A DNA stretch of 64,000 nt from a virus (taxonomy: Duplodnaviria; Caudoviricetes), in IMG/VR virus record IMGVR_UViG_3300050821_002847, positions 115 through 64,114 of that record. The stretch is one strand, 5' to 3'. Of the stretch, positions 1 through 64,000 are shown piece by piece. Numbering within the stretch: position 1 is the stretch's first letter; the number at the start of each line of letters is the position of its first letter. A program made the position numbers and the translations under genes. The notes beneath the pieces are model-generated. The model had not been told where the DNA came from, did not search any database, and saw only the letters and a list, made by a program, of their open reading frames with translations.

Positions 1-337
1 CCGCACAGTCACACGCGAACAGCCTAGCCGTCTGCTCAGTCCACGCTTCCAGCCTTCTCGTGAGCCGCGCCTGTCTCACCACTCCCTTGTTGCTATCCCA
101 TAGCACCTCGCCCTTGGCCTCGACCTCGAACACGGCCACGAGAGCAATCCATTCGATCAGCTGCTCCCGCTTGAGGATATGGTACCCATTGGCGCACGGC
201 CTCAATTCTCCGACGATCTTGGGCATCCACTCCCCCGGCTTGCCATCCTTGGGAAGATGCCATTGCCCGTGCCCGCCGTGGTAGCAGGTGCCATCGGCGT
301 TGAGCACTTTGTAGTAGGTCTCTTTGGATTCGCTCAC
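1..337 (-). CDS. Hypothetical phage protein, N-terminal part (runs off left edge)
   Basis: GTG at 337 overlaps upstream TGA; open frame MSESKETYYKVLNADG...CANGYH...TARLFACDCA to the edge; missing from ORF track. Confidence 0.75.
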   Translation of the reverse strand, partial: MSESKETYYKVLNADGTCYHGGHGQWHLPKDGKPGEWMPKIVGELRPCANGYHILKREQLIEWIALVAVFEVEAKGEVLWDSNKGVVRQARLTRRLEAWTEQTARLFACDCA

Positions 338-1278
338 GAGATCACCTCCGCTTCCGTAGACTCAACCGCCGACAACTCCCTCTCATAGATGGCCAGCAAC
401 CCTTGTAGGCTCTCAATCTGGCCTTCAATCTCCCGCTTGGCTCTCACGGCGGTGCAATACTCAGTCCTCCGCTCAGGGGCATGAAACCATCCCTTTTGCT
501 CTTTTGCGTCGAACGGCTTCAGTTGCATCCCTAAGTAGTGAGGCAAGCCTTTCCAGTACATCTCCCAGGTGAGGCCCATGACTCCCTTGTATCTCTTGAG
601 CGTTTTGAGTCTCGAATAGTAATTCGACTCCGGCACGGTTCGCCCGATGACCTTGGAGACCTCAGTGTAAAACTCGGCCCATGTTCGGCCATTCTTAGCT
701 GTCCCTTTGGCAAGGAATCGGCTTAGGGCTTCCCTGATAGGCCGCTCGGCGTACCATCTTACAAACCGCTCCCGCTCCCACTCGCTTGCAGGCTCCAGTG
801 CATAATCCTCCGGCACAACTGGGTTAGGTGGCCTGTCTAGTCGTATTTTCGCCGCCCGCCTCTCCAGCTTAGCAATCAACTCTCGCGTTTGCCGCGCCTT
901 CGGTGCCATCGGCCCTGCTGCCTTGTTTCGCTCTCGCGCGGCCTTGCTGGATTGCTGCGAGTGCGCCCACCTGCGAATCTGCTCCACAATCTGCCAATGC
1001 GTACCTTGCGCAAGCTGATCCTTAAGTAGATACCGACTGCGCCCTCCTCCGTTGAGTAGCAGAGTCTTTTCCGTGGCATCGTACAAGGCCGTCACGTGTC
1101 CAGGCGCGCTGACCGCCGCTTGTAGAATCCTCCGTAGAAAAATGGCAGGCGGACGAGAGCCATCGGTGACAACTGGGATGCCCACATAGGGAGACTTCGC
1201 TTGTGAGGCGTAGAGCTTCACTGTGTCCAAGTCAATGAGGATATGTTCCGCGTCTGGGTACTCCGTTCTTTTGTCCAT
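334..1278 (-). CDS. Hypothetical protein
   Basis: Start reassigned to ATG 1278 (MDKRTEYP) behind GGAGG/GGAG; the longer ORF call overlaps the next gene. Confidence 0.7.
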   Translation of the reverse strand: MDKRTEYPDAEHILIDLDTVKLYASQAKSPYVGIPVVTDGSRPPAIFLRRILQAAVSAPGHVTALYDATEKTLLLNGGGRSRYLLKDQLAQGTHWQIVEQIRRWAHSQQSSKAARERNKAAGPMAPKARQTRELIAKLERRAAKIRLDRPPNPVVPEDYALEPASEWERERFVRWYAERPIREALSRFLAKGTAKNGRTWAEFYTEVSKVIGRTVPESNYYSRLKTLKRYKGVMGLTWEMYWKGLPHYLGMQLKPFDAKEQKGWFHAPERRTEYCTAVRAKREIEGQIESLQGLLAIYERELSAVESTEAEVIS

Positions 1279-1450
1279 TCTCCGATTCCTCCGATTCCAT
1301 TTAGATTTGTACTCTGGCCCGTGGCTCCGTGACCTACCCCTCCGATTGGCGATTGGCTGGGAGGCAGCGTCTGTCCCCTTCCACTTGAGCCGAGCCGCCT
1401 CCCGTTTGCCACCCTCCAGCGCAATCGGAGTAGCGCGGAGGGAATCCGTT

Positions 1451-2365
1451 TTACTCGGCCTCTGCAACCCCCTCCAATGCAGGTGCGAGTCTCTCAATCT
1501 CCGCCCATTCGATTACATGGCATCCGGCATGCACCGTCCCCGTGGCCGTTACCTTGTCGAGGCTGTAAGGCCCGATATGAAACGTGTGGCCGTTGCGCTG
1601 CCATTCCTGGCCGGACTCCATCACCGTGCGGACGAATTTGATAGCACGTTTGGCGTGAGAGGCGGGGACTCTGGCTCCGCGCGAAGTGACAACCTCTTCC
1701 CCTTCGAGCCGCAACATGGTCGGTGCACCATACCCACCGCCATAGACAGTTTCGCCATTACGGAATCTCTCTATAAACTGTTTCAGGTTCTCTTCGTCCG
1801 CAAGTCTGCGGCGCTCTCTTGCAGCCTCGTTTTGAGCTTTCCGCTTGGCGTCCTCTTTGGCTTTCATATCCCACAGTAGCTTGGAATCCAAAGCGGGAAC
1901 GGTCGGAGGTTTGAACCTCAGATTGAAAAACACAGCGTACAGACTTGCCTCAGCCGCCAGTGCCAATGCCTCTTTGTGTTTCCATTCCTTGTTGAATGTG
2001 GTACGGGCACGGAGAGACTTTAAGGCAAACTCGTTAATGCGTCTCCGGTAACCCTCAAGGTTCTTTTTGTGCTCATCCACTTTTCGAGCGAAGATGTCCG
2101 ATACCTCGAACACCTGCATTCCCGCTGGTACTGCTCTCTTTGTTTGTGACAGGTGCTTTGCCGTGGTGACACTATAGGTTCGCGTGGTGAACATCACTGC
2201 TCGCTTTCCCTTGCGTTCGACTATATCCGCCATGGGGAAGTGCGAGCCGTAGGAGTAAATGGTAGTCCCAGTGAAGTACAAATTGTGGCCGGGGTTCTTA
2301 GCTTCGGTTTGCGTTTGGTGAATCCACAGGTGCGGTATCTCGCTTGTTGGGTGTACTGTTCTCAT
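1451..2365 (-). CDS. Hypothetical phage protein
   Basis: 304-aa ORF with GGAGG RBS; IYSYGSHF motif and coiled-coil middle. Confidence 0.8.
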   Translation of the reverse strand: MRTVHPTSEIPHLWIHQTQTEAKNPGHNLYFTGTTIYSYGSHFPMADIVERKGKRAVMFTTRTYSVTTAKHLSQTKRAVPAGMQVFEVSDIFARKVDEHKKNLEGYRRRINEFALKSLRARTTFNKEWKHKEALALAAEASLYAVFFNLRFKPPTVPALDSKLLWDMKAKEDAKRKAQNEAARERRRLADEENLKQFIERFRNGETVYGGGYGAPTMLRLEGEEVVTSRGARVPASHAKRAIKFVRTVMESGQEWQRNGHTFHIGPYSLDKVTATGTVHAGCHVIEWAEIERLAPALEGVAEAE

Positions 2366-2464
2366 AGCTCCAATCCTCCGATTATCCTAAGATCGGCGCG
2401 CGTGCATCCGGCCTGGCCCGCCCTACGCGATGGCGCAAGGCAGGCACGCTGGACGCTCTTGGCG

Positions 2465-2869
2465 CTAGGCCATGCTGCTCAGGAACATCTCCTCGGAATC
2501 CTCAAGTGCCCAGTCCTTCGCAACGTTGTGCTCGACAATCCGCCGATGCCAGTCTCCGCTCTGAATCGTTTCGATGATCTGCCAGTCCATGACACTCTCG
2601 AAGTCTCCCGCGTAACTCCTGACCTGTTGCTCCGTCATGTCAGGCGAAATGGGAACGCACCGCTTGTGAAGCTCACTGCGCGGAGTATCCTTATAGCTGT
2701 ACGTGGCCTCACTTCCTTGCCAAAGACGGCCTCGAACGTTCAAAGTGTATGACATTTGTCCTTCTTCAATCTTCATCTCTAGCCAAATAACGTCGCACGT
2801 CTGCCACTTGTAGGCGTCTAGACGCTTAACGTCATCAACCGCGTACAGCATCTCGATTAGTTCACGCAC
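2465..2869 (-). CDS. Hypothetical protein
   Basis: 134-aa ORF, GGAGG RBS. Confidence 0.65.
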   Translation of the reverse strand: MRELIEMLYAVDDVKRLDAYKWQTCDVIWLEMKIEEGQMSYTLNVRGRLWQGSEATYSYKDTPRSELHKRCVPISPDMTEQQVRSYAGDFESVMDWQIIETIQSGDWHRRIVEHNVAKDWALEDSEEMFLSSMA

Positions 2870-2903
2870 TGGGAAGCCTCCGATTTGAGATTAGACTCTC
2901 TTG

Positions 2904-3041
2904 CTACCTTGCGTGCTGAATCGAGTACAAAACATAGGCCAGATAGACGGATAAGGCCGTCCCTGCGAAACAGAACACTTGCAGACTGAACAGGAACACC
3001 TTGTACCAGACTGAGTAATGACGCTCTGAGGTGAATCGCAT
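2904..3041 (-). CDS. Small membrane protein
   Basis: ATG 3041 after GGAGG; one hydrophobic segment; just downstream of leftward promoter. Confidence 0.6.
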   Translation of the reverse strand: MRFTSERHYSVWYKVFLFSLQVFCFAGTALSVYLAYVLYSIQHAR

Positions 3042-3088
3042 GTGAGCCTCCGATTTGATATCGCCTGCTACCATCGCCATCGGTGCCG

Positions 3089-3117
3089 ACTCTACCACAC
3101 ACTCCCTATGCTGTCAA
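3089..3117 (-). promoter_or_regulatory. Sigma70-type leftward promoter
   Basis: TTGACA (3117-3112), 17 nt, TGG-TAGAGT extended -10. Confidence 0.7.
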
Positions 3118-3623
3118 GCGCTATCGCCAGCAAAAAGACAGTCTCAGCCAAAAATAAAGTTAGCAGCGCGGTCCTTAGCGTGCTCAGACCAGCGTGTCGG
3201 ACTGTACACAGAATGGACACTATCTAAACCATTACTTGAGATATAGTTAAAGAGAAACATTAGGTAATTTCTACATAGTGGATTGGTGAGATTTCGCCAA
3301 TTAACGATATTTCGACAATTAGGCCTAGTCTGCATCGGCACAGTAGGCATAGTCCGCACAGTCACCTTTGTCGGCGCGCCGACAACGCCACCCGCGCGAC
3401 GCTGACCCCAGGTGCGCGTGCGCTCCCCTGCCAGCACCGGATGCGATCTCCGCCACCGCTGCACTCCCACTACACTCATAGTAGCCATAGTCAGGGTAGG
3501 CATTGGCTGGGTCCGCGAGTTGTCCGGCCAGTGAGGACACGCGCGCGGGGCCGTATCGGGTCGTGCCACCACGCTCAATTTTATATTATTTTTAATATTT
3601 ATTGTCAGTTTACTACTATAGGC

Positions 3624-3652
3624 TTGACATAGACTGTCGATAGTGCTATATA
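3624..3652 (+). promoter_or_regulatory. Sigma70-type rightward promoter
   Basis: TTGACA 3624-3629, 17 nt, TGC-TATATA; AT-rich tract upstream. Confidence 0.6.
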
Positions 3653-3658
3653 GAGGTT

Positions 3659-4324
3659 GTGGATAGAGACACCACATCTGTAGACGTATCCGCGCCGCCC
3701 GAACTCGCCCCGCTCACCCCCTCCGAGCGCGCCGCCGCCACCGACGACATCCTCTCGCGCATCAACGAACTCCTGCTCCAGCGCAGCCGCATCGACCGCG
3801 AACTCCTGGAACTTCGCCAGGGAAACCACGACCTCCTGAACCACGAATGCCTGCGCTGCGGCCATCTGTGGACCGGCATCACGCTCAGCCGCCCAGACCA
3901 GTGCCCGCGCTGCCACTCCCGCCACTGGGACCGCGATCCGATCCGCGCCGGGTGCCGTACGCCAGCCGATCCGCCCGCGCCGTGGTTCCACCCGCGCTAC
4001 AAGGGCGAGCGATACGCTAACGCTAGGGCGAATCATAGGCCGTTGGTGCGCGAGCGTCCGGTGTCGTCGCACCCGAGCGATGCCGAGGCCGCAGCATATT
4101 GGGAACGCCGCAATAAGCTCGGCGCGGGGATTCCTCCGCCGCCGCGATTCACGCCGCAGATGAAAGAATCGGAGCCTTCGCTTTCTGTTGTAGAGGTAGA
4201 GCGTCAGTATGTCGAGCTAGTGTCCACCGTTGGCGAGCCTAATATGATCGAAGGGCCAAAAGAAAAAATAGACGCCCTCAAGCAGATGTACCCAGAGAAT
4301 CCCGAGGAGTCGCGTGAGACTTAG
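3659..4324 (+). CDS. Zinc-ribbon protein
   Basis: CLRCGHLW...PDQCPRCHSRHWD. Confidence 0.7.
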   Translation: MDRDTTSVDVSAPPELAPLTPSERAAATDDILSRINELLLQRSRIDRELLELRQGNHDLLNHECLRCGHLWTGITLSRPDQCPRCHSRHWDRDPIRAGCRTPADPPAPWFHPRYKGERYANARANHRPLVRERPVSSHPSDAEAAAYWERRNKLGAGIPPPPRFTPQMKESEPSLSVVEVERQYVELVSTVGEPNMIEGPKEKIDALKQMYPENPEESRET

Positions 4325-4604
4325 CCGACTCGAATCCCGCTGGCAGCACTGGCTCCCTTGGGCGCGCCGCCACCTGCTCCAGACTCAATGTGGCTCGCTC
4401 GAAGACCTCCGCGCCCTGCACCGCCAGCGTGTCGAGCGCGCGCTCGCCTCCCACGTCGCATGGCCAGCCATAGTAAGATACGATCTCGACGATCCCCGCG
4501 CGGAGGAGATCAAGTTCTCGACGATGCTCGAATGGGCGGTGGGCATGAAGCCCACGCACCAGCGGGTCAAATGGACCGATAGACAAAGGAGAGCCTTGGC
4601 ATGA
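4314..4604 (+). CDS. Hypothetical protein
   Basis: GTG after GAGGAG; stop overlaps next ATG. Confidence 0.55.
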   Translation: MRLSRLESRWQHWLPWARRHLLQTQCGSLEDLRALHRQRVERALASHVAWPAIVRYDLDDPRAEEIKFSTMLEWAVGMKPTHQRVKWTDRQRRALA

Positions 4605-4825
4605 ACTCGCCTCTGTGGGTATCTATCGTGGAGGCTAGAGCGTCGTACCTGCGCGAAAAGTACAGGGAGCCTACCCATATCTACCTGACCCATGAGTTTT
4701 GGACCCGTCTTGTGGACGGGGCAATGAACAACGAAATATGGTCCCTTAATTCGGTCTGTGGAATGAAAGTAGTAAAGGTTGAATCCATGCCAGAGGGAAA
4801 GACGGACTTCTATATCGCAGGTTAA
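4601..4825 (+). CDS. Hypothetical protein
   Basis: AAGGAG RBS, ATGA overlap. Confidence 0.6.
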   Translation: MNSPLWVSIVEARASYLREKYREPTHIYLTHEFWTRLVDGAMNNEIWSLNSVCGMKVVKVESMPEGKTDFYIAG

Positions 4826-4839
4826 AGGAGAGTGAGCGC

Positions 4840-5154
4840 ATGAGTGCCTTGAAATATACCGTCATTCTATCAATACTAATAGTGTCGGGAATCCTCTGGC
4901 CCAAGCTATTACTGCCACAGACAGTGACAACTCCTCGAACCGTGCAGGTGCAGCCCACTTGGGTACCTGACCCTAGCTTTGGCCACTTCGATTGCCCCGA
5001 TGGCTGGATAGCATACGAACGCTCTGAGCCTTATCCTCCTTTTCAAGGATCGACAGCGGCTGTATATATCGCCCCTCCACACGATGCTAAGGGCCACGTC
5101 CTAAATCCCGATAAGAATAATCGTAAAGCAATTTGTATAAAGGAGAGCCAATGA
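4840..5154 (+). CDS. Membrane-anchored/exported hypothetical protein
   Basis: AAGGAG RBS; N-terminal hydrophobic helix; two Cys. Confidence 0.6.
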   Translation: MSALKYTVILSILIVSGILWPKLLLPQTVTTPRTVQVQPTWVPDPSFGHFDCPDGWIAYERSEPYPPFQGSTAAVYIAPPHDAKGHVLNPDKNNRKAICIKESQ

Positions 5155-5864
5155 CCGGACGCGAACGGGTAGCCAACAAGGCCCTGTCGGGAGACGAAAT
5201 CAAATCTATTATCAAGGAAGACTTCGATAGACTTCTTAGTAACGAGGGCCTTCTCAGTCCTCACATAGCCCACGGACGCATCGCCTACGACATCACCCTC
5301 CGCCTGCACATGGACAATCCCTTCAACTCCGAATCGCAATCAGGTACCACCTCGCGTCCCATCGCCACGAACATCGTCCGCGACTCTCCACAGTTAGCTG
5401 CTGTGGAAGCTCTCCCCCTCGCCTCGCCCTCTCCCGAAGCCGTCGCCGCCGGGGACCGCATCTCGCGCTCCATTGACTCCCCGAACGCCGAGCGCCTGCG
5501 CATGGGCATGCCGGTGCCGGTCGAGGTCAAGCAAATGGACGGGACCATCACCACCGAGCAGATCAAATACCCTCCCAATCCCGAACTGGGCGACGGCAAC
5601 ATGAAACTCGAAGACGCCACGCCGGAGGCCCGGGCTGCGTTTGGCCTTCCTACACTCACCCTCGCTGCCGCCGACGAAGTTCCCCTGACCATACGCCTCG
5701 GCAAGTGCGGCCACTCGGACCACAACGTCGCGCTCTCGGGCCTCTGCACGGTCTGCGGAGCCGAGTGGATTGACGCCGCGACGCCCGACCCGCCGCCCGC
5801 CACGCCACAGGACTGGCCCGCGAACCCTCCCGATAAGCGGGACGCCTTCTACGGAGGAGCCTGA
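5151..5864 (+). CDS. Hypothetical protein, C-terminal Cys/His motif
   Basis: ATG 5151 after AAGGAG; CGH...CxxC. Confidence 0.7.
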   Translation: MTGRERVANKALSGDEIKSIIKEDFDRLLSNEGLLSPHIAHGRIAYDITLRLHMDNPFNSESQSGTTSRPIATNIVRDSPQLAAVEALPLASPSPEAVAAGDRISRSIDSPNAERLRMGMPVPVEVKQMDGTITTEQIKYPPNPELGDGNMKLEDATPEARAAFGLPTLTLAAADEVPLTIRLGKCGHSDHNVALSGLCTVCGAEWIDAATPDPPPATPQDWPANPPDKRDAFYGGA

Positions 5865-6106
5865 TGGCGTGGTTCGCCGGGCTTCGCGCGCTCGTGTGCC
5901 TCCGCACTATCTCGCGAGCCATGCAGCGGATCGCCGACGACACCTCCGCTATGCGCCGCATCTACGAAGACACCTGGACCTCCGAGCACGCCCCGCGACC
6001 TCGCACCCGCCCGGTGGAAATCGGCACGATGGACCAAGACGAGATCGACCGCCGCTGGCACCAGCAACGCGAGGAGGCCATGATAGAATCCGAGTCGTCG
6101 CCATGA
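5864..6106 (+). CDS. Hypothetical protein
   Basis: GGAGGAG RBS, coupled to neighbours. Confidence 0.65.
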   Translation: MAWFAGLRALVCLRTISRAMQRIADDTSAMRRIYEDTWTSEHAPRPRTRPVEIGTMDQDEIDRRWHQQREEAMIESESSP

Positions 6107-6834
6107 CGCAGACGATGAACACCGCCGAGAAGCGTGCGGAGGCTTACCGACAATTGGCAATCGAACCTTCTCAGCTATCCGCCGTCCCGCAGATCACCCA
6201 CTCGCTACGCCGCATGTTCTCCTCCATCTCGCGCACCGGCCCCGCCAACCTCCCCGCCGACCCAATCTTCTACCTGAACGCCTCCGACTCCCCGTTCGCC
6301 CGCGCCGTGCTCGACCGCTACTACTCTATCGCCAAGCCCCTGCGCCGCGTGCTTCCACTGGAAGCCTTCTGCGTCGCCGCGCACGTCCCGCCGCTGCGCA
6401 TCGAAGAGGTCGTCGTGCAGACCTACCAGCGCCTGTTTCGCCAGCAATCCCTGCTGTCCGCTGCTGCGCACGGTCCTTCCATCATGGACAAGACCATCGA
6501 ACTCGCGAAGACTGCCATCGACGAGACAGTCCAGCTACACGCGCAGGGCATGGTCCACAAGATCAATGGGGTGATCCCGCTGCCCCCCGCGCGAGTCGGC
6601 ACCAAGATTCAGATCACCCAGAACGCCGAGGCCAGTGCGAACGCGACCGCGCAGGCTGCGAGCGTCGTCCCCGCGCCGCACCCGGAGCTTACGATAAAGC
6701 GGATGATAGATAGATTTAATGAAAATCGTGCGCTCCCCGCCGCCACGCCTGCCGCGCTTCCCGAGGCCCAACCCGAGAACGTGATCCCCATGCCCTCCCG
6801 CGAAGAGTTTATCGAAGTCGAAGAAGATCAATAG
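6103..6834 (+). CDS. Putative terminase small subunit
   Basis: Start reassigned to ATG 6103 (ATGA overlap); directly upstream of TerL; function from position only. Confidence 0.45.
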   Translation: MTQTMNTAEKRAEAYRQLAIEPSQLSAVPQITHSLRRMFSSISRTGPANLPADPIFYLNASDSPFARAVLDRYYSIAKPLRRVLPLEAFCVAAHVPPLRIEEVVVQTYQRLFRQQSLLSAAAHGPSIMDKTIELAKTAIDETVQLHAQGMVHKINGVIPLPPARVGTKIQITQNAEASANATAQAASVVPAPHPELTIKRMIDRFNENRALPAATPAALPEAQPENVIPMPSREEFIEVEEDQ

Positions 6835-9054
6835 ATGTACGCGGAAAGTAAAGTAATGGAGCGTCTCGCCCTCGCCGAGCGCGAGTTCGGCATCTCCCTC
6901 GAATACCACACCATCGAACAAATCTCCGACTTCGACGCCCGCCTGCGCCGCGAGGACAAATACCTCTACAACGCCCTCGGCGCACCGGAGGGCGTACAAA
7001 ACCTCTCCGCCGAAGACGCCCGCTGGATTCTCAACGAACAAGTCCTCTGCCTGTGCGACGCGGTGTACTGTCTCACGCGCTATGGCTTCATTAAAAACCA
7101 AGAGAACATCATCGAACGCTTCCGCTTCCGCATCCCGCAGCGCCTCCTGTTCGACATCATCTGCGAACTAGAAGAGATGGACGCGGCCATCGAAATAATC
7201 CTTCTCAAAGCGCGCCAGCTTGGCGTTAGCACTATCGTCGAACTCCTGATCTCCCATAGAATAATTTTCAGCTATGGTATCAACGCTGTCATCGGCTCAG
7301 CCGACCGCACCAAGACCGCCCTGATGGCCAACATGCTCTTCTTGTTCTACGACATGCTTCCGGTGTGGCTCAAGCCTCGTGAGACCCGCCGCGTAGAGTC
7401 CGACCAGGGGATGCTTGTGTTCGGCCAGAACGCTACGGGAGTCTCGTTCCAGCACGGCGCGCAGGCGACTGGCATCGCACGCGGTACCACGCCCACGATC
7501 TACCACCTGAGTGAAATCGCCGCCTTCTCCGACCCTGTGAATCAGATCGAAGCCTCCTTGTTCAAAGCCGTCCACGCTTCTCCCGGCGTGTTCGGCGTAC
7601 TCGAAGGCACTGGCGAAGGCGACAAAGGCTGGTGGCCGGACACATGGCGTCACGCCAAGATCAACTGGCCTTTGCATCGCGCCCGCCTCTGTCCTCTCTT
7701 TCTCCCATGGTTCTGCGGCGTGGACATCTACCCGACCGCGACATGGCTGCGCATGCGCCCGGTGCCCTCCGACTGGCATCCCAACCACGACACGCGCCTG
7801 CACGTCGCCAAGGCGGAACTCTTCGTGCAATCTACTCCTCTGCTCGCGAAATACCTCCTCGCGCACCTCGAACGCACCGCCGGATTCAAAGGCCGCATAT
7901 GGCGCATGCCTCGCGAGCAACAATGGTTCTGGGAGGTCGAGCACGAGCAAGCGAAATCCAAGGGCATCGAGTCCGTCTTCCTGCAAGAGATGGCAGGCGA
8001 CGACGAAGAAGCCTTACAACGCAGCAGCGAGTCCGTCTTCGGCCATGAAGCCATGGCTGAAATCGAATCCCGCCGCGTTAAAAAATTCGAGTGCTACTCC
8101 CTCTCCGGCCAATCCATCGAATCCACCCACGAGGTTACGCCCGAATACTTCGACTACACCCGCGAGCGCCTCCCTATCCGCTACGCCTCGCGCACCCACG
8201 GCGAGGTCTATCGCTGGGAACTCATCCCGCTCAAGGACGAACGCCTACGATTCACCAACCCACTCGATGTGGACCGCATCCTGCTCATCTTCCACCACCC
8301 GCGCCCAGGCGTCTCCTACTCCATTGGCGTCGATACCTCCGAAGGCAAGGGCCAAGACTCTACCGCTATCAACGTGTGGGCGCTCGGAGACAAAGGCCGC
8401 CCCGACATCCAGGTCGCCGAGTACGCCTCACCCTACGTGAACCACGTGGAAGCCTTCGCCTTCATCCTGGCCATCGCCGCCTTCTACGGCAAATTCATGG
8501 AGCAAGGCGTCACCCGCTGGCGCGAACCCTACGTCTCCATCGAACAAGTCCAGGCCGTTGGCGACACCGCGCAACTCCAGATGCGCAAGATGGGCTACTC
8601 CAACTTCCATCGCTTCGTGCGCTACGACTCGAAGAAAATCCGCAAGGCTCGCGCAAACAAAATGGGCTGGTATACCTACGGCTGGTCCCGTGCCCTACTC
8701 ATCGGCAACTTCGTCCATGCCGCGCAGTCCGGCTGGGCGGAGATCAACTCCCCGTGGCTCATCGACGAAATGAAACACTTCGAGGTCCACATCACCAAGT
8801 CCGGCAAAGAGAAACTGGAGCACGAAGAGGACATGCACGACGACCGCATCTTCTCCTCCGCCGAGGCCATCTTCTGCCCGCACGACATGGACGTACTCGC
8901 AGACCGCTCGAAGCGCCGCATGGTGGAGACCGCCGCGCTGCCTTCGCTCGACATGTCCCCGTACCGGGGCAATGTCGTATCCGCCGCCGAGCATCGCGGG
9001 AATACTATCGACTCCATCGAAGACCTGATGTACTCTTCCGAGAGGCGACGCTAG
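6835..9054 (+). CDS. terL: Terminase large subunit
   Basis: Walker A LLKARQLGVST, Walker B IYHLSE, coupling motif EGT, nuclease motifs IGVDTSEG..DST and HDDRIF. Confidence 0.93.
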   Translation: MYAESKVMERLALAEREFGISLEYHTIEQISDFDARLRREDKYLYNALGAPEGVQNLSAEDARWILNEQVLCLCDAVYCLTRYGFIKNQENIIERFRFRIPQRLLFDIICELEEMDAAIEIILLKARQLGVSTIVELLISHRIIFSYGINAVIGSADRTKTALMANMLFLFYDMLPVWLKPRETRRVESDQGMLVFGQNATGVSFQHGAQATGIARGTTPTIYHLSEIAAFSDPVNQIEASLFKAVHASPGVFGVLEGTGEGDKGWWPDTWRHAKINWPLHRARLCPLFLPWFCGVDIYPTATWLRMRPVPSDWHPNHDTRLHVAKAELFVQSTPLLAKYLLAHLERTAGFKGRIWRMPREQQWFWEVEHEQAKSKGIESVFLQEMAGDDEEALQRSSESVFGHEAMAEIESRRVKKFECYSLSGQSIESTHEVTPEYFDYTRERLPIRYASRTHGEVYRWELIPLKDERLRFTNPLDVDRILLIFHHPRPGVSYSIGVDTSEGKGQDSTAINVWALGDKGRPDIQVAEYASPYVNHVEAFAFILAIAAFYGKFMEQGVTRWREPYVSIEQVQAVGDTAQLQMRKMGYSNFHRFVRYDSKKIRKARANKMGWYTYGWSRALLIGNFVHAAQSGWAEINSPWLIDEMKHFEVHITKSGKEKLEHEEDMHDDRIFSSAEAIFCPHDMDVLADRSKRRMVETAALPSLDMSPYRGNVVSAAEHRGNTIDSIEDLMYSSERRR

Positions 9055-9521
9055 TGCGAACACGCGGTTCTATAGAGCCGGTAATTTACTTTTACAATTA
9101 TCGCGACCCCGCGCACCCCGAAGGCTACCTGATGCTCGCGCCCTACACCTCCTACCCGACTCCTCCCGGCTACGAGCGCCGCGAGGCCCGCACGCTCCCC
9201 GAAGTGGACAAAATGTACGAAGTCCTCGTGCGCCAAGAACGCCTCCAGTGGGAGCGCGAATACTTCCGCGAGGAGGCCACCTTCGGCAAGCGCCAGCAGG
9301 ACCTGCGCGACCGCCTCTACGCTCGCATGACCAGTGGCAGCACCGGCGAGTACGAGAAAGACTTCATTAAATCGTGGCTGGAGTTGCGGAACGAAAAGAA
9401 GCGCCAGAAGTACGCGGACATCTTCGAGCACCGGCATCTATTCTTGTCCGCGCGGGAGAACGATATTCCTAAGGGTCGCAACGCTGACGAGGAAAAAGTA
9501 AACCTCGATAGGATTGGCTAA
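9054..9521 (+). CDS. Hypothetical protein
   Basis: GTG 9054 overlapping TerL stop, GAGAGG RBS; C-terminal part of ORF 8091..9521. Confidence 0.7.
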   Translation: MRTRGSIEPVIYFYNYRDPAHPEGYLMLAPYTSYPTPPGYERREARTLPEVDKMYEVLVRQERLQWEREYFREEATFGKRQQDLRDRLYARMTSGSTGEYEKDFIKSWLELRNEKKRQKYADIFEHRHLFLSARENDIPKGRNADEEKVNLDRIG

Positions 9522-9752
9522 ATGGCCATGAAGCCAATGCATGGAGTAGAGAAGATAATGGGGCGAACCGTGTGTGCTATGGAATCGGGTCCGTTGGATG
9601 ATGATCTTGGCACAATTCAATTAAGGATTACCTTTGATGACGGAGCGGTGTTTTGTTATCAGGTACAGACAAAGCCGGATGCGGAGGTAGACGGTAAGAA
9701 GTTAGATTTATCGGCGCTTACGCTCTGGGGTGTAAGGGAAGCCAATGCCTGA
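9522..9752 (+). CDS. Hypothetical protein
   Basis: Fills the gap between neighbours; lower GC. Confidence 0.55.
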   Translation: MAMKPMHGVEKIMGRTVCAMESGPLDDDLGTIQLRITFDDGAVFCYQVQTKPDAEVDGKKLDLSALTLWGVREANA

Positions 9753-11817
9753 AGGCGGCGACTACCAGCCCCCAGTCTACCGTGAGTGGCAGGTGCCTCC
9801 AGCCGCCGCCGCCGAAAGCATTAAGGTAGGATGGTTGAATGAAAGTACGGGCGAGGGGATGGCATGGCTAAAATCCCAGCGCGGCTACTCCGACTTCCGC
9901 AAATCCCTCGACGTTCTCTCCGGTCGCGACGGCGGACGCCCTCCCGCCGAATATCGCAGTAAATTAAATCCCAACCCCCTGAAGCGCAACATCCGCGAGA
10001 TCGTCGGCACGCTCGCCAAGCTCCGCCCGTTCTGGGGCTACCACTCGGATAATAAGGCGTATGCCTCTTGCGCCGAGATGATGAACAAAGTCACTCGTGC
10101 GTGGTATCTCGAAGTGATGGCCGACCGCTCCATCAAAGAAGCCCTGTGCTGGGCCGCCGCCACCAACCGTGGCTGGGTCTGTCCGGTCTACACGCGCGAA
10201 CTCGTGGGCACCGGCGCGGGCAACATCATCCTCGAATCCTACGGCTCCGAATCCGTCCTGCCCGTGCAACTCCCCGCCTCCGGCAATTGGCAGAACGCCT
10301 ACGCCGTGACCATCCTCAAAGAGATGCCCGTGTTCATGGCTCACGGCATGTTCCCCGCCTTCCAGGATCGCCTGCGCCCGACGAACTCGCGCTACTGGTA
10401 TATGAACGATGGCGTGCGCCGTGCCTCGCAAGGCAACATTCTCCAGCGCATCTTCGGTCGCGGCCCGACGCGCTCGGACTCTCAACTCATGTCGGATTTG
10501 CTTATCCCGATCCGCTACACTTACGTGATCGACCTCACCATCAACAGAACAGGCCGCGAGATTCCCATGGGTGAACCCGGAGCGTCTTGGTCCTACACCG
10601 TACCCTACGTCGGCCAACTCATCCCCAAAGGTACTGATCCTACCTCCGGCCAGCCTCGCATGGAGCGCGCCAACGAAACCGATGCTCGCCTCTACCCTTA
10701 CCGCCGCCTCCTGATCTCCACCGACACTGTATGCCTGTACGACGGCCCCGGCTTCGACTGGCATGGCAAATTCCCCGGCGTCTCCTTCTGCCTCGACGAA
10801 TGGCCGTGGGAACCGCTGGGATTCTCACTAGTCCATGACGGCTACGAGATTAACGAAGCTATCAAGCAACTCTACCGAGGCAACATGGACAAAGCTGCCG
10901 CGATGCTGGATATGTCGCTCGCCTTCGACTCGAACGCCGTGTCGTCTCGCGAAGCCAAAGCCTTCGACCCCATGCAGCCCCGTGGGCGCATCGCCTACGA
11001 CGGCCAAGCCCTCGAAGGCCAGCCATTTCAGCCTGTGGTCCCGCCTGAAGTCCTTAAGATCGACCCCGGCACCGTAGAGTTCGCCGAGACTCTCGAACAG
11101 AAGCTCTCCGCGCAGCAAGCCCTGAACGAAGTCATGGCCCTCGCCAAGATGCGCGCGGTCGGCTCGATGGACGACATCGAAAAGATCGCCGAGATGATGG
11201 GACCCATCGTCGAGGACATGTCGCGCTCGATGGAGCCCCCCATGCGCGACCTTGGCGTCATGGTGAAATATAACGTCCTGCAATACTTCACCACCGCGCG
11301 GGTGATGCAGTATGTCGGTGCGGACAACGTGTCCCAGGAAATATTCGACTACAATCCGGCGTCGCTTGTCCCTTCGCATATCCCTGGCGAGAACGTGGAC
11401 CAGCCCTCGCCGACCAACGCCGCCAAGCGCGCTCGCATCTTCGCCGACAACCTGCGATTCTTTATCCTGCCGAACTCTATGCACGAAATTACGCAGATGG
11501 CCATGAAGCTCGGCCTTATCCAATTGAAGAAGTCCGGCGTGATGATCGACTCACAGACCATCGCCGAGGCGTGGTCAGTACCGAACTACGGGAGCATCGA
11601 CGGCAACACGGTGATCGAACGCTGGCAGGCCGAGCAGGAGATGCAAATCCAGTTCGCCGCGCGCATGAAACAAGAGGCCGAGGGCTTGGGTCTGACTCCT
11701 CCGGGTGGTGCGGCTCCTGGCAAGCAGCCTGAGGGACGGCCCAATGCGAACACTTCCGCGCCACAGTTGAAGTCGAAGGACAACGGTGCGCGCAGCACGA
11801 TCACAACATCTAAATGA
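9745..11817 (+). CDS. Portal protein
   Basis: 690 aa between TerL and scaffold/capsid genes; YPYRRLLI..CLYDGP segment and Q/P/G-rich tail typical of P22-like portals. Confidence 0.75.
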   Translation: MPEGGDYQPPVYREWQVPPAAAAESIKVGWLNESTGEGMAWLKSQRGYSDFRKSLDVLSGRDGGRPPAEYRSKLNPNPLKRNIREIVGTLAKLRPFWGYHSDNKAYASCAEMMNKVTRAWYLEVMADRSIKEALCWAAATNRGWVCPVYTRELVGTGAGNIILESYGSESVLPVQLPASGNWQNAYAVTILKEMPVFMAHGMFPAFQDRLRPTNSRYWYMNDGVRRASQGNILQRIFGRGPTRSDSQLMSDLLIPIRYTYVIDLTINRTGREIPMGEPGASWSYTVPYVGQLIPKGTDPTSGQPRMERANETDARLYPYRRLLISTDTVCLYDGPGFDWHGKFPGVSFCLDEWPWEPLGFSLVHDGYEINEAIKQLYRGNMDKAAAMLDMSLAFDSNAVSSREAKAFDPMQPRGRIAYDGQALEGQPFQPVVPPEVLKIDPGTVEFAETLEQKLSAQQALNEVMALAKMRAVGSMDDIEKIAEMMGPIVEDMSRSMEPPMRDLGVMVKYNVLQYFTTARVMQYVGADNVSQEIFDYNPASLVPSHIPGENVDQPSPTNAAKRARIFADNLRFFILPNSMHEITQMAMKLGLIQLKKSGVMIDSQTIAEAWSVPNYGSIDGNTVIERWQAEQEMQIQFAARMKQEAEGLGLTPPGGAAPGKQPEGRPNANTSAPQLKSKDNGARSTITTSK

Positions 11818-12008
11818 GCACTTTCGCCACCCCAGTCCAAGAAAATAACCACGCCGTCCGCGAGCGCATCTACTCGCCCGCCGAGTTCGAGCGTGTCCTC
11901 CTGATGGTCCACGAATCCCGCCTCACCGGCCAAGTGATCCTCGACTGCGCCCAGGGCGGCGTCTGTAACATCCGGGTCCGCGAAGAACAAAAGTTAACCC
12001 CTCCGTAA
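11814..12008 (+). CDS. Small hypothetical protein (helix plus beta-hairpin, DUF2292-like pattern)
   Basis: ATGA overlap with portal; TGQVILDCAQGGVCNIRV. Confidence 0.6.
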   Translation: MSTFATPVQENNHAVRERIYSPAEFERVLLMVHESRLTGQVILDCAQGGVCNIRVREEQKLTPP

Positions 12009-12017
12009 TAATTTCGC

Positions 12018-12048
12018 TTGACAGACATCCCATCCTTAAGCGTATTCT
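12018..12048 (+). promoter_or_regulatory. Candidate promoter upstream of head genes
   Basis: GCTTGACA as in the other promoters; best -10 TATTCT is at 19-nt spacing. Confidence 0.45.
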
Positions 12049-12098
12049 CGCTCTCGACGGGAATCTGGAGATTCGCGACTGTTCGTCGCAGAAGATCG

Positions 12099-12134
12099 AA
12101 AGGCCCGCTCTCTTAACCGAGGGCGGGCTTTTTT
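12099..12134 (+). terminator. Intrinsic terminator
   Basis: AAAGGCCCGCTCTC-TTAACC-GAGGGCGGGC followed by T6. Confidence 0.8.
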
Positions 12135-12179
12135 ATTTCTAAGTACGAAGTCAAATCTGAGATGGGAGGGCCAATCGAA

Positions 12180-12236
12180 ATGTTGAAGGGTGAACGGCAG
12201 GCAACTGCTGATCGGCGCAAAAAGCACAAGAAATAG
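12180..12236 (+). CDS. Putative 18-aa basic peptide MLKGERQATADRRKKHKK
   Basis: GGAGG at 12165-12169; alternative ATG at 12162; basic tail like neighbouring small genes. Confidence 0.4.
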   Translation: MLKGERQATADRRKKHKK

Positions 12237-12238
12237 TC

Positions 12239-12312
12239 CGTCCCTAAGCCGGAAACGAGCGTCTCCCGAATCGAGACGGTCCCCGACCTAGGGTCATACC
12301 GGAATAGGGACG
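12239..12312 (+). ncRNA. Candidate structured RNA (three-way junction)
   Basis: CGTCCCTA/TAGGGACG and CCGG/CCGG closing stems enclosing CGTCTC/GAGACG and GACC/GGTC hairpins. Confidence 0.4.
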
Positions 12313-12369
12313 AGGCTCACGCGGCATCGTCCCTTCCAATCTTATAGATGGACAGAAAGGATATCCCCG

Positions 12370-12543
12370 ATGGCGTACGGAATGACAGGCACCCGAGGCA
12401 AGGGCGCGGGCCGAATCCAGAACATGGCTAAGCTCGGCGGACCACGGCGTAAGCTCGCGCTCAAGACCGATGTGCGCGAAGAGAATCTGGTCCACAGCAA
12501 TTTCAAACGCGCTCATAAGTCCGGCCCGCACAAGAAAGTTTGA
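12370..12543 (+). CDS. Small basic protein (57 aa)
   Basis: GAAAGGA RBS; MAYGMTGTRGKGAG...KRAHKSGPHKKV; missing from ORF track. Confidence 0.7.
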   Translation: MAYGMTGTRGKGAGRIQNMAKLGGPRRKLALKTDVREENLVHSNFKRAHKSGPHKKV

Positions 12544-12549
12544 TGCCCG

Positions 12550-12843
12550 ATGGCGACAGCCTCAAGCGCACTGACTCCCCCGCCGGGGATGGACGACCAG
12601 TCGCAGCAGAACCCTACGTCCCCCGCTGCTGCTTCTCCGGCCCCGCCGGAACCTGCTCAGGGAATGCAGGCCGGGACGCAAATGGTCATTGGAGTCGTAT
12701 CTGGGCTGCGCGCTATCGCCAAGGCATTTCCCGCGACCGCGCCAGACATCGCTCAAATCAACGATCTGATGCGGCAAGTCATGGCCAAGATGATGAGTAG
12801 CCAGCAGACCGGCGAGCCCGCCGCGCCGCCGCAGGGAGGATGA
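12550..12843 (+). CDS. Hypothetical Pro/Gln-rich head-module protein
   Basis: 97-aa ORF coupled to the scaffold gene. Confidence 0.7.
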   Translation: MATASSALTPPPGMDDQSQQNPTSPAAASPAPPEPAQGMQAGTQMVIGVVSGLRAIAKAFPATAPDIAQINDLMRQVMAKMMSSQQTGEPAAPPQGG

Positions 12844-13718
12844 AAATGGAATTTGCAGAATATCTGAAATCGCAAGGCGCGTCGCCGGAAGACATCAAGG
12901 CACTGACCGAGGGCTCCTTCTCAGGCGTCGCTCGCAAAGCCTTCGAGAAGCTCCAGTCCGACGCCGCCGAAGCCACGCGCAAGGGCGTCGAGGCTGAAGC
13001 CAATGCCGCCAAGTACAAAGAGGACGCCGAGAAATGGTTCAACGAAAAGGCCGTCCCCGAGTACAACCGCATGGAGCGTGAATCGACTCTCGCGAAGGCC
13101 AATGAGGCTCGCATTGTCGCAGCGGTTCTTGCATCGCAGGATGAAGGACTGAAGGAGATCGCCAAACAGATGGGCTATCCCACAAACGGCAGTCCAAATC
13201 CGAACCCGAATCCCAATCCGAATCCCGCGCTGCCTGCTGGCTTTGATCCTGCCAAGTTCGTCACCATGGACACCCTGAACCCTTTGATGGATCGCGTGGG
13301 CGAAAACCTCGCGACGCTCGAAGACATGGTGTCCGAGCACGTGCAACTCTTCCCCAGCGTGCGGCTGAGCGTGCGCGAACTCCGCAAGGAAGCCCTCGCC
13401 GCGAAGAAAAACGTCTACGAATACTGGGAGCAAAAGTATAAGGTTCCCGACGCGCGCACCGCCGCTGAAGCCGCGCGACAAAAGGCTCACGACGATTTGC
13501 TCATCAAGCAAGGTGCTGACGCCGAGCGCGAGCGCATGACCTCGCTCTACGGCAACCCAGAGACTCGCCCCCTAGCGACCTCCACCTCCCCCTTCGCCAC
13601 ACGCAAAGAAACTGGGCGTGACAAGCAGCCTTGGGAGGCCGGGGAGTCGAATCTCGAACGGGATCGCGTGTCGCGGGCGACCAAGCATGTTGTGGAGATT
13701 GCCTCGAAGACGGCTTAG
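12840..13718 (+). CDS. Putative capsid scaffolding protein
   Basis: Helical, charged, immediately upstream of capsid gene; internal NP repeat. Confidence 0.65.
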   Translation: MKMEFAEYLKSQGASPEDIKALTEGSFSGVARKAFEKLQSDAAEATRKGVEAEANAAKYKEDAEKWFNEKAVPEYNRMERESTLAKANEARIVAAVLASQDEGLKEIAKQMGYPTNGSPNPNPNPNPNPALPAGFDPAKFVTMDTLNPLMDRVGENLATLEDMVSEHVQLFPSVRLSVRELRKEALAAKKNVYEYWEQKYKVPDARTAAEAARQKAHDDLLIKQGADAERERMTSLYGNPETRPLATSTSPFATRKETGRDKQPWEAGESNLERDRVSRATKHVVEIASKTA

Positions 13719-13747
13719 CAACGTACGACTCAAACTGGAGGACGGCA

Positions 13748-15007
13748 ATGTCTGACAAATTCGGATACATGGTGCGAAGGATCAGCACTCGCGTCGTTAT
13801 CGACATGGAGTCGATGGAAGTCATTGAGCGCGAGTCGTACCTGTATCAAGGTCCGATGGAGTTGTGCCTCGATCCAACGTTCGACCAGATCAGTGCGACA
13901 ACTCTTGCCGACCTTAGAGAAGATATACTTTATGATAATTTTTTTGTGGACACCGCATGGCAGCGCAAGATGCGCGTCTCCGGTGCTCTCGACGAGTTCC
14001 TCGGCGGCACCATCATGCAGACCCCGTTCATGTATGACCGTGTGAACGGCGGAGCCATCGCCCCTGGCTCGGACATCACCGTCCTGCAAAAACAAATCAT
14101 CGCTGCGACCGCCTTCGTGCCCAAGGAGTACATCGAGCAGGTCCCCTTGAACCTGTTCCAGACCAACGTGATTCAAGGCTCCGGCCCCGCCGTGAAGGTC
14201 AAGCTCGTCGATACCTACATGGCCAACGCGGTCCAAGCCTTGAATACGGACATCGCCATCGACTTCTACCGCCACGGGCAAAATATCTCCGGCTCCAACC
14301 GGACCATCTTCCTCAACGGCCTCACCGAAGCCCTAAACGACGGCATCAACCCGTCGTGGGATGGCAACGTCTTCCCGACCTACGGCGGACAGAATCGCAA
14401 CGGTGCCGTGACTGTGACCCTGAACTCCGTGCCTGTGTGGTGCGGAGACCAAGCCGGTAACACTGGCCAAGTGACTTACAAAGTTCTCGTCGAACTCTAT
14501 CTGAACTGCGTGCAGCGCCCGGACATTGGCCTGTGCAACAAGGCCCTCTACGCCTACCTGCTCGAACGCCAAGAGCCCAAGCAGCGGTTCGAGACGCAGC
14601 AGGACGTGTCCATCGGCATGTCGGGCCTGAAGCTCCTCGACGCGATGATCTTCGAGGACAAGCTCGCACCCTCGACTAAGTATGGCGCGCTGCTGCCTGC
14701 TGGCCTGTCGCAGACGACCTCCATCGCGCCCGCCGCGTTCACCACGCCGACCCTCACGACCGCGCAGCGCAAGATCAGCAATTTCCCGTCGGCGACTTCC
14801 GTGAACCCCGGCGAGCCGTTCTTCTGGCTGCGCGTCAAGGGCTGGAAGATTCGCCCCTCGGCGGACCCGGAGTATAATTTCAATTTCACTCCGCCGATTC
14901 GCTCGCAGACGAACGCGGACCTCATTGTTATGTTCCTAAAAGCAGCGCTGAATATTTACTGTACGTCGCCTCGGGACAACGGCCAGCTAATCGGCGCAGG
15001 ATTCTAA
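13748..15007 (+). CDS. Major capsid protein with N-terminal leader
   Basis: ATG 13748 after GGAGG; size and position; DQISATTL..LYDNFF, VKLVDTYM, TYGGQNR, SPRDNGQL patterns of HK97-fold capsids. Confidence 0.8.
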   Translation: MSDKFGYMVRRISTRVVIDMESMEVIERESYLYQGPMELCLDPTFDQISATTLADLREDILYDNFFVDTAWQRKMRVSGALDEFLGGTIMQTPFMYDRVNGGAIAPGSDITVLQKQIIAATAFVPKEYIEQVPLNLFQTNVIQGSGPAVKVKLVDTYMANAVQALNTDIAIDFYRHGQNISGSNRTIFLNGLTEALNDGINPSWDGNVFPTYGGQNRNGAVTVTLNSVPVWCGDQAGNTGQVTYKVLVELYLNCVQRPDIGLCNKALYAYLLERQEPKQRFETQQDVSIGMSGLKLLDAMIFEDKLAPSTKYGALLPAGLSQTTSIAPAAFTTPTLTTAQRKISNFPSATSVNPGEPFFWLRVKGWKIRPSADPEYNFNFTPPIRSQTNADLIVMFLKAALNIYCTSPRDNGQLIGAGF

Positions 15008-15020
15008 AAGGAGAACTCGG

Positions 15021-15770
15021 ATGAAGATTTACAAAAAGCTAATAATTGACATCGAGTCTTCCGAGATTCTATTCGAGGACTCCTTCCAGTACGACGGTCC
15101 GGTCGAGTTGGCCGCTGGCGGAATGCTGACGAAGCAGGCGGACCAGTTGACCGCGCGATTCCTGAACGACGTGAACGACACCGTAGCGGGCGGCGCAATC
15201 GTCTCCCTCCCCGCCGGAGTCACCGGCCCACAGGTCTCCGCGACCCGTCCGGGTGACCGCATCGTGCTCGACGACGCCTCGGCGCTCGCGGTCTCTGACA
15301 CTGCCGTCGGCACCCTGAACGGCGGCGTCTACGCCTACACGGGTACGCTCGCGAGTTCCACCGCCAACCCGCAGATCGGCTGCGTGGCCTTTTTCCGCTC
15401 GGTGGACGTGGGCAACCAAACCGGCGTGACCTCGAACTATCAAGTCACCGCCGACGTTCAGCCGATCTCCTCGGTGCCGACCTACATCGCGGGCGTGTTC
15501 ATCAATAACATCACCAAAGGCAACTGGGGCTGGATTCAGGTCGCTGGTCTTGCGCAAGTCCTGTTCGAGTCCTCGCTGACCGCCGCCGCCGCTGGCAACG
15601 TCGTTACCGCCAAGGTCGGCCCTACGACCTCCGGGTCCGCCGATGTGGGCGTCTCTGTCGCGTCGCCTGTAACCCTCGCGGCCCTGCTCGGCGTGGCAGT
15701 CGGCTTGCCTGTGACTAGCACCATGTCGTCGGTGATGCTGACTCGCGGCAACTTCTGCGGGCGCATCTGA
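15021..15770 (+). CDS. Putative capsid decoration/cement protein with the same N-terminal leader
   Basis: Follows capsid gene; A/G/T/V-rich; GNWGWIQVAG motif. Confidence 0.6.
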   Translation: MKIYKKLIIDIESSEILFEDSFQYDGPVELAAGGMLTKQADQLTARFLNDVNDTVAGGAIVSLPAGVTGPQVSATRPGDRIVLDDASALAVSDTAVGTLNGGVYAYTGTLASSTANPQIGCVAFFRSVDVGNQTGVTSNYQVTADVQPISSVPTYIAGVFINNITKGNWGWIQVAGLAQVLFESSLTAAAAGNVVTAKVGPTTSGSADVGVSVASPVTLAALLGVAVGLPVTSTMSSVMLTRGNFCGRI

Positions 15771-15785
15771 TCTAAGGGAGCCTTG

Positions 15786-16151
15786 ATGGCATTCGCGGCA
15801 GGCAACACAATCGTCTCGACCATTCCGGTCGGCCCGCGCACCGTGGTGACGTTCGATCACATTGGCCCCGCGAACTACTCACAAGCCGTTGGAGATGTCA
15901 TCAATGCTGCCGACTTGGGCTTCGGAGGATTCGAGTTCGTGGACATCACGGCGGACACGACCACACAGTTCGAGGCGTTCCCGGAGTTCAGCACAGGAGG
16001 CAATGGTAATGCTGTGCCATCCATCGAGATTTCGTGGTTCTCGCTTCTGACGGCTAGTATCGGCGGACAGTCTCAGGTTCTAGGAACCGAAGCAGCGAAT
16101 GGCACTAACCTATCCACCTTCAGCATCCGCCTGCAAGCGTGGATGGTCTAG
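15786..16151 (+). CDS. Putative virion protein (paralog 1)
   Basis: GGGAG RBS; similar to next gene. Confidence 0.65.
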   Translation: MAFAAGNTIVSTIPVGPRTVVTFDHIGPANYSQAVGDVINAADLGFGGFEFVDITADTTTQFEAFPEFSTGGNGNAVPSIEISWFSLLTASIGGQSQVLGTEAANGTNLSTFSIRLQAWMV

Positions 16152-16160
16152 GAGACTCCG

Positions 16161-16568
16161 ATGGCGACACGACCACTACCCGGCTATCCGTGCCCGAACG
16201 AAAAGGGCGGCTACGACTGGATTGGCGACGTTGACGGGCCGTCTAGCTATAACAACACGGGTACCTTCAACACCTCTGGCCAGCAGATCAACGCTGGAGA
16301 CTTCGGCATGGGCGGATTCGAGATCGTGGATATCCCCGCGCTCAGCAGCGATGGCATCAACGAAGTCCTCGTGGTGCTCGGCGCGACCACCGCAGGCGCA
16401 ACCGGCCTGTCGCCCTCTCCGCCAGCAGGCAACAGCGCGCCAGCCGAAACCACTGCAGTCCTGCACTGGTACACGGCCATCCGAGGCGTGGGCTCGAACC
16501 CTAGCGAAGTCGCTAACGGCACCAACCTGAGCGCGAAGTCAGTCCGGCTGCGTATCACCTTCACCTAG
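16161..16568 (+). CDS. Putative virion protein (paralog 2)
   Basis: GGAG RBS; shares INAxDxGxGGFExVDI and ExANGTNLS...RL with previous gene. Confidence 0.65.
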   Translation: MATRPLPGYPCPNEKGGYDWIGDVDGPSSYNNTGTFNTSGQQINAGDFGMGGFEIVDIPALSSDGINEVLVVLGATTAGATGLSPSPPAGNSAPAETTAVLHWYTAIRGVGSNPSEVANGTNLSAKSVRLRITFT

Positions 16569-16589
16569 AAATTAAAGGAGAATAGTTCC

Positions 16590-16772
16590 ATGCCTATTCA
16601 GGGTCTAAAGCACAGCAAGTCCGCCGGTCACTACGCCGGACACGAAGTCGAGCCTGCGCAGCCGCATGGCCCGAAGCAGGGCGGCAGGCACCCCATCTCG
16701 CACAGCCACTCCGCGCACCCCAAGCACGCCCGCAAGCTGACCGGACGCAAGGTCTTCGGCGGCAGGAAGTAG
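16590..16772 (+). CDS. Small His/Lys-rich basic protein
   Basis: AAGGAG RBS; 60 aa. Confidence 0.7.
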   Translation: MPIQGLKHSKSAGHYAGHEVEPAQPHGPKQGGRHPISHSHSAHPKHARKLTGRKVFGGRK

Positions 16773-16796
16773 CGGCAGCGGGGCTGGAGGTGCGTC

Positions 16797-17798
16797 ATCG
16801 GGCTGGCAGATTTACAAGCAGAGCTACGGGGCTCCGTCCCTAAGATTCCCTTCAGTTACACAAAAACCCTTATAAACAGGGCCTATCGTGAGATTCGTGA
16901 GGCCCACCTGTGGTCGTTCAACCTCTTTGAATCCGCTTGGATAACTCCGCCTCTAGTGAACGCTGGCACCGTTGCCTTCACGCAGGGCCTAAACACAGCG
17001 ACCTTCGATGCCACGGCCATCGCTGCTATCAACACCGCATCTACTCCCTATTCGCTCGTGACCCAGCGCCAGTTCCGGCCTAACACTCCCGGCGGCGTCG
17101 CGGCGATCTACAACATTATCGCCTACGATCAGGTCGCTGGCATCGCCACGATGGACCGCCCCATCGCCGACCCCGGCGGCACTGGGCTCTCCTATCAAAT
17201 CTACCAACTCTATTACACGCCGCCAATGCTCGACTTTCTGACATGGCTAGACATCCGCAATATGCAAATGTTCCTCTCGCTGAACCTGCTCCGCAACCGC
17301 GCTTGGATTGACGAGCACGACCCGCAGCGATCCTTCTACCTGTTCCCTACGCACGCGGTCCCCTATGGCATCGACCTGCGCGGCGCTGGCACCGTGAATG
17401 CCTCCGCTACTCTTGGCTTCCCGATGTTTGAACTCTGGGGCCAACCCACCAATAATTTCGTCTACACTTGCTATGGCATCCGCCGGGGCGTGGACCTCGT
17501 GAATCCCACCGACACCTTGCCAATCCAACTCGCCGACGATCTCGTGCTTACAAAAGCCCGCGAATACGCCTACGAATGGGCCGAGTCCAACAAGGACATG
17601 TCTCCGCGCTCTAGTGGCCCTGATTTCCGCTTCCTGATGGGGAAGGCCCACGACGATTATAATAAACTCTTGACGAAGTACCGTAAGCAGGATAAAGAAC
17701 TCGTAGATAATTACTGTCATATTCACCGGCTGGACATCGGCGCAATTGGCCACTGGTATTATTCGACGATCAGTTCAACAGCAGGGACAGGCGGTTAG
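16797..17798 (+). CDS. Putative head-tail adaptor protein (probable ATC start)
   Basis: Frame open 53 codons upstream of the ORF-track start; LINRAYREIREAHLWSF typical of adaptor N-termini; GGAGG 6 nt before ATC. Confidence 0.6.
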   Translation: MGLADLQAELRGSVPKIPFSYTKTLINRAYREIREAHLWSFNLFESAWITPPLVNAGTVAFTQGLNTATFDATAIAAINTASTPYSLVTQRQFRPNTPGGVAAIYNIIAYDQVAGIATMDRPIADPGGTGLSYQIYQLYYTPPMLDFLTWLDIRNMQMFLSLNLLRNRAWIDEHDPQRSFYLFPTHAVPYGIDLRGAGTVNASATLGFPMFELWGQPTNNFVYTCYGIRRGVDLVNPTDTLPIQLADDLVLTKAREYAYEWAESNKDMSPRSSGPDFRFLMGKAHDDYNKLLTKYRKQDKELVDNYCHIHRLDIGAIGHWYYSTISSTAGTGG

Positions 17799-17800
17799 CG

Positions 17801-19072
17801 ATGGCTGAACACGTACTAGTGCCCTACAAGCTGGACCCCCACGAGTCCCCCGGAGACCTGCTCCAGCAGCCGATGTCCCGGCAGCAATCCGCTGATATCC
17901 TCGCGGCGTTCCCGAATGGTCCGCAGCGCCAAGACTCTCTCGAATGGACCAACTATGCCTCCGCACTGTACGTCTGCGACCGGGACGCCGAAGCCCTCGT
18001 CGCTGCCGAGCACGCGGTCTCGCTGAATCGCGGCTCGACCGAACTCTTCAACTTAGGTCTCATCCTCGAAGGCTATGGTCGCTTCGTGGACGCGCTGGTG
18101 CTCTACGCCGAGGCCAATCGTACCGACCCAGGGAGCATCTTCGCGGGCGGGGCCTACAGCGACGCGCTCATCCGCCTCGGACGCTGGGACGTGGGCTGGC
18201 CTTACTACGCCCTCTACCACTCCCACTTGACCACTCGCCAAGTCAGCCGCTTGGCCGAAGTAGCGAACCGCCGCATCCTTGTGATCTGCACCGCTGGTGC
18301 CGGGGACAACATCTACCACCTGCGCTGGCTCCAGCACTTTCGCAAGGCCGGATGCTATATCACTATGAAAGGCCCCGCGACGCTGCTCGCGATGCTCGAA
18401 GGCCATCCGTGGATCGACGAGCTTCTACCGGAGCCGCACGACAATAAATCCATCCTATGGCATTGCGACGGTCCTCGGTCGCACTCCAGCAAACTAGGCC
18501 AGCGCATCAACCTTAACGATTTCGACTTCCGTATCTCCACTACCTCGCTCGCCGCGTGCGTGGCTCCCGAACTGGACCCCTCCATCTGGCCGGGGCCATA
18601 CATCGACGGCAGAGCCTCATGGTGGAAAAGGAGCATCCATAGCAGGCGTCCGCGCGTCGGCCTGTGCTGGAAGGCCGGGGAGAAGCTCTTCCCCCGTGCG
18701 CACCGCACCCTGCATCCGAAGCAAGTTGCCCGCATTGTGGCCACTCTGCCTAGCGTCGAATGGATCAGCCTTGTAGTGGATGAGCCTTCCCCTACAGGCG
18801 TCCAGCCGAACAACATCCGCAACTGGGCTGACACCGCGCGGCTTATATCGTCCTGCGACCTTATCGTCTCGGTGGACACCGGAGTCGCGCATCTCGCGGG
18901 AGCCCTCGGCAAGCCAGTCCACATCGTCCTCCCCGGCGCGTCCCCGTGGCCTTACATGCTCGGCGACGCTTACAAACTCGCCTACCCCTCGATGCGAGCC
19001 TATCGCAACCGAGGCCCGGTCATTGGCTCTGCACTCGACGATCTCATCAGGGAGCTTCGATATGCTTTGTAG
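17801..19072 (+). CDS. TPR-containing glycosyltransferase (GT-B, GT9-like)
   Basis: TPR-like helices, GAGDNIYHLRW, CDLIVSVDTGVAHLAGALGKP. Confidence 0.8.
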   Translation: MAEHVLVPYKLDPHESPGDLLQQPMSRQQSADILAAFPNGPQRQDSLEWTNYASALYVCDRDAEALVAAEHAVSLNRGSTELFNLGLILEGYGRFVDALVLYAEANRTDPGSIFAGGAYSDALIRLGRWDVGWPYYALYHSHLTTRQVSRLAEVANRRILVICTAGAGDNIYHLRWLQHFRKAGCYITMKGPATLLAMLEGHPWIDELLPEPHDNKSILWHCDGPRSHSSKLGQRINLNDFDFRISTTSLAACVAPELDPSIWPGPYIDGRASWWKRSIHSRRPRVGLCWKAGEKLFPRAHRTLHPKQVARIVATLPSVEWISLVVDEPSPTGVQPNNIRNWADTARLISSCDLIVSVDTGVAHLAGALGKPVHIVLPGASPWPYMLGDAYKLAYPSMRAYRNRGPVIGSALDDLIRELRYAL

Positions 19073-20231
19073 ATCATGCGGCGCGGCAACCACTCCCGTT
19101 CTATCCCTTGGCGAGATGCCCTTGGCCAACCATCTTCTCTCGCACCCAATGCACCCCTGTGCCCGCTACCCTCTGGACCTAGAGTTCTGCCCGGAGTGTA
19201 AACTAGGCCAACTCGCAGAGATAGTCCAGCCGCCGCTGATGTTCACTGACTACCCTTACTATTCCAGCGTATCCGCGCCGACGGTCACAGCCGCGAATGA
19301 CTTGGCCCTAGATGTATGCTCGCAACTCGGCACTGGCAAGCTCGACAAGGAATCTCTCGTCGTAGAAGTAGGCTCGAACGACGGCTACCTGCTCTCCGCC
19401 TACAAGAACTACGGCATTCCCGTGCTGGGTATCGACCCCGCTTCCGGCCCCGCGAACGCCGCTGCTCTCAAAGGCATCCCCACAGTGCAAGACTTCTTCG
19501 GCCTGAGCCTCGCCAAGCGCATGCCCAAGGCTGACGTGATCCACGCACACAACGTTCTCGCGCACGTCCCGGACCTTAACGATTTCGTGGCAGGGATCGC
19601 GGAGATGCTCAAGCCGGATGGGATGGTCGTCGTGGAGGCCCCCTATCTCGGCGACCTCGTGGACAAGTGTGCCTTCGACACGATCTACGCGGAACATGAT
19701 TACTATTTCTCGGTGACGGCGGCGATGCAGCTATTTCTACGTCATGGAATGCTGATGAACTCAGCGAAGAGAATCCCCGCGCATGGCGGCTCATTGCGCC
19801 TATGTTTCTCAAAGAAACTCGTAACCGGCATGACGTGGCCCAAGGAGTCCTTCGACTTCTCCGAGATGGCCGGTCGTATGAAGTCTATCGCCTGCGGCCT
19901 CCAGGACTTCCTCGTGTACGCTCACAGCCGTCACAAGCGCGTGTGGGGCTTTGGTGCCGCCGCGAAGGCAACCGTCATGCTGAACTACTGTGGCATCGAC
20001 ACCACGCTCATCGAATCCATCGCCGACGGCACTCCCGCAAAGATCGGCAAATATATCCCCGGCACGGGAATCCGCATCGCGCATCCGCAGGACTGGCTTG
20101 AGGCGCAGCCGGACTACACCTGTATCTTCGCGTGGAATTATGCCAATGAGATTTGCCATCGCTACGCCAAGGACTATCGCGGGATAATGTTTACACCATA
20201 TATTACCCCGAGCGTGGAGGTAAGCGCGTGA
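19062..20231 (+). CDS. NDP-sugar C-methyltransferase-like SAM methyltransferase
   Basis: Start ATG 19062; CRSC..CPEC Zn site, VEVGSNDG, HNVLAHVPD, HGGSLR, GAAAKA, FAWNY. Confidence 0.85.
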   Translation: MLCRSCGAATTPVLSLGEMPLANHLLSHPMHPCARYPLDLEFCPECKLGQLAEIVQPPLMFTDYPYYSSVSAPTVTAANDLALDVCSQLGTGKLDKESLVVEVGSNDGYLLSAYKNYGIPVLGIDPASGPANAAALKGIPTVQDFFGLSLAKRMPKADVIHAHNVLAHVPDLNDFVAGIAEMLKPDGMVVVEAPYLGDLVDKCAFDTIYAEHDYYFSVTAAMQLFLRHGMLMNSAKRIPAHGGSLRLCFSKKLVTGMTWPKESFDFSEMAGRMKSIACGLQDFLVYAHSRHKRVWGFGAAAKATVMLNYCGIDTTLIESIADGTPAKIGKYIPGTGIRIAHPQDWLEAQPDYTCIFAWNYANEICHRYAKDYRGIMFTPYITPSVEVSA

Positions 20232-21151
20232 ACGTCGGCGGTCCACTGGCTGGAGTCGTATTCGTCTCAACTGGCGGCTACAAAATGATGCGTGCGCTGC
20301 GCTCGTTCCGGCGTGCAGAACCTTCGTTGCGGGTGCATATCGCCCTCGCTACTTCTAGCCGCGTGTGGGACCAGAACAACGCTGCCGTACCATTCACTGA
20401 ATTTGAGAAGCAGCCGGGAGTCCTTACACGCCAGATCAGCAGCAACGGTTATATCAACGGGTGCTTCAACGAGGCCGTCAAGTGGATGCGTGAGTACGAC
20501 TATACGCACGTGTGCTGTCTACACGACGACACGGTGTTCTCGCCACTGCCCGACCCCGAACCATTGTCACAGTGGCTGGAATACGCGGCAGACTGCGTAG
20601 GCGTAGACAGTTCTGGCTGGACGCTTAGCTCTATGGAAGCTCTCGTTCATCCGCCCCCTGAGAACTCCGGCTATTGGCACCGCCCGCCCGAGTTCTGGGA
20701 CTCGCGCGATCTTGAATCCCCCGAAGTATGGCAGCGCATGTGCCCCGGCGGTCGCTCGGCGATGTACTTTGGCTCGGAAGGCTCAGCCGATGGCGTCTCG
20801 CTCGGCGACTGGTTCGTCAAATACTTCGCTACCGAGCACATCGCGACAATCTCGCGCCTCGGCCCTTGCGGATTCATTATCCCCGTCGCAACGTGGGAAG
20901 CCGTCGGAGGCTTCGGCGAGACCGAGGGCATCTTCTACGACATGGAGTACCCGGTCCTGTGCGCGCTGCGCGGACTCCCGCCCGTGAAGGTAATCCCCAA
21001 TACGCCGTTCCTCCATATTCATTGCCAGTCCACTATCGGCGACCCGGCGGTAGGCATCTGGGAGCACGACTTTGAGTCGTTCAAGTCAAAGTACGGCGGC
21101 AGAGATCCCGGAACAGTCCTGCGCGAATTGCCAAGCGGGGGAGGATATTGA
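20228..21151 (+). CDS. Glycosyltransferase family 2-like protein
   Basis: GTG 20228; CCLHDD (DxD-like), WEAVGGFGE...YDMEY. Confidence 0.65.
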   Translation: MNVGGPLAGVVFVSTGGYKMMRALRSFRRAEPSLRVHIALATSSRVWDQNNAAVPFTEFEKQPGVLTRQISSNGYINGCFNEAVKWMREYDYTHVCCLHDDTVFSPLPDPEPLSQWLEYAADCVGVDSSGWTLSSMEALVHPPPENSGYWHRPPEFWDSRDLESPEVWQRMCPGGRSAMYFGSEGSADGVSLGDWFVKYFATEHIATISRLGPCGFIIPVATWEAVGGFGETEGIFYDMEYPVLCALRGLPPVKVIPNTPFLHIHCQSTIGDPAVGIWEHDFESFKSKYGGRDPGTVLRELPSGGGY

Positions 21152-21756
21152 TGGCGTTCCCGGACGTGTCGGAGGTCCTGCGCGGCGATGCGCTGCTCGC
21201 GGAGGACTTGGTCTGGACGAAGCAGATCGGCGAGAAGGAGCGGCTTGCGGAGGACCTATGCAACGCTCCATTTCGCACCGTTTTAGAGATCGGCTGTGGG
21301 ACTGGCCTCTACGCAAGGATTCTACAGGACGCCTTCTCGATAGTCCCTATAGTTTACTTAGGCATAGACAGCAACCCGGAAGCGTTGGATATGGCTAAGG
21401 CTCGGAACCCTAGTACGCGATTCCTCCAGCGTGATTTTAGAGACTACGACTCGAAGATGACGTGGGACCTCGTCTGCGCTCACGCCTTCCTGAAGCACTT
21501 CAGCGCCGACGAATGGCCGCCACTGTTCGCTAAGTTCCTCTCCCTTGGACGCATCGCACAGTTCGACATGCAGACCGCTGCCGAGACTTTCAACAATGGC
21601 TCCCTGACCTTCGGCAACAACCTGTGGGTCGCGGAGTCGCTGTTCTCTGCATCGCTCGCCGAGGCAGGCCATGTAATCAAATCCTCGCGCATCGCATGGC
21701 AGCAGGACGACCGCAAGGCGACCATCTACTTGACGGAGAAGTGCGATGCTGCCTGA
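21151..21756 (+). CDS. Class I SAM-dependent methyltransferase
   Basis: VLEIGCGTG, YLGIDSN, WDLV. Confidence 0.85.
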   Translation: MAFPDVSEVLRGDALLAEDLVWTKQIGEKERLAEDLCNAPFRTVLEIGCGTGLYARILQDAFSIVPIVYLGIDSNPEALDMAKARNPSTRFLQRDFRDYDSKMTWDLVCAHAFLKHFSADEWPPLFAKFLSLGRIAQFDMQTAAETFNNGSLTFGNNLWVAESLFSASLAEAGHVIKSSRIAWQQDDRKATIYLTEKCDAA

Positions 21757-22288
21757 GTTCATGCAAGCACCCTGTGGTCAGCGCGAGCCCGAGTTTATGG
21801 CGTGGGCCGCGCTCGTGCGCGCCTACGACTGCCAGTCCTACGTCGAACTGGGCACTGGCCATGCGGACTACATAACCAAGCTAGGCGTCCCATCCGTGAT
21901 TGCCGTGGACATCAACAATGACGAAGGCCGTGTGAACCACAACGGCGTCCGCTACGTTCGCGGCGACTCCCACGACCCGCGCACCCTCGACCGCGTGCTG
22001 CATCTGCTCGGCGATCTCCCCGACGTCGTCTTCATCGACGCCGACCACGATGGCGACGCGCCGCGCCTTGACTTCGACCTCTGGTATCCGGTCGCGCAGA
22101 AGCTTGTCGGCTTCCACGACATTCTCATCCCGAATATCGAGCTTAATATCTGGCCGCAGATCGCGCTCGCGCACCCGTCGGCGAAGATCATCGCCTGCGA
22201 CCGGGCGTCCGCGCTCGCGTGGCAAGGCCCCGGCGCGCCGCAGGACGGCGTGCTCTCGGGCGGTGGGATTGGAGTCGTGTTTAAGTGA
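21746..22288 (+). CDS. SAM methyltransferase (Methyltransf_24-like)
   Basis: YVELGT, GDSHD, DVVFIDADH, VGFHDI. Confidence 0.8.
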   Translation: MLPEFMQAPCGQREPEFMAWAALVRAYDCQSYVELGTGHADYITKLGVPSVIAVDINNDEGRVNHNGVRYVRGDSHDPRTLDRVLHLLGDLPDVVFIDADHDGDAPRLDFDLWYPVAQKLVGFHDILIPNIELNIWPQIALAHPSAKIIACDRASALAWQGPGAPQDGVLSGGGIGVVFK

Positions 22289-22698
22289 GACTGACTGAGC
22301 TAGAGCCACGGTGTATTCGTTATGAAACTAGGGTAGAGAAGCGTACGTTCTGCTTAGGAGATGTGGCTACATGGAAGGACGGAGACCCGACTGAGGAGCG
22401 CGTTGTCCCGGTACGTTATGAGATTAGGGTGGACTCCTTCAGCGAGGCGCAAGGAATTGTGTTCTTATGTCCACTGTGCTTTGCTAAGAATAGCGGATCA
22501 GTAGGCACGCACTGGTGCTCTGTGTCATTTGCGGAGCGAGGTGTTAGTTCTGACGAAGGGACCCACAACTCTGAGGGTAGTCCTGTTCGTTGGAACGTCA
22601 GTGGAGATAGCTTCGACAATTTGTCTACGACTCCTTCGATACTGCTTCAGGGTGGCTGTAACTGGCATGGCTATATAACCAACGGCGAGGTCCAATGA
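22285..22698 (+). CDS. DUF6527-like Cys/His protein
   Basis: FLCPLC...H...W...NLSTTPSILL..GCNWHGYITNGE. Confidence 0.6.
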   Translation: MRLTELEPRCIRYETRVEKRTFCLGDVATWKDGDPTEERVVPVRYEIRVDSFSEAQGIVFLCPLCFAKNSGSVGTHWCSVSFAERGVSSDEGTHNSEGSPVRWNVSGDSFDNLSTTPSILLQGGCNWHGYITNGEVQ

Positions 22699-23243
22699 CG
22701 ACGACCATCCCCTACACCGACCTCTGCTCGCTCGCCGACAAGCACGGCACCGACAAGCGCCCCGAGCCGAAGGGCCACGGCTATACCCACTATTATCACT
22801 CGCTGTTCGGCGAGCGCCGCGACAAGGTGCGAAAGGTCCTAGAAATCGGCATCGACGTGGGCGCGTCGCTGCGGATGTGGGAGGAGTATTTCCCCAACGC
22901 TAAAATCTACGCGCTGGACGCCGACCCTGCGCGATTCATCAATAAAGGACGAGTCCGATCCTTCCAGTGCGATCAGGGGAATATAGAGTCTATCCGAGGA
23001 GTTAAATTTTGGCTAGATAGGAACTTCGACTTCATCATCGACGACGGCTCGCATGTCTCCGGGCATCAAGTTGCCTCTGCGTTAGAACTCGTGCCGCTAT
23101 TGGCTCCTGGTGGAATCTACGTTATCGAAGACGTTCCGCACCCAGCCGAAGTGACCTCGCAACTCCCTTTCCCCTGCGAGGTCCACGAGTTCGACATTCG
23201 CCGCGACCCCTACAGCCGACTGGTGGTCATCCATGGCCGCTAG
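22695..23243 (+). CDS. SAM O-methyltransferase (sugar O-MTase-like)
   Basis: HGTDK...HGY, VLEIGID.GASLRMW, FDFIIDDGSH, GGIYVIED. Confidence 0.85.
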   Translation: MTTTIPYTDLCSLADKHGTDKRPEPKGHGYTHYYHSLFGERRDKVRKVLEIGIDVGASLRMWEEYFPNAKIYALDADPARFINKGRVRSFQCDQGNIESIRGVKFWLDRNFDFIIDDGSHVSGHQVASALELVPLLAPGGIYVIEDVPHPAEVTSQLPFPCEVHEFDIRRDPYSRLVVIHGR

Positions 23244-23895
23244 TCCTGCCATCGTCCGTCCCATTGACACCGCGAGCGACGCCGCCGCCTCGATCAATCG
23301 CATCTATCGAACCCTCGCCTACGACCATCGGCCTTACCTTGACCCTCACGACGAAGCCTTCGCAGCCAAGAACACCGACGACTACAGGAGACGTTATGCC
23401 TGTTTCAAATACGCAGTTGCTAAAGTCCTACGCCCGCAAACCATCATCGAGATCGGCGTTGGCTCTGGCGTTTCGGCCCTCGCATTTCTACACGCTCGCC
23501 CTAATCTTCGCTATGTTGGCCTCGACATCGGCGAGTGGGACACGCGGCTCGGCAAGCCGTTCCTGCAAACCATGAGTGCGAAGCTCTCGGCGCTACGGTT
23601 CGATTACCAGATCATCGAAGGCGACAGCCAGCAGGTGAATAAACTGCCGGAGTGCGACCTCGTGCACATCGACGGCAACCATTCCTCCGAGGCCGTCTAC
23701 CACGATATGTTGTCCGCGTGGGCCAGCGGTGCGAAATGGATTCTCTGCGACGATGCCTGCGACCCGGCGGTGGGGGCGGGGATATTTCGTGCCTTACAAG
23801 TCGGCCTCGACCGAGGGAGCGTGGACTGGGCGTACTTCCCTGATACGTGGGCGGGAGATATTCTGATTCGCACGGACCATAGGAGAGAAGAGTGA
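23233..23895 (+). CDS. SAM methyltransferase (Methyltransf_24-like)
   Basis: IIEIGVGSGVS, GDSQ, DLVHIDGNH, ILCDD. Confidence 0.8.
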   Translation: MAASPAIVRPIDTASDAAASINRIYRTLAYDHRPYLDPHDEAFAAKNTDDYRRRYACFKYAVAKVLRPQTIIEIGVGSGVSALAFLHARPNLRYVGLDIGEWDTRLGKPFLQTMSAKLSALRFDYQIIEGDSQQVNKLPECDLVHIDGNHSSEAVYHDMLSAWASGAKWILCDDACDPAVGAGIFRALQVGLDRGSVDWAYFPDTWAGDILIRTDHRREE

Positions 23896-24881
23896 AATTC
23901 CTACTCCCACAAGGAATCGGCGATAGTGTCTGGGCGATTCACAAGGTGCAGTCTATCGCGGCTAAGCTAGGCGATGGACGCATCGACATTCTTCTATCTG
24001 GTGGGACACATCAGATCGAAACCCGTGCACTAGACTTCGTGCGCCGATTCTCCTTCGTAGACTCAGCAGAGATGCGCCCTTATTCAGTACATCCTAAAGT
24101 CCCCGTGTCTCCTGAGGGCCAATATAATTACATCCAGGATGGCATGTACGACTTCCCCGACAACACCGGCTGGCGCGTCGAGCGTTGCTGCGCGCTAATG
24201 CCTAACGGACCACTCGAACGTGGTATCCGCCTTGAAGATTGGCTACCGCAATATGAGATCAACTGGGACATCTGGAAGGACTTTCGCATCTCCTCCGAGG
24301 AGACTCGCTTCGCCATCGACCTCCACGCGGCCATTGGTGACTATGCCGTGTTCTATCTCGGCCCGCTCACTGGCAACACCATCGACGGCCACAATCGCGG
24401 CCCGCTATGGACTCCGCAGGACTGGCTAGCACTCGGACGCCACGTCCACCAGCACTGCGGCCTTAAAATCGTGGTCGTTGGTGCACCCTACGACGCTTCC
24501 TATTTCGACACGATGATCGGCCCGCAACTGAATGGCGACACGCCCTTCTGGATCAACCTAATTGGCAAGACCTCCATCGGCCAACTCTACGCCGTGACCT
24601 CCCGAGCGCGATTCGTGCTCTCCTATCAATCCGGCGTGGGCATCGTCTCGACCTATCTCGGCACACCCACAGGCATCTTCTGGCGTCCACGCGGCGACTC
24701 CATCAGCCCGTCGCGCTACCTGTCTTTCGAGGAGCGTATGGCCTCGGCGTGGGTGCCCCCGAGCGTCCTCCAGTCCGGGAGACATCTGCCGCTGATATAC
24801 GGTAGGCATGGACTAGCTTATATTAAGAAGGAGATCGACGCGCACGGGTGGAATAGAAAGAGAGCATGGGGCGACATATGA
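23892..24881 (+). CDS. Glycosyltransferase (GT-B, GT9-like)
   Basis: PQGIGDSVW start; INLIGKTSI.QL...ARFVLSYQSG. Confidence 0.7.
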   Translation: MKFLLPQGIGDSVWAIHKVQSIAAKLGDGRIDILLSGGTHQIETRALDFVRRFSFVDSAEMRPYSVHPKVPVSPEGQYNYIQDGMYDFPDNTGWRVERCCALMPNGPLERGIRLEDWLPQYEINWDIWKDFRISSEETRFAIDLHAAIGDYAVFYLGPLTGNTIDGHNRGPLWTPQDWLALGRHVHQHCGLKIVVVGAPYDASYFDTMIGPQLNGDTPFWINLIGKTSIGQLYAVTSRARFVLSYQSGVGIVSTYLGTPTGIFWRPRGDSISPSRYLSFEERMASAWVPPSVLQSGRHLPLIYGRHGLAYIKKEIDAHGWNRKRAWGDI

Positions 24882-26404
24882 GACGGCTGCTCTGTATAGC
24901 ACTATGGGTGCTCGTCGCGCTCGTAGTCCCATCGGTCGCGATGGCGAACCAATCCGTGACTGGCTGGTGCGAGACTGGAGCCATCGCCGTAGTCACCTCT
25001 GGCTTGCAGAGCAGCAATCAAGTCCAAGGCTCCTTCCCACAGTGCCAAGTGGAGGTCTTGGTCCATGGCGGAGGCATCGCGACCATCTTCGCAGATAACC
25101 TCAACACGCCTCTCGCAAATCCGTTTCTCGCAAACACTATCGGGCAATTTTCATTCTATGGAAATAATGGGCGCTACGATATCGTCCTATCAGGGGGCGG
25201 GAATGGGGGACTGCCTTCCCCCGTGACCATCTCCGACGTTCTTCTGAACGACCCCTTCCAAGAGATTAGTTCTCTCTGCACCGTGGCCTTCACGCCCACG
25301 CCGACCTTTACGGCGAATCTGTGCTCGATATTCTCAATGACGCTCACTGGCAACGTAACCTCCAGCGGTATCTCCGGCGCACTCACTGGACAGGTTATCT
25401 CGTTCAATATCACAAATTGCATGGGGAGCCCCTGTACGCTTGCATGGCCGTCGAACTTCTTTAATCCTCCATTGCTGACACCTATCGCGGGAGCCTCCGA
25501 ACAATTCACCTTCGCGCTGCTCGCCGATGGCAACTGGCACTCTATGAGCGTCGGCGAGTCCATGGTCTTCGACACAGGAGTCAACGGGAACGTCCTGCGC
25601 ATCAATGGCGTCACGATAAACGCCATCACGGGCACTGGCGCGAACGTACTGGCGACCTCTCCGACCATTATCACCGCGATTCTGACTACTCCAGCCATCA
25701 GCAATCCAACGATCACCGGGACCGTCGCGGGAGGGGCGACTTACACCGCGCCGACACTCACCAGCCCGACGATCACCGGCACCGTGGCAGGCGGCGCGAG
25801 CTACACCGCGCCCACGCTCACAGGCACAATCGGAGGAGGGGCTACCTACACTAGCATAACGCTGCCGAATCCGACCTCTACGGGCACCGACGTGGGCTCC
25901 GAGACTCTCCAGAACAAGGGCCTGATGAGCGCCGCGAACGGGAACAATGTCACGCTCATCTGCCCATTTCAAGGCTCTACTGGAGCGATCACAGGCAATA
26001 GCATGGACCAGTTGCTATGGTCATGCGGCATCCCTGCCAACGTGCTTGGCCCAGGTAAGGGCATTCGTCTACGGGGCAACGTACAACATACTACCGGATC
26101 AGCCGCGCCTAATTTCAAGCTGTCTATTGGCGGAGTCACCTTCTCGGGTCTTGGTGGCACTGGCTCCACCAATGGCACTCGTTCCACCCTGATATTTGAA
26201 TTTTTCAACAATGTTGGAGTACAGAACGCGCAGACCGCTGGAGGCTACGGCTTGGACTCTTCTGGAACGTCCACCGCTGGCGTGCTGGGCATGCCTACAA
26301 CGAACTTCGCCACGGGCGGAACGATCACAATCGGAATCACTTTCAACGCCGCTAACACCAATGCAGTCACCGGGGACAGCTTTTGGGGAGAGTTAATTCA
26401 ATAG
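24878..26404 (+). CDS. Tail fibre-like protein with Sec signal peptide
   Basis: ATG 24878 (ATGA overlap); MRRLLCIALWVLVALVVPSVAMA signal; ATIFADN..TPLANPF...GQFSFY..GRYDI anchor-like domain; TLTSPTITG shaft repeats. Confidence 0.65.
   Translation: MRRLLCIALWVLVALVVPSVAMANQSVTGWCETGAIAVVTSGLQSSNQVQGSFPQCQVEVLVHGGGIATIFADNLNTPLANPFLANTIGQFSFYGNNGRYDIVLSGGGNGGLPSPVTISDVLLNDPFQEISSLCTVAFTPTPTFTANLCSIFSMTLTGNVTSSGISGALTGQVISFNITNCMGSPCTLAWPSNFFNPPLLTPIAGASEQFTFALLADGNWHSMSVGESMVFDTGVNGNVLRINGVTINAITGTGANVLATSPTIITAILTTPAISNPTITGTVAGGATYTAPTLTSPTITGTVAGGASYTAPTLTGTIGGGATYTSITLPNPTSTGTDVGSETLQNKGLMSAANGNNVTLICPFQGSTGAITGNSMDQLLWSCGIPANVLGPGKGIRLRGNVQHTTGSAAPNFKLSIGGVTFSGLGGTGSTNGTRSTLIFEFFNNVGVQNAQTAGGYGLDSSGTSTAGVLGMPTTNFATGGTITIGITFNAANTNAVTGDSFWGELIQ
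25690..25860 (+). repeat. Coding tandem repeats (PTITGTVAGGAxYTAPTL)
   Basis: About three imperfect copies in the fibre shaft. Confidence 0.7.
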
Positions 26405-26421
26405 AAGGAGAGGATACGAGA

Positions 26422-26637
26422 ATGGCACGAGAGTTCAACCGTAATCCATGGGAGCACACGGACGAATATATCGACCGGACCTATCCGTCGGGGGTCGCGG
26501 GAGCGCGGCCTAAATTAACCACGAGAATCCGCTGTGAGCCTGACTCCGAGCCATTGGAGTCCGGTAGCGAGAGCGACGACCGCATCGCTGAGTTCAATCG
26601 TCGGCTACGGGCGGGGCACGGCACCGGCGAACGCTAG
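26422..26637 (+). CDS. Hypothetical protein
   Basis: ATG 26422 after GGAGAGG. Confidence 0.6.
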   Translation: MAREFNRNPWEHTDEYIDRTYPSGVAGARPKLTTRIRCEPDSEPLESGSESDDRIAEFNRRLRAGHGTGER

Positions 26638-26796
26638 ATGCCTCTCAGTAAACACTACCAAGGCCACGGGGCCGAGGTCATGGCCTCGATGAAGAAGACT
26701 TACGGGGATGAGGACACGGCGAAGCGTGTCTTCTACGCGACTGAGAATAAGCGTAAGAATGAGAAGAAGAAAGGCCGCAAACGCTCAGGCAAATAA
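26638..26796 (+). CDS. Small basic protein (52 aa)
   Basis: MPLSKH...MKKTYG...KRVFYATENKRKNEKKKGRKRSGK; abuts both neighbours; missing from ORF track. Confidence 0.75.
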   Translation: MPLSKHYQGHGAEVMASMKKTYGDEDTAKRVFYATENKRKNEKKKGRKRSGK

Positions 26797-28218
26797 ATGG
26801 CTCTCCCCTTCAATTCATACAACTGGGCGACCTTCGCCTTCGTCAAATCGGAACTTGCCCGCCGACTCTACGACCCCGGCGAGACCTTCTGGACCGACGT
26901 AGAACTCGGCATCTATATCGTCGATGCGCTTCGCACTTGGAACGCACTGACCGGCTACTGGCGCGGCGACTTTACCTTCCCATCCCGGCAGGGAGTGACA
27001 TGGTATGACCTCACTGATGCGACAAATCTCCCGAATACGCTTCGTCCGCTCACGCTACACGATACGGACCTGTACACTCAGTTGCAATATCACCTACTGG
27101 AGCCTGTCAGTTGGAATCCTTGGACCGGAGGCTCGACTCAGTTCACTGCCGACGATCTTCTGAATGCGGTGCAGCGGCGGCGAGACGAAATTCTATCCAT
27201 CTGCGGCTGCACGATTACTCGGAGGGCTATCCCCGCTACTGCCGGACGCATCACGCTGCCCGACACGGTGCTGGACGTGCGGCGCATGGCCTATCTCCCG
27301 GCGGCGATCCTCGGCTCACCCTATGGAATTGGCATCTATGGAGCGGGACCTTATAGCTATGGCGCATACGGAGGCCAAAGCGCGTCGGTCATATGGCCCG
27401 ACGACACTTGGGCCGAGCAATCCTTCAATCGCAACTTCACCTTGCAGCCTGCTGGGACTCCCCAGACCTACCTAATGTCCACACAGCAACCCATCAGCTT
27501 CGACGTGGACCGGCCTCCGGGCGGCGCGGGAAGCTACGAGTTGCTGACCTCCGAGGCTGGGCCTGCGCTCAACATCGTCTCTGCTACGACGCTCGCTATC
27601 CCAGACGACTGGACGCACGTGGCCAAGTGGGGTGCGCTCGCGGACCTGCTCTCACGGGAATCGCTCTCGCGTGATCCGACAAGAGCAAGTTATTGTGAGC
27701 AGCGATACCGGATGGGCCTCAAGATTCTCCTGAACGCCCCGGCGCTCCTTGCAATGCGCTTGGACAACGTGCCCTTGCAGATCGACTCGGTACATGGAGC
27801 AGACCTCTACAACACTAGCTGGCAGGCGCTCGCACAGGGCAAGCCTTCGATTGCGCTACACGCGGGGCTGAATATGGTCGCGCTCGCGGCACAGCCGGAC
27901 GGCGGGACATATTCGCTGACGGCGACGGTGGTGGAGAATGCTCCAATACCAGTCGCGCCGGGAGATTCGGTGCAGGTTGGGCGGGATGATCTCGATGTAG
28001 TGCTGGACTACGCGCAGCACGTGGCGTCGTTCAAACAAGGCGGCGAGGAGTTCACGTCCACGGTGCCACTGCTCCAGCGATTCTTAAAGCAAGCGGCGGT
28101 TTATAACTCGAAGCTGCTGGAACTCGGGGAATACCAGTCCATGCTGTCGGGCCAGTCGCAGCGCGAAGAACAGATGAACCCACGCGCCACGCCTGCGCTC
28201 GCGGAGGCGACACAATAG
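26797..28218 (+). CDS. Putative tail adaptor (tubular protein A-like, duplicated fold)
   Basis: ELARRLYDP..TFWTDVEL..YI.DA N-terminus; second FTADDLLNAVQRRRDE unit. Confidence 0.55.
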   Translation: MALPFNSYNWATFAFVKSELARRLYDPGETFWTDVELGIYIVDALRTWNALTGYWRGDFTFPSRQGVTWYDLTDATNLPNTLRPLTLHDTDLYTQLQYHLLEPVSWNPWTGGSTQFTADDLLNAVQRRRDEILSICGCTITRRAIPATAGRITLPDTVLDVRRMAYLPAAILGSPYGIGIYGAGPYSYGAYGGQSASVIWPDDTWAEQSFNRNFTLQPAGTPQTYLMSTQQPISFDVDRPPGGAGSYELLTSEAGPALNIVSATTLAIPDDWTHVAKWGALADLLSRESLSRDPTRASYCEQRYRMGLKILLNAPALLAMRLDNVPLQIDSVHGADLYNTSWQALAQGKPSIALHAGLNMVALAAQPDGGTYSLTATVVENAPIPVAPGDSVQVGRDDLDVVLDYAQHVASFKQGGEEFTSTVPLLQRFLKQAAVYNSKLLELGEYQSMLSGQSQREEQMNPRATPALAEATQ

Positions 28219-28219
28219 T

Positions 28220-31200
28220 ATGCCTCCTACCTTCCAGCGTCCAGCGCAGGGATTCAGGTTCTCCTTCGGAGGCATGAAGCTCAACAGTAATCCCGACACC
28301 CTGCCACTGGACAAGTACGCTGCCGCCGTGAACATCCGTGCTCTGCTGGACTCTTCCATTCGCACTCGTCCCGGACAGACGCAGAAGTTCGCGACCGGCG
28401 GGCATACCATCACCGATCTCTCTTCATACTCGATTCTGTCCACCGATGATGCTCCTCGTTATATCGCACGGGATATTCTGGACTCCATCTGGCTAGACAA
28501 CGGCGTCGTTGTGGGCGCGCTAGTCGGCGGCGGCGCAAGCCCCGGCGCGTCGATGATTCCCTTCCGGCCTGGACAATCCCCCTCGCCTTACCTTTATATT
28601 GCCAACGGCTCCGACTACCAAAAGTTCTCCGCGCCTACCGGAGCCAACATTGTGTCCCAGTCCAAAGTTGGCATCGCGGAGCCGCAGTTCGCGCCGAACG
28701 CTGCGCCATCCGCCATGCGCCAAGCGTCCCTCGCGAGCCTCTCGTGGGCGCAGGGCGGCACCGCTGGCGCTCCTAGTTCCACCAATCGCATATCCGACAC
28801 CGCCGGGACCGTGCTTCCTGACCCGGACAACGCCGCGCTGCTAAGCGTACAGGTCGGCACCTCGCAGGCATATCAGCGGTGGATGTCCATCGCCGCCGCC
28901 GCTGGAGGAGGCACCGCCGGGTCGCAGGGACCGCTGACAGCCTCGTTCTCAGTGGACAGTGGCGGTAGTGCAACCCCTTGGACTGGAACCGGCGCGGGCG
29001 GGGGGTCGGCGAACCTCCCACAATTTGGTTTTAGCAATGGCCTAAAGATAACCAACTTCGGCTTCTCTACGATTCCAGTAGGAGCGACGATTACAGGCAT
29101 AAAGGCGGAAGTTCTCCGGCATGCCTCCTCTAATGTTGCTCTTATATCTGATCTCAGTGTCCTTATTATTAAGAATGGAGTCCTCACTGGCAACGATCAC
29201 TCTCTGGGAGGCTACTGGCCAGCAGTCGATACCTATGCTGTCTATGGAGGCCCTGGAGATACTTGGCACACCTTCTGGACCTATGCGGATATTCAGTCCC
29301 CTGGGTTCGGAGTCTCGATTGGAGCCGAGAATAACGCCTCTAGAGGCTCAGCCACCGCAACCGTGACCTCAGTGCGAATGACTGTCTATTATCTCTCGGG
29401 TGGAGTGGCCAACACCGCCGTCGTGATCCGCGATGTATTCCCTGCGCTGCCAACAGCCTTCGCCATCGCATCCATCTACTACTTCTCGGGCACTACCGGA
29501 CATTGCGTGCTCGTGCCCACCACGCTCGCTACCGGCCCTGGCACTGGGGGGCAATCTCTCTACGCCGACAACGTGCTGTCCACGCTGCGCCGGGGAGCAC
29601 TCATCAAGATAGCGTCCGAGATATGCATCGTGTGGAGCGTAAGCGTCGGGCCGGACGGTACCGTCTCCATTGAGACCTCCACGAACAGCGTCCACACCAC
29701 GTCCGATACGCTAACCAGTCTGCCGACCATCCAGACCCTCGGGCAGATATTCGCCGCGCAGACACTCTCGGAGGTCTGCATCAGTTATCAAGTTACCGTT
29801 GGCATCGGCACGCAGACTGCGACGATCACCAACCCGTTCGTAACTGGAGGGAATCCCTTCCGCCCGGACGACCTCATCTCATTTGGCATCCAAGTGGACG
29901 ACCTGACTAAGCTTACTGAATTGAAAATCCTATTCGACGTGGGCGATGGGTCATTCACGCATAATTTCTACTACTACACGGTACGACCGTCCGATATCGC
30001 CGCCGCAGTGGCCAATTCCGCCACGCAACTCGCCGCCGCGCAGACCATCGACCAGCGGGCCACGATAGACGAAGAGACCATCGCCGCAAGCGGGAATCAA
30101 CTCCACTCTGCGTCGAGCGCCATGACTGTCGCGGGCGTGGCGCAATGGACGCAGATTGTGTTCTCCATTGGCGAACTGACTCGCGTTGGTGGCGACCAAA
30201 CTAAGTCGCTTCAGAACGTCAGTAAGGTTCAGTTCCTATGGAACGCCTCCGGGACCATTAACGTATTTCACGACGGTGCCATCAATATCCTCGGCGGGTA
30301 CGACACAGACACAGGGGACATCGGAGCGCCATACCTGTACCGCGTGCGTCCGCGCTCCAGCGCCACCGGCGCGAGAGGCAACCCCTCCCCCGCGACGCGC
30401 TACGGCATCAGTCCTCGGCGCGAACAGGTGACGGTGTACCTGCCCTCGCCTGCCTACGACTCGCAGATCGACACATGGGACATATTCCGCTATGGCGGCT
30501 CGGTGACATCCTTCCGGTACATCGGCTCGACGCCATCCTCGAACGCGACCTTTATCGACAATTATTCCGACGACGCTGCCGGTGCGGGCGATGTGCTGGA
30601 CTTCGACAACTTCGAGCCGTGGCCCTCGGTGGACCTCCCCTTTAGTGCAACCGCGACGAGCGTAGTCGGCACCGTGGCGCTCGTGACGGTACCCTCGCCG
30701 ACGAACATCCTTGGCTATCTACCGGGCAACCTCGTACAACTCTCAGGCACCAACGTCTATACCCTCCGCAATCGCCCGGTGCTGATCTCTGGGACCACTT
30801 ATCGCTTAGAGTTCGAAGAGAACGCCGGAACGCAGGCCAGCGTAACCGCCGCAATCTACGAGCCTGAGTTGGCTAACCAGCATCTCCCGTATATGTTCGG
30901 CCCGGACGTATCGGGGACAGTGTTCGCGTGTGGAGACCCCTTACGCCCCGGGACGCTCTACTTCGCCAAGAATTATGCGCCGGACTCCGCACCGGATGGC
31001 TACAACGTGGAGATCACGCCCCCGAGCGAACCTCTGTTGGGCGGCGAGGTGCTCGACGGGCTCGCGTTCGTGGGGTCGCCCGAACGCTGGTGGGCCTTGT
31101 ATCCCCAGCCGGACAATCCATCCCAGCGATACAATTTCGTGCAGCAGCCGTTCCCGCGAGGACTGGCTGCGCCGTATGGACATTGCAACGATGGTGTGAG

Positions 31201-32290
31201 TATGTACTGGTGGGCCAAGGATGGGATTCAGTCGTCCACGAAAGGATCGCTCACTGATGCGGACCTCTACAATTTATTCCCTCACGATGGCGTACCGGGT
31301 AAGGCTGTCACCTATGCGGGACTGACATTCACTGCACCGGATTATTCCCGTGCGGGAACATTCAGACTGACTTACTCAAATTATTATCTATACGCTACTT
31401 ATCAGGATTCCGCAGGGACCTATCGACAACTCGTGTTGGACACTCGGCGCATGGCATGGTGCATAGATTCTTATACTCCCGCTGTGAGCGCGTTTCTACA
31501 TCCCGCGCAGCCTGCTGGTAGCTTGCTGACGAACACTACGCGCTACGACGAACTCCTGATGGGGACCGTGACTGGCCTAATAGCCATGCAGACCGACAAC
31601 ACGAACGACCTTGGCGGGCCGATTTCCTGTGCGCTGGACACCGCCGAGTTCGATGGCGGCGACTCTCGCGCACCGAAGCAGTGGGGGGATATTTTCCTAG
31701 ATGTTACGCCGGGTGCGTTCGCGGGAGTATACGTGTTCCCTGTTTCCTTCGGGGTGGCGGTAGCTCCAACCATAAACGTGCCTGCCAGCGCATCACGCCA
31801 GCGGTTGCCCTTGGGTGTCGGCGGCGTGGTTGTAAGCGATTTCATGGGCCTCGTGTTTATTTGGACCGACGACTTCACACAGCAGTCTGTACCAACCCAG
31901 CTACACATCTGGCATCCCTCGTTCGTCGTCCAGCCTGCCTATACGCAGAACTGGTTCACCTTCGGGACCACCTTCGGAATGGACGGGTTCAAGCATGTCC
32001 CGAGGATAATCCTCGCATGGGTGAGCACCGCGCCGATCACACTCACGGTGACGAGCTTCGACGGACAGTCTCCGGCGGCGATTACGATTCCATCGAGTGG
32101 TGGGGCGTATAAGAAGCAATTGTTCATGCAGTCGGCCAACAAGGGCCTACTCTATAAATTCTCCGCGACATCGACGGCGAAATTTCAGATTTTCCTTGAC
32201 GATAGCGAAGTCCACGTCGGGTCGTGGGCGAGGAGCGGCCCGTACTCAATCTTCCATAACTTAGGAGGACAGGACAGTGGCCCAATCTAG
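28220..32290 (+). CDS. Putative tail nozzle/hub protein (tubular protein B/P22 gp10-like)
   Basis: 1356 aa beta-rich; FGGM...NIR...IRTRPG N-terminus; follows adaptor gene. Confidence 0.6.
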   Translation: MPPTFQRPAQGFRFSFGGMKLNSNPDTLPLDKYAAAVNIRALLDSSIRTRPGQTQKFATGGHTITDLSSYSILSTDDAPRYIARDILDSIWLDNGVVVGALVGGGASPGASMIPFRPGQSPSPYLYIANGSDYQKFSAPTGANIVSQSKVGIAEPQFAPNAAPSAMRQASLASLSWAQGGTAGAPSSTNRISDTAGTVLPDPDNAALLSVQVGTSQAYQRWMSIAAAAGGGTAGSQGPLTASFSVDSGGSATPWTGTGAGGGSANLPQFGFSNGLKITNFGFSTIPVGATITGIKAEVLRHASSNVALISDLSVLIIKNGVLTGNDHSLGGYWPAVDTYAVYGGPGDTWHTFWTYADIQSPGFGVSIGAENNASRGSATATVTSVRMTVYYLSGGVANTAVVIRDVFPALPTAFAIASIYYFSGTTGHCVLVPTTLATGPGTGGQSLYADNVLSTLRRGALIKIASEICIVWSVSVGPDGTVSIETSTNSVHTTSDTLTSLPTIQTLGQIFAAQTLSEVCISYQVTVGIGTQTATITNPFVTGGNPFRPDDLISFGIQVDDLTKLTELKILFDVGDGSFTHNFYYYTVRPSDIAAAVANSATQLAAAQTIDQRATIDEETIAASGNQLHSASSAMTVAGVAQWTQIVFSIGELTRVGGDQTKSLQNVSKVQFLWNASGTINVFHDGAINILGGYDTDTGDIGAPYLYRVRPRSSATGARGNPSPATRYGISPRREQVTVYLPSPAYDSQIDTWDIFRYGGSVTSFRYIGSTPSSNATFIDNYSDDAAGAGDVLDFDNFEPWPSVDLPFSATATSVVGTVALVTVPSPTNILGYLPGNLVQLSGTNVYTLRNRPVLISGTTYRLEFEENAGTQASVTAAIYEPELANQHLPYMFGPDVSGTVFACGDPLRPGTLYFAKNYAPDSAPDGYNVEITPPSEPLLGGEVLDGLAFVGSPERWWALYPQPDNPSQRYNFVQQPFPRGLAAPYGHCNDGVSMYWWAKDGIQSSTKGSLTDADLYNLFPHDGVPGKAVTYAGLTFTAPDYSRAGTFRLTYSNYYLYATYQDSAGTYRQLVLDTRRMAWCIDSYTPAVSAFLHPAQPAGSLLTNTTRYDELLMGTVTGLIAMQTDNTNDLGGPISCALDTAEFDGGDSRAPKQWGDIFLDVTPGAFAGVYVFPVSFGVAVAPTINVPASASRQRLPLGVGGVVVSDFMGLVFIWTDDFTQQSVPTQLHIWHPSFVVQPAYTQNWFTFGTTFGMDGFKHVPRIILAWVSTAPITLTVTSFDGQSPAAITIPSSGGAYKKQLFMQSANKGLLYKFSATSTAKFQIFLDDSEVHVGSWARSGPYSIFHNLGGQDSGPI

Positions 32291-32591
32291 CGCCAAGCAA
32301 TCCCAATCCCGCTGGTACCCCTCGGAGCATCAACTCAAAGACCCCTCCGCGCTGGCCCGCGCCTTCAAGCAGTTGTTAGATCAGCACTATGTCCTACAAG
32401 ATGCACATTCCGCGTTGCTCGCCAGGGTAAACTCTATGGGAGGTGGGGAGCGTGGGCCGTTCCCGGCGGGGAGCGGGCCGACCGACTCAATGCTCTTGGG
32501 CTTACATGTGCTGCCGGTGGACACTTCCAGCTTGGCAGGCGGTGCGGTGCTGACCTACGTTAAAAAGTCGGGCAACTTCCAATTTCTCTGA
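32277..32591 (+). CDS. Hypothetical tail-module protein
   Basis: GGAGG RBS; overlaps nozzle gene stop. Confidence 0.6.
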   Translation: MAQSSAKQSQSRWYPSEHQLKDPSALARAFKQLLDQHYVLQDAHSALLARVNSMGGGERGPFPAGSGPTDSMLLGLHVLPVDTSSLAGGAVLTYVKKSGNFQFL

Positions 32592-32603
32592 TGGGAGATA
32601 TAG

Positions 32604-33044
32604 ATGGCCAACTCAGTTCATCTGGACAAACAAGGCCCAGTGTGGCCCCTCGGCCTTATCATCGTGCCCACGCCGGGGACTCCCGTGCGTATCACGAATC
32701 TCGTGGACTCCGCCGCGACGAATGCTCCCGAGGCCGTCACCTCCGCGACCTCCGACGAGTACACCTCGCGGGCCTATGCCATCATCTTCCAAGGATTCAA
32801 GACTGGGGCCGCGCCGCCGAAGCTCGCCGCGAACACTGGGGTCGTCTATGTGGTCAAGAAGGCACTCGCGGGTGCGGGCGGAGTCAGCGACGTAGGGACG
32901 ATTATCGCCGCGATCAGAACCGGCGATCCGCCCTTCGTGCTGACGAGTGCGCCCATGAATCGCAACACTTTCAACTTATACGAGTTCTATATCGACGTTG
33001 ACACTGCGAACGATGGGTGTCTTGTGACAGCCATAATCCAATAG
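32604..33044 (+). CDS. Hypothetical virion protein
   Basis: GGGAG RBS; beta-rich 146 aa. Confidence 0.65.
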   Translation: MANSVHLDKQGPVWPLGLIIVPTPGTPVRITNLVDSAATNAPEAVTSATSDEYTSRAYAIIFQGFKTGAAPPKLAANTGVVYVVKKALAGAGGVSDVGTIIAAIRTGDPPFVLTSAPMNRNTFNLYEFYIDVDTANDGCLVTAIIQ

Positions 33045-33045
33045 T

Positions 33046-33453
33046 ATGCCCGGACCATCGACACCACTGCTCGGCCTGACAGTCCCCACCGTCGGCGGGG
33101 ATATAAACGCTTGGGGCGCGGAGCTTAACGCCGACCTCGCTCTGCTCGACGCTCTCGGTGCGGCGCAGGTGCTCATCATCAGTTCCAACACCATCGTTGC
33201 GCTCACCCAACCGGTCACGATCATTCTCGCGATCTCCGGCGGGACCGGCGTGACTATTACACTCCCCAATCCCTCCTTCAATAAAGGCCGCATGGTGTGG
33301 GTAAAAAAGACCGACACCGGCGTGGGGCCGGTAACGCTCGTCCCCGCGTCCGGCCAGATCGAGGGAGGCAATAATTATCAGTTGGTGAATCGGCTACAGT
33401 CGGTAATCCTGGCCCCGGATGCGGTCAACTGGTGGGCCTTCGCGGGACAATGA
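33046..33453 (+). CDS. Short tail fibre/adaptor-like protein (cytoplasmic)
   Basis: TPLLGLTVPTVG...WG..LN.DLALLD N-terminus and VTITLP...G....VKK domain typical of fibre proteins. Confidence 0.6.
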   Translation: MPGPSTPLLGLTVPTVGGDINAWGAELNADLALLDALGAAQVLIISSNTIVALTQPVTIILAISGGTGVTITLPNPSFNKGRMVWVKKTDTGVGPVTLVPASGQIEGGNNYQLVNRLQSVILAPDAVNWWAFAGQ

Positions 33454-36400
33454 ACATGCGACGATCATGGCTACTGCTACTCGTCATCGCACTGCTAGCG
33501 GCTATTCCACTGTCCGCGCAGCAGCGACAATTCTCGACCATTATCTCCGTGCCAGAGCCCTTACCAAATTGCACCCCCGGCGGACTCGCTGCGGAGATGC
33601 CGGTGCTGTGGGATGTCACCTCCGCTGGGTTCAAGTTCTGCTCAGGGACGAACACATGGAGCCCTTTCCCTGCCAGCAGCGGTGGCGGCGGGGCGACGAT
33701 TCAGACCAACGGGACCAGCAATGGATTGCAGAGTATCCTGAACTTTCAGAACGTTGGCGTGTTCTCATGGAGCAATCCCTCTTCCGGCAATGAGCAGCTT
33801 AACTTCTCCTCGCAGAGCGCCAATACTTTCATCGCCGCGCCGAACGGCTCCGCTGGAGTGCCCACTGCGCGAGCCATCGTGGCAGCGGACATCCCCGCCG
33901 GGACTTCCTGTGGGGCCAACCAATTCACCAACGGGATTCTCGCGGCTTTGGCTCCGTCCTGCACCCAGGTCAATTTCGTCAACTTGGCTGGAACAATCGC
34001 TCTCGGACAGACTCCCCTGACCACCAACGGCGATCTCCTATCGGTCAGCACCGGAGCACTCGCACGGGTAGGTTCAGCGGGAGGGCAGGACTTCCTGCTC
34101 CAAGGCGCGAACGCCGCCCTCCCCGTGTGGCTTGCCGTGAACAACTGTGGCAGCGCGACCCAAGCCCTGAGCTATTCGACTACCTCGCATGCCTTCGGGT
34201 GTCAGACGATCAGCGCGGGCACGGGGACGATCAACAACGCCTCACAGTTCAGCGCGGCGTACTATTCCTCCGCTGGGACTACCAATGTTATCAGTGGCAT
34301 CGCAGGGCCAACCACGCCGAGCATTCCCTTTATCTTTTGCTCCACGCCATCGGGAGGCGTAGCGACCGCTCCGGCATGGTGTATCCCGGGCGTGCCACTC
34401 AATGAGCAGACCTCCGCTAGCTACCCAGTCGTCGCCGGGGACCGCGAGAACCTGGATACGATGAACTTCGCCACTGCGGTCGCGGTATCGCTGCCGCAGG
34501 CCGGGAGCGCGGGGTTCACCAACAATTTCAACTTCGCCCTGACGAATATCGGCGCGGGACTTGTGACCGTAACCCCCGGTGCGTCGAGCACTATCAACGG
34601 GAACGCCACGCAGATCGTGCCCAAGGGATGGTTCAGCTACATCTATTCGGACTATACGAACTACTTCGCGCTGACCGCACCGGACATCTCGGACTTTCCG
34701 AATTGCGCGAATCCCTTGTCGTTTACGGCGGCGACGGGCGTGTTCAATTGCCTCGCCGGGACCAGCGGAGGGATACCGTATTTCTCGGCGGCGAACACGT
34801 GGGCGTCCTCGGGGGTGCTGACGGCGAATCTCCCGGTGATTGGCGGCGGTGCTGGCGCATCCCCCTCAGTCGGGACCGTGACGGGCAACACGACCGAGTT
34901 TGCCACGTGGACCGGCGCAACGACAGTCTCACGCTGCATCGACACCGATGCCAGCGGCAACCTACATATTACAGCGGCAGATTGCGGAGTCGGGACCACG
35001 GTGCCTATCTCGGGACTATTGCCTGCGACCGGGACAAACACCATCGACAACGCCGCATTGGAGCAGATATGGGAGTGGGAGCCTACCTCTGGGACTCCGG
35101 GACTATTACTCACCGAGTCCGCCGCAAGCACAGGGGCAGGTCCAATCTTCGGCGTGACAACAATTGCGGGCTCACTGGCTAAGGCAATGGTGATCCAAGG
35201 CACGGCACCGGCATCAGTAGCCTCCGCTCCTATAGCTCAGCCTGATTTAGCTGATTTCATTGCAGCCAAGGGCCAAGATGTGACTGGGATGAACACCGTC
35301 GGAGGTAATGGACAGGGCTTTAGTTGGACGGTAGGTGCGGCGGGCGCTTCAACAGGGACCGCGAACAGTGCCAGCGTTGGCCCTTGGAACGTGAATTTCG
35401 GTGGTATCCCCAACACCACCAAGACGCAATTCTGGGGCCAAGCTAACTTCAACTATGTGTTCCCACAGCCTTGGTCTTCGCAGGTATTCTCTTACACTGG
35501 CAATACGAACTCCGGCGTGGGCGCGTCATCCGGGGCTGGCTTGTTTCTGAGCAACACGTCAGCGGCAAATATTGGAAGCGTTCCGAACAATGGTCCGCCT
35601 CTATTTGGAACGTGGTCGCATTTGGACATCGGTGGTGTGGATACAAATGTCTCTACTCTGCTGAGCTTGGGACAGACCTGCACCTTGCCGACCAGCAACT
35701 CCTTCCCAGCTATCACTGGGGATGTTGGCGGGGCCGGAGGCTTTATCTGCAATATTTTGATGACACGAGGAATTAAGCCGGGAGTAGGCTACGCCTTCTG
35801 CTTGCAACCCGGCGGTGTTTGCATGATTGCTGATGTCGCGTCGAATCCCACCCTCGGGCAAGGCGGGAGGTTTGTAGGAACAGGTTCTAATGTGGCCCTT
35901 GGCGGCAACGTAAACTCTGGGCAGAATGGCGGCGTTATCATCCAAGCTAATAGCCCTGTAGGTTCCCAAGCTGATGTTGTGATTCCAAATCGCTCAAATG
36001 CTGGTGCCCTAAACATATTTGGTTTTACGAGCATCAATGCCGCAGGTGGCAATGGAATCCTCGACTGCGGAACAGTCTATGGCAATACATCGAGTGGTGG
36101 TTACTATACAGACCCGAGCAACACGCAGGGAGGCACGTGTATTTTCCGCGCAGGTAATGGCACCGGGACCGCGACCAGCGGCGACCTTCAGTTCCAGACT
36201 GCGCCTGGAGGTTCGTCTGGGGCTGGGCAAGACACGATGGTTACGCGAGGCGGCTGGAATGGGACGGGTGGGTATCCGGCTGCTGGAGGACTGATCGACG
36301 TAAGCCTTCCGGGGCAAATCTCTCTTACTGCTCAAACTGCGGCTATTAGCACTGCAACACTATGCTCTGGCACCACGGAAGGCCAGTGCAATCATGTTGG

Positions 36401-36725
36401 ACAGTACCTGCTCAACTTCTCGTTCGTTGAGGACGGCACCGCCTGTGGCACTCCAGGAACGGGCGGAGTGACCTTCCTCCTGACTTGGACTGATGACAAC
36501 GGCACGGTGCACTCGGCGGTGTCACTTGGGATGGATGATGCCTCGGCCATCAACACCGTATCACAAACCTTCCATTTTCAGACTTCTCTCGGAGCCGCAT
36601 GGGGCAGTGGACAGTTCGTATTCTCATCCAATGGCTCAGTAGTGCAATATGCTACAGGATACACCGCGTGTGGTGTCGGTACGGGTTCGTACCGGCTTAA
36701 GGCTACAGTGACAAGGTTGCAATAA
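33450..36725 (+). CDS. Long fibre/adhesin-like protein with Sec signal peptide
   Basis: ATG 33450 (ATGA overlap); MNMRRSWLLLLVIALLAAIPLSA-Q signal; G/T/S-rich fibre motifs; paired Cys. Confidence 0.65.
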   Translation: MNMRRSWLLLLVIALLAAIPLSAQQRQFSTIISVPEPLPNCTPGGLAAEMPVLWDVTSAGFKFCSGTNTWSPFPASSGGGGATIQTNGTSNGLQSILNFQNVGVFSWSNPSSGNEQLNFSSQSANTFIAAPNGSAGVPTARAIVAADIPAGTSCGANQFTNGILAALAPSCTQVNFVNLAGTIALGQTPLTTNGDLLSVSTGALARVGSAGGQDFLLQGANAALPVWLAVNNCGSATQALSYSTTSHAFGCQTISAGTGTINNASQFSAAYYSSAGTTNVISGIAGPTTPSIPFIFCSTPSGGVATAPAWCIPGVPLNEQTSASYPVVAGDRENLDTMNFATAVAVSLPQAGSAGFTNNFNFALTNIGAGLVTVTPGASSTINGNATQIVPKGWFSYIYSDYTNYFALTAPDISDFPNCANPLSFTAATGVFNCLAGTSGGIPYFSAANTWASSGVLTANLPVIGGGAGASPSVGTVTGNTTEFATWTGATTVSRCIDTDASGNLHITAADCGVGTTVPISGLLPATGTNTIDNAALEQIWEWEPTSGTPGLLLTESAASTGAGPIFGVTTIAGSLAKAMVIQGTAPASVASAPIAQPDLADFIAAKGQDVTGMNTVGGNGQGFSWTVGAAGASTGTANSASVGPWNVNFGGIPNTTKTQFWGQANFNYVFPQPWSSQVFSYTGNTNSGVGASSGAGLFLSNTSAANIGSVPNNGPPLFGTWSHLDIGGVDTNVSTLLSLGQTCTLPTSNSFPAITGDVGGAGGFICNILMTRGIKPGVGYAFCLQPGGVCMIADVASNPTLGQGGRFVGTGSNVALGGNVNSGQNGGVIIQANSPVGSQADVVIPNRSNAGALNIFGFTSINAAGGNGILDCGTVYGNTSSGGYYTDPSNTQGGTCIFRAGNGTGTATSGDLQFQTAPGGSSGAGQDTMVTRGGWNGTGGYPAAGGLIDVSLPGQISLTAQTAAISTATLCSGTTEGQCNHVGQYLLNFSFVEDGTACGTPGTGGVTFLLTWTDDNGTVHSAVSLGMDDASAINTVSQTFHFQTSLGAAWGSGQFVFSSNGSVVQYATGYTACGVGTGSYRLKATVTRLQ

Positions 36726-36726
36726 G

Positions 36727-39700
36727 ATGAGGCGGCTGTTCTATATATTCTCATTGCTCCTTCTACCTTGTCTTCCGGCACGTGCGCAGTTCGATGACTT
36801 TGAAGGACTAATTTCCGTCCCATGCTCCGCGAATCCGCATACGCTCGCCTTCACGACCGGAAGCCAGAGCACGACGACGCAGACTCTCACGATCACCGGA
36901 GCCAGCCCAAGCGCAACTTGGCAGGCCAATCATGCTTACTCCTTCGGATCGTGGATTCTAGACCCTGCTAAGCACTGGCAGAAGGTCATCATTGCCGGAA
37001 CGAGCGGTGGCTCTCAGCCTACCTTTAACGACTCCGGTAATGCCACCACTGATGGCACCGCTGAAGAGATGGACTGGGGACCAGCGATTGCTGTGAATGA
37101 GCCCATGCGAATTACAGGCACTGGTACGGCGATGGATTGGGCCTTCACAAACAACACCGATCTCAAGGCAGGCGAGAGCATCGTCGCGACGGTAAATCTA
37201 GGGACTGAGGTTGTCACACTCACTGCCGCAGCCTCGCATACCGTGGCGGGGCCTGTCTCTGGAACCATCGTCTCTGGGCGAGAATATATATCGCAGGCCG
37301 TCTCCACGCCCTTCGGCACCGGCCCGCAGCAATGCACCACCGAGGGCCATTGGTTCTTCGAACAGGGCATTGGTGCGATGTGCGCTAACCAGAACGCTCA
37401 GTGCAATGGCATCACGGGATTCTTGGCCAAATATGGCACTACCTGCGCCGGTGCGGCGGTCGAACAGACGCTGATCCAGTCGATGAACTTCAACTCGATT
37501 GGAGAGCTTTCCGAGACGGCATACCTGCACGACGCTGGAGGGTTGTGTGCTACCAATGTCCATCTGCCCAGCAGTCAAACCTTGAACGGGCCGGGGGCCT
37601 TATATCCAACCGCCAATCTGGGCGGCTATATATCTCAGCCAGTCAAGGACCTCCGCGATTTGACACCTCCCACTTACAATACTCAAGGCTCGGCGGAGCA
37701 TGGCGTCGTTGACGCTTTGGACCCGCGTTTAGCAACCGCTGTCTTGCAATTCGTCCAGCATTTCAACAACAGTTATATCCAGATGTACTCGTCGCCATGG
37801 ATGGGACGGCATAATAGCGATGACACCGACTATATTGGATTTTCAAACGCAGGCTGGAACTTCCATCCATCGGTGTCCCAATCAACCGACGCAGACAGCG
37901 CATATATCGTTCTGGTCTCCAACCCCCTAGCCAGTGTGACAAAGAACGTAAACTTTTATGGAGGTTCGCTGAATCTCCCATTCCTCTATGCCGACCCGGT
38001 GAATTACTTCAAAGACCCAATGGTCTCGGTACCGACGACTTGCGCGGACTACAACGATAGCACGCATGGCATCTGCTCCTTAGATAGTTACCTCGCGCAG
38101 ATCAATGGCAACTCACTGACGGCTTTGAACATACGCTATGGCTCCAGCTACTCGACCCTCCTTTCGAGTGGCACCGAATACGGCTACAGTAGCCCGGTCA
38201 GTTCTTGGTACACCAATGGCGGAGCACCCACAGTCATCTGCACCGGCACAGGCTCAAGCGCGAGTTGCACTGGAACGCTTAATATCGGAAGTATGGGTAT
38301 ATCCAGACGCTCCGTTGAGATTCTCTACACACCCAGCGGTGGAAGCCCAGTCATCGTCGGGGGAGACTTAGCCAATGGGCTTCTCTACACTGCCGGACGC
38401 TGGAAGGGCAATATTGGCGTCTGTACGGGGCTGATCGTCACGGATTCCAACGGAGACTTAGAGCAGCTTACCAAGACGGGATGCCCTGCAGGTACGACGA
38501 CCAACTCCGATCCCCCTTGGCCCTCCGCTGCGGCTTGTCCTGGAACGATCACAACCGATAGCAATAGCCTGACATGGAAGTGCTTAGGTCCAGGGCTGAC
38601 CACGACCAGCGGGGCGACGACCTCGACCGTCACATATGCCACCGGAGCCGTAACTCTAAATGCAAATCAGACGATTCCCAACGGGGCGGTTTATTCGGCA
38701 GCCTACGTAACCGACGGATGGGGACTGGGCACTGGGCTATTAGATGAAGCTGGACAGAACTCTTGGGCCAGCACCACTGGAGCCGTCTGTCCTGTGGTGC
38801 CTCCTGCTTATCAGGCGAGCCGTGCTTACACTATCACCGACGAGATCACCGATCCTACGAGTGGGTCGTGGCAAGTAGCAATGTCTAATTTCACCTCCGC
38901 CGGAGGAGTGACCTTCTCGAATGTCGCCAGCACGCTGACAAACGACGGCGCAACTACAGGCGCATGGATGAGCCTTGGCAAGGGTGTCTGTCAGACCGGA
39001 GGAGATTTCGGTGCTCCCACGATGAATACTAATCTAGGGACGGACATTGAGGCGTGGATTGCGCAAATGGCCGCGCAGTGGATGCTCTCGACGACCGGAC
39101 AGTACCGGCAGATTTTCCCCGACTTCCCTGATTTTGGCCCTGACAATACAGGCACGAGGTGGACTCCGCCACGGCAAGGGGTGCTCCAAGCAGCTAATCT
39201 ATATCTTGACGGCATATTCCATCAGACTTCGATGTTCGACCCGGCGCAGGAATACCAATCGGCTATCAAGTACCAGTTCGTAACACGATATTTCCAAGGG
39301 CCAATCGTGGCGTTTCAGACCATTCGCTCCACGCAGAGTCCGAGCGGGAATTGCTCGGTTGGCGGGACGGATTGCTTCCCGACACAGCAGGCACGTGGAG
39401 AGCATTGGTATATATCCGCGTCGAACATGCTGAATAAGCTGAGCTTCAACGGAACACAGCAGAACGCGGGAAATGTTTGGTGGGAATCTCACACCGGGGA
39501 CAGTCCATCGACGAACTGGGGACTAATTACGGCGAAGGATAATCTCTTCAATGGAGTCGAGGATGTGACAGCCACGGTCACCTGCTCGGTGCCGAGACAT
39601 TTATTTAATTGTGGAGGTGAGTCCAGTGCGTCGTGGAATGGGTCGAGCCTGTTCTCGGATGTGCTAAATCCGACCAGTGGCAACGCTCTGTGGTTCAGTG

Positions 39701-39747
39701 CTCCGATTACGCCCACATCTGGGACGCCAATAGGACGGCTTCCATAG
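36727..39747 (+). CDS. Secreted glycoside hydrolase-like protein (beta-agarase/GH50-like) with three small repeats
   Basis: MRRLFYIFSLLLLPCLPARA-Q signal; EGHWFF, MNFNSIG, ALNIRYG, QQARGEHW, NWGLIT.KDN pattern. Confidence 0.55.
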   Translation: MRRLFYIFSLLLLPCLPARAQFDDFEGLISVPCSANPHTLAFTTGSQSTTTQTLTITGASPSATWQANHAYSFGSWILDPAKHWQKVIIAGTSGGSQPTFNDSGNATTDGTAEEMDWGPAIAVNEPMRITGTGTAMDWAFTNNTDLKAGESIVATVNLGTEVVTLTAAASHTVAGPVSGTIVSGREYISQAVSTPFGTGPQQCTTEGHWFFEQGIGAMCANQNAQCNGITGFLAKYGTTCAGAAVEQTLIQSMNFNSIGELSETAYLHDAGGLCATNVHLPSSQTLNGPGALYPTANLGGYISQPVKDLRDLTPPTYNTQGSAEHGVVDALDPRLATAVLQFVQHFNNSYIQMYSSPWMGRHNSDDTDYIGFSNAGWNFHPSVSQSTDADSAYIVLVSNPLASVTKNVNFYGGSLNLPFLYADPVNYFKDPMVSVPTTCADYNDSTHGICSLDSYLAQINGNSLTALNIRYGSSYSTLLSSGTEYGYSSPVSSWYTNGGAPTVICTGTGSSASCTGTLNIGSMGISRRSVEILYTPSGGSPVIVGGDLANGLLYTAGRWKGNIGVCTGLIVTDSNGDLEQLTKTGCPAGTTTNSDPPWPSAAACPGTITTDSNSLTWKCLGPGLTTTSGATTSTVTYATGAVTLNANQTIPNGAVYSAAYVTDGWGLGTGLLDEAGQNSWASTTGAVCPVVPPAYQASRAYTITDEITDPTSGSWQVAMSNFTSAGGVTFSNVASTLTNDGATTGAWMSLGKGVCQTGGDFGAPTMNTNLGTDIEAWIAQMAAQWMLSTTGQYRQIFPDFPDFGPDNTGTRWTPPRQGVLQAANLYLDGIFHQTSMFDPAQEYQSAIKYQFVTRYFQGPIVAFQTIRSTQSPSGNCSVGGTDCFPTQQARGEHWYISASNMLNKLSFNGTQQNAGNVWWESHTGDSPSTNWGLITAKDNLFNGVEDVTATVTCSVPRHLFNCGGESSASWNGSSLFSDVLNPTSGNALWFSAPITPTSGTPIGRLP

Positions 39748-39784
39748 GGGAGAATAGAGGTATAGAATGCGCGGAGGAGGGAAT

Positions 39785-40219
39785 ATGCGGACGAAAGCCT
39801 TGGCATCAGGAGTAGTGGCGGTTCTGGGTATGGCTGGAGTGGCCTTCACCATCCACAAGATCGACGTACGCCCGGTCGTGGCAGCACCAGCGGTGCAGTA
39901 TCTCCCGGCGGGAGCAATCGCCGCGCCCCCGCAACTGCTGGAGCAATACGACAAGTACGACGCCCTGCTCAAGCAGATCGACAAGATGTGCCAGAAGAAG
40001 TCCATGGATAACGTCGCCGACGCCACCATCTGCGAGAATGTGCTCATCGGCGAGATGCGCGCGCAGGTCCGCGTAGGGTTCCAGTTCGATCCGGCGTCGC
40101 GGAGCCTTGCGCCGATTCCCTCGCAGCCTGCCACTCCACCGCAGCCACAGCAGATACCGCCGCCGTCCGGGGTAGCGCCAGCGAAGGTTCCGACCGCACC
40201 GTCCGCACCGGGAAGATGA
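39785..40219 (+). CDS. Membrane-anchored/exported Pro-rich protein
   Basis: GGAGGAGG RBS; N-terminal hydrophobic segment; one Cys pair. Confidence 0.6.
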   Translation: MRTKALASGVVAVLGMAGVAFTIHKIDVRPVVAAPAVQYLPAGAIAAPPQLLEQYDKYDALLKQIDKMCQKKSMDNVADATICENVLIGEMRAQVRVGFQFDPASRSLAPIPSQPATPPQPQQIPPPSGVAPAKVPTAPSAPGR

Positions 40220-40602
40220 ACGAGATTAACTATCGGTGGATTCACGGCCCGCAAGCCTCGCAGGAGGACTGGGAAAAGATAGAATTGCTCTTGGCGTCGC
40301 GCGGATGGATTAGCCTAAACAGGCCCACGTCGTCGATTCTGATCGCAGAGGACGACGATGGCATCGCAGGGTTTCATATTTTCCAATTCTTGCCCTACGC
40401 CGGACCATTGTTCGTGCGGCCATCAGCACGAGGAAAGGGCGTGGCGGAGAAGCTCGCAGACGACATGCTGGAGGCGCTCGCGCAGGCTCAGGCGAGAGGC
40501 TTCATAGTCATCGCGGACTCGCCGCACAGCGCAAAGCTCTGCCGAGATCGCGGGATGAATGAACTCAAGTCACCTGTGTTCGTAATGGGAGGGGAGGGTT
40601 AG
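40216..40602 (+). CDS. GNAT-family N-acetyltransferase
   Basis: LFVRPSARGKGVAEKL acetyl-CoA motif. Confidence 0.85.
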   Translation: MNEINYRWIHGPQASQEDWEKIELLLASRGWISLNRPTSSILIAEDDDGIAGFHIFQFLPYAGPLFVRPSARGKGVAEKLADDMLEALAQAQARGFIVIADSPHSAKLCRDRGMNELKSPVFVMGGEG

Positions 40603-40604
40603 CC

Positions 40605-41192
40605 GTGAGCGGGTTCCTCGGGATCGGCCAGAATAAGCCAGAGAAGCAGGCGTATGGCGAGCTAGGAAACGTATTCAACTTCGCATTGCCTCTAGCGCAG
40701 AGCACATCCAGCGCGGGCGCGGGCACCACGAAGGCCGGGCTCTCTACAGTCGGCGCTGGGCTGAATACCCTCAGCGGACCTCTGGCGTATTTCCAGAAAT
40801 TGATGAGCGGCAACCGTCCCGCAATGGAGCAGGCGGTCGCGCCGGAAGCGAACGCGGCGCGGGCGAGTTCGGATGCGGCGGCGAGGAATCAGGCCGCGAT
40901 GGGCACCGCGCGAGGCGGCGGGACTGCCGGAGGGAATCAGCAGCGACATACGGATGTGATGGCACAGATAGATAATCTATTATTCGGCGCAAGGCCAGCG
41001 GCGGCGAAGGCGACGACGGACATCGGCACTACGCAGTCGCAGATTGGCCTCGGAGAGTCGCAGGTGGGCAATCAGCAACTCATGGAAGCGTTACAGTCGC
41101 TAGGACTTGGGACGAGCGCCGCCGGGACTACGGGGCAGATGGGGCTGGGACAGAGTTCGCAACTCTCTGATATGTTCAAAGTGCTCGTGTAA
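40605..41192 (+). CDS. Putative ejection/internal virion protein
   Basis: G/A/Q/T-rich, ARGGG motif, follows GNAT as in podovirus ejection modules. Confidence 0.6.
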   Translation: MSGFLGIGQNKPEKQAYGELGNVFNFALPLAQSTSSAGAGTTKAGLSTVGAGLNTLSGPLAYFQKLMSGNRPAMEQAVAPEANAARASSDAAARNQAAMGTARGGGTAGGNQQRHTDVMAQIDNLLFGARPAAAKATTDIGTTQSQIGLGESQVGNQQLMEALQSLGLGTSAAGTTGQMGLGQSSQLSDMFKVLV

Positions 41193-42814
41193 TGGGACTA
41201 TTAACTGATTGGTTGATGGAGCGGTCCCGTGCGAACCGCGAGAAGCAGAACGCACTCTCGGAGACGCAGGCACAGACTTATCTGGAGGCTATCAAGTCCG
41301 GGAGGCTCAGTCCTGAGGGATTGCAGTACGCCAATCAGCAACTAGAGAAGCTGCTGGGCGCAAAGGGCGCGGGGGATGTCTCCAAGCAGTCCAAGGGATT
41401 ATTCCAGAGATTCGGACAGATCGTCACCGCGCTCCATGGGCATTCGCAGCAGCCGCAGGGCCAAGGGCAAGGCCAGCAGAAGATGGGGAGCGTAGGTCCT
41501 CCGCCGTCGCCGGTCAAGGGGGACGAAGGCGCGAAGGCTCCAGCGGGCGGGGCGGGTGCGACCGGCACGAGTGCAAATATGGGAGGCGTATCGCCGCCGC
41601 CATCGTTCGCCTCAGTGATGGGAGAGGCGTTCCCGTCGCCCGACAAACTCGCCGCCGAGAAGACCTCGCAGGATGTCACGCGCAACACGGCGCTGAACGA
41701 CGCTGAGATGGAGCAGCGCAAAAAGGCGGCGGCAACGGCAGGGCTCGCGCCGGGGTCGCCGGAGTTCCAAGAGTTCATGTCCACTGGAAAGTACCCTTCG
41801 CTGAGATTCCCATCGACCAAGACTTATGTAGGGCCAGACGGCAAGACCTTCACCGGGACTCCTGACTTGTCTGGGAGGATTACGGATGTAGACAGCGGGC
41901 AGGTCGTGCCGGGGGCGACGGCAGTTACTGCGGGGATGCTCTCTGCGCCACAGGTGAAGACAGATAACGGTGGTGTGCCGTTTGCTATCCAGCGGCAGGG
42001 TAAGACGCTGACGCCAGATTCGCCTGAATGGTCCGATACCGACCAGAAGCTACTAGACGCTGCGAGGGCTGCCTACGAGAAAGGCGAGAAGGACAAGGCC
42101 GCACTGTCCGCCAAGCGACAGTCCTACTTCGGGAGTCTCCCGCAGGGCGTGCTCGTCAAGAAGGACGATCCAGCGAAGGGGCTCAAGGCCGGGGAGCTTG
42201 CGTTCGTGTCGCGGCAGGAGGCGGCGGATCACCCGGACAGGTATGCTCCGCCCGCGCAGGGCGATCAGTCGCTCATGGCCAACGCGCGCTTTGGGGAGAT
42301 TCAGCAGACGGTGGATTTCCTGAATGATGCTATTGCGAAATTGCCGGACGAGGCTTGGGATGACACCAGCCGCGCACAGATCGCCTATGTACTGCGGTCG
42401 CCGGACCCAAGCTCTGCGATGAATCAGTTCCTGAAGTCCGAAGCCTCCAAGGGATTATCGGAGGCGCAAGTGAACTATGTGACCGCGCTCGCGTCGATGG
42501 TCGAGTCGGCGCAGGCCATGACTTCGTTGCAGGGGATAGGACAGCGCGGGTCGGATAAGCTGCGGGCGACGATCACGGCCATGCTGCCCAGCGGCGCGAC
42601 GCCGACGCGGACGTGGGCGCAGCGGCAGATGAAATTGTTCCAGGCGGAGATGGACCAACTGAAGCGCGGCGTGCCATCGCTCGGAGGATTGACATCTCCA
42701 GCGAAGGGGATACCTCCGCCGCCCGGAGCCGCGCCGCGCGACGCCGCTGGATATCTGAATTATCTGAGACAGAAGAAAGCCGCTGCCAATGGCTCTCCCA
42801 CCTCCGCCCAATAA
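41192..42814 (+). CDS. Putative ejection/internal virion protein
   Basis: Helical/low-complexity 540 aa with no Cys; position. Confidence 0.55.
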   Translation: MGLLTDWLMERSRANREKQNALSETQAQTYLEAIKSGRLSPEGLQYANQQLEKLLGAKGAGDVSKQSKGLFQRFGQIVTALHGHSQQPQGQGQGQQKMGSVGPPPSPVKGDEGAKAPAGGAGATGTSANMGGVSPPPSFASVMGEAFPSPDKLAAEKTSQDVTRNTALNDAEMEQRKKAAATAGLAPGSPEFQEFMSTGKYPSLRFPSTKTYVGPDGKTFTGTPDLSGRITDVDSGQVVPGATAVTAGMLSAPQVKTDNGGVPFAIQRQGKTLTPDSPEWSDTDQKLLDAARAAYEKGEKDKAALSAKRQSYFGSLPQGVLVKKDDPAKGLKAGELAFVSRQEAADHPDRYAPPAQGDQSLMANARFGEIQQTVDFLNDAIAKLPDEAWDDTSRAQIAYVLRSPDPSSAMNQFLKSEASKGLSEAQVNYVTALASMVESAQAMTSLQGIGQRGSDKLRATITAMLPSGATPTRTWAQRQMKLFQAEMDQLKRGVPSLGGLTSPAKGIPPPPGAAPRDAAGYLNYLRQKKAAANGSPTSAQ

Positions 42815-44105
42815 CGACAAGATGACTCCGGGTGAGACTGTGAGTCTCACGCCGGGGCCGGACCCCAAGGAGCGCATCCAAGCGACCTCGGGTAGTCCAA
42901 TCGTGGACGCTTCGGAAGTCATCGACGACGATTATTTCAAGCGCCTTCCGCTGAACGAGAAGCATAAGGTGCTGATGATGGACCCGCATTACAGCAAGGT
43001 CATGTCCCCGAAGCAGCAGGCGGATTTTCTCAACCTTGTGCATTATGGAGAAGGCGGAACCGAGTACGAGCGCAAGGAGCGTGACAAGGCTGCGACGGCG
43101 AAGGGAGTCGTCAAGAATGTAAGCTACGCGCTCCCGATGGTCGGAGGGATTGCAGGTGCGGCTACTGGCAGCGCGGTCCCTGTGTTCGGCACGGTCGCAG
43201 GCGGAGGGCTGGGCACGGCGGCGGGCGAGTCGGCACGGCAGGCGATCATGCATGGACTATTCCCAGAGGAGCCTTCGTCTACGTCTAGGGAAGGGTTGGA
43301 GCAGGACGTAATATGGGGATCGCTCGGCGCGGCGAGCGAACTCCCCGGCGCATTCGCGCGAGGCTATGGGCGTTCGATTATCTCCAAGATCGCCGAGGCC
43401 AAGAGTCCTAAGGAGGTTGGCGACGCGATTCAGGCATTCAATGACGCGCATCCGTTCGGGCTGACACAGCGAGGATTGCGCGAAGGACTGGAGGGAGCCA
43501 AGCAAAAATTGTCCGCGCAGTTGTCTCCTATTTATAAGATGGCCACGGGGACTTCGGATATCGACACTGTGCTTCAGCCAATCTATCACCAAGCACAGGT
43601 TGAGGATGTCGCCTTCGCACGGTCGCGGACCACAGCGAGCGGTAAGATCGTGAACACCGCGACCAATCGTGTCAGCAATGCTGTCAGCGACATTATTGAG
43701 GCGGCAAAGTCCCGCGCGGGAATCAAGGGCACCACTGCGACTGCTCAGCAACTCGCCAACTTCCAGATGGAGATCAAGAATCTCGCGTTCGAGTCAGCGC
43801 GGTCCAATCCGACTGTAGGAGGCGTGGCGCAGAAGCTCATGCGGGATGCGTATACTGCGGTCGGCGGAGAAGTGGACCGGCTGGCACCTCCGGCACGGCC
43901 TATTCTGGATAGAATGACAGACATTCACGCGGCCTTGTCAGGACTGAAGCACTACCAGCCCGGAGCGATCAAGTCGGTGGTGGTGACGGCGGCAACACAT
44001 CCCACGACGGCGCGAGTGGTGTCTCCGGCAGTGGTTCCTGCGGCGGTGGCAGGCGGACGCGAAGTCTACAAGGGAGCCCGAGCACTCGGCGAGATGATTC
44101 CTTGA
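42789..44105 (+). CDS. Putative ejection/internal virion protein
   Basis: Gly/Ala hydrophobic segment GGIAGAATG...GGGLGTAAGE. Confidence 0.55.
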   Translation: MALPPPPNNDKMTPGETVSLTPGPDPKERIQATSGSPIVDASEVIDDDYFKRLPLNEKHKVLMMDPHYSKVMSPKQQADFLNLVHYGEGGTEYERKERDKAATAKGVVKNVSYALPMVGGIAGAATGSAVPVFGTVAGGGLGTAAGESARQAIMHGLFPEEPSSTSREGLEQDVIWGSLGAASELPGAFARGYGRSIISKIAEAKSPKEVGDAIQAFNDAHPFGLTQRGLREGLEGAKQKLSAQLSPIYKMATGTSDIDTVLQPIYHQAQVEDVAFARSRTTASGKIVNTATNRVSNAVSDIIEAAKSRAGIKGTTATAQQLANFQMEIKNLAFESARSNPTVGGVAQKLMRDAYTAVGGEVDRLAPPARPILDRMTDIHAALSGLKHYQPGAIKSVVVTAATHPTTARVVSPAVVPAAVAGGREVYKGARALGEMIP

Positions 44106-45136
44106 TTCTCGACGCAGGGATTCTCACTACATTTCAAGCCTGCCGACGCGAGCATCTTCTACGGTCCAGCTACACTCCCCTCAAATGGCGTGCGAAGTCC
44201 CTGTTCGACCATGCCTTGCGCCGCGCTATCTTCTCTGTGTCCAATGCGGATGACCCGGTGCGATGCGCAAGCGATGCCTCGGCCTACTTCATGCAGCAAG
44301 CGGCGGACCCTGGGCTCGACCTCCCCACAGGGAATCCCTATGTAATGGCCAAGGATTATTGCGCCATGCTAGAGACTATCATCCGGTCGCTTGCGAAGCT
44401 CGCGTTGCTCACCGTGAAGCCGGTCTCTCCAGTGAAGCTATCACCGACCGTCGAATGGCAGGTGCGCTCGTGGGCCGACGACTCGGGCACACTGCACCGC
44501 TGGATCACCGTGGACGACTGGTCGGACGCGGACTTTTATCGCGAGATGCACGGGTGGTGGACCGCCGGGGACCAAGCCGCGACCGGCGCGGGAATGACTC
44601 TGCACGTCGTGGAGATCGGGCAGGTGCGCAAGGTCGCAAATCGCGTGGCACAGAACGGCAAGGGGATTTATCGCACCGGGCAGATGCGGCGGGCGAGCCC
44701 ATGGGCGCGTGGGTGGCGGCATCCGGCGATCCCGCAGATTCAGGCGCTGAGGTTCAAGCGCCGCGAGGGGCAGAACTTCTCGGGGTGGGACCCGATTTAT
44801 CTCGCCGACTCGAGGATGGACCCGGAGGACTGGGTGCAGGCGATGTGGAAGGAGGGCGCGGCACAGGCGCTGGTGCACCACCTGACAATCAATCCGCTGC
44901 CGCACGATGCGCGGGAGGCGGCGAGGGAGCAGGTGCTTGCGGAGGCGGAGGCCATGCAGGCGCTCGCGGGGAAGGACTGGCGGGGGATGCCAATGTCACG
45001 GGGAGCGTGCGATGGCTTAGTGCCATGCCGCTTCCAGGAATGCTGCTACGCCGTGAAGCCGGTGGACCCGGCAACCCTCGGGCTATATCGTGTACGCAAA
45101 GAGACATCCCAATTGATTTCAATTGACTGCGGGTAG
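44102..45136 (+). CDS. Cas4/AddB-like Fe-S nuclease paralog, probably inactive
   Basis: N-terminal CRR and C-terminal C-x5-C-x-F-x3-C..P..GLY like 58321..59952; no PD-(D/E)xK seen. Confidence 0.6.
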   Translation: MILDAGILTTFQACRREHLLRSSYTPLKWRAKSLFDHALRRAIFSVSNADDPVRCASDASAYFMQQAADPGLDLPTGNPYVMAKDYCAMLETIIRSLAKLALLTVKPVSPVKLSPTVEWQVRSWADDSGTLHRWITVDDWSDADFYREMHGWWTAGDQAATGAGMTLHVVEIGQVRKVANRVAQNGKGIYRTGQMRRASPWARGWRHPAIPQIQALRFKRREGQNFSGWDPIYLADSRMDPEDWVQAMWKEGAAQALVHHLTINPLPHDAREAAREQVLAEAEAMQALAGKDWRGMPMSRGACDGLVPCRFQECCYAVKPVDPATLGLYRVRKETSQLISIDCG

Positions 45137-45170
45137 GCTTCGTAATAGGCTCCAAGCTGGAGGGCGAAGG

Positions 45171-45443
45171 ATGACCGTAAATCTGAGCCTTGGCAAGAAC
45201 TGGAAGACAACACTGGGCGGGGCCATCTTCGCCGCCGCTGGGTTCGCCTATGCACTCCCTGCATTGCTTACCAGCGATAACATAATACTGCCCCCTAAGT
45301 GGCAGCATATTATCGTGCTCATAGCAGCCATCGGTGGGGCCATCATGGGATTCGGTGCCAAGGATTCCACCACGCATTCCACTCAGGCCGAGGTCAGTGC
45401 CAGTACGACGGCCAGTACAACGAAGACGGAGGTAACGAAATGA
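45171..45443 (+). CDS. Holin-like membrane protein
   Basis: NWKTTLGG, two TM helices, AKDS. Confidence 0.6.
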   Translation: MTVNLSLGKNWKTTLGGAIFAAAGFAYALPALLTSDNIILPPKWQHIIVLIAAIGGAIMGFGAKDSTTHSTQAEVSASTTASTTKTEVTK

Positions 45444-46039
45444 TAGCAATTGACAGAAGGGAATTCGTAAGGCGTTCGGGCCTGTTTGTGCTGCTGATCT
45501 CTGGGAGTAACTTTCTGACTGGGTGCCTGTTCTCCGGGAGCATCGAGTCTCAGATCGCAGCCTATGTGAACTTAGGTCTTAACGCGCTGGCCAGCATCAT
45601 CAAGATTCTAGCGGCCAACGGAATTGTGATCGCCGCTGGGACCACAATCGAGAAGTATAGCAACGACATCAAGGCGGCCTTTGTCGATGTCGGTCAGGGC
45701 ATCATGGACTGGCAGAACGCTGCCACCGCCGACAAGGCCACGGCCCTGCTGAAAGTCAGCGAGGTCGTGCAGATTTTGCAGAATCGCATTGGGGTATGGT
45801 GGTCATCTCTCAATCTGCCGGACGGGAAGCTCTCCACTATTATCGCCGCGCTGCTGAGTGTGGTCACGACCACTCTGACGTATTTCCAGAGCCAGTTGCC
45901 GCCGCCACCGGCAACGGCTGGGCGTATGGCGCTGCCCGCCAAGCTCGCGGGTCCTGCGGTGAAGCGGTCGTCCGGCCAGTTCAAGCATGATTACAATGCC
46001 ATCGCTGAGTCGAACGGCTACAAGCAGTTCGATATTTAG
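45440..46039 (+). CDS. Putative Tat-exported lipoprotein
   Basis: ATG 45440; DRREFV twin-arginine motif and LTGC lipobox. Confidence 0.6.
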   Translation: MIAIDRREFVRRSGLFVLLISGSNFLTGCLFSGSIESQIAAYVNLGLNALASIIKILAANGIVIAAGTTIEKYSNDIKAAFVDVGQGIMDWQNAATADKATALLKVSEVVQILQNRIGVWWSSLNLPDGKLSTIIAALLSVVTTTLTYFQSQLPPPPATAGRMALPAKLAGPAVKRSSGQFKHDYNAIAESNGYKQFDI

Positions 46040-46047
46040 AGGGCTAA

Positions 46048-46239
46048 GTGTTCGCAGCCCTACTCATCTCCGTTGCGGAGTGGTTAGCAATCGGCACGTT
46101 CATCGTTAGCACCTATACCGTAGTGGTGCAACCCGTTTTGCGGCGTCCGGTTGTAACGACCATGAAGGCGGTAAAACACGTCGTAGTTAAGCCTGTTAAA
46201 CCTGTGAAGCAGTTAGCTAAGAAGATCGCAGGCAAATGA
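46048..46239 (+). CDS. Small membrane protein
   Basis: Hydrophobic N-terminus, basic tail. Confidence 0.5.
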   Translation: MFAALLISVAEWLAIGTFIVSTYTVVVQPVLRRPVVTTMKAVKHVVVKPVKPVKQLAKKIAGK

Positions 46240-46327
46240 CGGTCTTGTACATCATGGCCGCGTTCGTTGTAGGCTGTGTGATTGGATGGGTAGTCTGCGA
46301 TGACTTTCGCAGGAATGTGAGGTAGGC

Positions 46328-46705
46328 ATGAGACTGAGAAAAGCGGTCGGACGCATCCTCTTCTTCGCGGTAGTCACCTACTTCGCGCCCGGGTGGAAGG
46401 TGTTCGCGCAGGCGGGCGCGGGTTATATGAAGGTCAACACGTCCCCCGTGACGGCACTGACCTATACCGACACTTCGATCAGCGACGGAGATTATTACCA
46501 GTACGAGATCACTGCGGTCGATAGCGTGACTGGGCAGGAGTCCACTCCGCTCGTCGCTAACTTCGTGCAGATTCCCGCCTCGGGAGTGCATTCAGTGACG
46601 ACGAAGTGGGGGGCGTCGCCCACGGCGAGTGTTACTTATAATGTGTACCGAACGCAGATACTTCCCCCCAACCCTCCGGTTGCCGGTAGCTCTACTGTGA
46701 ATTAA
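46328..46705 (+). CDS. Secreted fibronectin type III-like protein
   Basis: Signal peptide ending VFA-Q; YTDT....YQYEITAVD..GQES then W.AS....YNVYR (permuted FN3 order). Confidence 0.65.
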   Translation: MRLRKAVGRILFFAVVTYFAPGWKVFAQAGAGYMKVNTSPVTALTYTDTSISDGDYYQYEITAVDSVTGQESTPLVANFVQIPASGVHSVTTKWGASPTASVTYNVYRTQILPPNPPVAGSSTVN

Positions 46706-46746
46706 GGGCTACCGGCGATGGCGATGGTGGCTAGGAAAGTGAACAC

Positions 46747-46941
46747 ATGAGAATGCATAGAAGTTGGGCGGCTCAAAACCTCACCTTCGAGCGCAATTGC
46801 AAGTCATGCGGGAAACTTTTCACGGCAACCAATTCCCGGCAGATATTCTGCGATGCGGTGTGTCAGCAACGGCTCCAACAAATAAAATTGAATGCTAGGC
46901 GGAAGTCCGAAAGAGCACAGGCAAGAGCGGCCAAGGCATGA
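46747..46941 (+). CDS. Small zinc-finger protein
   Basis: CKSCGKLF...QIFCDAVC. Confidence 0.6.
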   Translation: MRMHRSWAAQNLTFERNCKSCGKLFTATNSRQIFCDAVCQQRLQQIKLNARRKSERAQARAAKA

Positions 46942-47228
46942 GAGATTACCTTATGCGGGTTGCCATCGGCTTCGACTGCTTTGTGAACGTGATTTGTGGT
47001 GGCTTGCTTGATGAGACAATTAGCGCTAGGTCTGGACGAGCGGCCCACGCCGGCAAGAGATGGGGCAAGATTTTATCCGGCGCCTTGGGTTTCTTCTTCC
47101 CGAATCATTGTCGGCACGCGGAGTTGCACGACGAGCAGCGGGCGGAATATGTGAGGTGGCTGGAATCGCAGTCTGATCCTATGTTGCGCAGGATGGCAAT
47201 GGCGATGAAAGGTGAGGTGAGCGCATGA
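46938..47228 (+). CDS. Conserved phage hypothetical protein
   Basis: D.FVNV..GG..DETISAR.GR...NHC motif. Confidence 0.65.
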   Translation: MRDYLMRVAIGFDCFVNVICGGLLDETISARSGRAAHAGKRWGKILSGALGFFFPNHCRHAELHDEQRAEYVRWLESQSDPMLRRMAMAMKGEVSA

Positions 47229-48034
47229 CTCTTCCCATCAGTCCGGCTGGACGGCGATATGGGTATATTCAGAATCCTCCCGACCATCGCGACTTCGGAC
47301 TGAGTTCTCTACCCATGCCGTCCGGTCCACCGCCGTCGTCGTTCTCGCTAAAGGAATGGCTGGGGCCGGTGAAAGATCAGGGCGACGAAGGCTCGTGTAC
47401 TGCACATGCCGGGACGGAGAACTTCGAGTTCCTTTATCGCAAGTACAAGGGCGAATCGCCCATCTTTAGCCCTGCATTTCTATATTACCAAGAGCGCGTG
47501 CTCGACGGCTCGACCACATTCGACGACGAGGGCTCCACCGGGCGCAGTTCGTGCAAGGCCATGAACCAGTTCGGCGTGTGTCTGGAGAGCGAGTGGCCTT
47601 ACGTCGCAGGACAGTACAGCATCCCTCCGACGCCGGGGCAACTCAGCGATGCCCTTGCGTACAGGTCTGGGGCCTATCATTTCCTGACCACCGTGGGAGA
47701 CATGAAGGCGTGCATTGCGTCGGGATACTGCTTTATGATTGGGTTCGCGGTGTATGAGTCCTTCGAGCGCATTGGCTCGGATGGCGTCATGCCAGTGCCA
47801 GACAAGGTGAAGGAGCAGGTGCTCGGTGGGCATGAGGTGCTCTGCTACGGATACAGCGACGCGAGGGGGATGCTGAGCGTGCTGAACTCCTGGGGAACGT
47901 CGTTCGGGGACGGGGGGACGTTCTACATGCCATATTCGGTCGCGGCGGATAAGGATATTCTGATGGACGCTGCGATTCAGCATCTAGGGCCGGGATGGCG
48001 TGCCGCACCACCCGCGCCAGTCTCGGTCCTGTGA
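47225..48034 (+). CDS. Papain-like cysteine peptidase (family C1)
   Basis: DQGDEGSC, GGH, NSWG catalytic motifs. Confidence 0.92.
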   Translation: MTLPISPAGRRYGYIQNPPDHRDFGLSSLPMPSGPPPSSFSLKEWLGPVKDQGDEGSCTAHAGTENFEFLYRKYKGESPIFSPAFLYYQERVLDGSTTFDDEGSTGRSSCKAMNQFGVCLESEWPYVAGQYSIPPTPGQLSDALAYRSGAYHFLTTVGDMKACIASGYCFMIGFAVYESFERIGSDGVMPVPDKVKEQVLGGHEVLCYGYSDARGMLSVLNSWGTSFGDGGTFYMPYSVAADKDILMDAAIQHLGPGWRAAPPAPVSVL

Positions 48035-48040
48035 GCCACG

Positions 48041-48235
48041 GTGCGCCACATCCTCCAACTCACGCACGGGCGCGCCTGGGGGTGCTCCGATTGCGCGTGG
48101 GAGTTCGAGCCAGAGAAAGGTCCACCCAAGGGGGATTCGCTGGAGGAGATGAAGGCGAACTACTTGCGCCAGCGGGACAGAGAGTTCGCGATACATAAGT
48201 GCGCGGAGCATCCGAGGACACGGCGGGATGAGTAA
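48041..48235 (+). CDS. Small Cys/His protein
   Basis: CSDC...HKC. Confidence 0.5.
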   Translation: MRHILQLTHGRAWGCSDCAWEFEPEKGPPKGDSLEEMKANYLRQRDREFAIHKCAEHPRTRRDE

Positions 48236-48785
48236 CGAGGCTCCAGGCTCCAGGGCGGATTGGGCGGAAGTCATCGCACGGCTGACTGCGATTCAGGACT
48301 CCATCAACCGTGCTGCTAGCAACGGGAAGGACAGGCCACCAGAGAAGATTCCTCTCATTGATCCTACCGCCAATGTTTTAAGTCTGGTCGAGGCGGCTGT
48401 AACACGGATAAACGACTTGCGAGACACAGATTTGAAGTGGCAAAGGGAACTACGTGAGCAGGAGCATAAATGTGGTGAGCAGCTACAGGCTGAACGCCAG
48501 CGAGCCGACAGTGAAGCGAAGAGGGCAGAGTCAGGGCGTATTGATTCTCTCTTAGCCGCCAGTACAAACAATGTCGCTCTGGCCCTCGCGAAGCAGGAAT
48601 CTCAAGCCTTGGCACAGGAGAAAAGAATTGCAGTGGTAGAACAGAACCAATATCAAGGCGTCGGTGCGGCGGGGCAGCGAGTCGAAGGGCGCCAGTTGAG
48701 TCAGTGGGCGGTAGGCATCGCAGTCGTGATTGGCATAGCAATAGTCGAGATTTTAGTACGCCTGTTGCCTGCGGCAGGCAAATAA
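48228..48785 (+). CDS. Coiled-coil protein with C-terminal TM helix
   Basis: Charged helix then WAVGIAVVIGIAIV. Confidence 0.65.
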   Translation: MSNEAPGSRADWAEVIARLTAIQDSINRAASNGKDRPPEKIPLIDPTANVLSLVEAAVTRINDLRDTDLKWQRELREQEHKCGEQLQAERQRADSEAKRAESGRIDSLLAASTNNVALALAKQESQALAQEKRIAVVEQNQYQGVGAAGQRVEGRQLSQWAVGIAVVIGIAIVEILVRLLPAAGK

Positions 48786-48795
48786 GGGAGGGACT

Positions 48796-49053
48796 ATGAT
48801 GGCAACTCTAATGCTAAATCCAATCGCCATGATGGTCGAGTTCATCGTGTTCTGCTGCTGCGTAGCCGTCGTGATAATTCTAGGACGCTGGCTGCTCAGC
48901 CTCACCGGACTTTCCATCCCGCAGCCGCTGCTGGTAGTCCTAGCGATCATCGCGTTCATAGTTCTGCTGATGATCTTCCTGAACTGGACCGGGATATACG
49001 ATATGAACTTCGGAGGCTTAGGGCATCCCGGACATTCGATTACGGTACGGTGA
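48796..49053 (+). CDS. Holin-like two-TM protein
   Basis: Two hydrophobic helices directly before endolysin. Confidence 0.55.
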   Translation: MMATLMLNPIAMMVEFIVFCCCVAVVIILGRWLLSLTGLSIPQPLLVVLAIIAFIVLLMIFLNWTGIYDMNFGGLGHPGHSITVR

Positions 49054-49511
49054 TGGCGCTCGATAACATCTCGGAGGCGAGACTGGCCGAGGTCCACCCG
49101 GCGCTGGCGGCGCGGATTAGAACGCTCGCGTCACAGTTGGACTTCCCGCTGCGCATCACTGCCGGGATTCGCACCGTGGCGCAGCAGGACGCTCTGTACG
49201 CGCAGGGGAGAACTGAGCCGGGGCCGGTGGTTACGAACGCGCAGGGGACCGAGAGTAACCATGTGCTCGGGCTCGCCTGTGACATCGTACCTATGGACCT
49301 GCCGGACGTGCATCCCGACTGGGACGCCTCGGACGCCTCGTGGAAGCGCATCGTGGCGCTCGCAGCATCGAACGGATTGCGCGACGGGGTGAGTTGGAAG
49401 GACGAGCCGCATCTGGAACTGGCGGAGGTACCGGAGGTGCCTACGGCGGAGATGCAACAGGTCTATATGGACGCGGGGACTGTAGGGGTCTGGGCGGAGA
49501 TTAACGTCTGA
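49050..49511 (+). CDS. Endolysin, M15-family peptidase (L-Ala-D-Glu type)
   Basis: RTVAQQDALYAQGRT, SNHVLGLACD, DEPHLE. Confidence 0.9.
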   Translation: MMALDNISEARLAEVHPALAARIRTLASQLDFPLRITAGIRTVAQQDALYAQGRTEPGPVVTNAQGTESNHVLGLACDIVPMDLPDVHPDWDASDASWKRIVALAASNGLRDGVSWKDEPHLELAEVPEVPTAEMQQVYMDAGTVGVWAEINV

Positions 49512-52447
49512 TTCGCCTCGGGTAGCTTGATCGGCTCCATCGCCCGCCAGTTTTTACCGTACGATCCCTCGACGCCTATCACAAGGCCCTCCGGCGCGAT
49601 CACTGGATGCTTCAGCACGGTCGATGGCGAGGTCAGCACCGGATAAATCTCACGCGCATGCTCTTCCAGCATCGACTCTGGGAAATGGAACATAAAACTA
49701 TCGTGAACTGTGTTGAACAGGCCATACTTCGAGTCCAGTCCCGCGCGGTGCAGAGCCTTCAGTTTCTCGCGGATATGGCCGAATGCAATGTTCGCTAGGC
49801 GATATGCGACCGCCTCCTCGGCTTGGTCCCCATGGCCCCAATCGCTGCGCTTGGCGTCCCACCGATAGACCTCGTAGAATCGCCGGATGAATCCGAAGGG
49901 CGTGCGAAGTTCGCGCTTCTCGTGGGCCTCCTTGCGCTGACGCTCCTGGAACTCGAACACTTTGGGGAATAGCTTCTCGGCAGTAGCGAGAACCTCTTCG
50001 GCGATCTGCCTGCCGGTCTGCTTGCCGGTCCCCTTGCACTTCAGGCAGCGCCGGGTGCGTCCGCTCGCAAGCGTCTTACCCACGCCGTCGCAGGCGACGC
50101 AGGCACGCGGAGGGAAGGACTCCATGTAGCGTTCGTACAGCCCCTTGGCCTTGAGGCCATTCCCGATTCCGAGTATGCCATGCTTCGCCTGATCGTCGCG
50201 GACGAGTTTCCGCGCAGGATCGCTCTTGAGCCATTTGAATCGCGCGAGGAGTTGCTCGTCGGATTCGGAGAACGCCTGGAAGCCGTCCCAGAGATTCAAG
50301 AAGTGGCCCGCGACGAAGGAGTGAATGTCCAGCCGCCCGAGGCGCATGTAGTTCAGGTCTTCGGCGAGGAATCCCAGCGTAATAACGTGGCAGGATTTGA
50401 AGTCCCATTCGGTCAGCACGCAGCCGTCGTCCGCCGCGACCATCTCACGCATCGAGTCCGCGAGTTCCCTCGTGGGCTTGAGCTTCGGAAAGTTCTGCTG
50501 GTTCGGATTGCGCGACGATAGCTGGCCGATAGCGGGTGCGAACGTGAAGGTGGTGTGTACTCGCCTGTCCGGCCCCGGCGCGAACCCATCCACGTAAGTC
50601 CCTCGCATCTTCGTATAGCCCTTATAGTCCCGGCATTTGAGATAGAACGAATCGTCGGTGCGGATCGCGAGGCGCTCCAGTTCCTTCGCCTCGGTCGAGT
50701 CCTTGGCGTTGCCTTCTTCGTCCACTTCGCGGGACTTCGGGCGCTTGTGGCGCTTGGCGCCCATGTAGGCGAGGATTTGCGGGGGCGAGTTGGGATTGAA
50801 GTCGTAGACGCGGCACCAGCGGAGCGTTTTATGGATTACGGGACCGCCAGTGGCCGCGTCCACAACGGGTACGTCGAAGTCGCGGAGTTCGTAGTGATAC
50901 GTCTCGTCATCGTTGAATAGCGTGTCAGTCAGCAGCTTATATCGGTGCGCCTCCCATTCCTCGAACGTGGTCTGCTCGACCTTAGAAGTCTCAGATAGCG
51001 GATGCTCGATGCCCCACTTCTTAACCTCCGGTGGCACGCCCTTGTATCCATCCTTGGGATGCACCCGGCAGCACTCCGCCGGGGCCAGCTTCGCGATCTC
51101 CGCGCCCAAGTCCGCCTGCGCGGCCTCGAAGCGCGCGCCGAGGCGCAGCCGCGCGGCGTCGTCGATGGGCATCCCGCGATCTTCCATTGCTGCTAAGACC
51201 GGACGGACCTCTGCCACCTGTCCCAGATAGCCAATCGTCTCGTCGCCCCATAGGCCATCTCTTTTAAGAGTTGCCCCCAATAAATTGTAGAGCCTGAGAG
51301 TAGCGTCGACGTCGCAGCAACCGTAGAACTCGATGTTAGCACTAGCCAGATGCTTCCAAGGAAAAGGGAACTGTACAAAGGAAGCACAGAACTGTAGATG
51401 AGCAGGCAAATCCGGCTGCCAATGATGAAACATCTGTAGCGTGTCATGGATCACCCCTCGCGGCTGGAGGTCGAGGCCCTCGCGCTCGCCTGCTGCGCGG
51501 AGGACTTTGTTGTCGAAGAGCCAGACGTTGTGGCCACATTTTAAGTTCGGTGAGTGGAGGATTTTCTGGACGACCTGCTTGAAGGGAGATTGGACGAAGT
51601 TAAGATCGTCGTCGAAAGAATCCCAAGGGAGCGCAATCGCGCCTCGGCCTTCGATTGCGAATTGAACAAGCTCGATATGAGTGCTAGTGAAGCCCTCTCG
51701 CGCGTCCTCGTCCATGGACTTCGATTCAGATGTCTCGATATCGTAAGATATCGGAAGGCCAGGGTTTGCAAGGCAATAGGCCAAGAAGGCTTCGGCCTCT
51801 TCGAGCGACGGGTGCGTGGCATATTTCAATCCTCCCCACGTAGTAGAATCCTCTGGGTCCACTCCCCACATCCACTCGCGGTCCTTTCCGGCGGCGATGT
51901 TCACCGCGCGCTGGAGGATGCGGGCGAACACGCCCTGGTGCGAGGCTTTGCCACGGCGCAGGAAGGCGGGGTGGAACACAGGCACCGTGGGGGTATCGTT
52001 AGGCCCTGGTAGGACGTAGCCTGCGAGGTGAGAGACCCCGAGGGCTTCCCCTGCCAGTCCTGTGAGTTCTCGGGTCGCCACTCCTCCTAGAGCCAGTATC
52101 GCGCGAGGCTTACGTTCCGCGATTACTTGGTCTAGATTGGGACGGCAGTGGCGCAGCGCGCTATATTCCCATGGAGCATTCTCAAGAAAATTTCCGCGTG
52201 GCCTGCAACGGATGCAATTCGTGACGCTGAGCATTTGCCGGTCGATGCCCATGCGCTTGAGAATTCGCTCGAAAACGGAACCTGAGGGTGCATATGGCCG
52301 TAGCGGCAACTCGTCGCGCTGCTCGTGCTCTCCACTGGCCTCTGCGACCGCAAGAAGGCCGCTGCTGCCGGTGCCCTCAACGCGTGAAAAGTCCTGGCCG
52401 TGGGCGTAGAGGGAACATCCGAGGCAGGATTCAGGTTTCTGTCGCAC
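49463..52447 (-). CDS. polA: Family A DNA polymerase with N-terminal family-4 UDG-like domain and 3'-5' exonuclease
   Basis: UDG CxxC, TNCIRCRP, HPA; Exo DIET, GHN..FD, YGCCD; Pol LSSRNPNQQN, WDFK, DIHS, AKH, VHDS. Confidence 0.9.
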   Translation of the reverse strand: MRQKPESCLGCSLYAHGQDFSRVEGTGSSGLLAVAEASGEHEQRDELPLRPYAPSGSVFERILKRMGIDRQMLSVTNCIRCRPRGNFLENAPWEYSALRHCRPNLDQVIAERKPRAILALGGVATRELTGLAGEALGVSHLAGYVLPGPNDTPTVPVFHPAFLRRGKASHQGVFARILQRAVNIAAGKDREWMWGVDPEDSTTWGGLKYATHPSLEEAEAFLAYCLANPGLPISYDIETSESKSMDEDAREGFTSTHIELVQFAIEGRGAIALPWDSFDDDLNFVQSPFKQVVQKILHSPNLKCGHNVWLFDNKVLRAAGEREGLDLQPRGVIHDTLQMFHHWQPDLPAHLQFCASFVQFPFPWKHLASANIEFYGCCDVDATLRLYNLLGATLKRDGLWGDETIGYLGQVAEVRPVLAAMEDRGMPIDDAARLRLGARFEAAQADLGAEIAKLAPAECCRVHPKDGYKGVPPEVKKWGIEHPLSETSKVEQTTFEEWEAHRYKLLTDTLFNDDETYHYELRDFDVPVVDAATGGPVIHKTLRWCRVYDFNPNSPPQILAYMGAKRHKRPKSREVDEEGNAKDSTEAKELERLAIRTDDSFYLKCRDYKGYTKMRGTYVDGFAPGPDRRVHTTFTFAPAIGQLSSRNPNQQNFPKLKPTRELADSMREMVAADDGCVLTEWDFKSCHVITLGFLAEDLNYMRLGRLDIHSFVAGHFLNLWDGFQAFSESDEQLLARFKWLKSDPARKLVRDDQAKHGILGIGNGLKAKGLYERYMESFPPRACVACDGVGKTLASGRTRRCLKCKGTGKQTGRQIAEEVLATAEKLFPKVFEFQERQRKEAHEKRELRTPFGFIRRFYEVYRWDAKRSDWGHGDQAEEAVAYRLANIAFGHIREKLKALHRAGLDSKYGLFNTVHDSFMFHFPESMLEEHAREIYPVLTSPSTVLKHPVIAPEGLVIGVEGSYGKNWRAMEPIKLPEANQTLISAQTPTVPASI

Positions 52448-52450
52448 ACG

Positions 52451-52735
52451 TCACGCAGCCTCTCGAATCGCCCGGGCACGCGCGAGGTCGTAAATCTCGC
52501 CGATGCGCTCCACGAGCGCCACGACAGAATGCCGGTCGAACGACTCTGGGGAGAATGTCTCTACTTCTACATCCACGCAAATCTCTCGCTTGGTCGATTC
52601 GCCTTCGTCGTCCAAGTCTTCAATGTCGGTGATGACTTCCTTCTCGACGGTCTCAGTCGGCAGATCGGCCAGCAGCCGTCGTATATCTTCGATCTCAAAC
52701 TCCAGTAGATTCAGCATCGTCGTCATCCTCCTCAT
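52451..52735 (-). CDS. Acidic hypothetical protein
   Basis: E/D-rich ORF in the replication operon. Confidence 0.6.
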   Translation of the reverse strand: MRRMTTMLNLLEFEIEDIRRLLADLPTETVEKEVITDIEDLDDEGESTKREICVDVEVETFSPESFDRHSVVALVERIGEIYDLARARAIREAA

Positions 52736-52952
52736 AGGCTTCCCTGTAGCGTCTCCGTGCCTCTGCTAGCCCCACCGCCACGCTGCCATACTGGCCGACC
52801 AGCAACTCCTCCACCCGCCGCTTGATTTCCGGGTCGGCGCGCATGTTTAGGGCCGCGCGGAGGCGCATGGACTCGGTTGTATAGCCCCAAGGCGTTTTTA
52901 TCTTTGGGGGGCGATTACGAATCTTGTCGATAAACTTGCGAATCAGAGCCAC
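52695..52952 (-). CDS. Hypothetical protein
   Basis: GTG 52952 after GGAGG. Confidence 0.55.
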   Translation of the reverse strand: MALIRKFIDKIRNRPPKIKTPWGYTTESMRLRAALNMRADPEIKRRVEELLVGQYGSVAVGLAEARRRYREAYEEDDDDAESTGV

Positions 52953-54274
52953 GGTTGCACCTCCGGCGCGACGGTACACTGCTTAATAAACCTGTCCTTG
53001 CTCCCCACGATACGAAGCCCTTCGAGAGTCCTCACGCGCGAAAATGCCACGTATACCATAGAGGGTTTGTTCATGGTCCAGTGGCGCACATCGACCTGGA
53101 TGCGGTCTAGAGTCAGCGATTGTGTCTTATGTACCGTGGACGCCGCCGCGAGCCTCATCGGATGCCACTCCACCTGTCCAAGCACATATTTCTTCGCCCG
53201 CCCGCGATAGTGCCTCTGGGGGATGTACCCGCCCTCGTCCTCGATGCGATGGATGGACTCACCCTGCCAGTCGTCAGGGCGGTCGGACTGGTCTACGTGG
53301 CGAACGATGCGGCGGAGTTCCACGTCGGCGTCGGTGCGCAGCAGGTGGACGGTGAACACGTCGTTGTCGAAGGAGACGATGTGGCCGGTGTCGCCGTTGA
53401 CCATTGTAAAATCTGGGGTGTTCGCGAGCAGCATGACCAGCGCGCCGATCTTGAACTCTTGCACGGGCGCGATGCCCCACTCGTGCGTCCGCTGGTTCTC
53501 CCCCCACTCGGGACGCTGCTGGCCCCAGCGGCGCGACAGGACGCGGAGGCGCGGTCCGGGAACGCGGTCGAGGGCCATTTCGTTGTAGCGGCGGACGTTT
53601 TCGTTCACTGGGAGGATCGTGGTGCCGTCGAACTCGGAGTCGAGTTGCGTGTGCCACGTTGCGCCCGCCGCCAAGAGGACTTCGCTCGCGGGTCCGCCTT
53701 GGCCTGCGCGGAGCAAGTTGAGGGCGTCTAGGAATGGCCCGCCGTCTTGGCGATAGACGTGTTCGAGACGCTCGGTGTGCTCGGCGAACCGAGGCCAGCA
53801 GTCGGCGTGGAACACCCAATCGCCGGACACTGGCGGGAGTTGCGCGAGATCGCCGACCAGCAGGATTCCCAGCGGATGTACTACGTCTAGGTTCCGGTTC
53901 GCTTCCTGCACCCCGCGATACCAGAGGTCCAACTGCGCGCCTTCAGCCATGGAATACTCTTCGATAATCAATCGACGATATCGGAGGGCCACGTCATGCA
54001 GAGTACGAGTGAGCCGTCCTGTAAGGTAAATATCGCGTAGGCTAGCGGTGTCATAATAGCGACACACGGAGTTTATCGTCACCGTGCCTAGATTCACGCT
54101 CGCAATTCCGGTTGTCGCGGTGAGCAGCCCATAGGTCGGGTCTTCTCGCGTGCGGGCCATCAGGGTGAAGGTTTTTCCCGTTCCTGCGCAACCGATGAGG
54201 CGCTGGCAGGGGACTTCACGGTCCTCGCGATACTCCTGTAGCGCCTCGCCGTCGAATTGGACTTCTCCGTACAT
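52943..54274 (-). CDS. Pif1/RecD-like SF1B helicase
   Basis: GCAGTGKT, IIEEYSM, GDLAQLPPV, RQ, TVHKTQSLTL, YVAFSR. Confidence 0.9.
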   Translation of the reverse strand: MYGEVQFDGEALQEYREDREVPCQRLIGCAGTGKTFTLMARTREDPTYGLLTATTGIASVNLGTVTINSVCRYYDTASLRDIYLTGRLTRTLHDVALRYRRLIIEEYSMAEGAQLDLWYRGVQEANRNLDVVHPLGILLVGDLAQLPPVSGDWVFHADCWPRFAEHTERLEHVYRQDGGPFLDALNLLRAGQGGPASEVLLAAGATWHTQLDSEFDGTTILPVNENVRRYNEMALDRVPGPRLRVLSRRWGQQRPEWGENQRTHEWGIAPVQEFKIGALVMLLANTPDFTMVNGDTGHIVSFDNDVFTVHLLRTDADVELRRIVRHVDQSDRPDDWQGESIHRIEDEGGYIPQRHYRGRAKKYVLGQVEWHPMRLAAASTVHKTQSLTLDRIQVDVRHWTMNKPSMVYVAFSRVRTLEGLRIVGSKDRFIKQCTVAPEVQPWL

Positions 54275-54513
54275 CAGTCTATTGGAATGCCGGACTGTGG
54301 ATGCGTTGGCTGTACTGTCTCCGATGCGTTTGTCTTGGCCTTGCGCGTCCGCCGCACCGCCTTCGGTCGCGACGCCTTCGACGCATTGATCGCCTCGTCC
54401 AGGCGGGCGTCCATGATCTCGCCGACCAGTTGGAACGCTACGCGTGCTTCATCTAGGTTCGCTTCGCGGAAGAATTGGACTGCCTTGCTGAGCTTCGAGC
54501 CTCGTGATGCCAT
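54274..54513 (-). CDS. Hypothetical protein
   Basis: Coupled to helicase start. Confidence 0.6.
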   Translation of the reverse strand: MASRGSKLSKAVQFFREANLDEARVAFQLVGEIMDARLDEAINASKASRPKAVRRTRKAKTNASETVQPTHPQSGIPID

Positions 54514-54707
54514 CATTTCCTCCCCATCAATTCCTTAATAGAATCGTACATTGGCCCGCGCTTGCGACGCTTCATTGTCGCACGCTGATCGTTCTGTCTG
54601 TCCTGATCCTTTTGCAACATAAGCCGATTCAGCCCACTCTTGGGATACTTCGTGCCGAATGCCTTGCGGTGCTTACTGTGACCTAAATTATGCGTTGTCT
54701 GCTGCAT
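54513..54707 (-). CDS. Small basic hypothetical protein
   Basis: ATG 54707; the longer ORF call overlaps the next gene. Confidence 0.45.
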   Translation of the reverse strand: MQQTTHNLGHSKHRKAFGTKYPKSGLNRLMLQKDQDRQNDQRATMKRRKRGPMYDSIKELMGRK

Positions 54708-54795
54708 GGCTAAGGGCCGAATCCTCCCCACGCTCGGCCCTACACGTGTTGTAACGCGACTAGGCTTAGTGGCAAGCCCAGCGCCCAGGAGTCCG

Positions 54796-55566
54796 CTACT
54801 TAATCTCCGACAATGCCACGAACCGCGCAATCGTCGCCCTGGCCTTCGACACGCCATGACCTTGATCCTTCGAGCACCGCATCTCCGGCACCGGCTTCCC
54901 ATGATCCTGCGGGAAGTTGCGCATCCCGGTGATGGACTTCGGGTACGCCTGCCCGGACGCCTTCGCGGCCTTCCCGCAGCCCTCGCAGTTCCACTCCCAC
55001 TGCGTCTCGACGCCGATCTCAGGCTCCCCGGCGAGCGCTTTGTGCAGCGTGAGCATCCAGTCCTTGTGTGTGAGCTTCGTACCCGACTTGACCCACGGCT
55101 CCCCGCTGGGCTGGCGCAGCATCTTCAGAATCGTCTGGACCTTCGAGGAGTTGTCCCGGCCCATGAACGTCGCCACGTTGAAGTCGTAGAGTTTGATCCC
55201 GTCGTGCTTGCCGTTGGGGTCGATGATCGACGCCTCGACTCCAGTGACGAGGACGAGTTGCGGTTGCTGGCGTCCCCACTTCGCGGCGATGTACCCGGCC
55301 TCGATGGGCTTGCCGCTGGCGTCCTTCGGCGGGGCGAGTTTGAGCTTGGCGCGGTACTTGCCATCGGGCGGCGGCGGCGGGAACGCATAGGCGTCGCCTT
55401 CGAGGTTAACGTCGAGGGCCTCGCTTGTGAGCCGAGGGTCGTTGGGGTCGATGAACTCTTGGACCTGATCGCCTGCGCCCGCTGCGGAACCGTTGACAGG
55501 CGATTCTGATGGTGTGTCTACCTGCGGTTGGCCGAATGATGGTGCTCCGAATCCTGGGGTGCTCAT
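54796..55566 (-). CDS. Putative ssDNA-binding protein (DUF669-like OB fold)
   Basis: PPPDGKYRAKL motif; near Sak4-like ATPase; extra CxxC. Confidence 0.5.
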   Translation of the reverse strand: MSTPGFGAPSFGQPQVDTPSESPVNGSAAGAGDQVQEFIDPNDPRLTSEALDVNLEGDAYAFPPPPPDGKYRAKLKLAPPKDASGKPIEAGYIAAKWGRQQPQLVLVTGVEASIIDPNGKHDGIKLYDFNVATFMGRDNSSKVQTILKMLRQPSGEPWVKSGTKLTHKDWMLTLHKALAGEPEIGVETQWEWNCEGCGKAAKASGQAYPKSITGMRNFPQDHGKPVPEMRCSKDQGHGVSKARATIARFVALSEIK

Positions 55567-55802
55567 TGTGCTTCCTCCTGGCCCTGAATGGGCGTTATTT
55601 TGTCGCTAGTGGATATTGCCCAACCCTTGATCTCTTCCCCTGCCGTGAACTCCTGTACTAATTCGTACACGGCGATCTGCTCGTTCTGCTTCGACAAGCG
55701 CTTAGCTATCTTGAAAGCCGTCTCCCTATCTACTGATCCGCCAACTACTCTGTCCTGGCACATAATGCGAAATTTCAACGGTGCCTCCTCATGCCTCCAC
55801 AA
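55563..55802 (-). CDS. Hypothetical protein
   Basis: ATGA overlap with next gene; start uncertain. Confidence 0.5.
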   Translation of the reverse strand: MWRHEEAPLKFRIMCQDRVVGGSVDRETAFKIAKRLSKQNEQIAVYELVQEFTAGEEIKGWAISTSDKITPIQGQEEAQ

Positions 55803-55981
55803 GGGAGGCGATTGTGAATTTTACCGCTCTTGTAAACGCTTGATAATTCCTGTTCCGAAATCCCAACCATAGAAACAGACGATCAGAAGCAGCCAGACGG
55901 GTAGCAGAATACACACAAGGAATGCAGACCATCCATGCACTTCATAATCCTCGCCTTCCTCTATAACTCTACCGACGACGC

Positions 55982-57010
55982 TCACTTGGCCACCACCGTC
56001 TTACTCCTGCCGAGCTTCTGATCCATGGCCTCACGCCACTTCCGCAGATTGTCCCCCGCCCCGGCGCTCAGCGCGTCCAGCACCCGCAGGTATTCCGCGA
56101 ACGAATCGGTCCCGTCCTCCTTGGGCTCGAAGTACCCTCCCGGGAAGCGCTTCTCCAGTTCCTTGATCTTCTCGGGAGTCACACGAGGCTTGGCCGGAAA
56201 CATGATGCCCGTCTGCGGGTCCGGGTGCTTCTTATAGAAATACCTTACAGTAATATCATGCACAACCTGCTCGCTCATCTTCTTGGGGTCCTGCGGGTCC
56301 GGGACCATCACCGTGCGCGGGGTGGAATAGTCCTGCGCGTGGATAAGGTCGCCGACCCATGCACCGCACTGCGACGTAGCTTTCTTGCCTGCAATGGCAG
56401 GACCATATATGGTGCTGCGGTCCTCGTCCTCGGTCTTGGACTCCAGTGCGTCGTGCAGCACATAATGAAATGGCAGTGAGTTAAAGTTGGTCACGAGCCC
56501 ATAGAGGTGATTCTGTACGAAGCCAAAGTCTCCGCGAGTGTTCGAGCGGAACGACAGCGACATCGGCTGGCGTCTGCCGTCGGCGTCGGTGACCGTGACC
56601 TCCTGGGTCCACCCGCCGAGCTTCGAGCGGTCCTCGCCGCCCACGGATATCCCCGACGCAGGCAGGTAGCGCATGATGACCTGCGAGATGGAGGTCCAGC
56701 CTTCGATGGCCATGCCGCCGACCTCGTTCCAGTTCATCGTGCGGAAGTCCACCACCCCGTTTTTGTTCTCTGGCCAGTAGCCCTTGGAGATAAGCTGGAG
56801 GATCGGCATGGGCACGGTCGCGGAGTCGCAGCGATAGGCACGGATGATCCCGGCGTCGATCTCCGGCTGACAGGGCTTCCAGCCGCCGCCGTCGCAGGAC
56901 AACAGGAGCGTCGATTTTCCGGTGACTTCGTAGATGTAGCGAGAGAGCCATTTGACTTGAGAGGTCTTCCAGGAGCCCGTTCCGCCGTAGATGCAGCCGC
57001 TATCCGCCAT
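55982..57010 (-). CDS. Sak4-like AAA ATPase (ssDNA annealing)
   Basis: IYGGTGSWKT P-loop, AIEGWTS, YGPAIAGK. Confidence 0.75.
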   Translation of the reverse strand: MADSGCIYGGTGSWKTSQVKWLSRYIYEVTGKSTLLLSCDGGGWKPCQPEIDAGIIRAYRCDSATVPMPILQLISKGYWPENKNGVVDFRTMNWNEVGGMAIEGWTSISQVIMRYLPASGISVGGEDRSKLGGWTQEVTVTDADGRRQPMSLSFRSNTRGDFGFVQNHLYGLVTNFNSLPFHYVLHDALESKTEDEDRSTIYGPAIAGKKATSQCGAWVGDLIHAQDYSTPRTVMVPDPQDPKKMSEQVVHDITVRYFYKKHPDPQTGIMFPAKPRVTPEKIKELEKRFPGGYFEPKEDGTDSFAEYLRVLDALSAGAGDNLRKWREAMDQKLGRSKTVVAK

Positions 57011-57012
57011 CG

Positions 57013-57180
57013 CTAGGCCGCCTTCCCGTTGCGCTCTCGCCGTTCAACTTCACGCAGCGCCGCCAGCCGCAAGAACTCGCCGACCGACTGCTCCTCGGCG
57101 TAGGCGGCTCTAGCGATGCGCTCCATTTGCCGTTGCGTTACCCGTGTCGCGATTACCATTTTCTTGTGTAGCTTGCTCAT
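57013..57180 (-). CDS. Ribbon-helix-helix DNA-binding protein
   Basis: MVIATRVTQRQMERIARAAYAEEQSVGEFLRLAAL; ATGA overlap; missing from ORF track. Confidence 0.7.
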   Translation of the reverse strand: MSKLHKKMVIATRVTQRQMERIARAAYAEEQSVGEFLRLAALREVERRERNGKAA

Positions 57181-57446
57181 GGCGTGGATGTGTTTACACC
57201 TGTTGGCGGAGCGTTGTCAAGCGATTTATTCAAGAATCTTTCTAAACAAAAGCAACAGATTACCTTAGCGGCGTCTTGGTACGCTTCCCGGCTGGCTTCG
57301 CGGCGGATGCGCTCTTCACGCATGTTCGAAGGCTCTATTTCATCCGCAATGATGTCGAGCGCCTGCGCCACTAATTGCTCCCGTTCGTTGGTCCTGCCAC
57401 TGCGTAACTGCCTTGCTAAATCCCGAATTGCTTCGACTCCCTTCAT
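57177..57446 (-). CDS. Hypothetical protein
   Basis: ATG 57446 (ATGA overlap), AAGGAG RBS. Confidence 0.55.
   Translation of the reverse strand: MKGVEAIRDLARQLRSGRTNEREQLVAQALDIIADEIEPSNMREERIRREASREAYQDAAKVICCFCLERFLNKSLDNAPPTGVNTSTP
57191..57220 (-). promoter_or_regulatory. Candidate promoter for RHH/replication genes
   Basis: GCTTGACA, 18 nt, TAAACA, just before the RHH start. Confidence 0.45.
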
Positions 57447-58039
57447 TTGCTGTTCTCCTTGCTCAAGAGGGCACGCAATCGTTGTGCGTAGCATTCTTTG
57501 CTCTCCAGATAGCGGTAACCTGCTATAGCTCTCTCAATTAACGTAGCATCCCGCCGCTCCAACTCAGCTGTGTCGGGTCTGTATACCCACGTCCCATCGC
57601 AATTATCGAAGTGGGAACAGTTTCGTAAGCCAGCCTTATTGCAATCAAGGCAGATCGGACTAGCTCCAGTGACTTTAGGATGCCGCTCCAACTCCTCGCG
57701 TGCGGAGGCGGGGATGAGAACACTTCGCAAATGGTTGATGTAGTCTTGCTCCGTTTCAAAATCAACCGGCATCTCTCCCGATTTTTGGCAAGAGCAGGTT
57801 CCATACCAGCCTACGAGGTCAGTCCCGCAAAGCCGATGCTGCAAGAAGGTCGGTACCGCAGCATCCAGCGCCGCCGCTACGCGGGCGTCGAGTTCGGCTT
57901 GAATGAGCGGCAGAAACTCTCTGTCTACAGCCTTGTAGATGTACTCTATGGCGTCTGGCTGTAGCCCTTTAAGGGCGCAATCGTATTCCCTCCAAGCTAA
58001 CCTGTTTGCCAGCCGCTCTCGCAAGGTCTCGTCGGTCAT
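57443..58039 (-). CDS. Hypothetical Cys-containing protein
   Basis: GGAG RBS; 198 aa. Confidence 0.6.
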   Translation of the reverse strand: MTDETLRERLANRLAWREYDCALKGLQPDAIEYIYKAVDREFLPLIQAELDARVAAALDAAVPTFLQHRLCGTDLVGWYGTCSCQKSGEMPVDFETEQDYINHLRSVLIPASAREELERHPKVTGASPICLDCNKAGLRNCSHFDNCDGTWVYRPDTAELERRDATLIERAIAGYRYLESKECYAQRLRALLSKENSK

Positions 58040-58320
58040 TTCTTATTCTCCAATTTGCGAACATGGTAGCGATAGATCAACCAAGCAATGAAGCAGATCA
58101 CAAAGCCAATGCTCAGGTCGTCAAATAGCGCGTACAACGGCGGTAGCATCTGCGGCTCGCTCATCTCCTCAGCCTTTCTCGCGCTCGCGGTGTCCAACGT
58201 TCAATAATAGAGCTATCGCCTTTGCCAATGTCTCAGCTTTCCAGTAACGTGAATCGAACTTCGCAGCCCAGATGTGTTCTTGCTGGTCCACAACTTCCCA
58301 GAAGTGCTGAACAGGAACGG

Positions 58321-59952
58321 CTACGGATGATTTGGAGTCCTCTTTACAAACAGCCCACTCGCGAGCGGATCGCGGCGGATGTCTGCTCCGCCATAGCACA
58401 CGCCCACGAATTGACATTGCGACGGATAAATGCATGCGTGCCGATTCATGCTGAAATATCTATTTAGTAAACTCCGCCGCTCGCCTTCGTCCGCAGCAGC
58501 CTCGACCTCCGCAATGTGCTCGGCCACCTCGCGCTCCTGCCACTCAGTGGACTCCATCCAGTCGCGCAGGTCGTCATCATTGCGATACACGACCACCGGC
58601 GGGATGAACACAGCGTCGAGCGGATGCACGGCGGTGACCCCGAGCGCCTGGGCATCGCACTGGTATCCGAGCGCCCTCGGCTCCATGCCCACGGTAGAAT
58701 CCTCTCCAGACATCAAGGGCGCGGCGGAATCGAGCCGGTCGATCCACGCTTTGATCCCGCCGGGGCGCTCCCACACCGGGCGCGACTTCCAGTTCTGCCA
58801 CGCCAGGGACGACTCTCGCATGTCCTCGACGCGCGTGTAGTCCCACGACCAGCATACGTCGCCCACTGAGAACGCCTGCGAGCGCGCTGGGACCGAGACA
58901 GCTTCGTAGCAGCGGACGAGGTGAGATCGCTGCGAGCGGCAGTCCAGTTGCAGCCGCGCCGAGAGTTCCTTGTCCCGCCAGCGGTCGCCTTTGAGCATGT
59001 ATTCGTAGCGGATGGCGTGGATGCGCGGCGGGGCGGGCAGTGCTAATAGAAATTTAGCGATAGTCTCTGACGGACGCTGCTCAAACTCGCGGGATATTGT
59101 GAATGTAAATGGCTGCTTCTCTCGCTTGCACCATTGTAGATGCTCCCACCATTCGCCGAGCCGTCGCTCGATCTCCACCCCCTCACTCAAGCCCTGCATG
59201 TCGTGCTCGGCATCCCGCGCCTTGCGAATGTCCCACGACGCGGCGGTTTTGAACGACTGGAGGTAGAGTTGGTTTGAGGAGCGTTCGCGCAAGAGGGCGT
59301 CGGGGCGGGACATGAACCACAGTTGTGCACCTGTCTTGGTATTCCAGCCTCCAAATTCAGGACCAGAGCCGTTCGGCTGCATCCACTCGCTCAATAGCCA
59401 AGTCCCCTCGCGCTCGACCTCCAGCACCTCGAACTGCTCCAAGAGCGGGCGCAATCGCCGTCTACTGTATGCGCGTACCATCGCCTCCACAAGCGCACTC
59501 TGCTCCGCGACCAGATACGAATTGAACTGTTCCTGTGCGTGGCCGACCCTCTGTGCAAGCGAATCTATCCCCGCCTCCGCAGCGCTGAGCCCGAGCGACT
59601 CGGCGAGTTGCTCCGCCGTGGTCGCGCCCGCGATGGGCTGCATCTGCGACTGCTCGGTTGTGTCGAGTTCTAGGGCAGAGGAATGCTGAGAGAAGTCCGC
59701 GAGCGCGGCGGCGACGGCATTGTCCTCCAGTACATGTGACCAGTACAGCTTGCCAGAAGATTCGTCGTAGAGTCGTTGTCCCTCGCGCAGCAGTAACGCT
59801 AGGCCAACGTGAACGCTTCCTCCGACAGCCAAGGGCAAGGGCTTCGTGATTCCGTCGATGCCAGTGGAATCCTGATGGTAACGCAAGTACCGGAGGCGCT
59901 TACACCGGAGAGTGTCCTCCACACGCGAGCGATCAACGAACACTTTGCGCAT
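58321..59952 (-). CDS. PD-(D/E)xK exonuclease, Cas4/AddB-like with Fe-S cysteines
   Basis: CKR..Y, G.SVH, VEREG, RPDALL, QSFKT, C-terminal C..C.F..VC. Confidence 0.8.
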   Translation of the reverse strand: MRKVFVDRSRVEDTLRCKRLRYLRYHQDSTGIDGITKPLPLAVGGSVHVGLALLLREGQRLYDESSGKLYWSHVLEDNAVAAALADFSQHSSALELDTTEQSQMQPIAGATTAEQLAESLGLSAAEAGIDSLAQRVGHAQEQFNSYLVAEQSALVEAMVRAYSRRRLRPLLEQFEVLEVEREGTWLLSEWMQPNGSGPEFGGWNTKTGAQLWFMSRPDALLRERSSNQLYLQSFKTAASWDIRKARDAEHDMQGLSEGVEIERRLGEWWEHLQWCKREKQPFTFTISREFEQRPSETIAKFLLALPAPPRIHAIRYEYMLKGDRWRDKELSARLQLDCRSQRSHLVRCYEAVSVPARSQAFSVGDVCWSWDYTRVEDMRESSLAWQNWKSRPVWERPGGIKAWIDRLDSAAPLMSGEDSTVGMEPRALGYQCDAQALGVTAVHPLDAVFIPPVVVYRNDDDLRDWMESTEWQEREVAEHIAEVEAAADEGERRSLLNRYFSMNRHACIYPSQCQFVGVCYGGADIRRDPLASGLFVKRTPNHP

Positions 59953-60379
59953 CTGTCTGCTCCTCGAATGTCTCGGCGTAATATTCCTCCAGCGCCTTCC
60001 AGACGGCCTCTCCGCCTTCGTGCACCAGCAGGGAGAAGATGCGACTGGCGTTTAGAGACGAACCATCAAAGTAGCACTCGCCTTCGGGCAGCAAACTGCA
60101 ATTCATTTTGCTCTGACCCTCATAACGCGGCGTTCGAGAGTGGTAGCCTAAGTCGGCAGGCATCGGATTATCTAGTTTCTGTAAATGGATGGGCTTGCAT
60201 AACTTCTGCCAAGGCGTATTCGGCTCCGGGATGATATGTGGATACCATCCAGTAAACAAGACGAATTGCACCACGCCCTTTGGACCCTTCACATAAAAGC
60301 ACATTTCTACACAGTGTTGGCCATACTTAGGCCGTTTGTCGTAGGCCGGATGGATTTCAAGCTCACGTGTGAGAGACAT
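59933..60379 (-). CDS. Hypothetical phage protein
   Basis: PADLGYHS..P.YEGQ....C......CYFDGS motif. Confidence 0.65.
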   Translation of the reverse strand: MSLTRELEIHPAYDKRPKYGQHCVEMCFYVKGPKGVVQFVLFTGWYPHIIPEPNTPWQKLCKPIHLQKLDNPMPADLGYHSRTPRYEGQSKMNCSLLPEGECYFDGSSLNASRIFSLLVHEGGEAVWKALEEYYAETFEEQTDAQSVR

Positions 60380-60617
60380 TACCATCTCCCTTTGTCCACT
60401 GTGGCTCCTCCTTTGGGTCAACCTTCGTGCGCCGTCCGATAGTCTGTAGGACGCTAAAGTCCAGCACATCATCGAGGCCCACCCCCTCCGGCAGCGACGT
60501 GACCGGCACGGTGATGGCGTCCATGCCCACCCGCGCGCCCTCGAACCGGAGCGTCGCCCGGCGGAGCTTGTCGGTGTAGCGGTCCCCGGACTCGATCTGC
60601 ACGACGGTAGCTTTCAT
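60363..60617 (-). CDS. Hypothetical protein
   Basis: GAGGAG RBS, ATGA overlap. Confidence 0.6.
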   Translation of the reverse strand: MKATVVQIESGDRYTDKLRRATLRFEGARVGMDAITVPVTSLPEGVGLDDVLDFSVLQTIGRRTKVDPKEEPQWTKGDGNVSHT

Positions 60618-60823
60618 CGCTCGCTCCTCTCTTTGATATCCCTAAGCCAGAATATCTGCTTCTGTGTTACCCGACCCGGCGCGCGATTCTTCACGTCTCG
60701 AACGAAGCCGATCTCCTTGGCCGAGAACTGCGGCGCTCCGGGCCACACACCGGACTGCTCCAGCATCACGATAATGCGGTCAGCCTCGGCACGATAGTCC
60801 TCGTCGTCGTCCCAGAGCGTCAA
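60614..60823 (-). CDS. Hypothetical protein
   Basis: FSAKEIGFV...VTQKQIFWL. Confidence 0.6.
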   Translation of the reverse strand: MTLWDDDEDYRAEADRIIVMLEQSGVWPGAPQFSAKEIGFVRDVKNRAPGRVTQKQIFWLRDIKERSER

Positions 60824-61002
60824 GGAGTCCTCCTTTGCAATATTCTAAGCTCCAAATCCTCCCTGACCGAGATATCCAACTCCCGCCGCATCCGCCACAG
60901 GCAGGCGACGCCGGTGAACCCGTAGAGCAGGACGATCCACGCGCCCACCACCGCGCACGAGGCGAGGAAGAGGAAGCCGACGTATTGGAGGAGTTCGATC
61001 AT
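60820..61002 (-). CDS. Small membrane protein
   Basis: ATGA overlap; long hydrophobic segment. Confidence 0.55.
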   Translation of the reverse strand: MIELLQYVGFLFLASCAVVGAWIVLLYGFTGVACLWRMRRELDISVREDLELRILQRRTP

Positions 61003-61484
61003 CCCCATGTTCTATGCGATTCGGCGACATGCTCCATACCGTCGTACTCTTCGATCTCATAGTCAATGCCGTCTGGGATTTCTACGATCTCCAAATCCGC
61101 GCATTGCCCGCTGGCTCCGGTGCGGTGCCCTCCGCCTAGTTCTTCGACCACCTGAATTAGCTTGGGGTCGTCTCGCTTACTGGGTATGTTGTCCAAGGCG
61201 TGCTCTGCATACCGAAGGTTGTAGGTGCGGAATAAGCCATTCGCATCGCGTGTCATAGGTCCAATGACTTCTTCAGGGTTGGGTATATCAAAGGCGCTAA
61301 AGAATAACCTATCGGCCTGTGCCTGCGCGAGCGTTAAAGGTGTATACTTCGTCGCCGTTGGGTCGTTGGGATCGAACGACGATTTGAAAAAGTAGCACTC
61401 TCGCCCGTTCAACTCAGCTAACCGTTTCACCGCTCGGGGCGACAGCGAGAATCCACCGTAGCATTTATTGATAACGACTTTCAT
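60999..61484 (-). CDS. Conserved phage hypothetical protein
   Basis: MKVVINKCYGGFSLS...RDDPKLIQVVEELG...IEEYDG.EHV. Confidence 0.8.
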   Translation of the reverse strand: MKVVINKCYGGFSLSPRAVKRLAELNGRECYFFKSSFDPNDPTATKYTPLTLAQAQADRLFFSAFDIPNPEEVIGPMTRDANGLFRTYNLRYAEHALDNIPSKRDDPKLIQVVEELGGGHRTGASGQCADLEIVEIPDGIDYEIEEYDGMEHVAESHRTWG

Positions 61485-61681
61485 CGCCGTGACGCTTTCA
61501 CATCCACCCGCGCGATGTCCCCCACCCAGTACGCTGTCAGCGTCACATCGGGATGCACCTTCGCATCAGTGAGCAGAGACTCCAGCCGTCGGTCGATGCG
61601 GTCGGTTGAGGTATCGCGAAGCTCTGCGAGGGCGCTGCGGGCCGCGTCCAGCACGTCATCGTCGAGTCTAACCTTAGCCAT
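61481..61681 (-). CDS. Hypothetical protein
   Basis: GGAGG RBS, coupled overlaps. Confidence 0.6.
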   Translation of the reverse strand: MAKVRLDDDVLDAARSALAELRDTSTDRIDRRLESLLTDAKVHPDVTLTAYWVGDIARVDVKASRR

Positions 61682-61859
61682 GAGCAGCCTCCGCCTTTAG
61701 CTCTCTCCCACACCTCGGGCAGAACTTGTCTGCCGCCGCTAAGGGCCTATCACAATACGGGCAGGGCCTAACCTCTTCCAACTCCTCGCCGCAAGACCAG
61801 CAGTACTTGTCGTCGTCTAGGGCGTGACACCCATGATTTTTACTACAGTCCTTAGCCAT
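61674..61859 (-). CDS. Double zinc ribbon protein
   Basis: YCWSCG..CPYC....KFCPRCG. Confidence 0.75.
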   Translation of the reverse strand: MAKDCSKNHGCHALDDDKYCWSCGEELEEVRPCPYCDRPLAAADKFCPRCGRELKAEAAHG

Positions 61860-61878
61860 CCCACCACCTCCGATGCCA

Positions 61879-61908
61879 ACGCTACCATGCCCTGCCAGCC
61901 TTTGTCAA
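61879..61908 (-). promoter_or_regulatory. Sigma70-type leftward promoter
   Basis: TTGACA, 18 nt, TGG-TAGCGT; resembles the 3089-3117 promoter. Confidence 0.65.
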
Positions 61909-61932
61909 GCACTATTTCTAACTATTTTCAGC

Positions 61933-61978
61933 CTATCGCTAGACTGTCGCCAGCGCGGGATAGCCTATCCGCCGATAG
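61933..61978. promoter_or_regulatory. Candidate operator cluster
   Basis: CTATCGCTAG and CTGTCGCCAG in tandem plus GGATAG-C-CTATCC; same motif at 3121 and 3634. Confidence 0.5.
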
Positions 61979-62201
61979 CTCATAGAGTTCCGTGAAAATA
62001 GTTGAAGATTTTACTTGACAGATGACCCCCGGATGTCCGACATTCGACCTCGTAGCTGTGCCTTCCGTTTGGACGCGGAAACCTTAGGGGGAGGGGTCTA
62101 GCCGCCCCTCCCTGGCTTCCCGATCCTAGTAGGCACATCCCGGCTAGGGGGAGAGCTGTTTGTCCTGGCGCGTCCAAATCTCGTAAAAGAGAGGTACAGT
62201 T

Positions 62202-63074
62202 GTGTCCACATATCCAGCAATATCACCAGATCACCCAGAGTTCGACAAGCTCCAAGACCTCCGCGAACCACCTCCCAAGTCCCCCCAAGTAGAACGCCTC
62301 GAATCCTACACCGGCTTCTATGATCGCGCCCAGCGCCTGCTCTTTTGCAACAAGATGGGCCGCTACCTTAAATGCAAAAAAGGCCACCTGACCAAGCAAG
62401 TGTTCAGTTGCGGGCTAAGGTTCTGTCCTGTCTGCTCCATACACCTCGCCGATGAATACTTCAAGCGAACCCTGCCGGTCGCCAGAGCCATCCAGCGGCG
62501 TTGCATCGCGGCGAGGTCCAAGGTAGTCCTGCTGGCGTTCAGTGCGCCCTGCGAGCGCAACCAGGACGCCATGGAGGACCTGATCGTATCCATCAACAAG
62601 CGCCTTAGCGACGCGGACATCACCTGTCCCTATCACCTGCACTTCGCTGGGTTCCGATACGAGGATGGCAACGACAGAGCCATCGTGCTCATTCTGCTAG
62701 AGGGCACCGAATGGCACGACTGGAAAAAGATGTTCGCAGGCGATGAATGGGGCCTCGAATGTTGCCACTCGTACGCTCAGTCGCACCTTGTCCTGACGCT
62801 GCACGCGATGATGAAGCCTCTGCGCTACCTGAGCCCCATCGAGCGAGCCGATCACGAGGTCTTATTCGAGCGCTTCCACATGCGCCGGGCGTACAATATC
62901 CCAGAGCTTTCTGTAGAGGAGTTAGAACCTACAGATATCTCCCTCCATAAAGGATGTCCGAACTGCGGCGAACCGTGGGTTGAGGTATCCGAGCCCTTTC
63001 CGTTGTACCAATGTAAGCACATGCCGGACCCGAAAAACTTCCGATGGAATGCGAAGAGCCCCCCAAGCACGTAA
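62202..63074 (+). CDS. IS91/Rep-like Zn-binding protein with possible degenerate HUH domain
   Basis: C..GH....FSCGLRFCPVC, VVLLAFSAP (motif I-like), YHLH, LRYL, C-terminal CPNCG. Confidence 0.5.
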   Translation: MSTYPAISPDHPEFDKLQDLREPPPKSPQVERLESYTGFYDRAQRLLFCNKMGRYLKCKKGHLTKQVFSCGLRFCPVCSIHLADEYFKRTLPVARAIQRRCIAARSKVVLLAFSAPCERNQDAMEDLIVSINKRLSDADITCPYHLHFAGFRYEDGNDRAIVLILLEGTEWHDWKKMFAGDEWGLECCHSYAQSHLVLTLHAMMKPLRYLSPIERADHEVLFERFHMRRAYNIPELSVEELEPTDISLHKGCPNCGEPWVEVSEPFPLYQCKHMPDPKNFRWNAKSPPST

Positions 63075-63123
63075 TTATTACACGATTTTCCGTCAATTCA
63101 GGCCACCCGGCGCAGTCGCAAGG

Positions 63124-63324
63124 TCAGCGTGTGCCCTCAGCCTCAGCATACCGTGGCCGTGCTCCCTCTGGCACAACTGCCATGGCCTCACGGACGATAG
63201 AATTGTACTCTTCGGGATGCAACTCGCGCATTCGGTCCACGCAGGACTGAATGATGAATCGCCGCCGCTTGTTGACGTAGTAAGGCTTAGCCCTCTGCCC
63301 AGGCTTCGGCCCCGGCTTTGTCAC
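63124..63324 (-). CDS. Hypothetical protein
   Basis: GTG 63324 overlapping upstream TGA. Confidence 0.45.
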   Translation of the reverse strand: MTKPGPKPGQRAKPYYVNKRRRFIIQSCVDRMRELHPEEYNSIVREAMAVVPEGARPRYAEAEGTR

Positions 63325-63464
63325 GAGCCAATCCCGCCCAGCCCCAGCCACAGCACCACGAGGCTCCAGACCGCCGCCGCTACGCCGACCGCCGCGACGA
63401 GCACCAGCACGCGATCCGGGCGAGACAGGCATTGCCACGCGCGGAGGAGTTCGGAGCGGATCAT
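63321..63464 (-). CDS. Small membrane protein (47 aa)
   Basis: MIRSELL...VLVLVAAVGVAAAVWSLVVLWLGL; coupled overlaps. Confidence 0.5.
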   Translation of the reverse strand: MIRSELLRAWQCLSRPDRVLVLVAAVGVAAAVWSLVVLWLGLGGIGS

Positions 63465-63880
63465 TACTCACGCCCTTCGGCCTTGGCGATAGCGGCCTTG
63501 AGTAATGGTACAGAGCAATCTTTCCCATGCCAGTTGCGATCAGAGCTAGAGTGACAGCCGCAATACCTCTGTACCACATGCTTGCAAGCCTCTAGCAACT
63601 CCGGGGCTGCCGCGATCAGGTGGGCATTATCAGGATGAGTTAAGGCGACTACCTCATCCGGTGCGTCTCCGTCTGTTACGTTCAGATGGATCGAAGTCCA
63701 CTCACGCTCCGTGTCTACACCCTCACGAAGACAGTTTATTTGAGTCTCCATATCAGTGTCGTGCCCCATCGTACCTACTACCCATGGCCCCGGCGTGTGC
63801 TTAGAGATTAGTCCCAAATCCCCCGCAGTGACATTCCTTCGTGGCCGCTTCGATGTTGTGCGCTCTCTCGATTCGCTCAT
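63464..63880 (-). CDS. Phage hypothetical protein (HTPGPW...LIAAAPELLEA family)
   Basis: ATG 63880 after AAGGAG; characteristic motifs. Confidence 0.75.
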   Translation of the reverse strand: MSESRERTTSKRPRRNVTAGDLGLISKHTPGPWVVGTMGHDTDMETQINCLREGVDTEREWTSIHLNVTDGDAPDEVVALTHPDNAHLIAAAPELLEACKHVVQRYCGCHSSSDRNWHGKDCSVPLLKAAIAKAEGRE

Positions 63881-64000
63881 TGTGGTCTCACCCTCTCCTT
63901 GATGGCTTCGATATCCACTCGATTTTCCAGATACTCGAATAGCCGGTCTGTTGCCCCCGCCCACGCCCCCGCCCACGCCCACGCCCACGCCCACGCCCAC
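63877..64000 (-). CDS. C-terminal fragment of a Trp/Ala-repeat protein
   Basis: WAWAWAWAWAGAWAGATDRLFEYLENR...PQ*, TGA overlaps next ATG. Confidence 0.65.
   Translation of the reverse strand, partial: WAWAWAWAWAGAWAGATDRLFEYLENRVDIEAIKERVRPQ
63952..64000. repeat. GCCCAC/GCCCCC hexamer tandem repeat (coding)
   Basis: Directly visible; encodes WA/GA dipeptides on the minus strand. Confidence 0.85.

What the first reader, a model, noticed from the sequence alone, without database searches (positions are those of the whole stretch)
13748..15113. The same ~30-aa N-terminal leader on the major capsid protein and the next structural protein
Seen: capsid RISTRVVIDMESMEVIERESYLYQGPMELC|LDPTF and 15021 protein KIYKKLIIDIESSEILFEDSFQYDGPMEL-like GPVELA|AGGM share I-x3-hhID-h-ES-x-E-hh-x3-S-F/Y-x-Y-x-GP-h-EL, though the rest of the two proteins is unrelated. 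Similarity is at protein level and each gene has its own RBS. Established: some virion proteins carry cleaved propeptides (P22 gp7 loses its N-terminus via host OpdA). Inference: a portable targeting/processing tag, cleaved after GPxEL[C/A] or read by a modifying enzyme (the TPR-glycosyltransferase, GNAT or C1 protease encoded here), like a RiPP leader peptide.
Basis: partly seen in the sequence, partly recalled or inferred. Interest (0 to 1): 0.78.

Follow-up and report, generated by a model that had tools for sequence, protein, structure and literature searches.

The report
Portable hairpin leader on phage virion proteins
Two neighbouring capsid genes of this uncultured phage begin with the same 31-residue beta-hairpin peptide, which also starts over a thousand unrelated virion-protein families in uncultured phages and is most likely a removable leader like the one on phage P22's ejection protein gp7.

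Summary
The major capsid protein (13748-15007) and the next gene (15021-15770) share an N-terminal ~31-residue segment (BLASTP E 2e-7). Only these two copies occur in six frames of the window. The second protein has a capsid-decoration fold.

Most relatives start M-A/S-DPxFDQ (capsid) and M-AGGMLTKQ (decoration), exactly at the predicted junctions.

The segment belongs to a large, apparently undescribed family:
- 1069 protein clusters at E<=1e-3.
- It starts at residue 1 in 137 of the top 150.
- AlphaFold2 predicts a confident beta-hairpin followed by a floppy linker.
- Carriers are capsid, scaffold-like, ejection, tail-fibre and baseplate proteins.
- There is usually one copy per genome.
- It is absent from Pfam, PDB sequences and 50,697 GenBank phage records.

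In P22 gp7 homologues it occupies the place of gp7's 20-residue, host-OpdA-cleaved leader.

Cleavage is inferred, not shown.

The parts
13737..13741 (+). Ribosome-binding site GGAGG, 6 nt upstream of the capsid start codon
   Evidence: Read directly.
13748..15007 (+). Major capsid protein gene, 419 aa
   Evidence: phrog_9953 major head protein, E 1e-9. The match covers residues 38-415 against profile positions 2-327, so it starts after the leader.
13748..13870 (+). N-terminal cassette of the capsid protein (residues 1-41). The hairpin module is R10-C40 (13775-13867), of the 'RxISTRVVIDMESM' subtype.
   Evidence: Leader HMM 59.4 bits, E 2e-16. A 94%-identical relative (L001) has GTG-AGT directly followed by GAT CCG (DP), a clean in-frame absence of this cassette.
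15008..15013 (+). Ribosome-binding site AAGGAG, 7 nt upstream of the second gene's start codon
   Evidence: Read directly.
15021..15770 (+). Capsid decoration (cement)-like protein, 249 aa
   Evidence: AlphaFold2 model: body pLDDT about 90. Foldseek matches: phi29 head-fibre gp8.5 base 6qyy (E 3e-4), then the Pam3, E217, HFTV1 and TW1 capsid entries (the E217 and TW1 titles name decorating/stabilizing proteins). No Pfam or PHROG hit.
15021..15113 (+). N-terminal leader of the decoration-like protein (residues 1-31, 'MKIY' subtype)
   Evidence: Leader HMM 61.4 bits, E 4.6e-17. 102 of 120 listed homologues start with M in place of residue 31, followed by AGGMLTKQ. GC is 45% against 66% in the rest of the gene.

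Best explanation
The shared segment is one member of a large, undescribed family of portable N-terminal leaders. Its consensus is MKIYTKVVIDMxTGEV[IL]EE[DE]S[YF]EYxGPVALC[GK]G. It forms a two-stranded beta-hairpin followed by a short GP-hydrophobic-A-x-C/A tail. Recombination places it exactly in place of the initiator Met of virion structural proteins. I think it works independently of the protein that carries it, as a propeptide. It acts in cis while the virion protein is made or assembled. It is then removed at the conserved boundary after residue 31 by a host peptidase, not a phage one. That would leave the same mature N-terminus (ADPTFDQ..., AGGMLTKQ...) that leaderless relatives reach by ordinary Met removal. 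Shown here: the family, its strict N-terminal position, the exact junction, the optional presence among near-identical phages, the protein-level selection, the hairpin prediction, the virion-protein carriers, and the positional equivalence to P22 gp7's leader. Inferred: that it is cleaved, that the enzyme is host-encoded, and what the leader does before removal (holding, folding or localising the protein).
For: (1) Exact junction. The leader replaces only Met1 in both window families and in gp7 homologues. Leader-bearing gp7 homologues read ...ALC-DFGGGG, while leaderless ones start MPDFGGGG or MGLLDIFGGGGG. (2) Dispensable. The complete relatives G003, G004 and G005 have 0 copies, G001 has 1 (capsid), L001 has it on the decoration protein only, and the window has 2. 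(3) Strictly N-terminal. It starts at residue 1 in 137 of the top 150 of 1069 cluster representatives. (4) Carrier P0217 matches phrog_598, the family of P22 gp7, at E 1e-36 from its residue 34 against profile position 22. P22 gp7 matches from profile position 1 and loses its first 20 residues to host OpdA. Deleting them leaves about 60% of the burst. (5) No S78, S49 or S77 prohead protease in the 100%-complete own genome. No enzyme or neighbour family co-varies with the leader. (6) AlphaFold2 with 102 leader sequences gives strands 2-9 and 16-23 at pLDDT 94-97, then a linker at pLDDT about 57. (7) Precedent: the 80alpha capsid and scaffold leaders are cut by host Prp, the same motif occurs on non-homologous proteins of other phages, and the capsid leader is dispensable (PMC5744158, passages).
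Against: No datum here shows cleavage. A conserved 31-residue hairpin is far more than a cleavage site needs. Long Gly-rich, poly-Pro or acidic linkers after the leader in many carriers look like tethers for a retained module. The leader profile does not detect P22 gp7's own leader. A pairwise alignment shows only a G-R-x-L..E-E-x-S-Y resemblance. No host protein carries a similar N-terminus that would explain why a host peptidase should recognise it. Two pattern scans of 185,579 species' genomes gave only 9 loci, mostly metagenome bins plus one prophage. The genome records that carry it are labelled with diverse lineages (Pelagibacter, Desulfovibrionaceae and other bins), most of them metagenome bins. 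In the capsid subtype, 9-13 residues precede the hairpin, so a free N-terminus is not required.
Confidence: 0.42

Rival explanations
1. A retained add-on module. The hairpin stays on the mature protein and is displayed on or in the virion as a promiscuous accessory domain for binding or beta-strand docking, much as Ig-like domains are scattered over phage structural proteins.
For: Flexible or rigid linkers (Gly-rich, poly-Pro, acidic) follow the leader in many of the 150 listed carriers. The hairpin is predicted with high confidence as a unit separate from the body. In this phage family the leader sits on the capsid protein, on the decoration protein, or on both; N-terminal fusions to lambda gpD-like decoration proteins are tolerated (recalled, not from a call). 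Tail-fibre, J-like and baseplate carriers are external proteins.
Against: It never appears at an internal or C-terminal position among the top 150, except one probable mis-called start, unlike true accessory domains. It also sits on ejection/internal virion and scaffold-like proteins. PDB sequences give no match.
Confidence: 0.25
2. A co-translational helper. The leader is an N-terminal folding, solubility or expression element, or a chaperone handle, which matters while the chain is made and is neither cleaved at a specific site nor structural.
For: Met1-Lys2 are part of the conserved motif (M in 140 and K in 142 of 150). The leader coding stretch is much less GC-rich than the gene body (45% vs 66% for the decoration gene). 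The leader is strongly acidic. The 80alpha authors suggest a common-chaperone role for their leader (PMC5744158, discussion passage).
Against: Tight conservation of about 20 positions over 31 residues, against saturated synonymous sites, is more than a solubility or ramp function needs. The capsid subtype is not at the extreme N-terminus. Low-copy carriers such as J-like and ejection proteins do not need high expression.
Confidence: 0.13
3. A T4-style capsid-targeting sequence that loads tagged proteins into the prohead and is clipped by a prohead protease.
For: Many carriers are ejection or internal virion proteins. Shared leaders of this kind were noted elsewhere in this scan.
Against: 16 of 18 leader-bearing records have one copy, and two related jumbo records have two. 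The own genome has no S77, S78 or S49 protease. Carriers include the capsid protein itself, a decoration protein that binds outside, tail fibres and baseplate proteins.
Confidence: 0.08
4. A recognition leader for a phage-encoded modifying enzyme or protease (C1 peptidase, TPR-glycosyltransferase, GNAT), RiPP-like.
For: Peptidase_C1 is present in 4 of 24 records searched, all four leader-bearing, including both lineages with two leaders. In the 277-kb phage it lies next to a gene that I read as prohead-protease-like from its translation only; no family search was run on it.
Against: 5 of 7 leader-bearing genomes at least 90% complete lack C1. 0 of 24 further C1-bearing viral records carry the leader, while the same search found it in 18 of 18 known carriers. 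The TPR-glycosyltransferase is present in the leaderless G003. No neighbour family is shared across lineages. The GNAT was not tested.
Confidence: 0.05

Closest known systems
P22 gp7 N-terminal 20-residue leader, removed in a host OpdA-dependent way (NC_002371 annotation; PMC8402733 passages)
   Same: Both sit at the same place. Leader-bearing P0217 joins the gp7 family profile (phrog_598) at position 22, just past gp7's cut site. Both occur once per genome on a virion protein, are largely dispensable, have no phage protease, and are followed by a Gly-rich stretch.
   Different: 31 vs 20 residues. The leader profile does not score gp7, and only a GR.L..EE.SY resemblance shows in a pairwise alignment. 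The present family is spread over many unrelated carriers. Its cleavage is untested.
Staphylococcus phage 80alpha capsid and scaffold leaders cut by host protease Prp (PMC5744158, passages read)
   Same: A shared N-terminal leader on the capsid protein and a second head protein. The same motif occurs on non-homologous virion proteins of other phages. The enzyme is host-encoded, and the capsid leader is dispensable.
   Different: 13-14 residues that mimic ribosomal protein L27 and end F|A. Here the leader is a 31-residue acidic hairpin, no host look-alike was found, and the genome records that carry it are not labelled Staphylococcus.
Phage T4 capsid targeting sequence on internal proteins
   Same: A short shared N-terminal tag on unrelated virion-associated proteins.
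   Different: T4's tag is about 10 residues, sits on several cargo proteins per genome, and is cut by the phage's own gp21 protease. Here there are 1-2 copies per genome, no such protease, and external carriers.
Ig-like accessory domains scattered over phage structural proteins
   Same: A promiscuous add-on that moves between unrelated virion proteins and is optional among close relatives.
   Different: Those are 80-100-residue domains found at various positions. This is a 31-residue hairpin found only at the N-terminus.

Membership tests
P22 gp7-type cleaved leader | Lies at the N-terminus of a gp7-family ejection protein, ahead of the conserved body | tested here: met
   P0217 matches phrog_598 at E 1e-36, residues 34-207 against profile positions 22-195. 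P22 gp7 covers profile positions 1-232. 7 of 120 listed P0217 homologues carry the leader.
P22 gp7-type cleaved leader | Sequence relatedness to the P22 leader itself | tested here: inconclusive
   The leader HMM gives no hit on gp7 even at E 1000. A MAFFT pairwise alignment shares G-R-x-L and E-E-x-S-Y.
P22 gp7-type cleaved leader | Removal dependent on host oligopeptidase A | not testable with these tools
   Needs protein chemistry.
80alpha/Prp-type leader | Motif shared with the N-terminal extension of host ribosomal protein L27, cut between F and A | tested here: not met
   The consensus of 150 leaders has no such motif. Scans of host genomes found no cellular protein with the leader, only 9 phage-like loci.
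80alpha/Prp-type leader | The same leader occurs on non-homologous virion proteins | tested here: met
   Carriers include capsid, decoration, scaffold-like, ejection, J-like, tail-fibre and baseplate proteins.
T4-type capsid targeting sequence | Phage-encoded gp21-type (S77) prohead protease | tested here: not met
   PF03420 gives no match at E<=1 in the 100%-complete own genome. PF04586 and PF01343 also give none.
T4-type capsid targeting sequence | Tag on several internal cargo proteins per genome | tested here: not met
   16 of 18 records have one copy and 2 of 18 have two. The window has two.
HK97-type delta domain | N-terminal scaffolding domain of about 100 helical residues on the capsid protein, plus an S78 protease (definition recalled) | tested here: not met
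   Here the leader is a 31-residue beta-hairpin. There is a separate scaffold-like gene at 12840-13718 and no PF04586 match.
RiPP leader peptide | A modifying enzyme that co-occurs with the leader | tested here: not met
   No shared neighbour family. C1 and TPR-glycosyltransferase do not track the leader. The GNAT was not tested.
Sec or lipoprotein signal peptide | A hydrophobic core of about 10-20 residues before the cleavage site | tested here: not met
   The consensus is acidic and amphipathic with no hydrophobic run.
Capsid decoration/cement protein (for the 15021 gene) | Fold of known decoration proteins | tested here: met
   Foldseek: 6qyy_B E 3e-4 (TM 0.62 on the target), 8hdt_G E 1.9e-3, and also 8frs, 8qsy and 5wk1. 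Binding to the capsid was not tested.

The most novel reading that the evidence does not exclude
The hairpin is a universal handle that does not depend on its carrier. Uncultured phages of many lineages attach it to one late virion protein so that a conserved host machine (an oligopeptidase-A-like peptidase or a chaperone) reads it. P22 gp7's leader would then be a decayed member of this family. In the boldest form, the released 31-mer is itself the functional product and the virion gene is only its late-expression vehicle.
Probability: 0.18. Interest if true: 0.8.

Novelty: new variant of a known kind. Interest (0 to 1): 0.62.

Why it matters
Shared N-terminal leaders on virion proteins are known from only a few model phages, such as 80alpha and P22 (read here) and T4 (recalled), and their purpose is still unclear even there. 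This finding defines a sequence family of more than 1000 protein clusters with a confident fold. It has a sharp boundary and natural plus/minus pairs at 94% identity. It therefore offers a ready-made experimental system: the same capsid with and without the leader. It also offers a possible wider context for the unexplained gp7 leader of P22. In addition, it is a clean marker for annotating virion genes in uncultured phages, and it corrects start-site calls in these gene families.

Tried and rejected
A homo-oligomer test of the leader (three copies, complex prediction) returned no verdict, so it counts neither for nor against. The ESM Atlas look-up of residues 1-33 gave no usable hit.

The C1 peptidase and the TPR-glycosyltransferase were rejected as partners. 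A neighbour-gene clustering across 31 leader loci found only within-lineage synteny.

A double-glycine bacteriocin-type leader was considered and dropped. The GG belongs to the mature protein in leaderless homologues, and the capsid copy has none. A lipobox reading of ALC-G was dropped because there is no hydrophobic signal region. A DNA or RNA element was rejected because of the synonymous-codon turnover. Untranslated upstream sequence was rejected on the RBS spacing and the protein-level conservation.

Literature: full-text searches for MKIYNK, MKIYTK, MKVYTK and MKVYNK found one unrelated physics paper. No other search for a description of this family was made, so 'undescribed' rests on that search plus Pfam, PHROGs, PDB and INPHARED. 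Supplementary files were not consulted. The scan's earlier notes hold other shared leaders but none with this sequence.
Full report
OBSERVATION. The window is a 100%-complete, 64-kb record of an uncultured phage. The capsid gene starts at ATG 13748 behind GGAGG. The next gene starts at ATG 15021 behind AAGGAG. The capsid protein matches phrog_9953 (major head protein, E 1e-9), but only from its residue 38, which is profile position 2. The two proteins share an N-terminal segment (BLASTP E 2e-7, 18 of 54 identical) and nothing else. Six-frame motif and HMM scans find only these two copies in the window, with no intermediate scores. The copies share 53% of nucleotides and 12 of 31 residues. They belong to two subtypes ('RxISTRVVIDMESM' and 'MKIY'), so they were acquired separately.

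THE SECOND PROTEIN. AlphaFold2 with 40 homologues gives a beta-rich body at pLDDT about 90. Ahead of it lie a low-confidence arm and the leader, which is modelled as a hairpin at pLDDT 55-65. Foldseek places the body with capsid decoration or cement proteins. The best matches are the phi29 gp8.5 base 6qyy (E 3e-4), followed by the Pam3, E217, HFTV1 and TW1 capsid entries. In this phage the leader therefore sits on the shell protein and on its decoration protein.

PRESENCE AND ABSENCE AT AN EXACT JUNCTION.
- Second protein: of 120 listed homologues, 10 carry the leader. 102 begin M-(A/S)GG(M)LTKQ, 3 begin MLTKQ, 3 have a hydrophobic extension and 2 are other.
- Capsid gene: of 40 related viral loci with a capsid gene, 6 carry the leader (L009 and L013-L017; the last five are identical). 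Most of the others begin M-A/S-DPxFDQ or close variants. Four loci (L003, L031, L033, L039) carry a different N-terminal extension at the same junction (see OTHER CASSETTES below).
- Only L001 of 41 loci carries the leader on the decoration protein.
- L001's capsid protein is 94% identical to the window's. Its DNA reads GTG-AGT directly followed by GAT-CCG, a clean in-frame absence of 39 codons.
- Whole-genome scans give 0 copies in the complete relatives G003, G004 and G005, 1 in G001 and 2 in the window.

The leader is thus a cassette that replaces the initiator Met, and it is optional among near-identical phages.

A LARGE FAMILY. A pattern scan of IMG/VR with the leader alignment returned 41 loci with 27 distinct leaders. 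A profile of these, run against 1.84 billion cluster representatives, found 1069 proteins at E<=1e-3 and 139 at E<=1e-10. In the 150 listed, the match starts at residue 1 in 137. Conservation among those 150: G26 in 150, Y24 in 149, S21 in 146, P27 in 140 and C31 in 115. What follows the leader is a Gly-rich, poly-Pro or acidic linker, or a transmembrane or glycine-zipper segment.

CARRIERS. Carriers identified by PHROGs or Pfam are:
- two distinct major head protein PHROG families, phrog_9953 and phrog_14242;
- a J-like central tail fibre (phrog_31, PF13550);
- virion structural proteins (phrog_11190; phrog_8003 in 16 of 102);
- DNA ejection proteins (phrog_4287 in 9 of 102; phrog_598);
- tail fibres, baseplate wedge proteins, an internal virion protein, a scaffold-like protein, and one HATPase kinase-like protein.

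In the rows shown in detail, the family match begins after the leader. In a Maridesulfovibrio prophage the carrier lies among internal-virion-protein genes.

COPY NUMBER AND SELECTION. 16 of 18 leader-bearing viral records have one copy. A 277-kb phage and its relative have two adjacent ones. Between distant leaders, about half or more of the identical residues in most pairs use different codons, so selection acts on the peptide.

STRUCTURE. With 102 leader-bearing sequences, AlphaFold2 predicts strands 2-9 and 16-23 at pLDDT 94-97. The next 30 residues are at pLDDT about 57. The leader is a hairpin unit on a floppy tether.

- The papain-family peptidase at 47225-48034 (PF00112, E 6.4e-10) has no homologue in G001.
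- PF00112 is found in 4 of 24 records searched (G000, G006, G007, G011). All four bear the leader, but 5 of 7 leader-bearing genomes at least 90% complete lack it.
- 0 of 24 further C1-bearing viral records carry the leader. The same search found the leader in 18 of 18 known carriers.
- The TPR-glycosyltransferase has homologues in G001 and in the leaderless G003.
- No neighbour family recurs across lineages.
- The own genome has no S78, S49 or S77 prohead protease.
- The GNAT was not examined.

LINK TO P22. P22 gp7 matches phrog_598 over profile positions 1-232 (E 2e-95). The leader-bearing protein P0217 matches the same profile at E 1e-36, from its residue 34 against position 22. The P22 record notes that gp7's first 20 residues are cleaved by host OpdA. 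A passage of PMC8402733 gives the mature N-terminus KGGKG and says that deleting the 20 residues leaves about 60% of the burst. The new leader therefore occupies the place of a leader that is known to be removed. The profile does not score gp7's own leader, and a pairwise alignment shows only GR.L..EE.SY in common. Homology of the two leaders is therefore open. Of 120 listed P0217 homologues, 7 carry the leader. The nearest leaderless ones start at the DF-GGGG junction, and most of the rest have a hydrophobic glycine-zipper N-terminus. Xfas53, VvAW1 and P26218 also have that kind of N-terminus.

OTHER CASSETTES AT THE SAME SITE. Some relatives carry different N-terminal extensions ending at the same junction, each with its own RBS and ATG:
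- 20-24-residue hydrophobic peptides (L003 and L031 on the capsid protein; L035, P0014, P0022 and P0025 on the decoration protein);
- a 40-residue M[RK]xFSRIxDF...ERPAV type (L033, L039).

An uncleaved hydrophobic peptide on every capsid subunit seems unlikely to me. This weakly favours removal at this site, but it is inference.

MECHANISM. I put 0.42 on a carrier-independent propeptide removed at the boundary after residue 31 by a host enzyme. I put 0.25 on a retained, tethered module, 0.13 on a co-translational helper, 0.08 on T4-like capsid targeting, and 0.05 on a phage-enzyme (RiPP-like) leader. The precedents are P22 gp7 and the 80alpha capsid and scaffold leaders cut by host Prp. In the 80alpha case the motif also occurs on non-homologous proteins of other phages, and the capsid leader is dispensable (PMC5744158 passages).

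KNOWN OR NEW. The evidence that the family is undescribed:
- no Pfam family on either window protein;
- no PDB sequence at E<=10;
- no credible match in 50,697 GenBank phage records with four leader queries, only three E 0.08 hits under hypothetical or NUDIX genes;
- only 9 loci in 185,579 species' genomes;
- no paper containing the four N-terminal strings that is relevant.

The kind of feature, a shared leader on virion proteins, is known. This family, its size, its fold and its one-per-genome habit are not described as far as these searches reach.

LIMITS. Cleavage, the enzyme and the function are untested. The representative search listed only 150 of 1069 hits. Host identities rest on nine genome records, most of them metagenome bins. 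T4, lambda gpD display and Ig-domain comparisons are recalled, not read.

Noticed in passing
L003:6717-6912, L031:3430-3586, L033:6690-6876, L039:6672-6858, L035:7857-8037; proteins P0014, P0022, P0025: Relatives carry other N-terminal extensions on the capsid or decoration protein, ending at the same junction and each with its own RBS. One type is a 20-24-residue hydrophobic/aromatic peptide, sometimes ending in an A-x-A-like motif. Another is a conserved 40-residue M[RK]xFSRIxDF...ERPAV type. The site behaves as a cassette hotspot.
   Followed up: partly
window 47225-48034 (+): A papain-family (C1) peptidase with the DQG-x-GSC, GGH and NSWG motifs intact. It has a 47%-identical counterpart in another leader-bearing phage (G011) and 27 related viral loci. 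In a 277-kb phage its homologue lies next to a gene I read as prohead-protease-like from its translation only (L107:1523-2191). Its role in this phage is unknown.
   Followed up: partly
proteins P0143 and P0173: Hom_end_hint (intein) matched two of the 102 carriers scanned. From their sequences I take these to be P0143 and P0173, where a C-F-A-A-D-T-K-V-L-M stretch follows the leader; the call does not name the members.
   Followed up: no
window 15783-16151 and 16161-16568 (+): The two small genes after the decoration gene look like paralogues. Both contain a G(F/M)GGFE(F/I)VDI motif and end in similar strands. They may be further capsid-surface proteins.
   Followed up: no
L137, L138, L139 (Xfas53 gp38, VvAW1 gp03, P26218 gp29) and most of P0286-P0390: Most gp7-family ejection proteins start with a ~20-residue hydrophobic glycine-zipper segment rather than a P22-type or hairpin leader. 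The N-terminus of this family is also a variable cassette.
   Followed up: partly
window 15021-15113 vs 15114-15770: The leader coding stretch of the decoration gene has 45% GC against 66% in the rest of the gene. For the capsid gene the figures are 50% vs 59%. This fits import from elsewhere, or selection for an open 5' end.
   Followed up: no
L062:1059-1397, L076:1640-1978, L078:2736-3089: Small 113-118-residue proteins consist of the leader, a run of roughly 16-22 prolines (a few S or A interspersed) and a basic ~60-residue tail. They are encoded just upstream of a ~510-residue gene shared with L081 and L098, which I take to be the portal.
   Followed up: no

What the first reader, a model, noticed from the sequence alone, without database searches (positions are those of the whole stretch)
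24878..39747. Tail fibre/depolymerase-like proteins carry Sec signal peptides and strictly paired cysteines: virion appendages folded in the periplasm?
Seen: three large genes inside the tail module (24878, 33450, 36727) begin with classic signal peptides (MRR + hydrophobic core + AxA/xxA site), and the first two starts are fixed by ATGA overlaps. By my count the mature chains hold 8, 22 and 20 Cys, nearly all as neighbouring pairs. The 1356-aa signal-less nozzle has only 7, scattered. The 24878 protein has a tailspike-anchor-like domain directly after the signal. Established: tailed virions assemble in the reducing cytoplasm and their fibres normally lack signal peptides. Inference: these appendages are exported, disulfide-folded in the periplasm and added to virions at lysis (perhaps via the short cytoplasmic adaptor 33046..33453), or they are host-surface adhesins/enzymes. 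Either would be an unusual assembly route.
Basis: partly seen in the sequence, partly recalled or inferred. Interest (0 to 1): 0.88.

Follow-up and report, generated by a model that had tools for sequence, protein, structure and literature searches.

The report
Phage tail fibres carrying export signals
A short-tailed soil phage, like its cultured relatives that infect Acidobacteria, puts ordinary bacterial secretion signals and paired cysteines on its fibre-like proteins, so these parts probably fold outside the cytoplasm where the rest of the particle is built.

Summary
The ORFs at 24878, 33450 and 36727 start with Sec-type leaders, and the mature chains hold 8, 22 and 20 Cys.

Export and disulfide folding are well supported:
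- 102 of 119 homologues of the 33450 protein carry a leader, and 99 of those 102 have an even Cys count.
- The ~100-aa domain behind the leader of the 24878 protein also occurs without a leader at the same place in related phages.
- All 21 leader-bearing copies have a Cys pair in that domain. None of the 9 leaderless copies has it.

The phage belongs to one podovirus family with the cultured Tunturiibacter phages Tunturi 1 and 2. In Tunturi 1, gp12, gp13, gp14 and gp17 all have leaders and even Cys counts.

The 36727 protein is a GH50-like glycosidase of a secreted type.

Whether the exported proteins join the virion is untested. An anchor-like domain and MS-detected leader-bearing proteins in Cellulophaga phage phi18:3 make it plausible. 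I found no paper describing this route in 8 searches. The scan has noted the same pattern on other DNA many times.

The parts
23892..24881 (+). GT9-like glycosyltransferase gene, translationally coupled (ATGA) to the first leader-bearing gene
   Evidence: Pfam Glyco_transf_9, E 1.2e-5. The ORF ends at 24881 and overlaps the ATG at 24878. A homologue sits directly upstream of the leader-bearing 24878-type gene in L001, L002, L003, L004, L044 and L047.
24878..26404 (+). SP1: fibre-like protein of 508 aa. Leader = residues 1-23 (24878-24946). Conserved anchor-like N-domain = residues 24-126 (24947-25255). PTxTGTVxGGAxYT-type fibre repeats follow. 8 Cys in the mature chain.
   Evidence: alignment with leaderless homologues; leader and Cys pair go together; model confident only for residues ~25-220; fold matches.
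26797..28218 (+). Conserved leaderless tail protein next to the nozzle-like gene (adaptor-like; function inferred from position only)
   Evidence: No leader, 3 Cys. Homologue beside the nozzle-like gene in 19 of the 21 related loci examined; none was listed in L006 or L046. Also present in Tunturi_1 as gp30, 30% identity. No Pfam or PHROG hit.
28220..32290 (+). Nozzle-like conserved virion protein, 1356 aa, leaderless, 7 Cys. The stretch at about residues 225-400 or 225-520, depending on the relative, is not conserved.
Evidence: 22 related loci, 37-77% identity. BLAST segments skip that stretch. Tunturi_1 gp31, 39% identity.
32604..33044 (+). Small conserved leaderless protein (146 aa) that usually lies just before leader-bearing genes
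   Evidence: tblastn match in 17 of the 21 related loci, and in Tunturi_1 (gp33). Directly followed by leader-bearing ORFs in L001, L002, L007, L044, L045 and L048.
33046..33453 (+). Small leaderless, Cys-free protein (135 aa), strictly linked to the SP2-type gene; candidate cytoplasmic partner (adaptor or export chaperone, inferred)
   Evidence: 0 Cys and no leader. A homologue is present in 4 of 21 related loci (L001, L003, L004, L047), each time directly followed by an SP2-type N-terminal region. No Pfam or PHROG hit. Only one weak longer relative, P0318.
33450..36725 (+). SP2: long modular fibre-like protein, 1091 aa. Leader = residues 1-23 (33450-33518). 22 Cys, including five C-x13-17-C loops. 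A module at residues 433-511 is widespread in fibre-like proteins. A C-terminal ~145-aa domain is shared with other leader-bearing proteins.
   Evidence: Leaderless proteins sharing its modules hit PHROG tail-fibre families. C-terminal domain found in L043 and L056.
36727..39747 (+). SP3: exported GH50-like glycoside-hydrolase-type protein, 1006 aa. Leader = residues 1-20 (36727-36786). 20 Cys in the mature chain.
   Evidence: 363 homologues at E <= 1e-3. Model pLDDT 85.4, pTM 0.88. Foldseek matches to GH50 exo-beta-agarases at E 4e-6 to 3e-5 over about 180-208 columns.
39767..40219 (+). Small protein (150 aa) with an N-terminal membrane anchor or leader, just behind the leader-bearing genes; role unknown
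   Evidence: A small protein with a similar N-terminus occupies the same place in L044. No Pfam hit.
49050..49511 (+). Leaderless endolysin (context: lysis should need a membrane lesion made by a holin)
   Evidence: Pfam Peptidase_M15_4, E 5.1e-8, and VanY. No leader.

Best explanation
The window is a near-complete genome of an uncultured podovirus. It belongs to the same family as the cultured Tunturiibacter (Acidobacteriota) phages Tunturi 1 and 2.

Its capsid, portal, nozzle-like and ejection proteins are ordinary leaderless proteins made in the cytoplasm. Its variable fibre-like proteins SP1 (24878) and SP2 (33450) and the glycosidase-like SP3 (36727) are sent through the Sec pathway. There they lose a 20-23-residue leader and fold with disulfide bonds in the periplasm.

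I think SP1, and probably SP2 with its small partner 33046, most likely remain virion appendages. They would dock on finished particles once the holin lesion and endolysin join cytoplasm and periplasm at lysis. SP3 probably acts as an exported sugar-cutting enzyme, free or bound to a fibre.

Shown: the leaders, the Cys patterns, and their conservation and co-variation. Inferred: export, disulfides, late docking.
For: 1. Phage identity. The window has a terminase, a portal and a major head protein. Tunturi_1 proteins match window proteins at 33% (terminase), 33% (portal), 32% (major head) and 39% (nozzle-like) identity, in the same gene order.

2. Leaders. All three proteins pass the leader rule. 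So do 102 of 119 homologues of SP2, 30 of 43 of SP1 and 77 of 149 listed homologues of SP3. 18 of 21 related loci hold at least one leader-bearing ORF of 300 aa or more, against 5 flagged among 119 core proteins.

3. Oxidative folding.
- 99 of 102 leader-bearing SP2 homologues have an even mature Cys count (binomial p = 7e-26).
- Leaderless relatives P0069, P0074, P0076, P0094, P0105, P0115, P0119 and P0124 hold 0-3 Cys.
- SP1 homologues hold a median 1.75 Cys per 100 aa with a leader and 0.22 without (p = 8e-6).
- Tunturi_1 gp12, gp13, gp14 and gp17 hold 20, 10, 20 and 32 mature Cys.

4. Same domain with and without a leader. Leaderless P0131-P0133 start at the residue right after SP1's predicted cleavage site, and they have V and A where SP1 has C31 and C56. 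Of 31 sequences with this domain, 21 with a leader all have both Cys, and 0 of 9 without a leader do.

5. Virion role.
- Leaderless copies of the domain lie directly after the 16956-type gene (L048, L055) or beside the nozzle-like gene (L051, L052) in relatives.
- The domain is as conserved as the nozzle-like protein: 51-57% against 37-56% in the same loci.
- On the nozzle tree the leader state needs at least 3 changes. L055 (no leader) and L056 (leader) are sisters.
- Fold matches go to podophage tail-complex chains and tailspike N-termini, and to 137 viral proteins including tail fibres and tailspikes.
- Leaderless relatives hit PHROG tail-fibre families, and leader-bearing P0081 has the Peptidase_S74 fibre chaperone.

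6. Precedent. Cellulophaga phage phi18:3 gp085, gp086 and gp087 are annotated as structural proteins 'based on experimental MS/MS proteomics'. All three begin with Sec-type leaders.

7. Classic work on P22 showed that tailspikes can be added to spike-less heads in vitro (my recall, not from a call). Late docking is therefore physically possible.
Against: - No SignalP run and no experiment; my leader rule is home-made.
- No model coordinates, so Cys-Cys distances are untested.
- Spacing of Cys in the window proteins alone is only marginal (p = 0.055-0.096).
- Even counts are less clean for SP1 homologues (73%) and SP3 homologues (56 of 77).
- Counter-examples to 'no leader, few Cys': L051_5830 (727 aa, no leader, 10 Cys), P0017 (29 Cys) and P0093 (11 Cys).
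- Fold matches of the N-domain are middling. Z is 5.6-7.8 beside generic beta-sandwiches of equal Z, and Foldseek against PDB gave no hit at E <= 0.001.
- The nozzle-like protein has a non-conserved insert that could itself bind the receptor, so the phage may not need these proteins on the particle.
- SP3 has no anchor-like domain and belongs to a big family of secreted-type proteins.
- There is no virion proteome for Tunturi 1/2.
- The phi18:3 MS proteins are from an unrelated phage, are Cys-poor, and could be co-purified contaminants.
Confidence: 0.5

Rival explanations
1. The proteins are exported but are not virion parts. They act in the periplasm or on the surface of the infected cell. 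Possible roles: cutting the host's exopolysaccharide or receptor so that progeny escape and are not trapped on debris; masking receptors against superinfection; or serving as adhesins like the Bdellovibrio MAT fibres. The anchor-like domain would then be a relic, or would bind a cell structure.
For: - The Bdellovibrio MAT family shows that tail-fibre-like trimers with a signal peptide followed by a conserved ~130-aa beta-rich domain can be cell-surface adhesins (PMC10769870, passages read).
- SP3 is GH50-like, has no anchor-like domain, and has 363 homologues, many with the same leader and post-leader motif. Weak matches occur in 13 of 201 genomes of the class of a Terracidiphilus MAG.
- About 5% of prophage CAZymes carry signal peptides and are read as auxiliary enzymes (PMC13507307, passages read).
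- The nozzle-like protein's variable insert could be the receptor binder.
Against: - No leaderless fibre or spike candidate remains in the window's structural module, nor in Tunturi_1 among the 22 proteins checked.
- The SP1 N-domain is kept at 51-57% identity to leaderless copies that sit in the fibre slot of relatives. Its leader state switches at least 3 times on the family tree. That is hard to square with repeated loss and regain of a virion role.
- Leader-bearing proteins were detected by MS/MS in phi18:3 virions, according to the record's notes.
Confidence: 0.33
2. Both fates occur. Part of each protein stays free in the periplasm or medium as a soluble enzyme or adhesin, and part is bound to particles. 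Many phage depolymerases are known in free and virion-bound form (own knowledge).
For: The same evidence as for export, together with the anchor-like domain on SP1 and the lack of one on SP3.
Against: No data bear on amounts or location. This reading overlaps with the best explanation and is not a clean alternative to it.
Confidence: 0.1
3. The N-terminal hydrophobic stretches are not used as cleaved export signals. The proteins would fold in the cytoplasm, join the particle there as usual, and their cysteines would oxidise only after release. The stretch could be a membrane tether or a buried helix.
For: No experimental or SignalP evidence for cleavage. The home-made rule flags 5 of 119 core proteins. 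SP3's leader ranks only 7th of 58 ORFs by hydrophobicity.
Against: - The stretches have the full n-h-c layout, with cleavage-type sites, in 102 of 119 and 30 of 43 homologues.
- Leaderless homologues begin exactly after the predicted cleavage site, so the stretch is a separable add-on.
- Cys pairs appear only with it: 21 of 21 against 0 of 9. Even Cys counts occur in 99 of 102. Both are as expected for proteins folded by a periplasmic disulfide system.
Confidence: 0.07

Closest known systems
Tunturiibacter phages Tunturi 1 and 2 (PP887698, PP885685; Microbiome 2025, PMC11924767): gp12, gp13, gp14 ('tail spike protein') and gp17 ('virion structural protein')
   Same: Same phage family and gene order (terminase 33%, portal 33%, major head 32%, nozzle-like 39% identity). 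The paper reports podovirus particles by electron microscopy (passages read). gp12 has SP1's leader plus N-domain with the Cys pair. All four large fibre- or spike-like proteins have leaders and even mature Cys counts of 20, 10, 20 and 32.
   Different: The bodies of the proteins are unrelated to the window's apart from short modules. I saw no GT/MT cassette among the annotated genes between gp11 and gp12. The paper's main text does not mention signal peptides or proteomics; its supplements were not visible to me.
Leaderless tail fibres of the same phage family (L048 2331-3653, L055 705-2405, L051 5830-8013 and 9362-9991, L052 7937-9442; proteins P0131-P0133)
   Same: The same ~100-aa N-terminal domain (42-57% identity), the same place next to the 16956-type or nozzle-like gene, and the same PTxTGTVxGGAxYT-type repeats in P0131-P0133.
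   Different: They have no leader and no Cys pair in the domain (0 of 9). Most are Cys-poor (0-3 Cys), except L051 5830-8013 with 10.
N-terminal particle-binding domains of podovirus tailspikes and fibres (P22 gp9N 8eb7/2vnl, Sf6 gp14N 7sg7, small chains of the cyanopodophage Pam1 7eeq_A and Pan3 9vyg tail complexes)
   Same: SP1 residues ~22-129 superpose with Z 5.6-7.8 and Foldseek E 5e-3 to 1.3e-2 at probability 0.99-1.00. Residues ~127-228 resemble the N-terminal parts of tailspikes: Solidus gp83 (Z 7.8) and CBA120 TSP4 (Z 7.5).
   Different: Those proteins have no signal peptide (own knowledge). The scores are middling, and generic beta-sandwiches score the same. There are no sequence matches to any PDB chain.
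Cellulophaga phage phi18:3 (KC821620) gp085, gp086, gp087
   Same: Proteins of a tailed podovirus that begin with Sec-type leaders and are annotated 'structural protein, based on experimental MS/MS proteomics analysis'. This is the only record-level evidence I saw that leader-bearing proteins turn up in virions.
   Different: Unrelated phage family (Pachyviridae) with a Bacteroidota host. The proteins hold 0, 1 and 3 Cys, so there is no disulfide theme. I did not test homology to the window's proteins.
Bdellovibrio bacteriovorus MAT (mosaic adhesive trimer) fibres (Nat Microbiol 2024, PMC10769870)
   Same: [quoted passage not shown] The window's proteins have the same layout. Their leader-bearing relative P0081 has Peptidase_S74.
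   Different: MAT proteins are encoded by a cell and sit on the predator's surface. Here the genes lie in the virion operon of a phage. Sequence relatedness was not tested.
GH50 exo-beta-agarases (4bq2/4bq5, 6xj9, 5t3b, 5z6p): for SP3 only
   Same: Foldseek E 4e-6 to 3e-5, probability 1.00, over about 180-208 columns of the barrel.
   Different: Only about a fifth of SP3 is covered (TM-score on the query 0.13-0.14), at 12-16% identity. No Pfam family matched. Catalytic residues were not checked. SP3 has large inserted beta-domains and 20 Cys.
Coat proteins of filamentous phages (Ff pIII, pVIII)
   Same: Virion proteins made with Sec-type signal peptides and matured outside the cytoplasm (own knowledge; the library papers treat this as the known case).
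   Different: Filamentous phages assemble at the membrane and are extruded without lysis. Here the particle is a tailed, DNA-packaging, lytic-type virion built in the cytoplasm.

Membership tests
Sec (type I) signal peptide | Basic n-region, uncharged hydrophobic h-region of 8-18 residues, small residues at -3 and -1 | tested here: met
   All three proteins pass the rule, with cleavage after residues 23, 23 and 20. No lipobox Cys at +1 and no long twin-arginine n-region (read).
Sec (type I) signal peptide | Positive call by a trained predictor (SignalP) and cleavage in vivo | not testable with these tools
   No SignalP in the tool set and no proteomic data.
Podovirus tail fibre or tailspike | N-terminal particle-binding domain of the kind seen in solved tail complexes | tested here: inconclusive
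   Z 5.6-7.8 to P22 gp9N, Sf6 gp14N and Pam1/Pan3 tail-complex chains, but generic sandwiches score the same. Foldseek against PDB: best E 4.9e-3. BFVD: 137 hits at E <= 1e-3, including tail fibres and tailspikes.
Podovirus tail fibre or tailspike | Gene in the tail module, with orthologous fibres at the same place in relatives | tested here: met
   SP1-type genes lie between the 16956-type gene and the nozzle-like gene. Leaderless copies occupy this place in L048, L055, L051 and L052.
Podovirus tail fibre or tailspike | Sequence relatives in recognised tail-fibre families | tested here: inconclusive
   The window proteins hit no PHROG or Pfam family. Relatives sharing their modules do: P0069, P0105, P0136, P0137 and P0141 hit tail-fibre PHROGs, and P0081 and P0136 hit Peptidase_S74.
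Podovirus tail fibre or tailspike | Presence in the purified virion | not testable with these tools
   No proteome exists for this phage or for Tunturi 1/2 in the text I could read.
Disulfide-bonded periplasmic or extracellular protein | Even number of Cys; Cys gained and lost in pairs | tested here: met
   Mature counts 8, 22 and 20. 99 of 102 leader-bearing SP2 homologues have even counts. Paired columns C31/C56 and C134/C149 in SP1, and five pairs in SP3. 21 of 21 against 0 of 9 for the N-domain pair.
Disulfide-bonded periplasmic or extracellular protein | Paired Cys within bonding distance in a structure | not testable with these tools
Glycoside hydrolase family 50 (SP3) | (beta/alpha)8 barrel like solved GH50 enzymes | tested here: inconclusive
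   Foldseek E 4e-6 to 3e-5 but only ~180-208 columns of 1006 residues, with TM-score on the query 0.13-0.14.
Glycoside hydrolase family 50 (SP3) | Catalytic acid/base and nucleophile glutamates in place | not tested
   D673 is invariant and E674 nearly invariant in 47 sequences, but their place in the barrel could not be checked without coordinates.
Bdellovibrio MAT fibres | Signal peptide, then a conserved beta-rich N-domain, then a trimeric fibre with a variable tip | tested here: met
   SP1 has the layout: leader, then a conserved beta-sandwich at residues 24-126, then a repeat region and a variable end. This is a likeness of layout only.
Bdellovibrio MAT fibres | Encoded by a cell and shown on its surface; sequence relatedness to MAT N-domains | not tested
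   The genes here are phage-borne. No MAT sequence was compared.

The most novel reading that the evidence does not exclude
A whole family of podoviruses of Acidobacteriota, including the cultured Tunturi 1 and 2, builds its particle in two compartments. Head and tail core form in the cytoplasm. The host-recognition fibres and spikes go through Sec and are disulfide-bonded in the periplasm. The two meet only when the holin lesion opens the inner membrane. The leader state can be switched on and off in evolution without changing the docking domain.
Probability: 0.5. Interest if true: 0.9.

Novelty: new variant of a known kind. Interest (0 to 1): 0.78.

Why it matters
Textbook accounts have all parts of a tailed phage made and joined in the reducing cytoplasm, which fits the low cysteine content of most fibres. 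If these fibres really mature in the periplasm, several things follow.

- Phages can use the host's secretion and disulfide machinery to harden their exposed parts. That may pay off in acid, enzyme-rich soils.
- Particle assembly would have a last step outside the cytoplasm.
- Infectivity would depend on host Sec and Dsb functions.
- Annotation would change: leader-bearing 'auxiliary' sugar-cutting genes in soil viromes may be virion or lysis gear and not metabolic genes.
- Host-range work would change: receptor-binding proteins made for study would need periplasmic expression.

This window adds a clean natural comparison, the same docking domain with and without leader and Cys pair. It also links the pattern to cultured phages on which it can be tested directly.

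Tried and rejected
- Pfam and PHROG scans of the three proteins and six neighbours gave nothing except GT9 for 23892-24881.
- PDB sequence searches with SP2 and with the SP1 alignment found nothing.
- The ESM Atlas search with SP2 gave only scores below 0.9, so I did not use it.
- To reach the contigs of the leaderless homologues P0131 and P0133 I tried look-up of encoding contigs (closed), then search for related loci in viral contigs and in metagenomes. These gave only partial matches, not the wanted contigs. The leaderless copies in L045, L048, L051, L052 and L055 served instead.
- Prophage search: the nozzle alignment found no relative in one genome per species, so I found no lysogen.
- The SP3 alignment of 47 sequences was too diverse to scan with. 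A 5-sequence one gave one weak hit in a Terracidiphilus MAG.
- A search for fused forms of the 33046 protein found only one weak, internal match (P0318). I dropped the idea that 33046 plus 33450 is a split fibre.
- Internal repeats in SP2 are weak (E 0.001-0.1). I describe C-x13-17-C loops, not repeat domains.
- The idea of a leaderless isoform from an internal start was dropped. SP1 has Met22 just before the cleavage site, but SP2, SP3 and the homologues have none.
- Lipoprotein and Tat signals were rejected from the sequences: no lipobox Cys at +1, and short n-regions.
- Eight literature searches turned up no paper describing Sec-exported fibres of tailed phages. The library lacks most subscription journals, and supplements were closed.
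- The tree is the quick one. The careful search did not finish in the time allowed.

Full report
WHAT IS THERE

The window is almost the whole genome of a virus record of 64,114 bases. On the plus strand it carries:
- a terminase at 6835-9054 (phrog_2, E 1.2e-10);
- a portal at 9745-11817 (phrog_156, E 6.8e-5);
- a major head protein at 13631-15007 (phrog_9953, E 1.2e-9);
- a block of methyltransferase and glycosyltransferase genes;

In the tail region the three ORFs of the finding are real:
- 24878-26404, 508 aa, here SP1;
- 33450-36725, 1091 aa, SP2;
- 36727-39747, 1006 aa, SP3.

The starts at 24878 and 33450 overlap the stop of the gene before by ATGA.

THE LEADERS

Each protein starts with basic residues, an uncharged hydrophobic core and small residues at -3/-1. 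A simple rule of my own puts cleavage after residues 23, 23 and 20. There is no lipobox and no long twin-arginine n-region, so these are plain Sec-type leaders.

I had no SignalP. The rule flags 5 of 119 conserved core proteins in related phages, which gives a rough false-positive rate. On a cruder hydrophobicity measure SP2 and SP1 rank first and second of 58 ORFs, while SP3 ranks seventh.

THE CYSTEINES

Spacing alone is weak evidence for pairing. Random placement gives gaps as short with p = 0.055, 0.069 and 0.096.

Comparison with homologues is much stronger.
- Of 119 homologues of SP2, 102 carry a leader by my rule, and 99 of these 102 have an even number of Cys after the leader (binomial p = 7e-26).
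- Of the 17 not called, several are cut or mis-started leaders (P0007, P0020, P0035, P0038, P0044, P0109).
- Eight clearly leaderless ones (P0069, P0074, P0076, P0094, P0105, P0115, P0119, P0124) hold only 0-3 Cys.
- P0017 and P0093 are exceptions, with 29 and 11 Cys.
- For SP1, 30 of 43 homologues have a leader. The median is 1.75 Cys per 100 aa with a leader and 0.22 without (p = 8e-6). The even fraction there is only 73%.
- For SP3, 77 of 149 listed homologues have a leader (many of the rest are fragments), and 56 of the 77 have even counts.

In alignments, consecutive Cys come and go together.
- In SP1, C31/C56 give phi 0.89 and C134/C149 give phi 1.0.
- In SP3, C33/C203, C240/C274, C505/C514, C688/C755 and C953/C962 are each other's best partners.
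- C439 and C450 are nearly invariant.
- Four other consecutive pairs of SP3 are uninformative or ambiguous.

THE KEY COMPARISON

Searching with the nozzle-like protein brought in 22 related viral loci at 37-77% identity. I left out L005 as a near-copy of L004.

In these loci the conserved genes have no leader. These are the 26797-type, nozzle-like, 32277-type, 32604-type, acetyltransferase, 40605-type and Cys-free late genes. The large variable genes around them mostly do have one: 18 of 21 loci hold at least one leader-bearing ORF of 300 aa or more.

The ~100-aa domain that follows SP1's leader is found across the family in two forms.
- Of 31 sequences with the domain, 21 have a leader in front, and all 21 have both Cys (C31 and C56 in SP1 numbering). 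At least one pair, P0126 and the L001 gene, is the same gene with different starts.
- Nine start directly with the domain, and none of them has the pair. Two keep a single Cys.
- One partial sequence (P0134) could not be scored.
- The leaderless proteins P0131-P0133 begin at the very residue after SP1's predicted cleavage site and have V and A in place of the two Cys.

The leaderless copies sit where a fibre gene is expected: right after the 16956-type gene in L048 and L055, and beside the 26797-type or nozzle-like gene in L051 and L052. The domain is as well kept as the nozzle-like protein itself (51-57% against 37-56% identity in the same loci).

On a quick maximum-likelihood tree of the nozzle-like protein, the leader state of this gene needs at least three changes on well-supported branches. 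L055 (no leader) and L056 (leader) are sisters. The careful tree search did not finish.

WHAT THE PROTEINS ARE

None of the three hits a Pfam or PHROG family, but their relatives do.
- Leaderless proteins that share modules with SP1 or SP2 hit tail-fibre PHROGs (P0069, P0105, P0136, P0137, P0141).
- P0136, and the leader-bearing P0081, carry the Peptidase_S74 fibre chaperone.

SP1. The model is confident only for residues ~25-220 (mean pLDDT 58.6).
- Residues 22-129 resemble small chains of the Pam1 and Pan3 cyanopodophage tail complexes and the head-binding domains of the P22 and Sf6 tailspikes, at Z 5.6-7.8.
- Residues 127-228 resemble the N-terminal parts of the Solidus gp83 and CBA120 TSP4 tailspikes, at Z 7.5-7.8.
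- Generic beta-sandwiches score the same, and Foldseek against PDB gave no hit at E <= 0.001 (best 4.9e-3, Pan3).
- Against predicted viral structures there are 137 hits at E <= 0.001, among them tail fibres, tailspikes and pectate-lyase-type proteins of uncultured tailed phages.

Together with the gene position, I read the domain as the particle-binding end of a fibre, with moderate confidence.

SP2. This is a long modular protein. Its module at residues 433-511 recurs in most of its homologues. Its last ~145 residues recur at the end of other leader-bearing proteins. It holds five loops of the form C-x13-17-C.

SP3. This protein is different. A good model (pLDDT 85.4, pTM 0.88) matches GH50 exo-beta-agarases at E 4e-6 to 3e-5, but only over about 180-208 columns. 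It has 363 homologues at E <= 0.001, many with a leader followed by a shared short motif. I saw no anchor-like domain. It looks like an exported sugar-cutting enzyme of a cellular type that the phage carries.

THE SMALL PARTNER

The leaderless, Cys-free 135-aa ORF at 33046-33453 has homologues in 4 of the 21 loci (L001, L003, L004, L047). Each time it is followed at once by a gene with SP2's N-terminal region. Nothing shows whether it is a docking adaptor on the particle or a cytoplasmic helper of export. A search for longer, fused forms gave only one weak internal match.

CULTURED RELATIVES AND HOST

SP1's leader and N-domain match a protein of Tunturiibacter phages Tunturi_1 and Tunturi_2, whose host is Tunturiibacter psychrotolerans X5P2, Acidobacteriota.

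Tunturi_1 has the same gene order. Its terminase, portal, major head, 16956-type, 26797-type, nozzle-like and 32604-type proteins match the window's at 30-39% identity. So the window's phage belongs to this family and most likely infects Acidobacteriota (inference).

In Tunturi_1, gp12, gp13, gp14 (annotated tail spike protein) and gp17 (annotated virion structural protein) all begin with leaders. They hold 20, 10, 20 and 32 Cys after them. The core proteins have none.

The paper that describes these phages shows podovirus particles. Its main text has no occurrence of 'signal peptide', 'SignalP' or 'mass spectrometry'.

DO THE EXPORTED PROTEINS JOIN THE VIRION?

This is the open step.

For it:
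- the conserved docking-type domain that switches between leader and no leader within one family;
- the lack of any leaderless fibre or spike candidate in the window or among the 22 Tunturi_1 proteins checked;
- a lead from earlier notes of this scan that I checked myself: in the GenBank record of Cellulophaga phage phi18:3, gp085, gp086 and gp087 are 'structural protein, annotation based on experimental MS/MS proteomics analysis', and all three begin with Sec-type leaders.

Late docking is physically possible. Tailspikes of P22 can be added to spike-less heads in vitro (my recall). The window's endolysin at 49050-49511 has no leader, so lysis should start with a holin lesion that joins cytoplasm and periplasm (inference).

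Against it:
- there is no proteome for this family;
- the phi18:3 proteins are unrelated, Cys-poor and could be contaminants;
- the nozzle-like protein has a non-conserved insert that might bind the receptor itself;
- tail-fibre-like trimers with a signal peptide and a conserved N-domain are known as cell-surface adhesins in Bdellovibrio (PMC10769870, passages read);
- leader-bearing sugar-cutting enzymes of prophages are usually read as auxiliary genes (PMC13507307, passages read).

I put export at about 0.9. I put the virion-joining reading at about 0.5, a purely non-virion role at about 0.33, and an unused leader at about 0.07.

COMPARISON WITH WHAT IS KNOWN, AND NOVELTY

The proteins are tail-fibre or tailspike-type proteins (SP1, SP2) and a glycosidase (SP3), all known kinds. 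What is unusual is the Sec leader and the disulfide-type Cys pattern on the host-recognition gear of a tailed phage.

In eight full-text searches I found no paper describing this route for tailed phages. The library lacks most subscription journals. Filamentous phages are the known case of leader-bearing virion proteins, but they assemble at the membrane (own knowledge).

The scan itself has noted the pattern many times on other DNA: 265 notes in at least 228 genomes hold the search words, and all eight shown were of this kind. I did not test those notes. They did not enter my scores, apart from the phi18:3 lead, which I checked.

VERDICT

- This window adds two things. One is a clean within-family contrast: the same docking domain, with leader and Cys pair present together or absent together. 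The other is a direct link to cultured phages on which the question can be settled with virion mass spectrometry.

Noticed in passing
window 17801-24881; L001, L002, L003, L004, L044, L047: A GT9-like glycosyltransferase gene lies directly upstream of the leader-bearing SP1-type gene in the window and in 6 related loci. It is missing next to the leader-bearing copies in L007 and L056. It was not seen in the 5 loci with leaderless copies within the 10-kb flanks. One idea, untested, is that the fibre is sugar-tagged in the cytoplasm before export, as TibC does for TibA (own knowledge).
   Followed up: partly
window 28220-32290, residues about 225-520: The nozzle-like protein has a stretch that is not conserved among relatives, while both flanks are 45-63% identical. 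It could be a variable, surface-exposed or receptor-binding insert.
   Followed up: no
window 39767-40219; L044 16418-16828: A small protein with an N-terminal membrane anchor or leader sits between the last leader-bearing gene and the acetyltransferase gene, in the window and in L044. It has no family hit. It could be a periplasmic helper of the fibres or a lysis protein.
   Followed up: no
window 46328-46705 and 47225-48034: A 125-aa ORF with a leader-like N-terminus lies close to a papain-family cysteine protease gene (Peptidase_C1, E 6.4e-10). The leaderless M15 endolysin is at 49050-49511. The lysis cassette is not worked out.
   Followed up: no
L064 (Tunturi_1) 19025-19474: Tunturi_1 gp16 (149 aa) also begins with a leader and lies between the leader-bearing gp14 and gp17. 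Small leader-bearing partners may be part of the same system.
   Followed up: no
L051 5830-8013: This fibre has the SP1-type N-domain, no leader and no Cys pair in the domain, yet holds 10 Cys in 727 aa. It is an exception to the rule that leaderless forms are Cys-poor.
   Followed up: no
window 36727-39747, residues 60-117: This stretch of SP3 is modelled with pLDDT below 50. Yet it matches repeated short stretches, up to 13 per protein, in other large proteins (P0188, P0194, P0198, P0238). It is a small repeat module inserted near the N-terminus.
   Followed up: no

What the first reader, a model, noticed from the sequence alone, without database searches (positions are those of the whole stretch)
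49690..50540. Family A polymerase with a coordinately rewired nucleotide-selection pocket
Seen, aligned by eye to E. coli Pol I: catalytic D705 (WDFK), D882 (VHDS), H734 (DIHS) and K758 are kept. But TGRLSS is IGQLSS (R668Q), DYSQIE is DFKSCH (steric gate E710H), KAINFGLIYG is KHGILGIGNG (F762L, Y766N), and AINAPMQG is AVAYRLAN (N845A, Q849A). Established: R668, E710, Y766, N845 and Q849 form the near-invariant network for rNTP exclusion and minor-groove checking. Inference: loss of all five in an intact 994-aa ORF looks like selection, not decay. Options are rNTP or modified-nucleotide use, primer synthesis (no primase seen), lesion bypass/low fidelity, or a non-replicative nucleotidyltransferase role.
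Basis: partly seen in the sequence, partly recalled or inferred. Interest (0 to 1): 0.85.

Follow-up and report, generated by a model that had tools for sequence, protein, structure and literature searches.

The report
Phage polymerase with rewired nucleotide pocket
The only DNA polymerase of this uncultured phage is a Pol I-type enzyme from a very large, unstudied group in which several normally fixed residues that check the sugar and the minor groove of DNA are replaced as one conserved set, with an effect nobody has measured.

Summary
ORF 49463-52447 (-), 994 aa, is a fusion of a family-4 UDG domain, a 3'-5' exonuclease and a family A polymerase. It is the only PolA in a 64-kb virus record rated 100% complete. 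HMMER and hhalign against Taq, Klenow and E. coli Pol I give R668->Q642, E710->H687, F762->L759, Y766->N763, N845->A881 and Q849->A885; the last two could be off by one residue. Both catalytic Asp, K758, H734, H881, an Arg at or near R754, and all five exonuclease residues are kept. This is not decay. Among 267 relatives, Q fills the R668 column in 255 of 261 and H the E710 column in 258 of 261; none has R or E. All seven comparators (E. coli, N4 and other phage PolAs) are canonical. Most likely it is an active, proofreading, dNTP-using replicase of a new UDG-PolA subfamily. A histidine sugar gate has a precedent in Pol III alpha. No gene for modified nucleotides and no primase domain was found here or in 23 related genomes, so the more exotic readings stay open but unsupported. 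I found no paper describing the clade. This scan has already flagged the same Q/H clade on at least eight other genomes.

The parts
49463..52447 (-). Whole gene: 994-aa fusion of UDG, 3'-5' exonuclease and family A polymerase (P0001)
   Evidence: ORF. Pfam PF03167 at 54.2 bits and PF00476 at 73 bits, both above cut-off. PHROG 17 DNA polymerase. AF2 model pLDDT 91, pTM 0.88. Foldseek top hits are Klenow, Bst and Taq, TM (target) 0.74-0.81.
51878..52447 (-). Family-4 UDG-like domain (residues 1-190). It has four Cys aligned to the Cys of T. maritima UDG, an AEASG motif (E36) and an HPA motif (H159).
   Evidence: phmmer against PDB family-4 UDGs, E 3.5e-10, with alignment. In relatives: C8 175/176, C11 177/177, C81 204/216, C101 216/218, E36 195/201, H159 222/227.
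51248..51835 (-). DEDDy 3'-5' exonuclease domain (residues about 205-400): D236, E238, D312, Y375, D379
   Evidence: Aligned to the Klenow exonuclease. D236 230/230, E238 230/230, D312 232/236, Y375 237/237, D379 237/237.
50798..51085 (-). Insertion of about 95 aa (residues 455-550) with a long beta-hairpin and no counterpart in E. coli Pol I
   Evidence: Gap in E. coli in hhalign. Strands 516-529 and 536-548; low pLDDT at 487-512.
50513..50530 (-). TGR-motif equivalent IGQLSS: Q642 replaces R668
   Evidence: Q in 255 of 261 relatives, R in 0.
50387..50404 (-). Motif A, DFKSCH: catalytic D682 kept; H687 replaces the sugar-gate E710; C686 replaces I709
   Evidence: D 259/262. H 258/261, E 0.
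50321..50329 (-). DIH: H709 = H734
   Evidence: H 258/260.
50156..50200 (-). Motif B / O-helix, RDDQAKHGILGIGNG: R750 (about R754), K755 (K758), L759 (F762), N763 (Y766)
   Evidence: Helix 744-762 in the model. K 257/259. L 226/260. At Y766: N 135, F 86, L 31, Y 5 of 260.
50024..50101 (-). Clade-specific zinc-finger insertion in the fingers, two CxxCxGxG units, DnaJ type
   Evidence: Weak Pfam PF00684 hit, E 0.035, below cut-off. Four Cys invariant in the near clade. Beta-hairpins 791-800 in the model. All four Cys present in 111 of 267 relatives, 109 of them with N763.
49778..49819 (-). Motif 6 equivalent, EEAVAYRLANIAFG: A881 at N845 and A885 at Q849, or Y882/N886 if shifted by one
   Evidence: Column 881: A 213, S 41 of 259. 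Column 885: A 167, S 36, Q 28 of 259. Column 886: N 213 of 259.
49697..49711 (-). Motif C, TVHDS: H915 and D916 = H881 and D882
   Evidence: H 255/259, D 259/259.
52943..54274 (-). Dda/Pif1-like SF1 helicase, a conserved neighbour
   Evidence: PHROG 325, E 2e-44. Pfam AAA_30 and PIF1. Homologue present in 20 of 28 related IMG/VR loci.
55982..57010 (-). Sak4-like ATPase, a conserved neighbour
   Evidence: PHROG 124, E 8e-7. Present in 20 of 28 related loci.
58321..59952 (-). 543-aa conserved neighbour with no family hit here.
Evidence: No PHROG or Pfam hit. Present in 13 of 28 related loci.

Best explanation
This is the phage's single replicative DNA polymerase. It is a three-domain enzyme (family-4 UDG-like domain, DEDDy proofreading exonuclease, Klenow-fold polymerase) and belongs to a very large, uncultured, so far undescribed subfamily of UDG-PolA fusions.

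Shown: the metal-binding Asp pair, the triphosphate-binding Lys, Arg and His, and the exonuclease site are all intact. The residues that normally touch the sugar of the incoming nucleotide and the minor groove of the terminal base pair are replaced by a fixed alternative set (Gln for R668, His for E710, Leu for F762, Asn/Phe/Leu for Y766, small residues at N845 and Q849).

Inferred:
- The enzyme still copies DNA from dNTPs.
- The imidazole of H687 acts as the steric block against a 2'-OH, as histidine is thought to do in Pol III alpha.
- Q642, possibly helped by N886, makes a shorter, uncharged minor-groove contact.
- The R->Q and E->H changes remove one positive and one negative charge together. 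This would explain why they are never seen apart.
- By analogy with SP15-like polymerases, the UDG domain scans the single-stranded template ahead of the active site.
For: - Fold and domains.
- Register of every motif.
- Catalytic and exonuclease residues are about 99-100% conserved in 267 relatives. The variant residues Q642 (255/261) and H687 (258/261) are equally fixed, and 250 of 267 carry Q and H together.
- This is the only PolA match in a record rated 100% complete.
- The replication neighbours (helicase, Sak4-like ATPase, 543-aa protein) are conserved in 20, 20 and 13 of 28 related loci.
- Inserts with intein-like boundaries (Cys start, HN|S or N|C end) sit exactly inside the GQLS|S motif and after the O-helix Lys in two relatives. 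Intein Pfam domains occur in others. From general knowledge, inteins favour functionally essential sites.
- His as steric gate in Pol III alpha: abstract and passages of PMC8485763.
- Leu at F762 occurs in PolA subfamilies shown to be active: passages of PMC10201439.
- UDG domain scanning the 5' template in SP15-like PolAs: abstract and passages of PMC13697223.
- No thymidylate synthase, ThyX, adenylosuccinate-synthetase (PurZ-type), TGT or dUTPase domain in six frames of the genome. Thymidylate synthase is absent from 0 of 23 hit, i.e. all 23 related records lack it.
Against: - There is no biochemistry for any member.
- From recalled literature, alanine substitutions at R668, E710 and Q849 in Klenow strongly lower activity and change fidelity, so normal behaviour cannot be assumed.
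- Most early and replication ORFs have no family hit. Novel nucleotide-modifying enzymes therefore cannot be excluded.
- No primase domain was found in this genome or in 23 relatives. How synthesis is primed is unexplained.
- The tools give no model coordinates, so I could not inspect the geometry of H687, Q642 and N886 around a nucleotide. The motif-6 register remains uncertain by one residue.
Confidence: 0.68

Rival explanations
1. The pocket was rewired to accept or tolerate a non-canonical substrate. Candidates are ribonucleotides, sugar-modified or minor-groove-modified nucleotides (for example 2-amino purines), or a modified template. In this reading the loss of the Arg/Gln/Asn minor-groove readers and of the Glu gate is adaptive.
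For: - All the changed positions are the ones that contact the sugar or the minor groove.
- Phe at the Y766 position, seen in 86 of 260 relatives, is described as a unique substitution of the two DpoZ clusters that replicate 2-aminoadenine DNA (passage of PMC10201439).
- Other UDG-PolA groups (SPO1-like, SP15-like) belong to phages with modified thymidine (PMC10201439; PMC13697223).
- The genome carries a glycosyltransferase/methyltransferase cassette and many ORFs with no family hit.
Against: - No TS, ThyX, PurZ-type, TGT or dUTPase domain in the genome. No TS in 23 relatives.
- The cassette is of the NDP-sugar type and lies in the virion module.
- The known T-modifications lie in the major groove, and SP15-like enzymes keep canonical pocket residues (passages).
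- The same paper judges the DpoZ Phe unlikely to decide A versus Z.
- His can itself be a steric gate.
- An intact DEDDy proofreader fits DNA synthesis.
Confidence: 0.16
2. The polymerase also makes its own primers, alone or with a small partner, which would explain the missing primase. The Zn finger at the fingertip would hold the template, as zinc domains do in true primases.
For: - No Prim-Pol, DnaG Zn-ribbon, Toprim_2 or DnaG-N domain in six frames of this complete genome.
- 0 of 23 related records (19 at least 90% complete) have Prim-Pol, Toprim_2 or the DnaG Zn-ribbon.
- A family A polymerase that primes with dNTPs exists: CCPol-MP (passages of PMC7581432).
- A Zn-finger insertion lies in the fingers.
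Against: - CCPol needs an SSB-like partner, lacks most of the exonuclease domain and keeps E710 and F762. None of this matches here.
- The Zn finger is present in only 111 of 267 relatives, while Q/H is family-wide.
- Pfam-negative ORFs may hide a novel primase.
Confidence: 0.07
3. The enzyme is a crippled, low-fidelity or non-replicative relic, and replication is done by host polymerases.
For: - Several residues considered essential for efficient, accurate synthesis are missing.
- No accessory processivity factor was identified.
Against: - The variant and catalytic residues are invariant across relatives down to 32% identity.
- The exonuclease is intact.
- There is one polymerase per complete genome.
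- The replication module is conserved.
- The structural model is confident.
Confidence: 0.05
4. Alignment artefact: the canonical R, E, Y, N and Q exist but lie elsewhere in the sequence.
For: The motif-6 register is uncertain by one residue. With the shift, N886 would sit at the Q849 position.
Against: - Three methods and three targets agree for R668, E710, F762 and Y766.
- The flanking invariant residues (D705, K758, H734, HD) anchor the register.
- No R or E is present at these columns in any of 261 relatives.
Confidence: 0.02

Closest known systems
N4-like UDG-PolA (cluster #17 of Czernecki et al. 2023, PMC10201439; phage N4 DNAP, EF056009)
   Same: - Same order of domains: N-terminal family-4 UDG, 3'-5' exonuclease, PolA.
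- Same local gene order: helicase, small ORF, polymerase.
- hhalign probability 99%.
   Different: - N4 keeps the canonical residues (GRLSS, DFASLE, Phe and Tyr in motif B).
- N4-like UDG domains have lost their catalytic residues (passage), whereas this family keeps the E36, H159 and Cys columns.
- The match to N4 (E 5.6e-18) is weaker than the match to E. coli Pol I (E 2.2e-33).
SP15-like and SPO1-like UDG-PolAs (Missoury et al. 2026, PMC13697223; YerA41 and phiLo DNAPs)
   Same: - UDG domain with conserved motifs fused to a proofreading PolA replicase.
- Extra insertions.
- A mechanism is on offer for the UDG domain: it scans the 5' template strand.
   Different: - Those enzymes use Phe at F762 and cite the E710 gate.
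- They are 1200-1300 aa with Insert 1, Insert 2 and a C-terminal domain.
- Their phages encode thymidine-modification genes, a PolX and a ligase. No thymidine-modification gene was found here; PolX and ligase were not searched for.
- I could not see their supplementary alignment.
Bacterial Pol I large fragments (Klenow, Bst, KlenTaq)
   Same: - Best structural and sequence matches for the exonuclease and polymerase domains.
- Same catalytic Asp, Lys and His residues.
   Different: - No UDG domain.
- Canonical R668, E710, F762, Y766, N845 and Q849.
- No insertion at 455-550 and no Zn finger.
Split UDG-exo / pol polymerase of an uncultured podovirus (MW202554, Manatee Spring)
   Same: - Closest deposited phage match for the UDG and exonuclease part (25-27% identity).
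- Its separate pol-domain protein matches the family profile at E 6.4e-24.
   Different: - Its pol domain keeps Arg (TLRLSS), the Glu gate (DKNQLE), Tyr/Tyr in motif B and P-x-Q in motif 6.
- The gene is split in two.
E. coli Pol III alpha (C family), steric gate H760
   Same: A histidine abutting the sugar of the incoming dNTP, proposed to exclude rNTPs (PMC8485763).
   Different: Unrelated fold and position. This is an analogy only, and the H760 assignment itself rests on modelling.
CCPol-MP primase of SCCmec elements (family A)
   Same: A family A polymerase in a mobile element that lacks a classical primase.
   Different: - CCPol lacks most of the exonuclease domain.
- It needs the MP partner.
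- It keeps E710 and F762.

Membership tests
Family A DNA polymerase (PF00476, Klenow fold) | Profile match above the curated cut-off | tested here: met
   PF00476 at 73 bits against a 34.3 cut-off. Six-frame search: 59 bits.
Family A DNA polymerase (PF00476, Klenow fold) | Klenow-like exonuclease plus thumb/palm/fingers fold | tested here: met
   AF2 pLDDT 91. Foldseek against Klenow, Bst and Taq: E about 1e-21 to 1e-23, TM (target) 0.74-0.81.
Family A DNA polymerase (PF00476, Klenow fold) | Motif A and motif C metal-binding aspartates; O-helix Lys; His of DIH and HD | tested here: met
   D682, D916, K755, H709 and H915 are aligned and 98-100% conserved.
Family A DNA polymerase (PF00476, Klenow fold) | Arg of the TGR motif (R668), reported as conserved in PolA clusters and related Klenow-fold polymerases (PMC10201439, Figure 3 legend) | tested here: not met
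   Q642. Q in 255 of 261 relatives, R in 0.
Family A DNA polymerase (PF00476, Klenow fold) | Glu steric gate (E710, position A2) | tested here: not met
   H687. H in 258 of 261, E in 0.
Family A DNA polymerase (PF00476, Klenow fold) | Aromatic residue at B3 (F762) and Tyr at B4 (Y766) | tested here: not met
   L759 and N763. Leu at B3 is a known variant.
Family A DNA polymerase (PF00476, Klenow fold) | Motif 6 Asn and Gln (N845, Q849) | tested here: not met
   A881 and A885. With a one-residue shift, Y882 and N886. Asn845 is absent in either register.
Family A DNA polymerase (PF00476, Klenow fold) | Template-directed dNTP polymerisation | not testable with these tools
   Needs an enzyme assay.
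DEDDy 3'-5' proofreading exonuclease | ExoI D-x-E, ExoII D, ExoIII Y-x3-D | tested here: met
   D236, E238, D312, Y375 and D379 are aligned to Klenow and 98-100% conserved.
Family-4 uracil-DNA glycosylase | Profile match above the cut-off | tested here: met
   PF03167 at 54.2 bits against a 24.3 cut-off. PDB family-4 UDGs at E about 1e-9 to 1e-10.
Family-4 uracil-DNA glycosylase | Four Cys that bind the 4Fe-4S cluster (their role is recalled, not tested) | tested here: met
   C8, C11, C81 and C101 align to Cys of T. maritima UDG. Conserved in 94-100% of relatives.
Family-4 uracil-DNA glycosylase | Motif A GE(A/G)PG and motif B HPS (motif wording recalled) | tested here: inconclusive
   AEASG: Glu kept, Gly->Ala and Pro->Ser. 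HPA: His and Pro kept. Activity not testable here.
N4-like UDG-PolA (cluster #17) | N-terminal family-4 UDG fused to exonuclease and PolA | tested here: met
N4-like UDG-PolA (cluster #17) | UDG catalytic residues lost or deleted; Phe at B3; canonical TGR and Glu gate | tested here: not met
   The UDG motif residues are retained. Leu at B3, Gln at TGR and His at the gate, whereas N4 has R, E, F and Y.
SP15-like UDG-PolA | Insert 1, Insert 2 and a C-terminal domain of about 80 aa; length about 1200-1300 aa | tested here: inconclusive
   994 aa. It has its own insertions at 455-550 and 783-808. The model ends about 20 residues after the last strand. No direct alignment to YerA41 or phiLo was made.
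SP15-like UDG-PolA | Phage encodes the 5hm-dUTP pathway (thymidylate-synthase homologue, dUTPase or deaminase) | tested here: not met
   0 hits for PF00303, PF02511 and PF00692 in the genome. PF00303 in 0 of 23 relatives.
CCPol-type family A primase | Exonuclease domain largely absent; obligate small ssDNA-binding partner | tested here: not met
   The exonuclease domain is complete. A partner was not searched for.

The most novel reading that the evidence does not exclude
A major natural lineage of Pol I-type replicases has given up the Arg/Gln/Asn minor-groove reading head and the Glu sugar gate. As a result it handles substrates that canonical family A enzymes reject: ribonucleotides, sugar-modified or minor-groove-modified nucleotides, or chain initiation without a primer. 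This would explain why whole phage genomes of the clade encode no recognisable primase.
Probability: 0.2. Interest if true: 0.85.

Novelty: new variant of a known kind. Interest (0 to 1): 0.6.

Why it matters
The Arg of the TGR motif and the Glu sugar gate are textbook fixed points of family A polymerases. They are also the main targets when Taq or Klenow are engineered to accept unnatural nucleotides.

Here nature has fixed an alternative set in a proofreading replicase, across hundreds of sequence clusters: 674 representatives at 50% identity match at E <= 1e-30.

- If the enzyme behaves normally, it shows a second workable solution for sugar and minor-groove checking in this fold.
- If it does not, it is a ready-made scaffold with altered substrate range, and a clue to unrecognised DNA chemistry or priming in abundant uncultured phages.

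Either outcome can be tested with one expressed protein and two reversion mutants.

Tried and rejected
- Decay or pseudogene: rejected. The ORF is intact and the variant residues are invariant.
- Misalignment: rejected for R668, E710, F762 and Y766. It is left open, by one residue, for N845 and Q849.
- Membership of the N4-like cluster: rejected.
- Search for a cultured representative. tblastn of P0001, P0226 and P0239 against 50,697 phage records gave 16, 22 and 29 records. None covered 80% of the query, and all places were under 60% identity, with listed rows at 21-34%. The four deposited phage polymerases I then opened (N4, VH2_2019, Serbin, RcZahn) are canonical. The same holds for the Manatee Spring and faecal-sample phage records and for E. 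coli.
- Known base-modification routes: no hits.
- Primase domains: no hits. Only these Pfam models were tried, so a novel primase is not excluded.
- ESM Atlas look-ups of two unknown early proteins gave only 'hypothetical protein' clusters or nothing.
- The glycosyltransferase/methyltransferase cassette looks sugar-directed, with no link to DNA shown.
- Literature. Searches found no description of a Gln/His PolA clade. The divPolA1 and divPolA2 variants of PMC11348598 (section 13 read) are different: they lack an active exonuclease and sit beside a regular polymerase.
- Not seen: figures and supplementary files of PMC10201439 and PMC13697223. Their logos and alignments might show Q/H among the 'unclassified UDG-PolAs'.
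- Model coordinates are not exposed by the tools, so I made no residue-level structural superposition.

Full report
**What is there.** The finding lies inside one intact ORF, 49463..52447 on the minus strand, 994 aa with a GTG start.
[quoted passage not shown] A sub-threshold DnaJ CxxCxGxG match covers residues 783-816.
- PHROGs calls it a DNA polymerase.
- The N-terminus aligns to solved family-4 UDGs, including all four cysteines of the T. maritima enzyme.
- An AlphaFold2 model built on 58 relatives is confident (mean pLDDT 91, pTM 0.88).
- Its best structural matches are Klenow, Bst and Taq large fragments (Foldseek E about 1e-21 to 1e-23, TM on the target 0.74-0.81).
- The window is essentially a whole virus record (64,114 bp, CheckV 100%), and this is its only PolA match.
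- The genome also has a terminase, a portal and a major head protein and an M15 endolysin.
- The replication module holds a Dda/Pif1-like helicase and a Sak4-like ATPase.

**Checking the observation.** Three alignments agree on the register.
- phmmer against KlenTaq aligns TATGRLSS with PAIGQLSS and LDYSQIE with WDFKSCH, and keeps DIH.
- A profile of 58 relatives against Klenow and hhalign against E. coli Pol I extend this. I took E. coli Pol I from the K-12 record and verified its numbering.
- Together they give K758=K755, F762->L759, Y766->N763, N845->A881, Q849->A885 and H881/D882=H915/D916.
- R754 most likely survives as R750 with a one-residue offset.
- Translating the stated coordinates reproduces every motif.

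The only soft spot is motif 6. The alignment there is ungapped, and a one-residue shift would put Y882 at N845 and N886 at Q849. The same register appears when the family is aligned to its nearest canonical relative. And 28 of 259 relatives have Gln at column 885. Either way Asn845 is gone.

**Is it more than chance or decay?** Yes.
- The word-index search returned 317 relatives, with the best 120 listed at 55-81% identity. Most are UDG+PolA proteins of about 950-1050 aa on contigs of about 55-66 kb.
- The exhaustive search found 674 representatives of 50%-identity clusters at E <= 1e-30, with the best 150 listed, down to 32% identity over the full length.
- In a 58-sequence alignment spanning 32-75% identity, the invariant polymerase columns are Q642, D682, H687, H709, K755, F857, H915 and D916.

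| E. coli position | Residue counts in relatives |
|---|---|
| R668 | Q 255 of 261, R 0 |
| E710 | H 258 of 261, E 0 |
| D705 | D 259 of 262 |
| D882 | D 259 of 259 |
| K758 | K 257 of 259 |
| F762 | L 226 of 260 |
| Y766 | N 135, F 86, L 31, Y 5 of 260 |
| Exonuclease residues | 98-100% conserved |

- Q and H occur together in 250 of 267 rows. The rest are mostly gaps, and four rows have S with H.
- Within the family there is further covariation. Position 686 (I709) is Cys with N763 in 112 rows and Phe with F763 in 66. The Zn finger goes with N763 in 109 of 111 rows.
- Two relatives carry inserts with intein-like boundaries exactly inside GQLS|S and after the O-helix Lys. From general knowledge, inteins favour functionally critical sites.

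**Comparators.** All seven polymerases I aligned to the family profile keep Arg and Glu (N4, the Manatee pol domain). They are E. coli Pol I, phage N4 DNAP, the pol domain of the Manatee Spring podovirus, a faecal-sample phage PolA, Vibrio phage VH2_2019, Serratia phage Serbin and Rhodobacter phage RcZahn.

No deposited phage genome holds a close relative. tblastn of P0001, P0226 and P0239 against 50,697 records gave 16, 22 and 29 records. None covered 80% of the query, and listed identities were 21-34%.

**What it most likely does.** The intact two-Asp site, the triphosphate ligands, the complete DEDDy proofreader, the single-copy status in complete genomes and a conserved replication neighbourhood all point to the phage's replicative DNA polymerase. 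In the neighbourhood, the helicase and the Sak4-like ATPase each appear in 20 of 28 related loci, and the 543-aa protein in 13 of 28.

My reading of the pocket is inference.
- The imidazole of H687 replaces the Glu carboxylate as the block against a 2'-OH.
- Histidine in that role has a precedent in the unrelated Pol III alpha (H760; abstract and passages of PMC8485763).
- Q642 gives a shorter, uncharged minor-groove contact.
- R->Q and E->H remove opposite charges together, which would make each single change costly and the pair stable.
- The UDG domain keeps its Glu, His and Cys columns. By analogy with SP15-like polymerases, it may scan the 5' template strand for uracil (PMC13697223, abstract and passages).

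**The more exotic readings.**
- I looked for support for modified DNA. No thymidylate synthase, ThyX, adenylosuccinate-synthetase (PurZ-type), TGT or dUTPase domain is present in six frames. Thymidylate synthase is in 0 of 23 related virus records. The glycosyltransferase/methyltransferase cassette at 17.8-24.9 kb is of the NDP-sugar type and sits among virion genes.
- The absence of a primase is real at this sensitivity and holds across the clade. Four primase Pfam models give 0 hits in this genome. Three of them give 0 hits in 23 related records, 19 of which are at least 90% complete.
- A family A polymerase that primes does exist: CCPol-MP. It lacks most of the exonuclease domain, needs a partner and keeps E710 and F762 (PMC7581432 passages; PMC10201439). 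It is a weak model for this enzyme.
- Many ORFs have no family hit, so novel modification or priming genes cannot be excluded.

**Relation to what is known.** UDG-PolA fusions are known in three groups.
- N4-like (cluster #17, inactive UDG) and the SPO1 group (PMC10201439, passages).
- SP15-like: YerA41 and phiLo, with an active UDG and T-hypermodified genomes (PMC13697223, section 15 and passages).

[quoted passage not shown] The family here breaks those generalisations while sharing the domain architecture.

It is not a member of the N4-like cluster. The UDG motifs are kept, the pocket differs, and its profile match to N4 (E 5.6e-18) is weaker than to E. coli Pol I (E 2.2e-33). Seven literature searches found no description of a Gln/His PolA clade. 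I could not see the figures or supplements of the two key papers.

**Host hint.** Fragments of the gene lie on MAG contigs labelled Terracidiphilus (Acidobacteriota) and Solirubrobacterales. A truncated 203-aa exonuclease-domain remnant sits beside a large ORF that I read, by eye only, as a transposase, on a 2.5-Mb contig labelled as an uncultured Acidobacteriota bacterium.

**Earlier notes of this scan.** Look-ups made after my own reading was formed show that the scan has flagged the same kind of His-gate/Gln polymerase on at least eight other genomes, with similar verdicts. Those notes are not independent evidence. Their claim that the swap arose several times was not tested here.

**Verdict.** The inference of selection rather than decay is supported, and the functional options are unproven. 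This is a new, very large variant subfamily of a known kind of enzyme, most probably a working proofreading replicase with an alternative pocket. It is of real interest to polymerase enzymologists and cheap to test.

Noticed in passing
window 50024-50101 (-), residues 783-808: A DnaJ-type zinc finger (two CxxCxGxG units) is inserted at the tip of the fingers after the O-helix. All four Cys are present in 111 of 267 relatives, and the insertion covaries with C686 and N763.
   Followed up: partly
window 50798-51085 (-), residues 455-550: An insertion of about 95 aa with a long beta-hairpin, absent from E. coli Pol I. Part of it has low model confidence. It may be a DNA-gripping or partner-binding arm.
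   Followed up: no
whole window and 23 related IMG/VR records: No Prim-Pol, Toprim_2 or DnaG Zn-ribbon domain in any of 23 related phage records. Twelve of these records have direct terminal repeats. The whole clade lacks a recognisable primase.
   Followed up: partly
window 52695-54274 (-): The gene order helicase, small ORF, UDG-PolA mirrors phage N4 (DNA helicase, gp38, DNAP), although the polymerases are only distantly related.
   Followed up: no
L035:9965-13216 (+): A 31%-identity relative keeps GQLSS and DMKSAH. Its polymerase frame is interrupted by in-frame TAA, TGA and TAA stops that bracket a 175-aa ORF, which suggests an inserted element rather than a changed genetic code.
   Followed up: partly
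homologues: Several relatives carry intein domains (PF14890, PF07591). Two inserts with intein-like boundaries split the GQLS|S motif and the O-helix after the Lys.
   Followed up: no
L003:10004-10615 (+): A truncated 203-aa copy of the exonuclease domain lies on a 2.5-Mb contig labelled as an uncultured Acidobacteriota bacterium. Beside it are a large ORF that I read by eye as a transposase and a ParB-like/methyltransferase ORF. This hints at the host range.
   Followed up: partly
window 17801-24881 (+): A cassette of two GT9-like glycosyltransferases, an NDP-sugar-type C-methyltransferase and several SAM methyltransferases lies inside the virion module. Its target (virion protein, host surface or DNA) is unknown.
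   Followed up: partly
window 49463-49511: The 3' end of the polymerase gene overlaps, convergently and by 49 nt, the end of the M15-peptidase (endolysin-like) ORF 49050-49511 on the plus strand.
   Followed up: no
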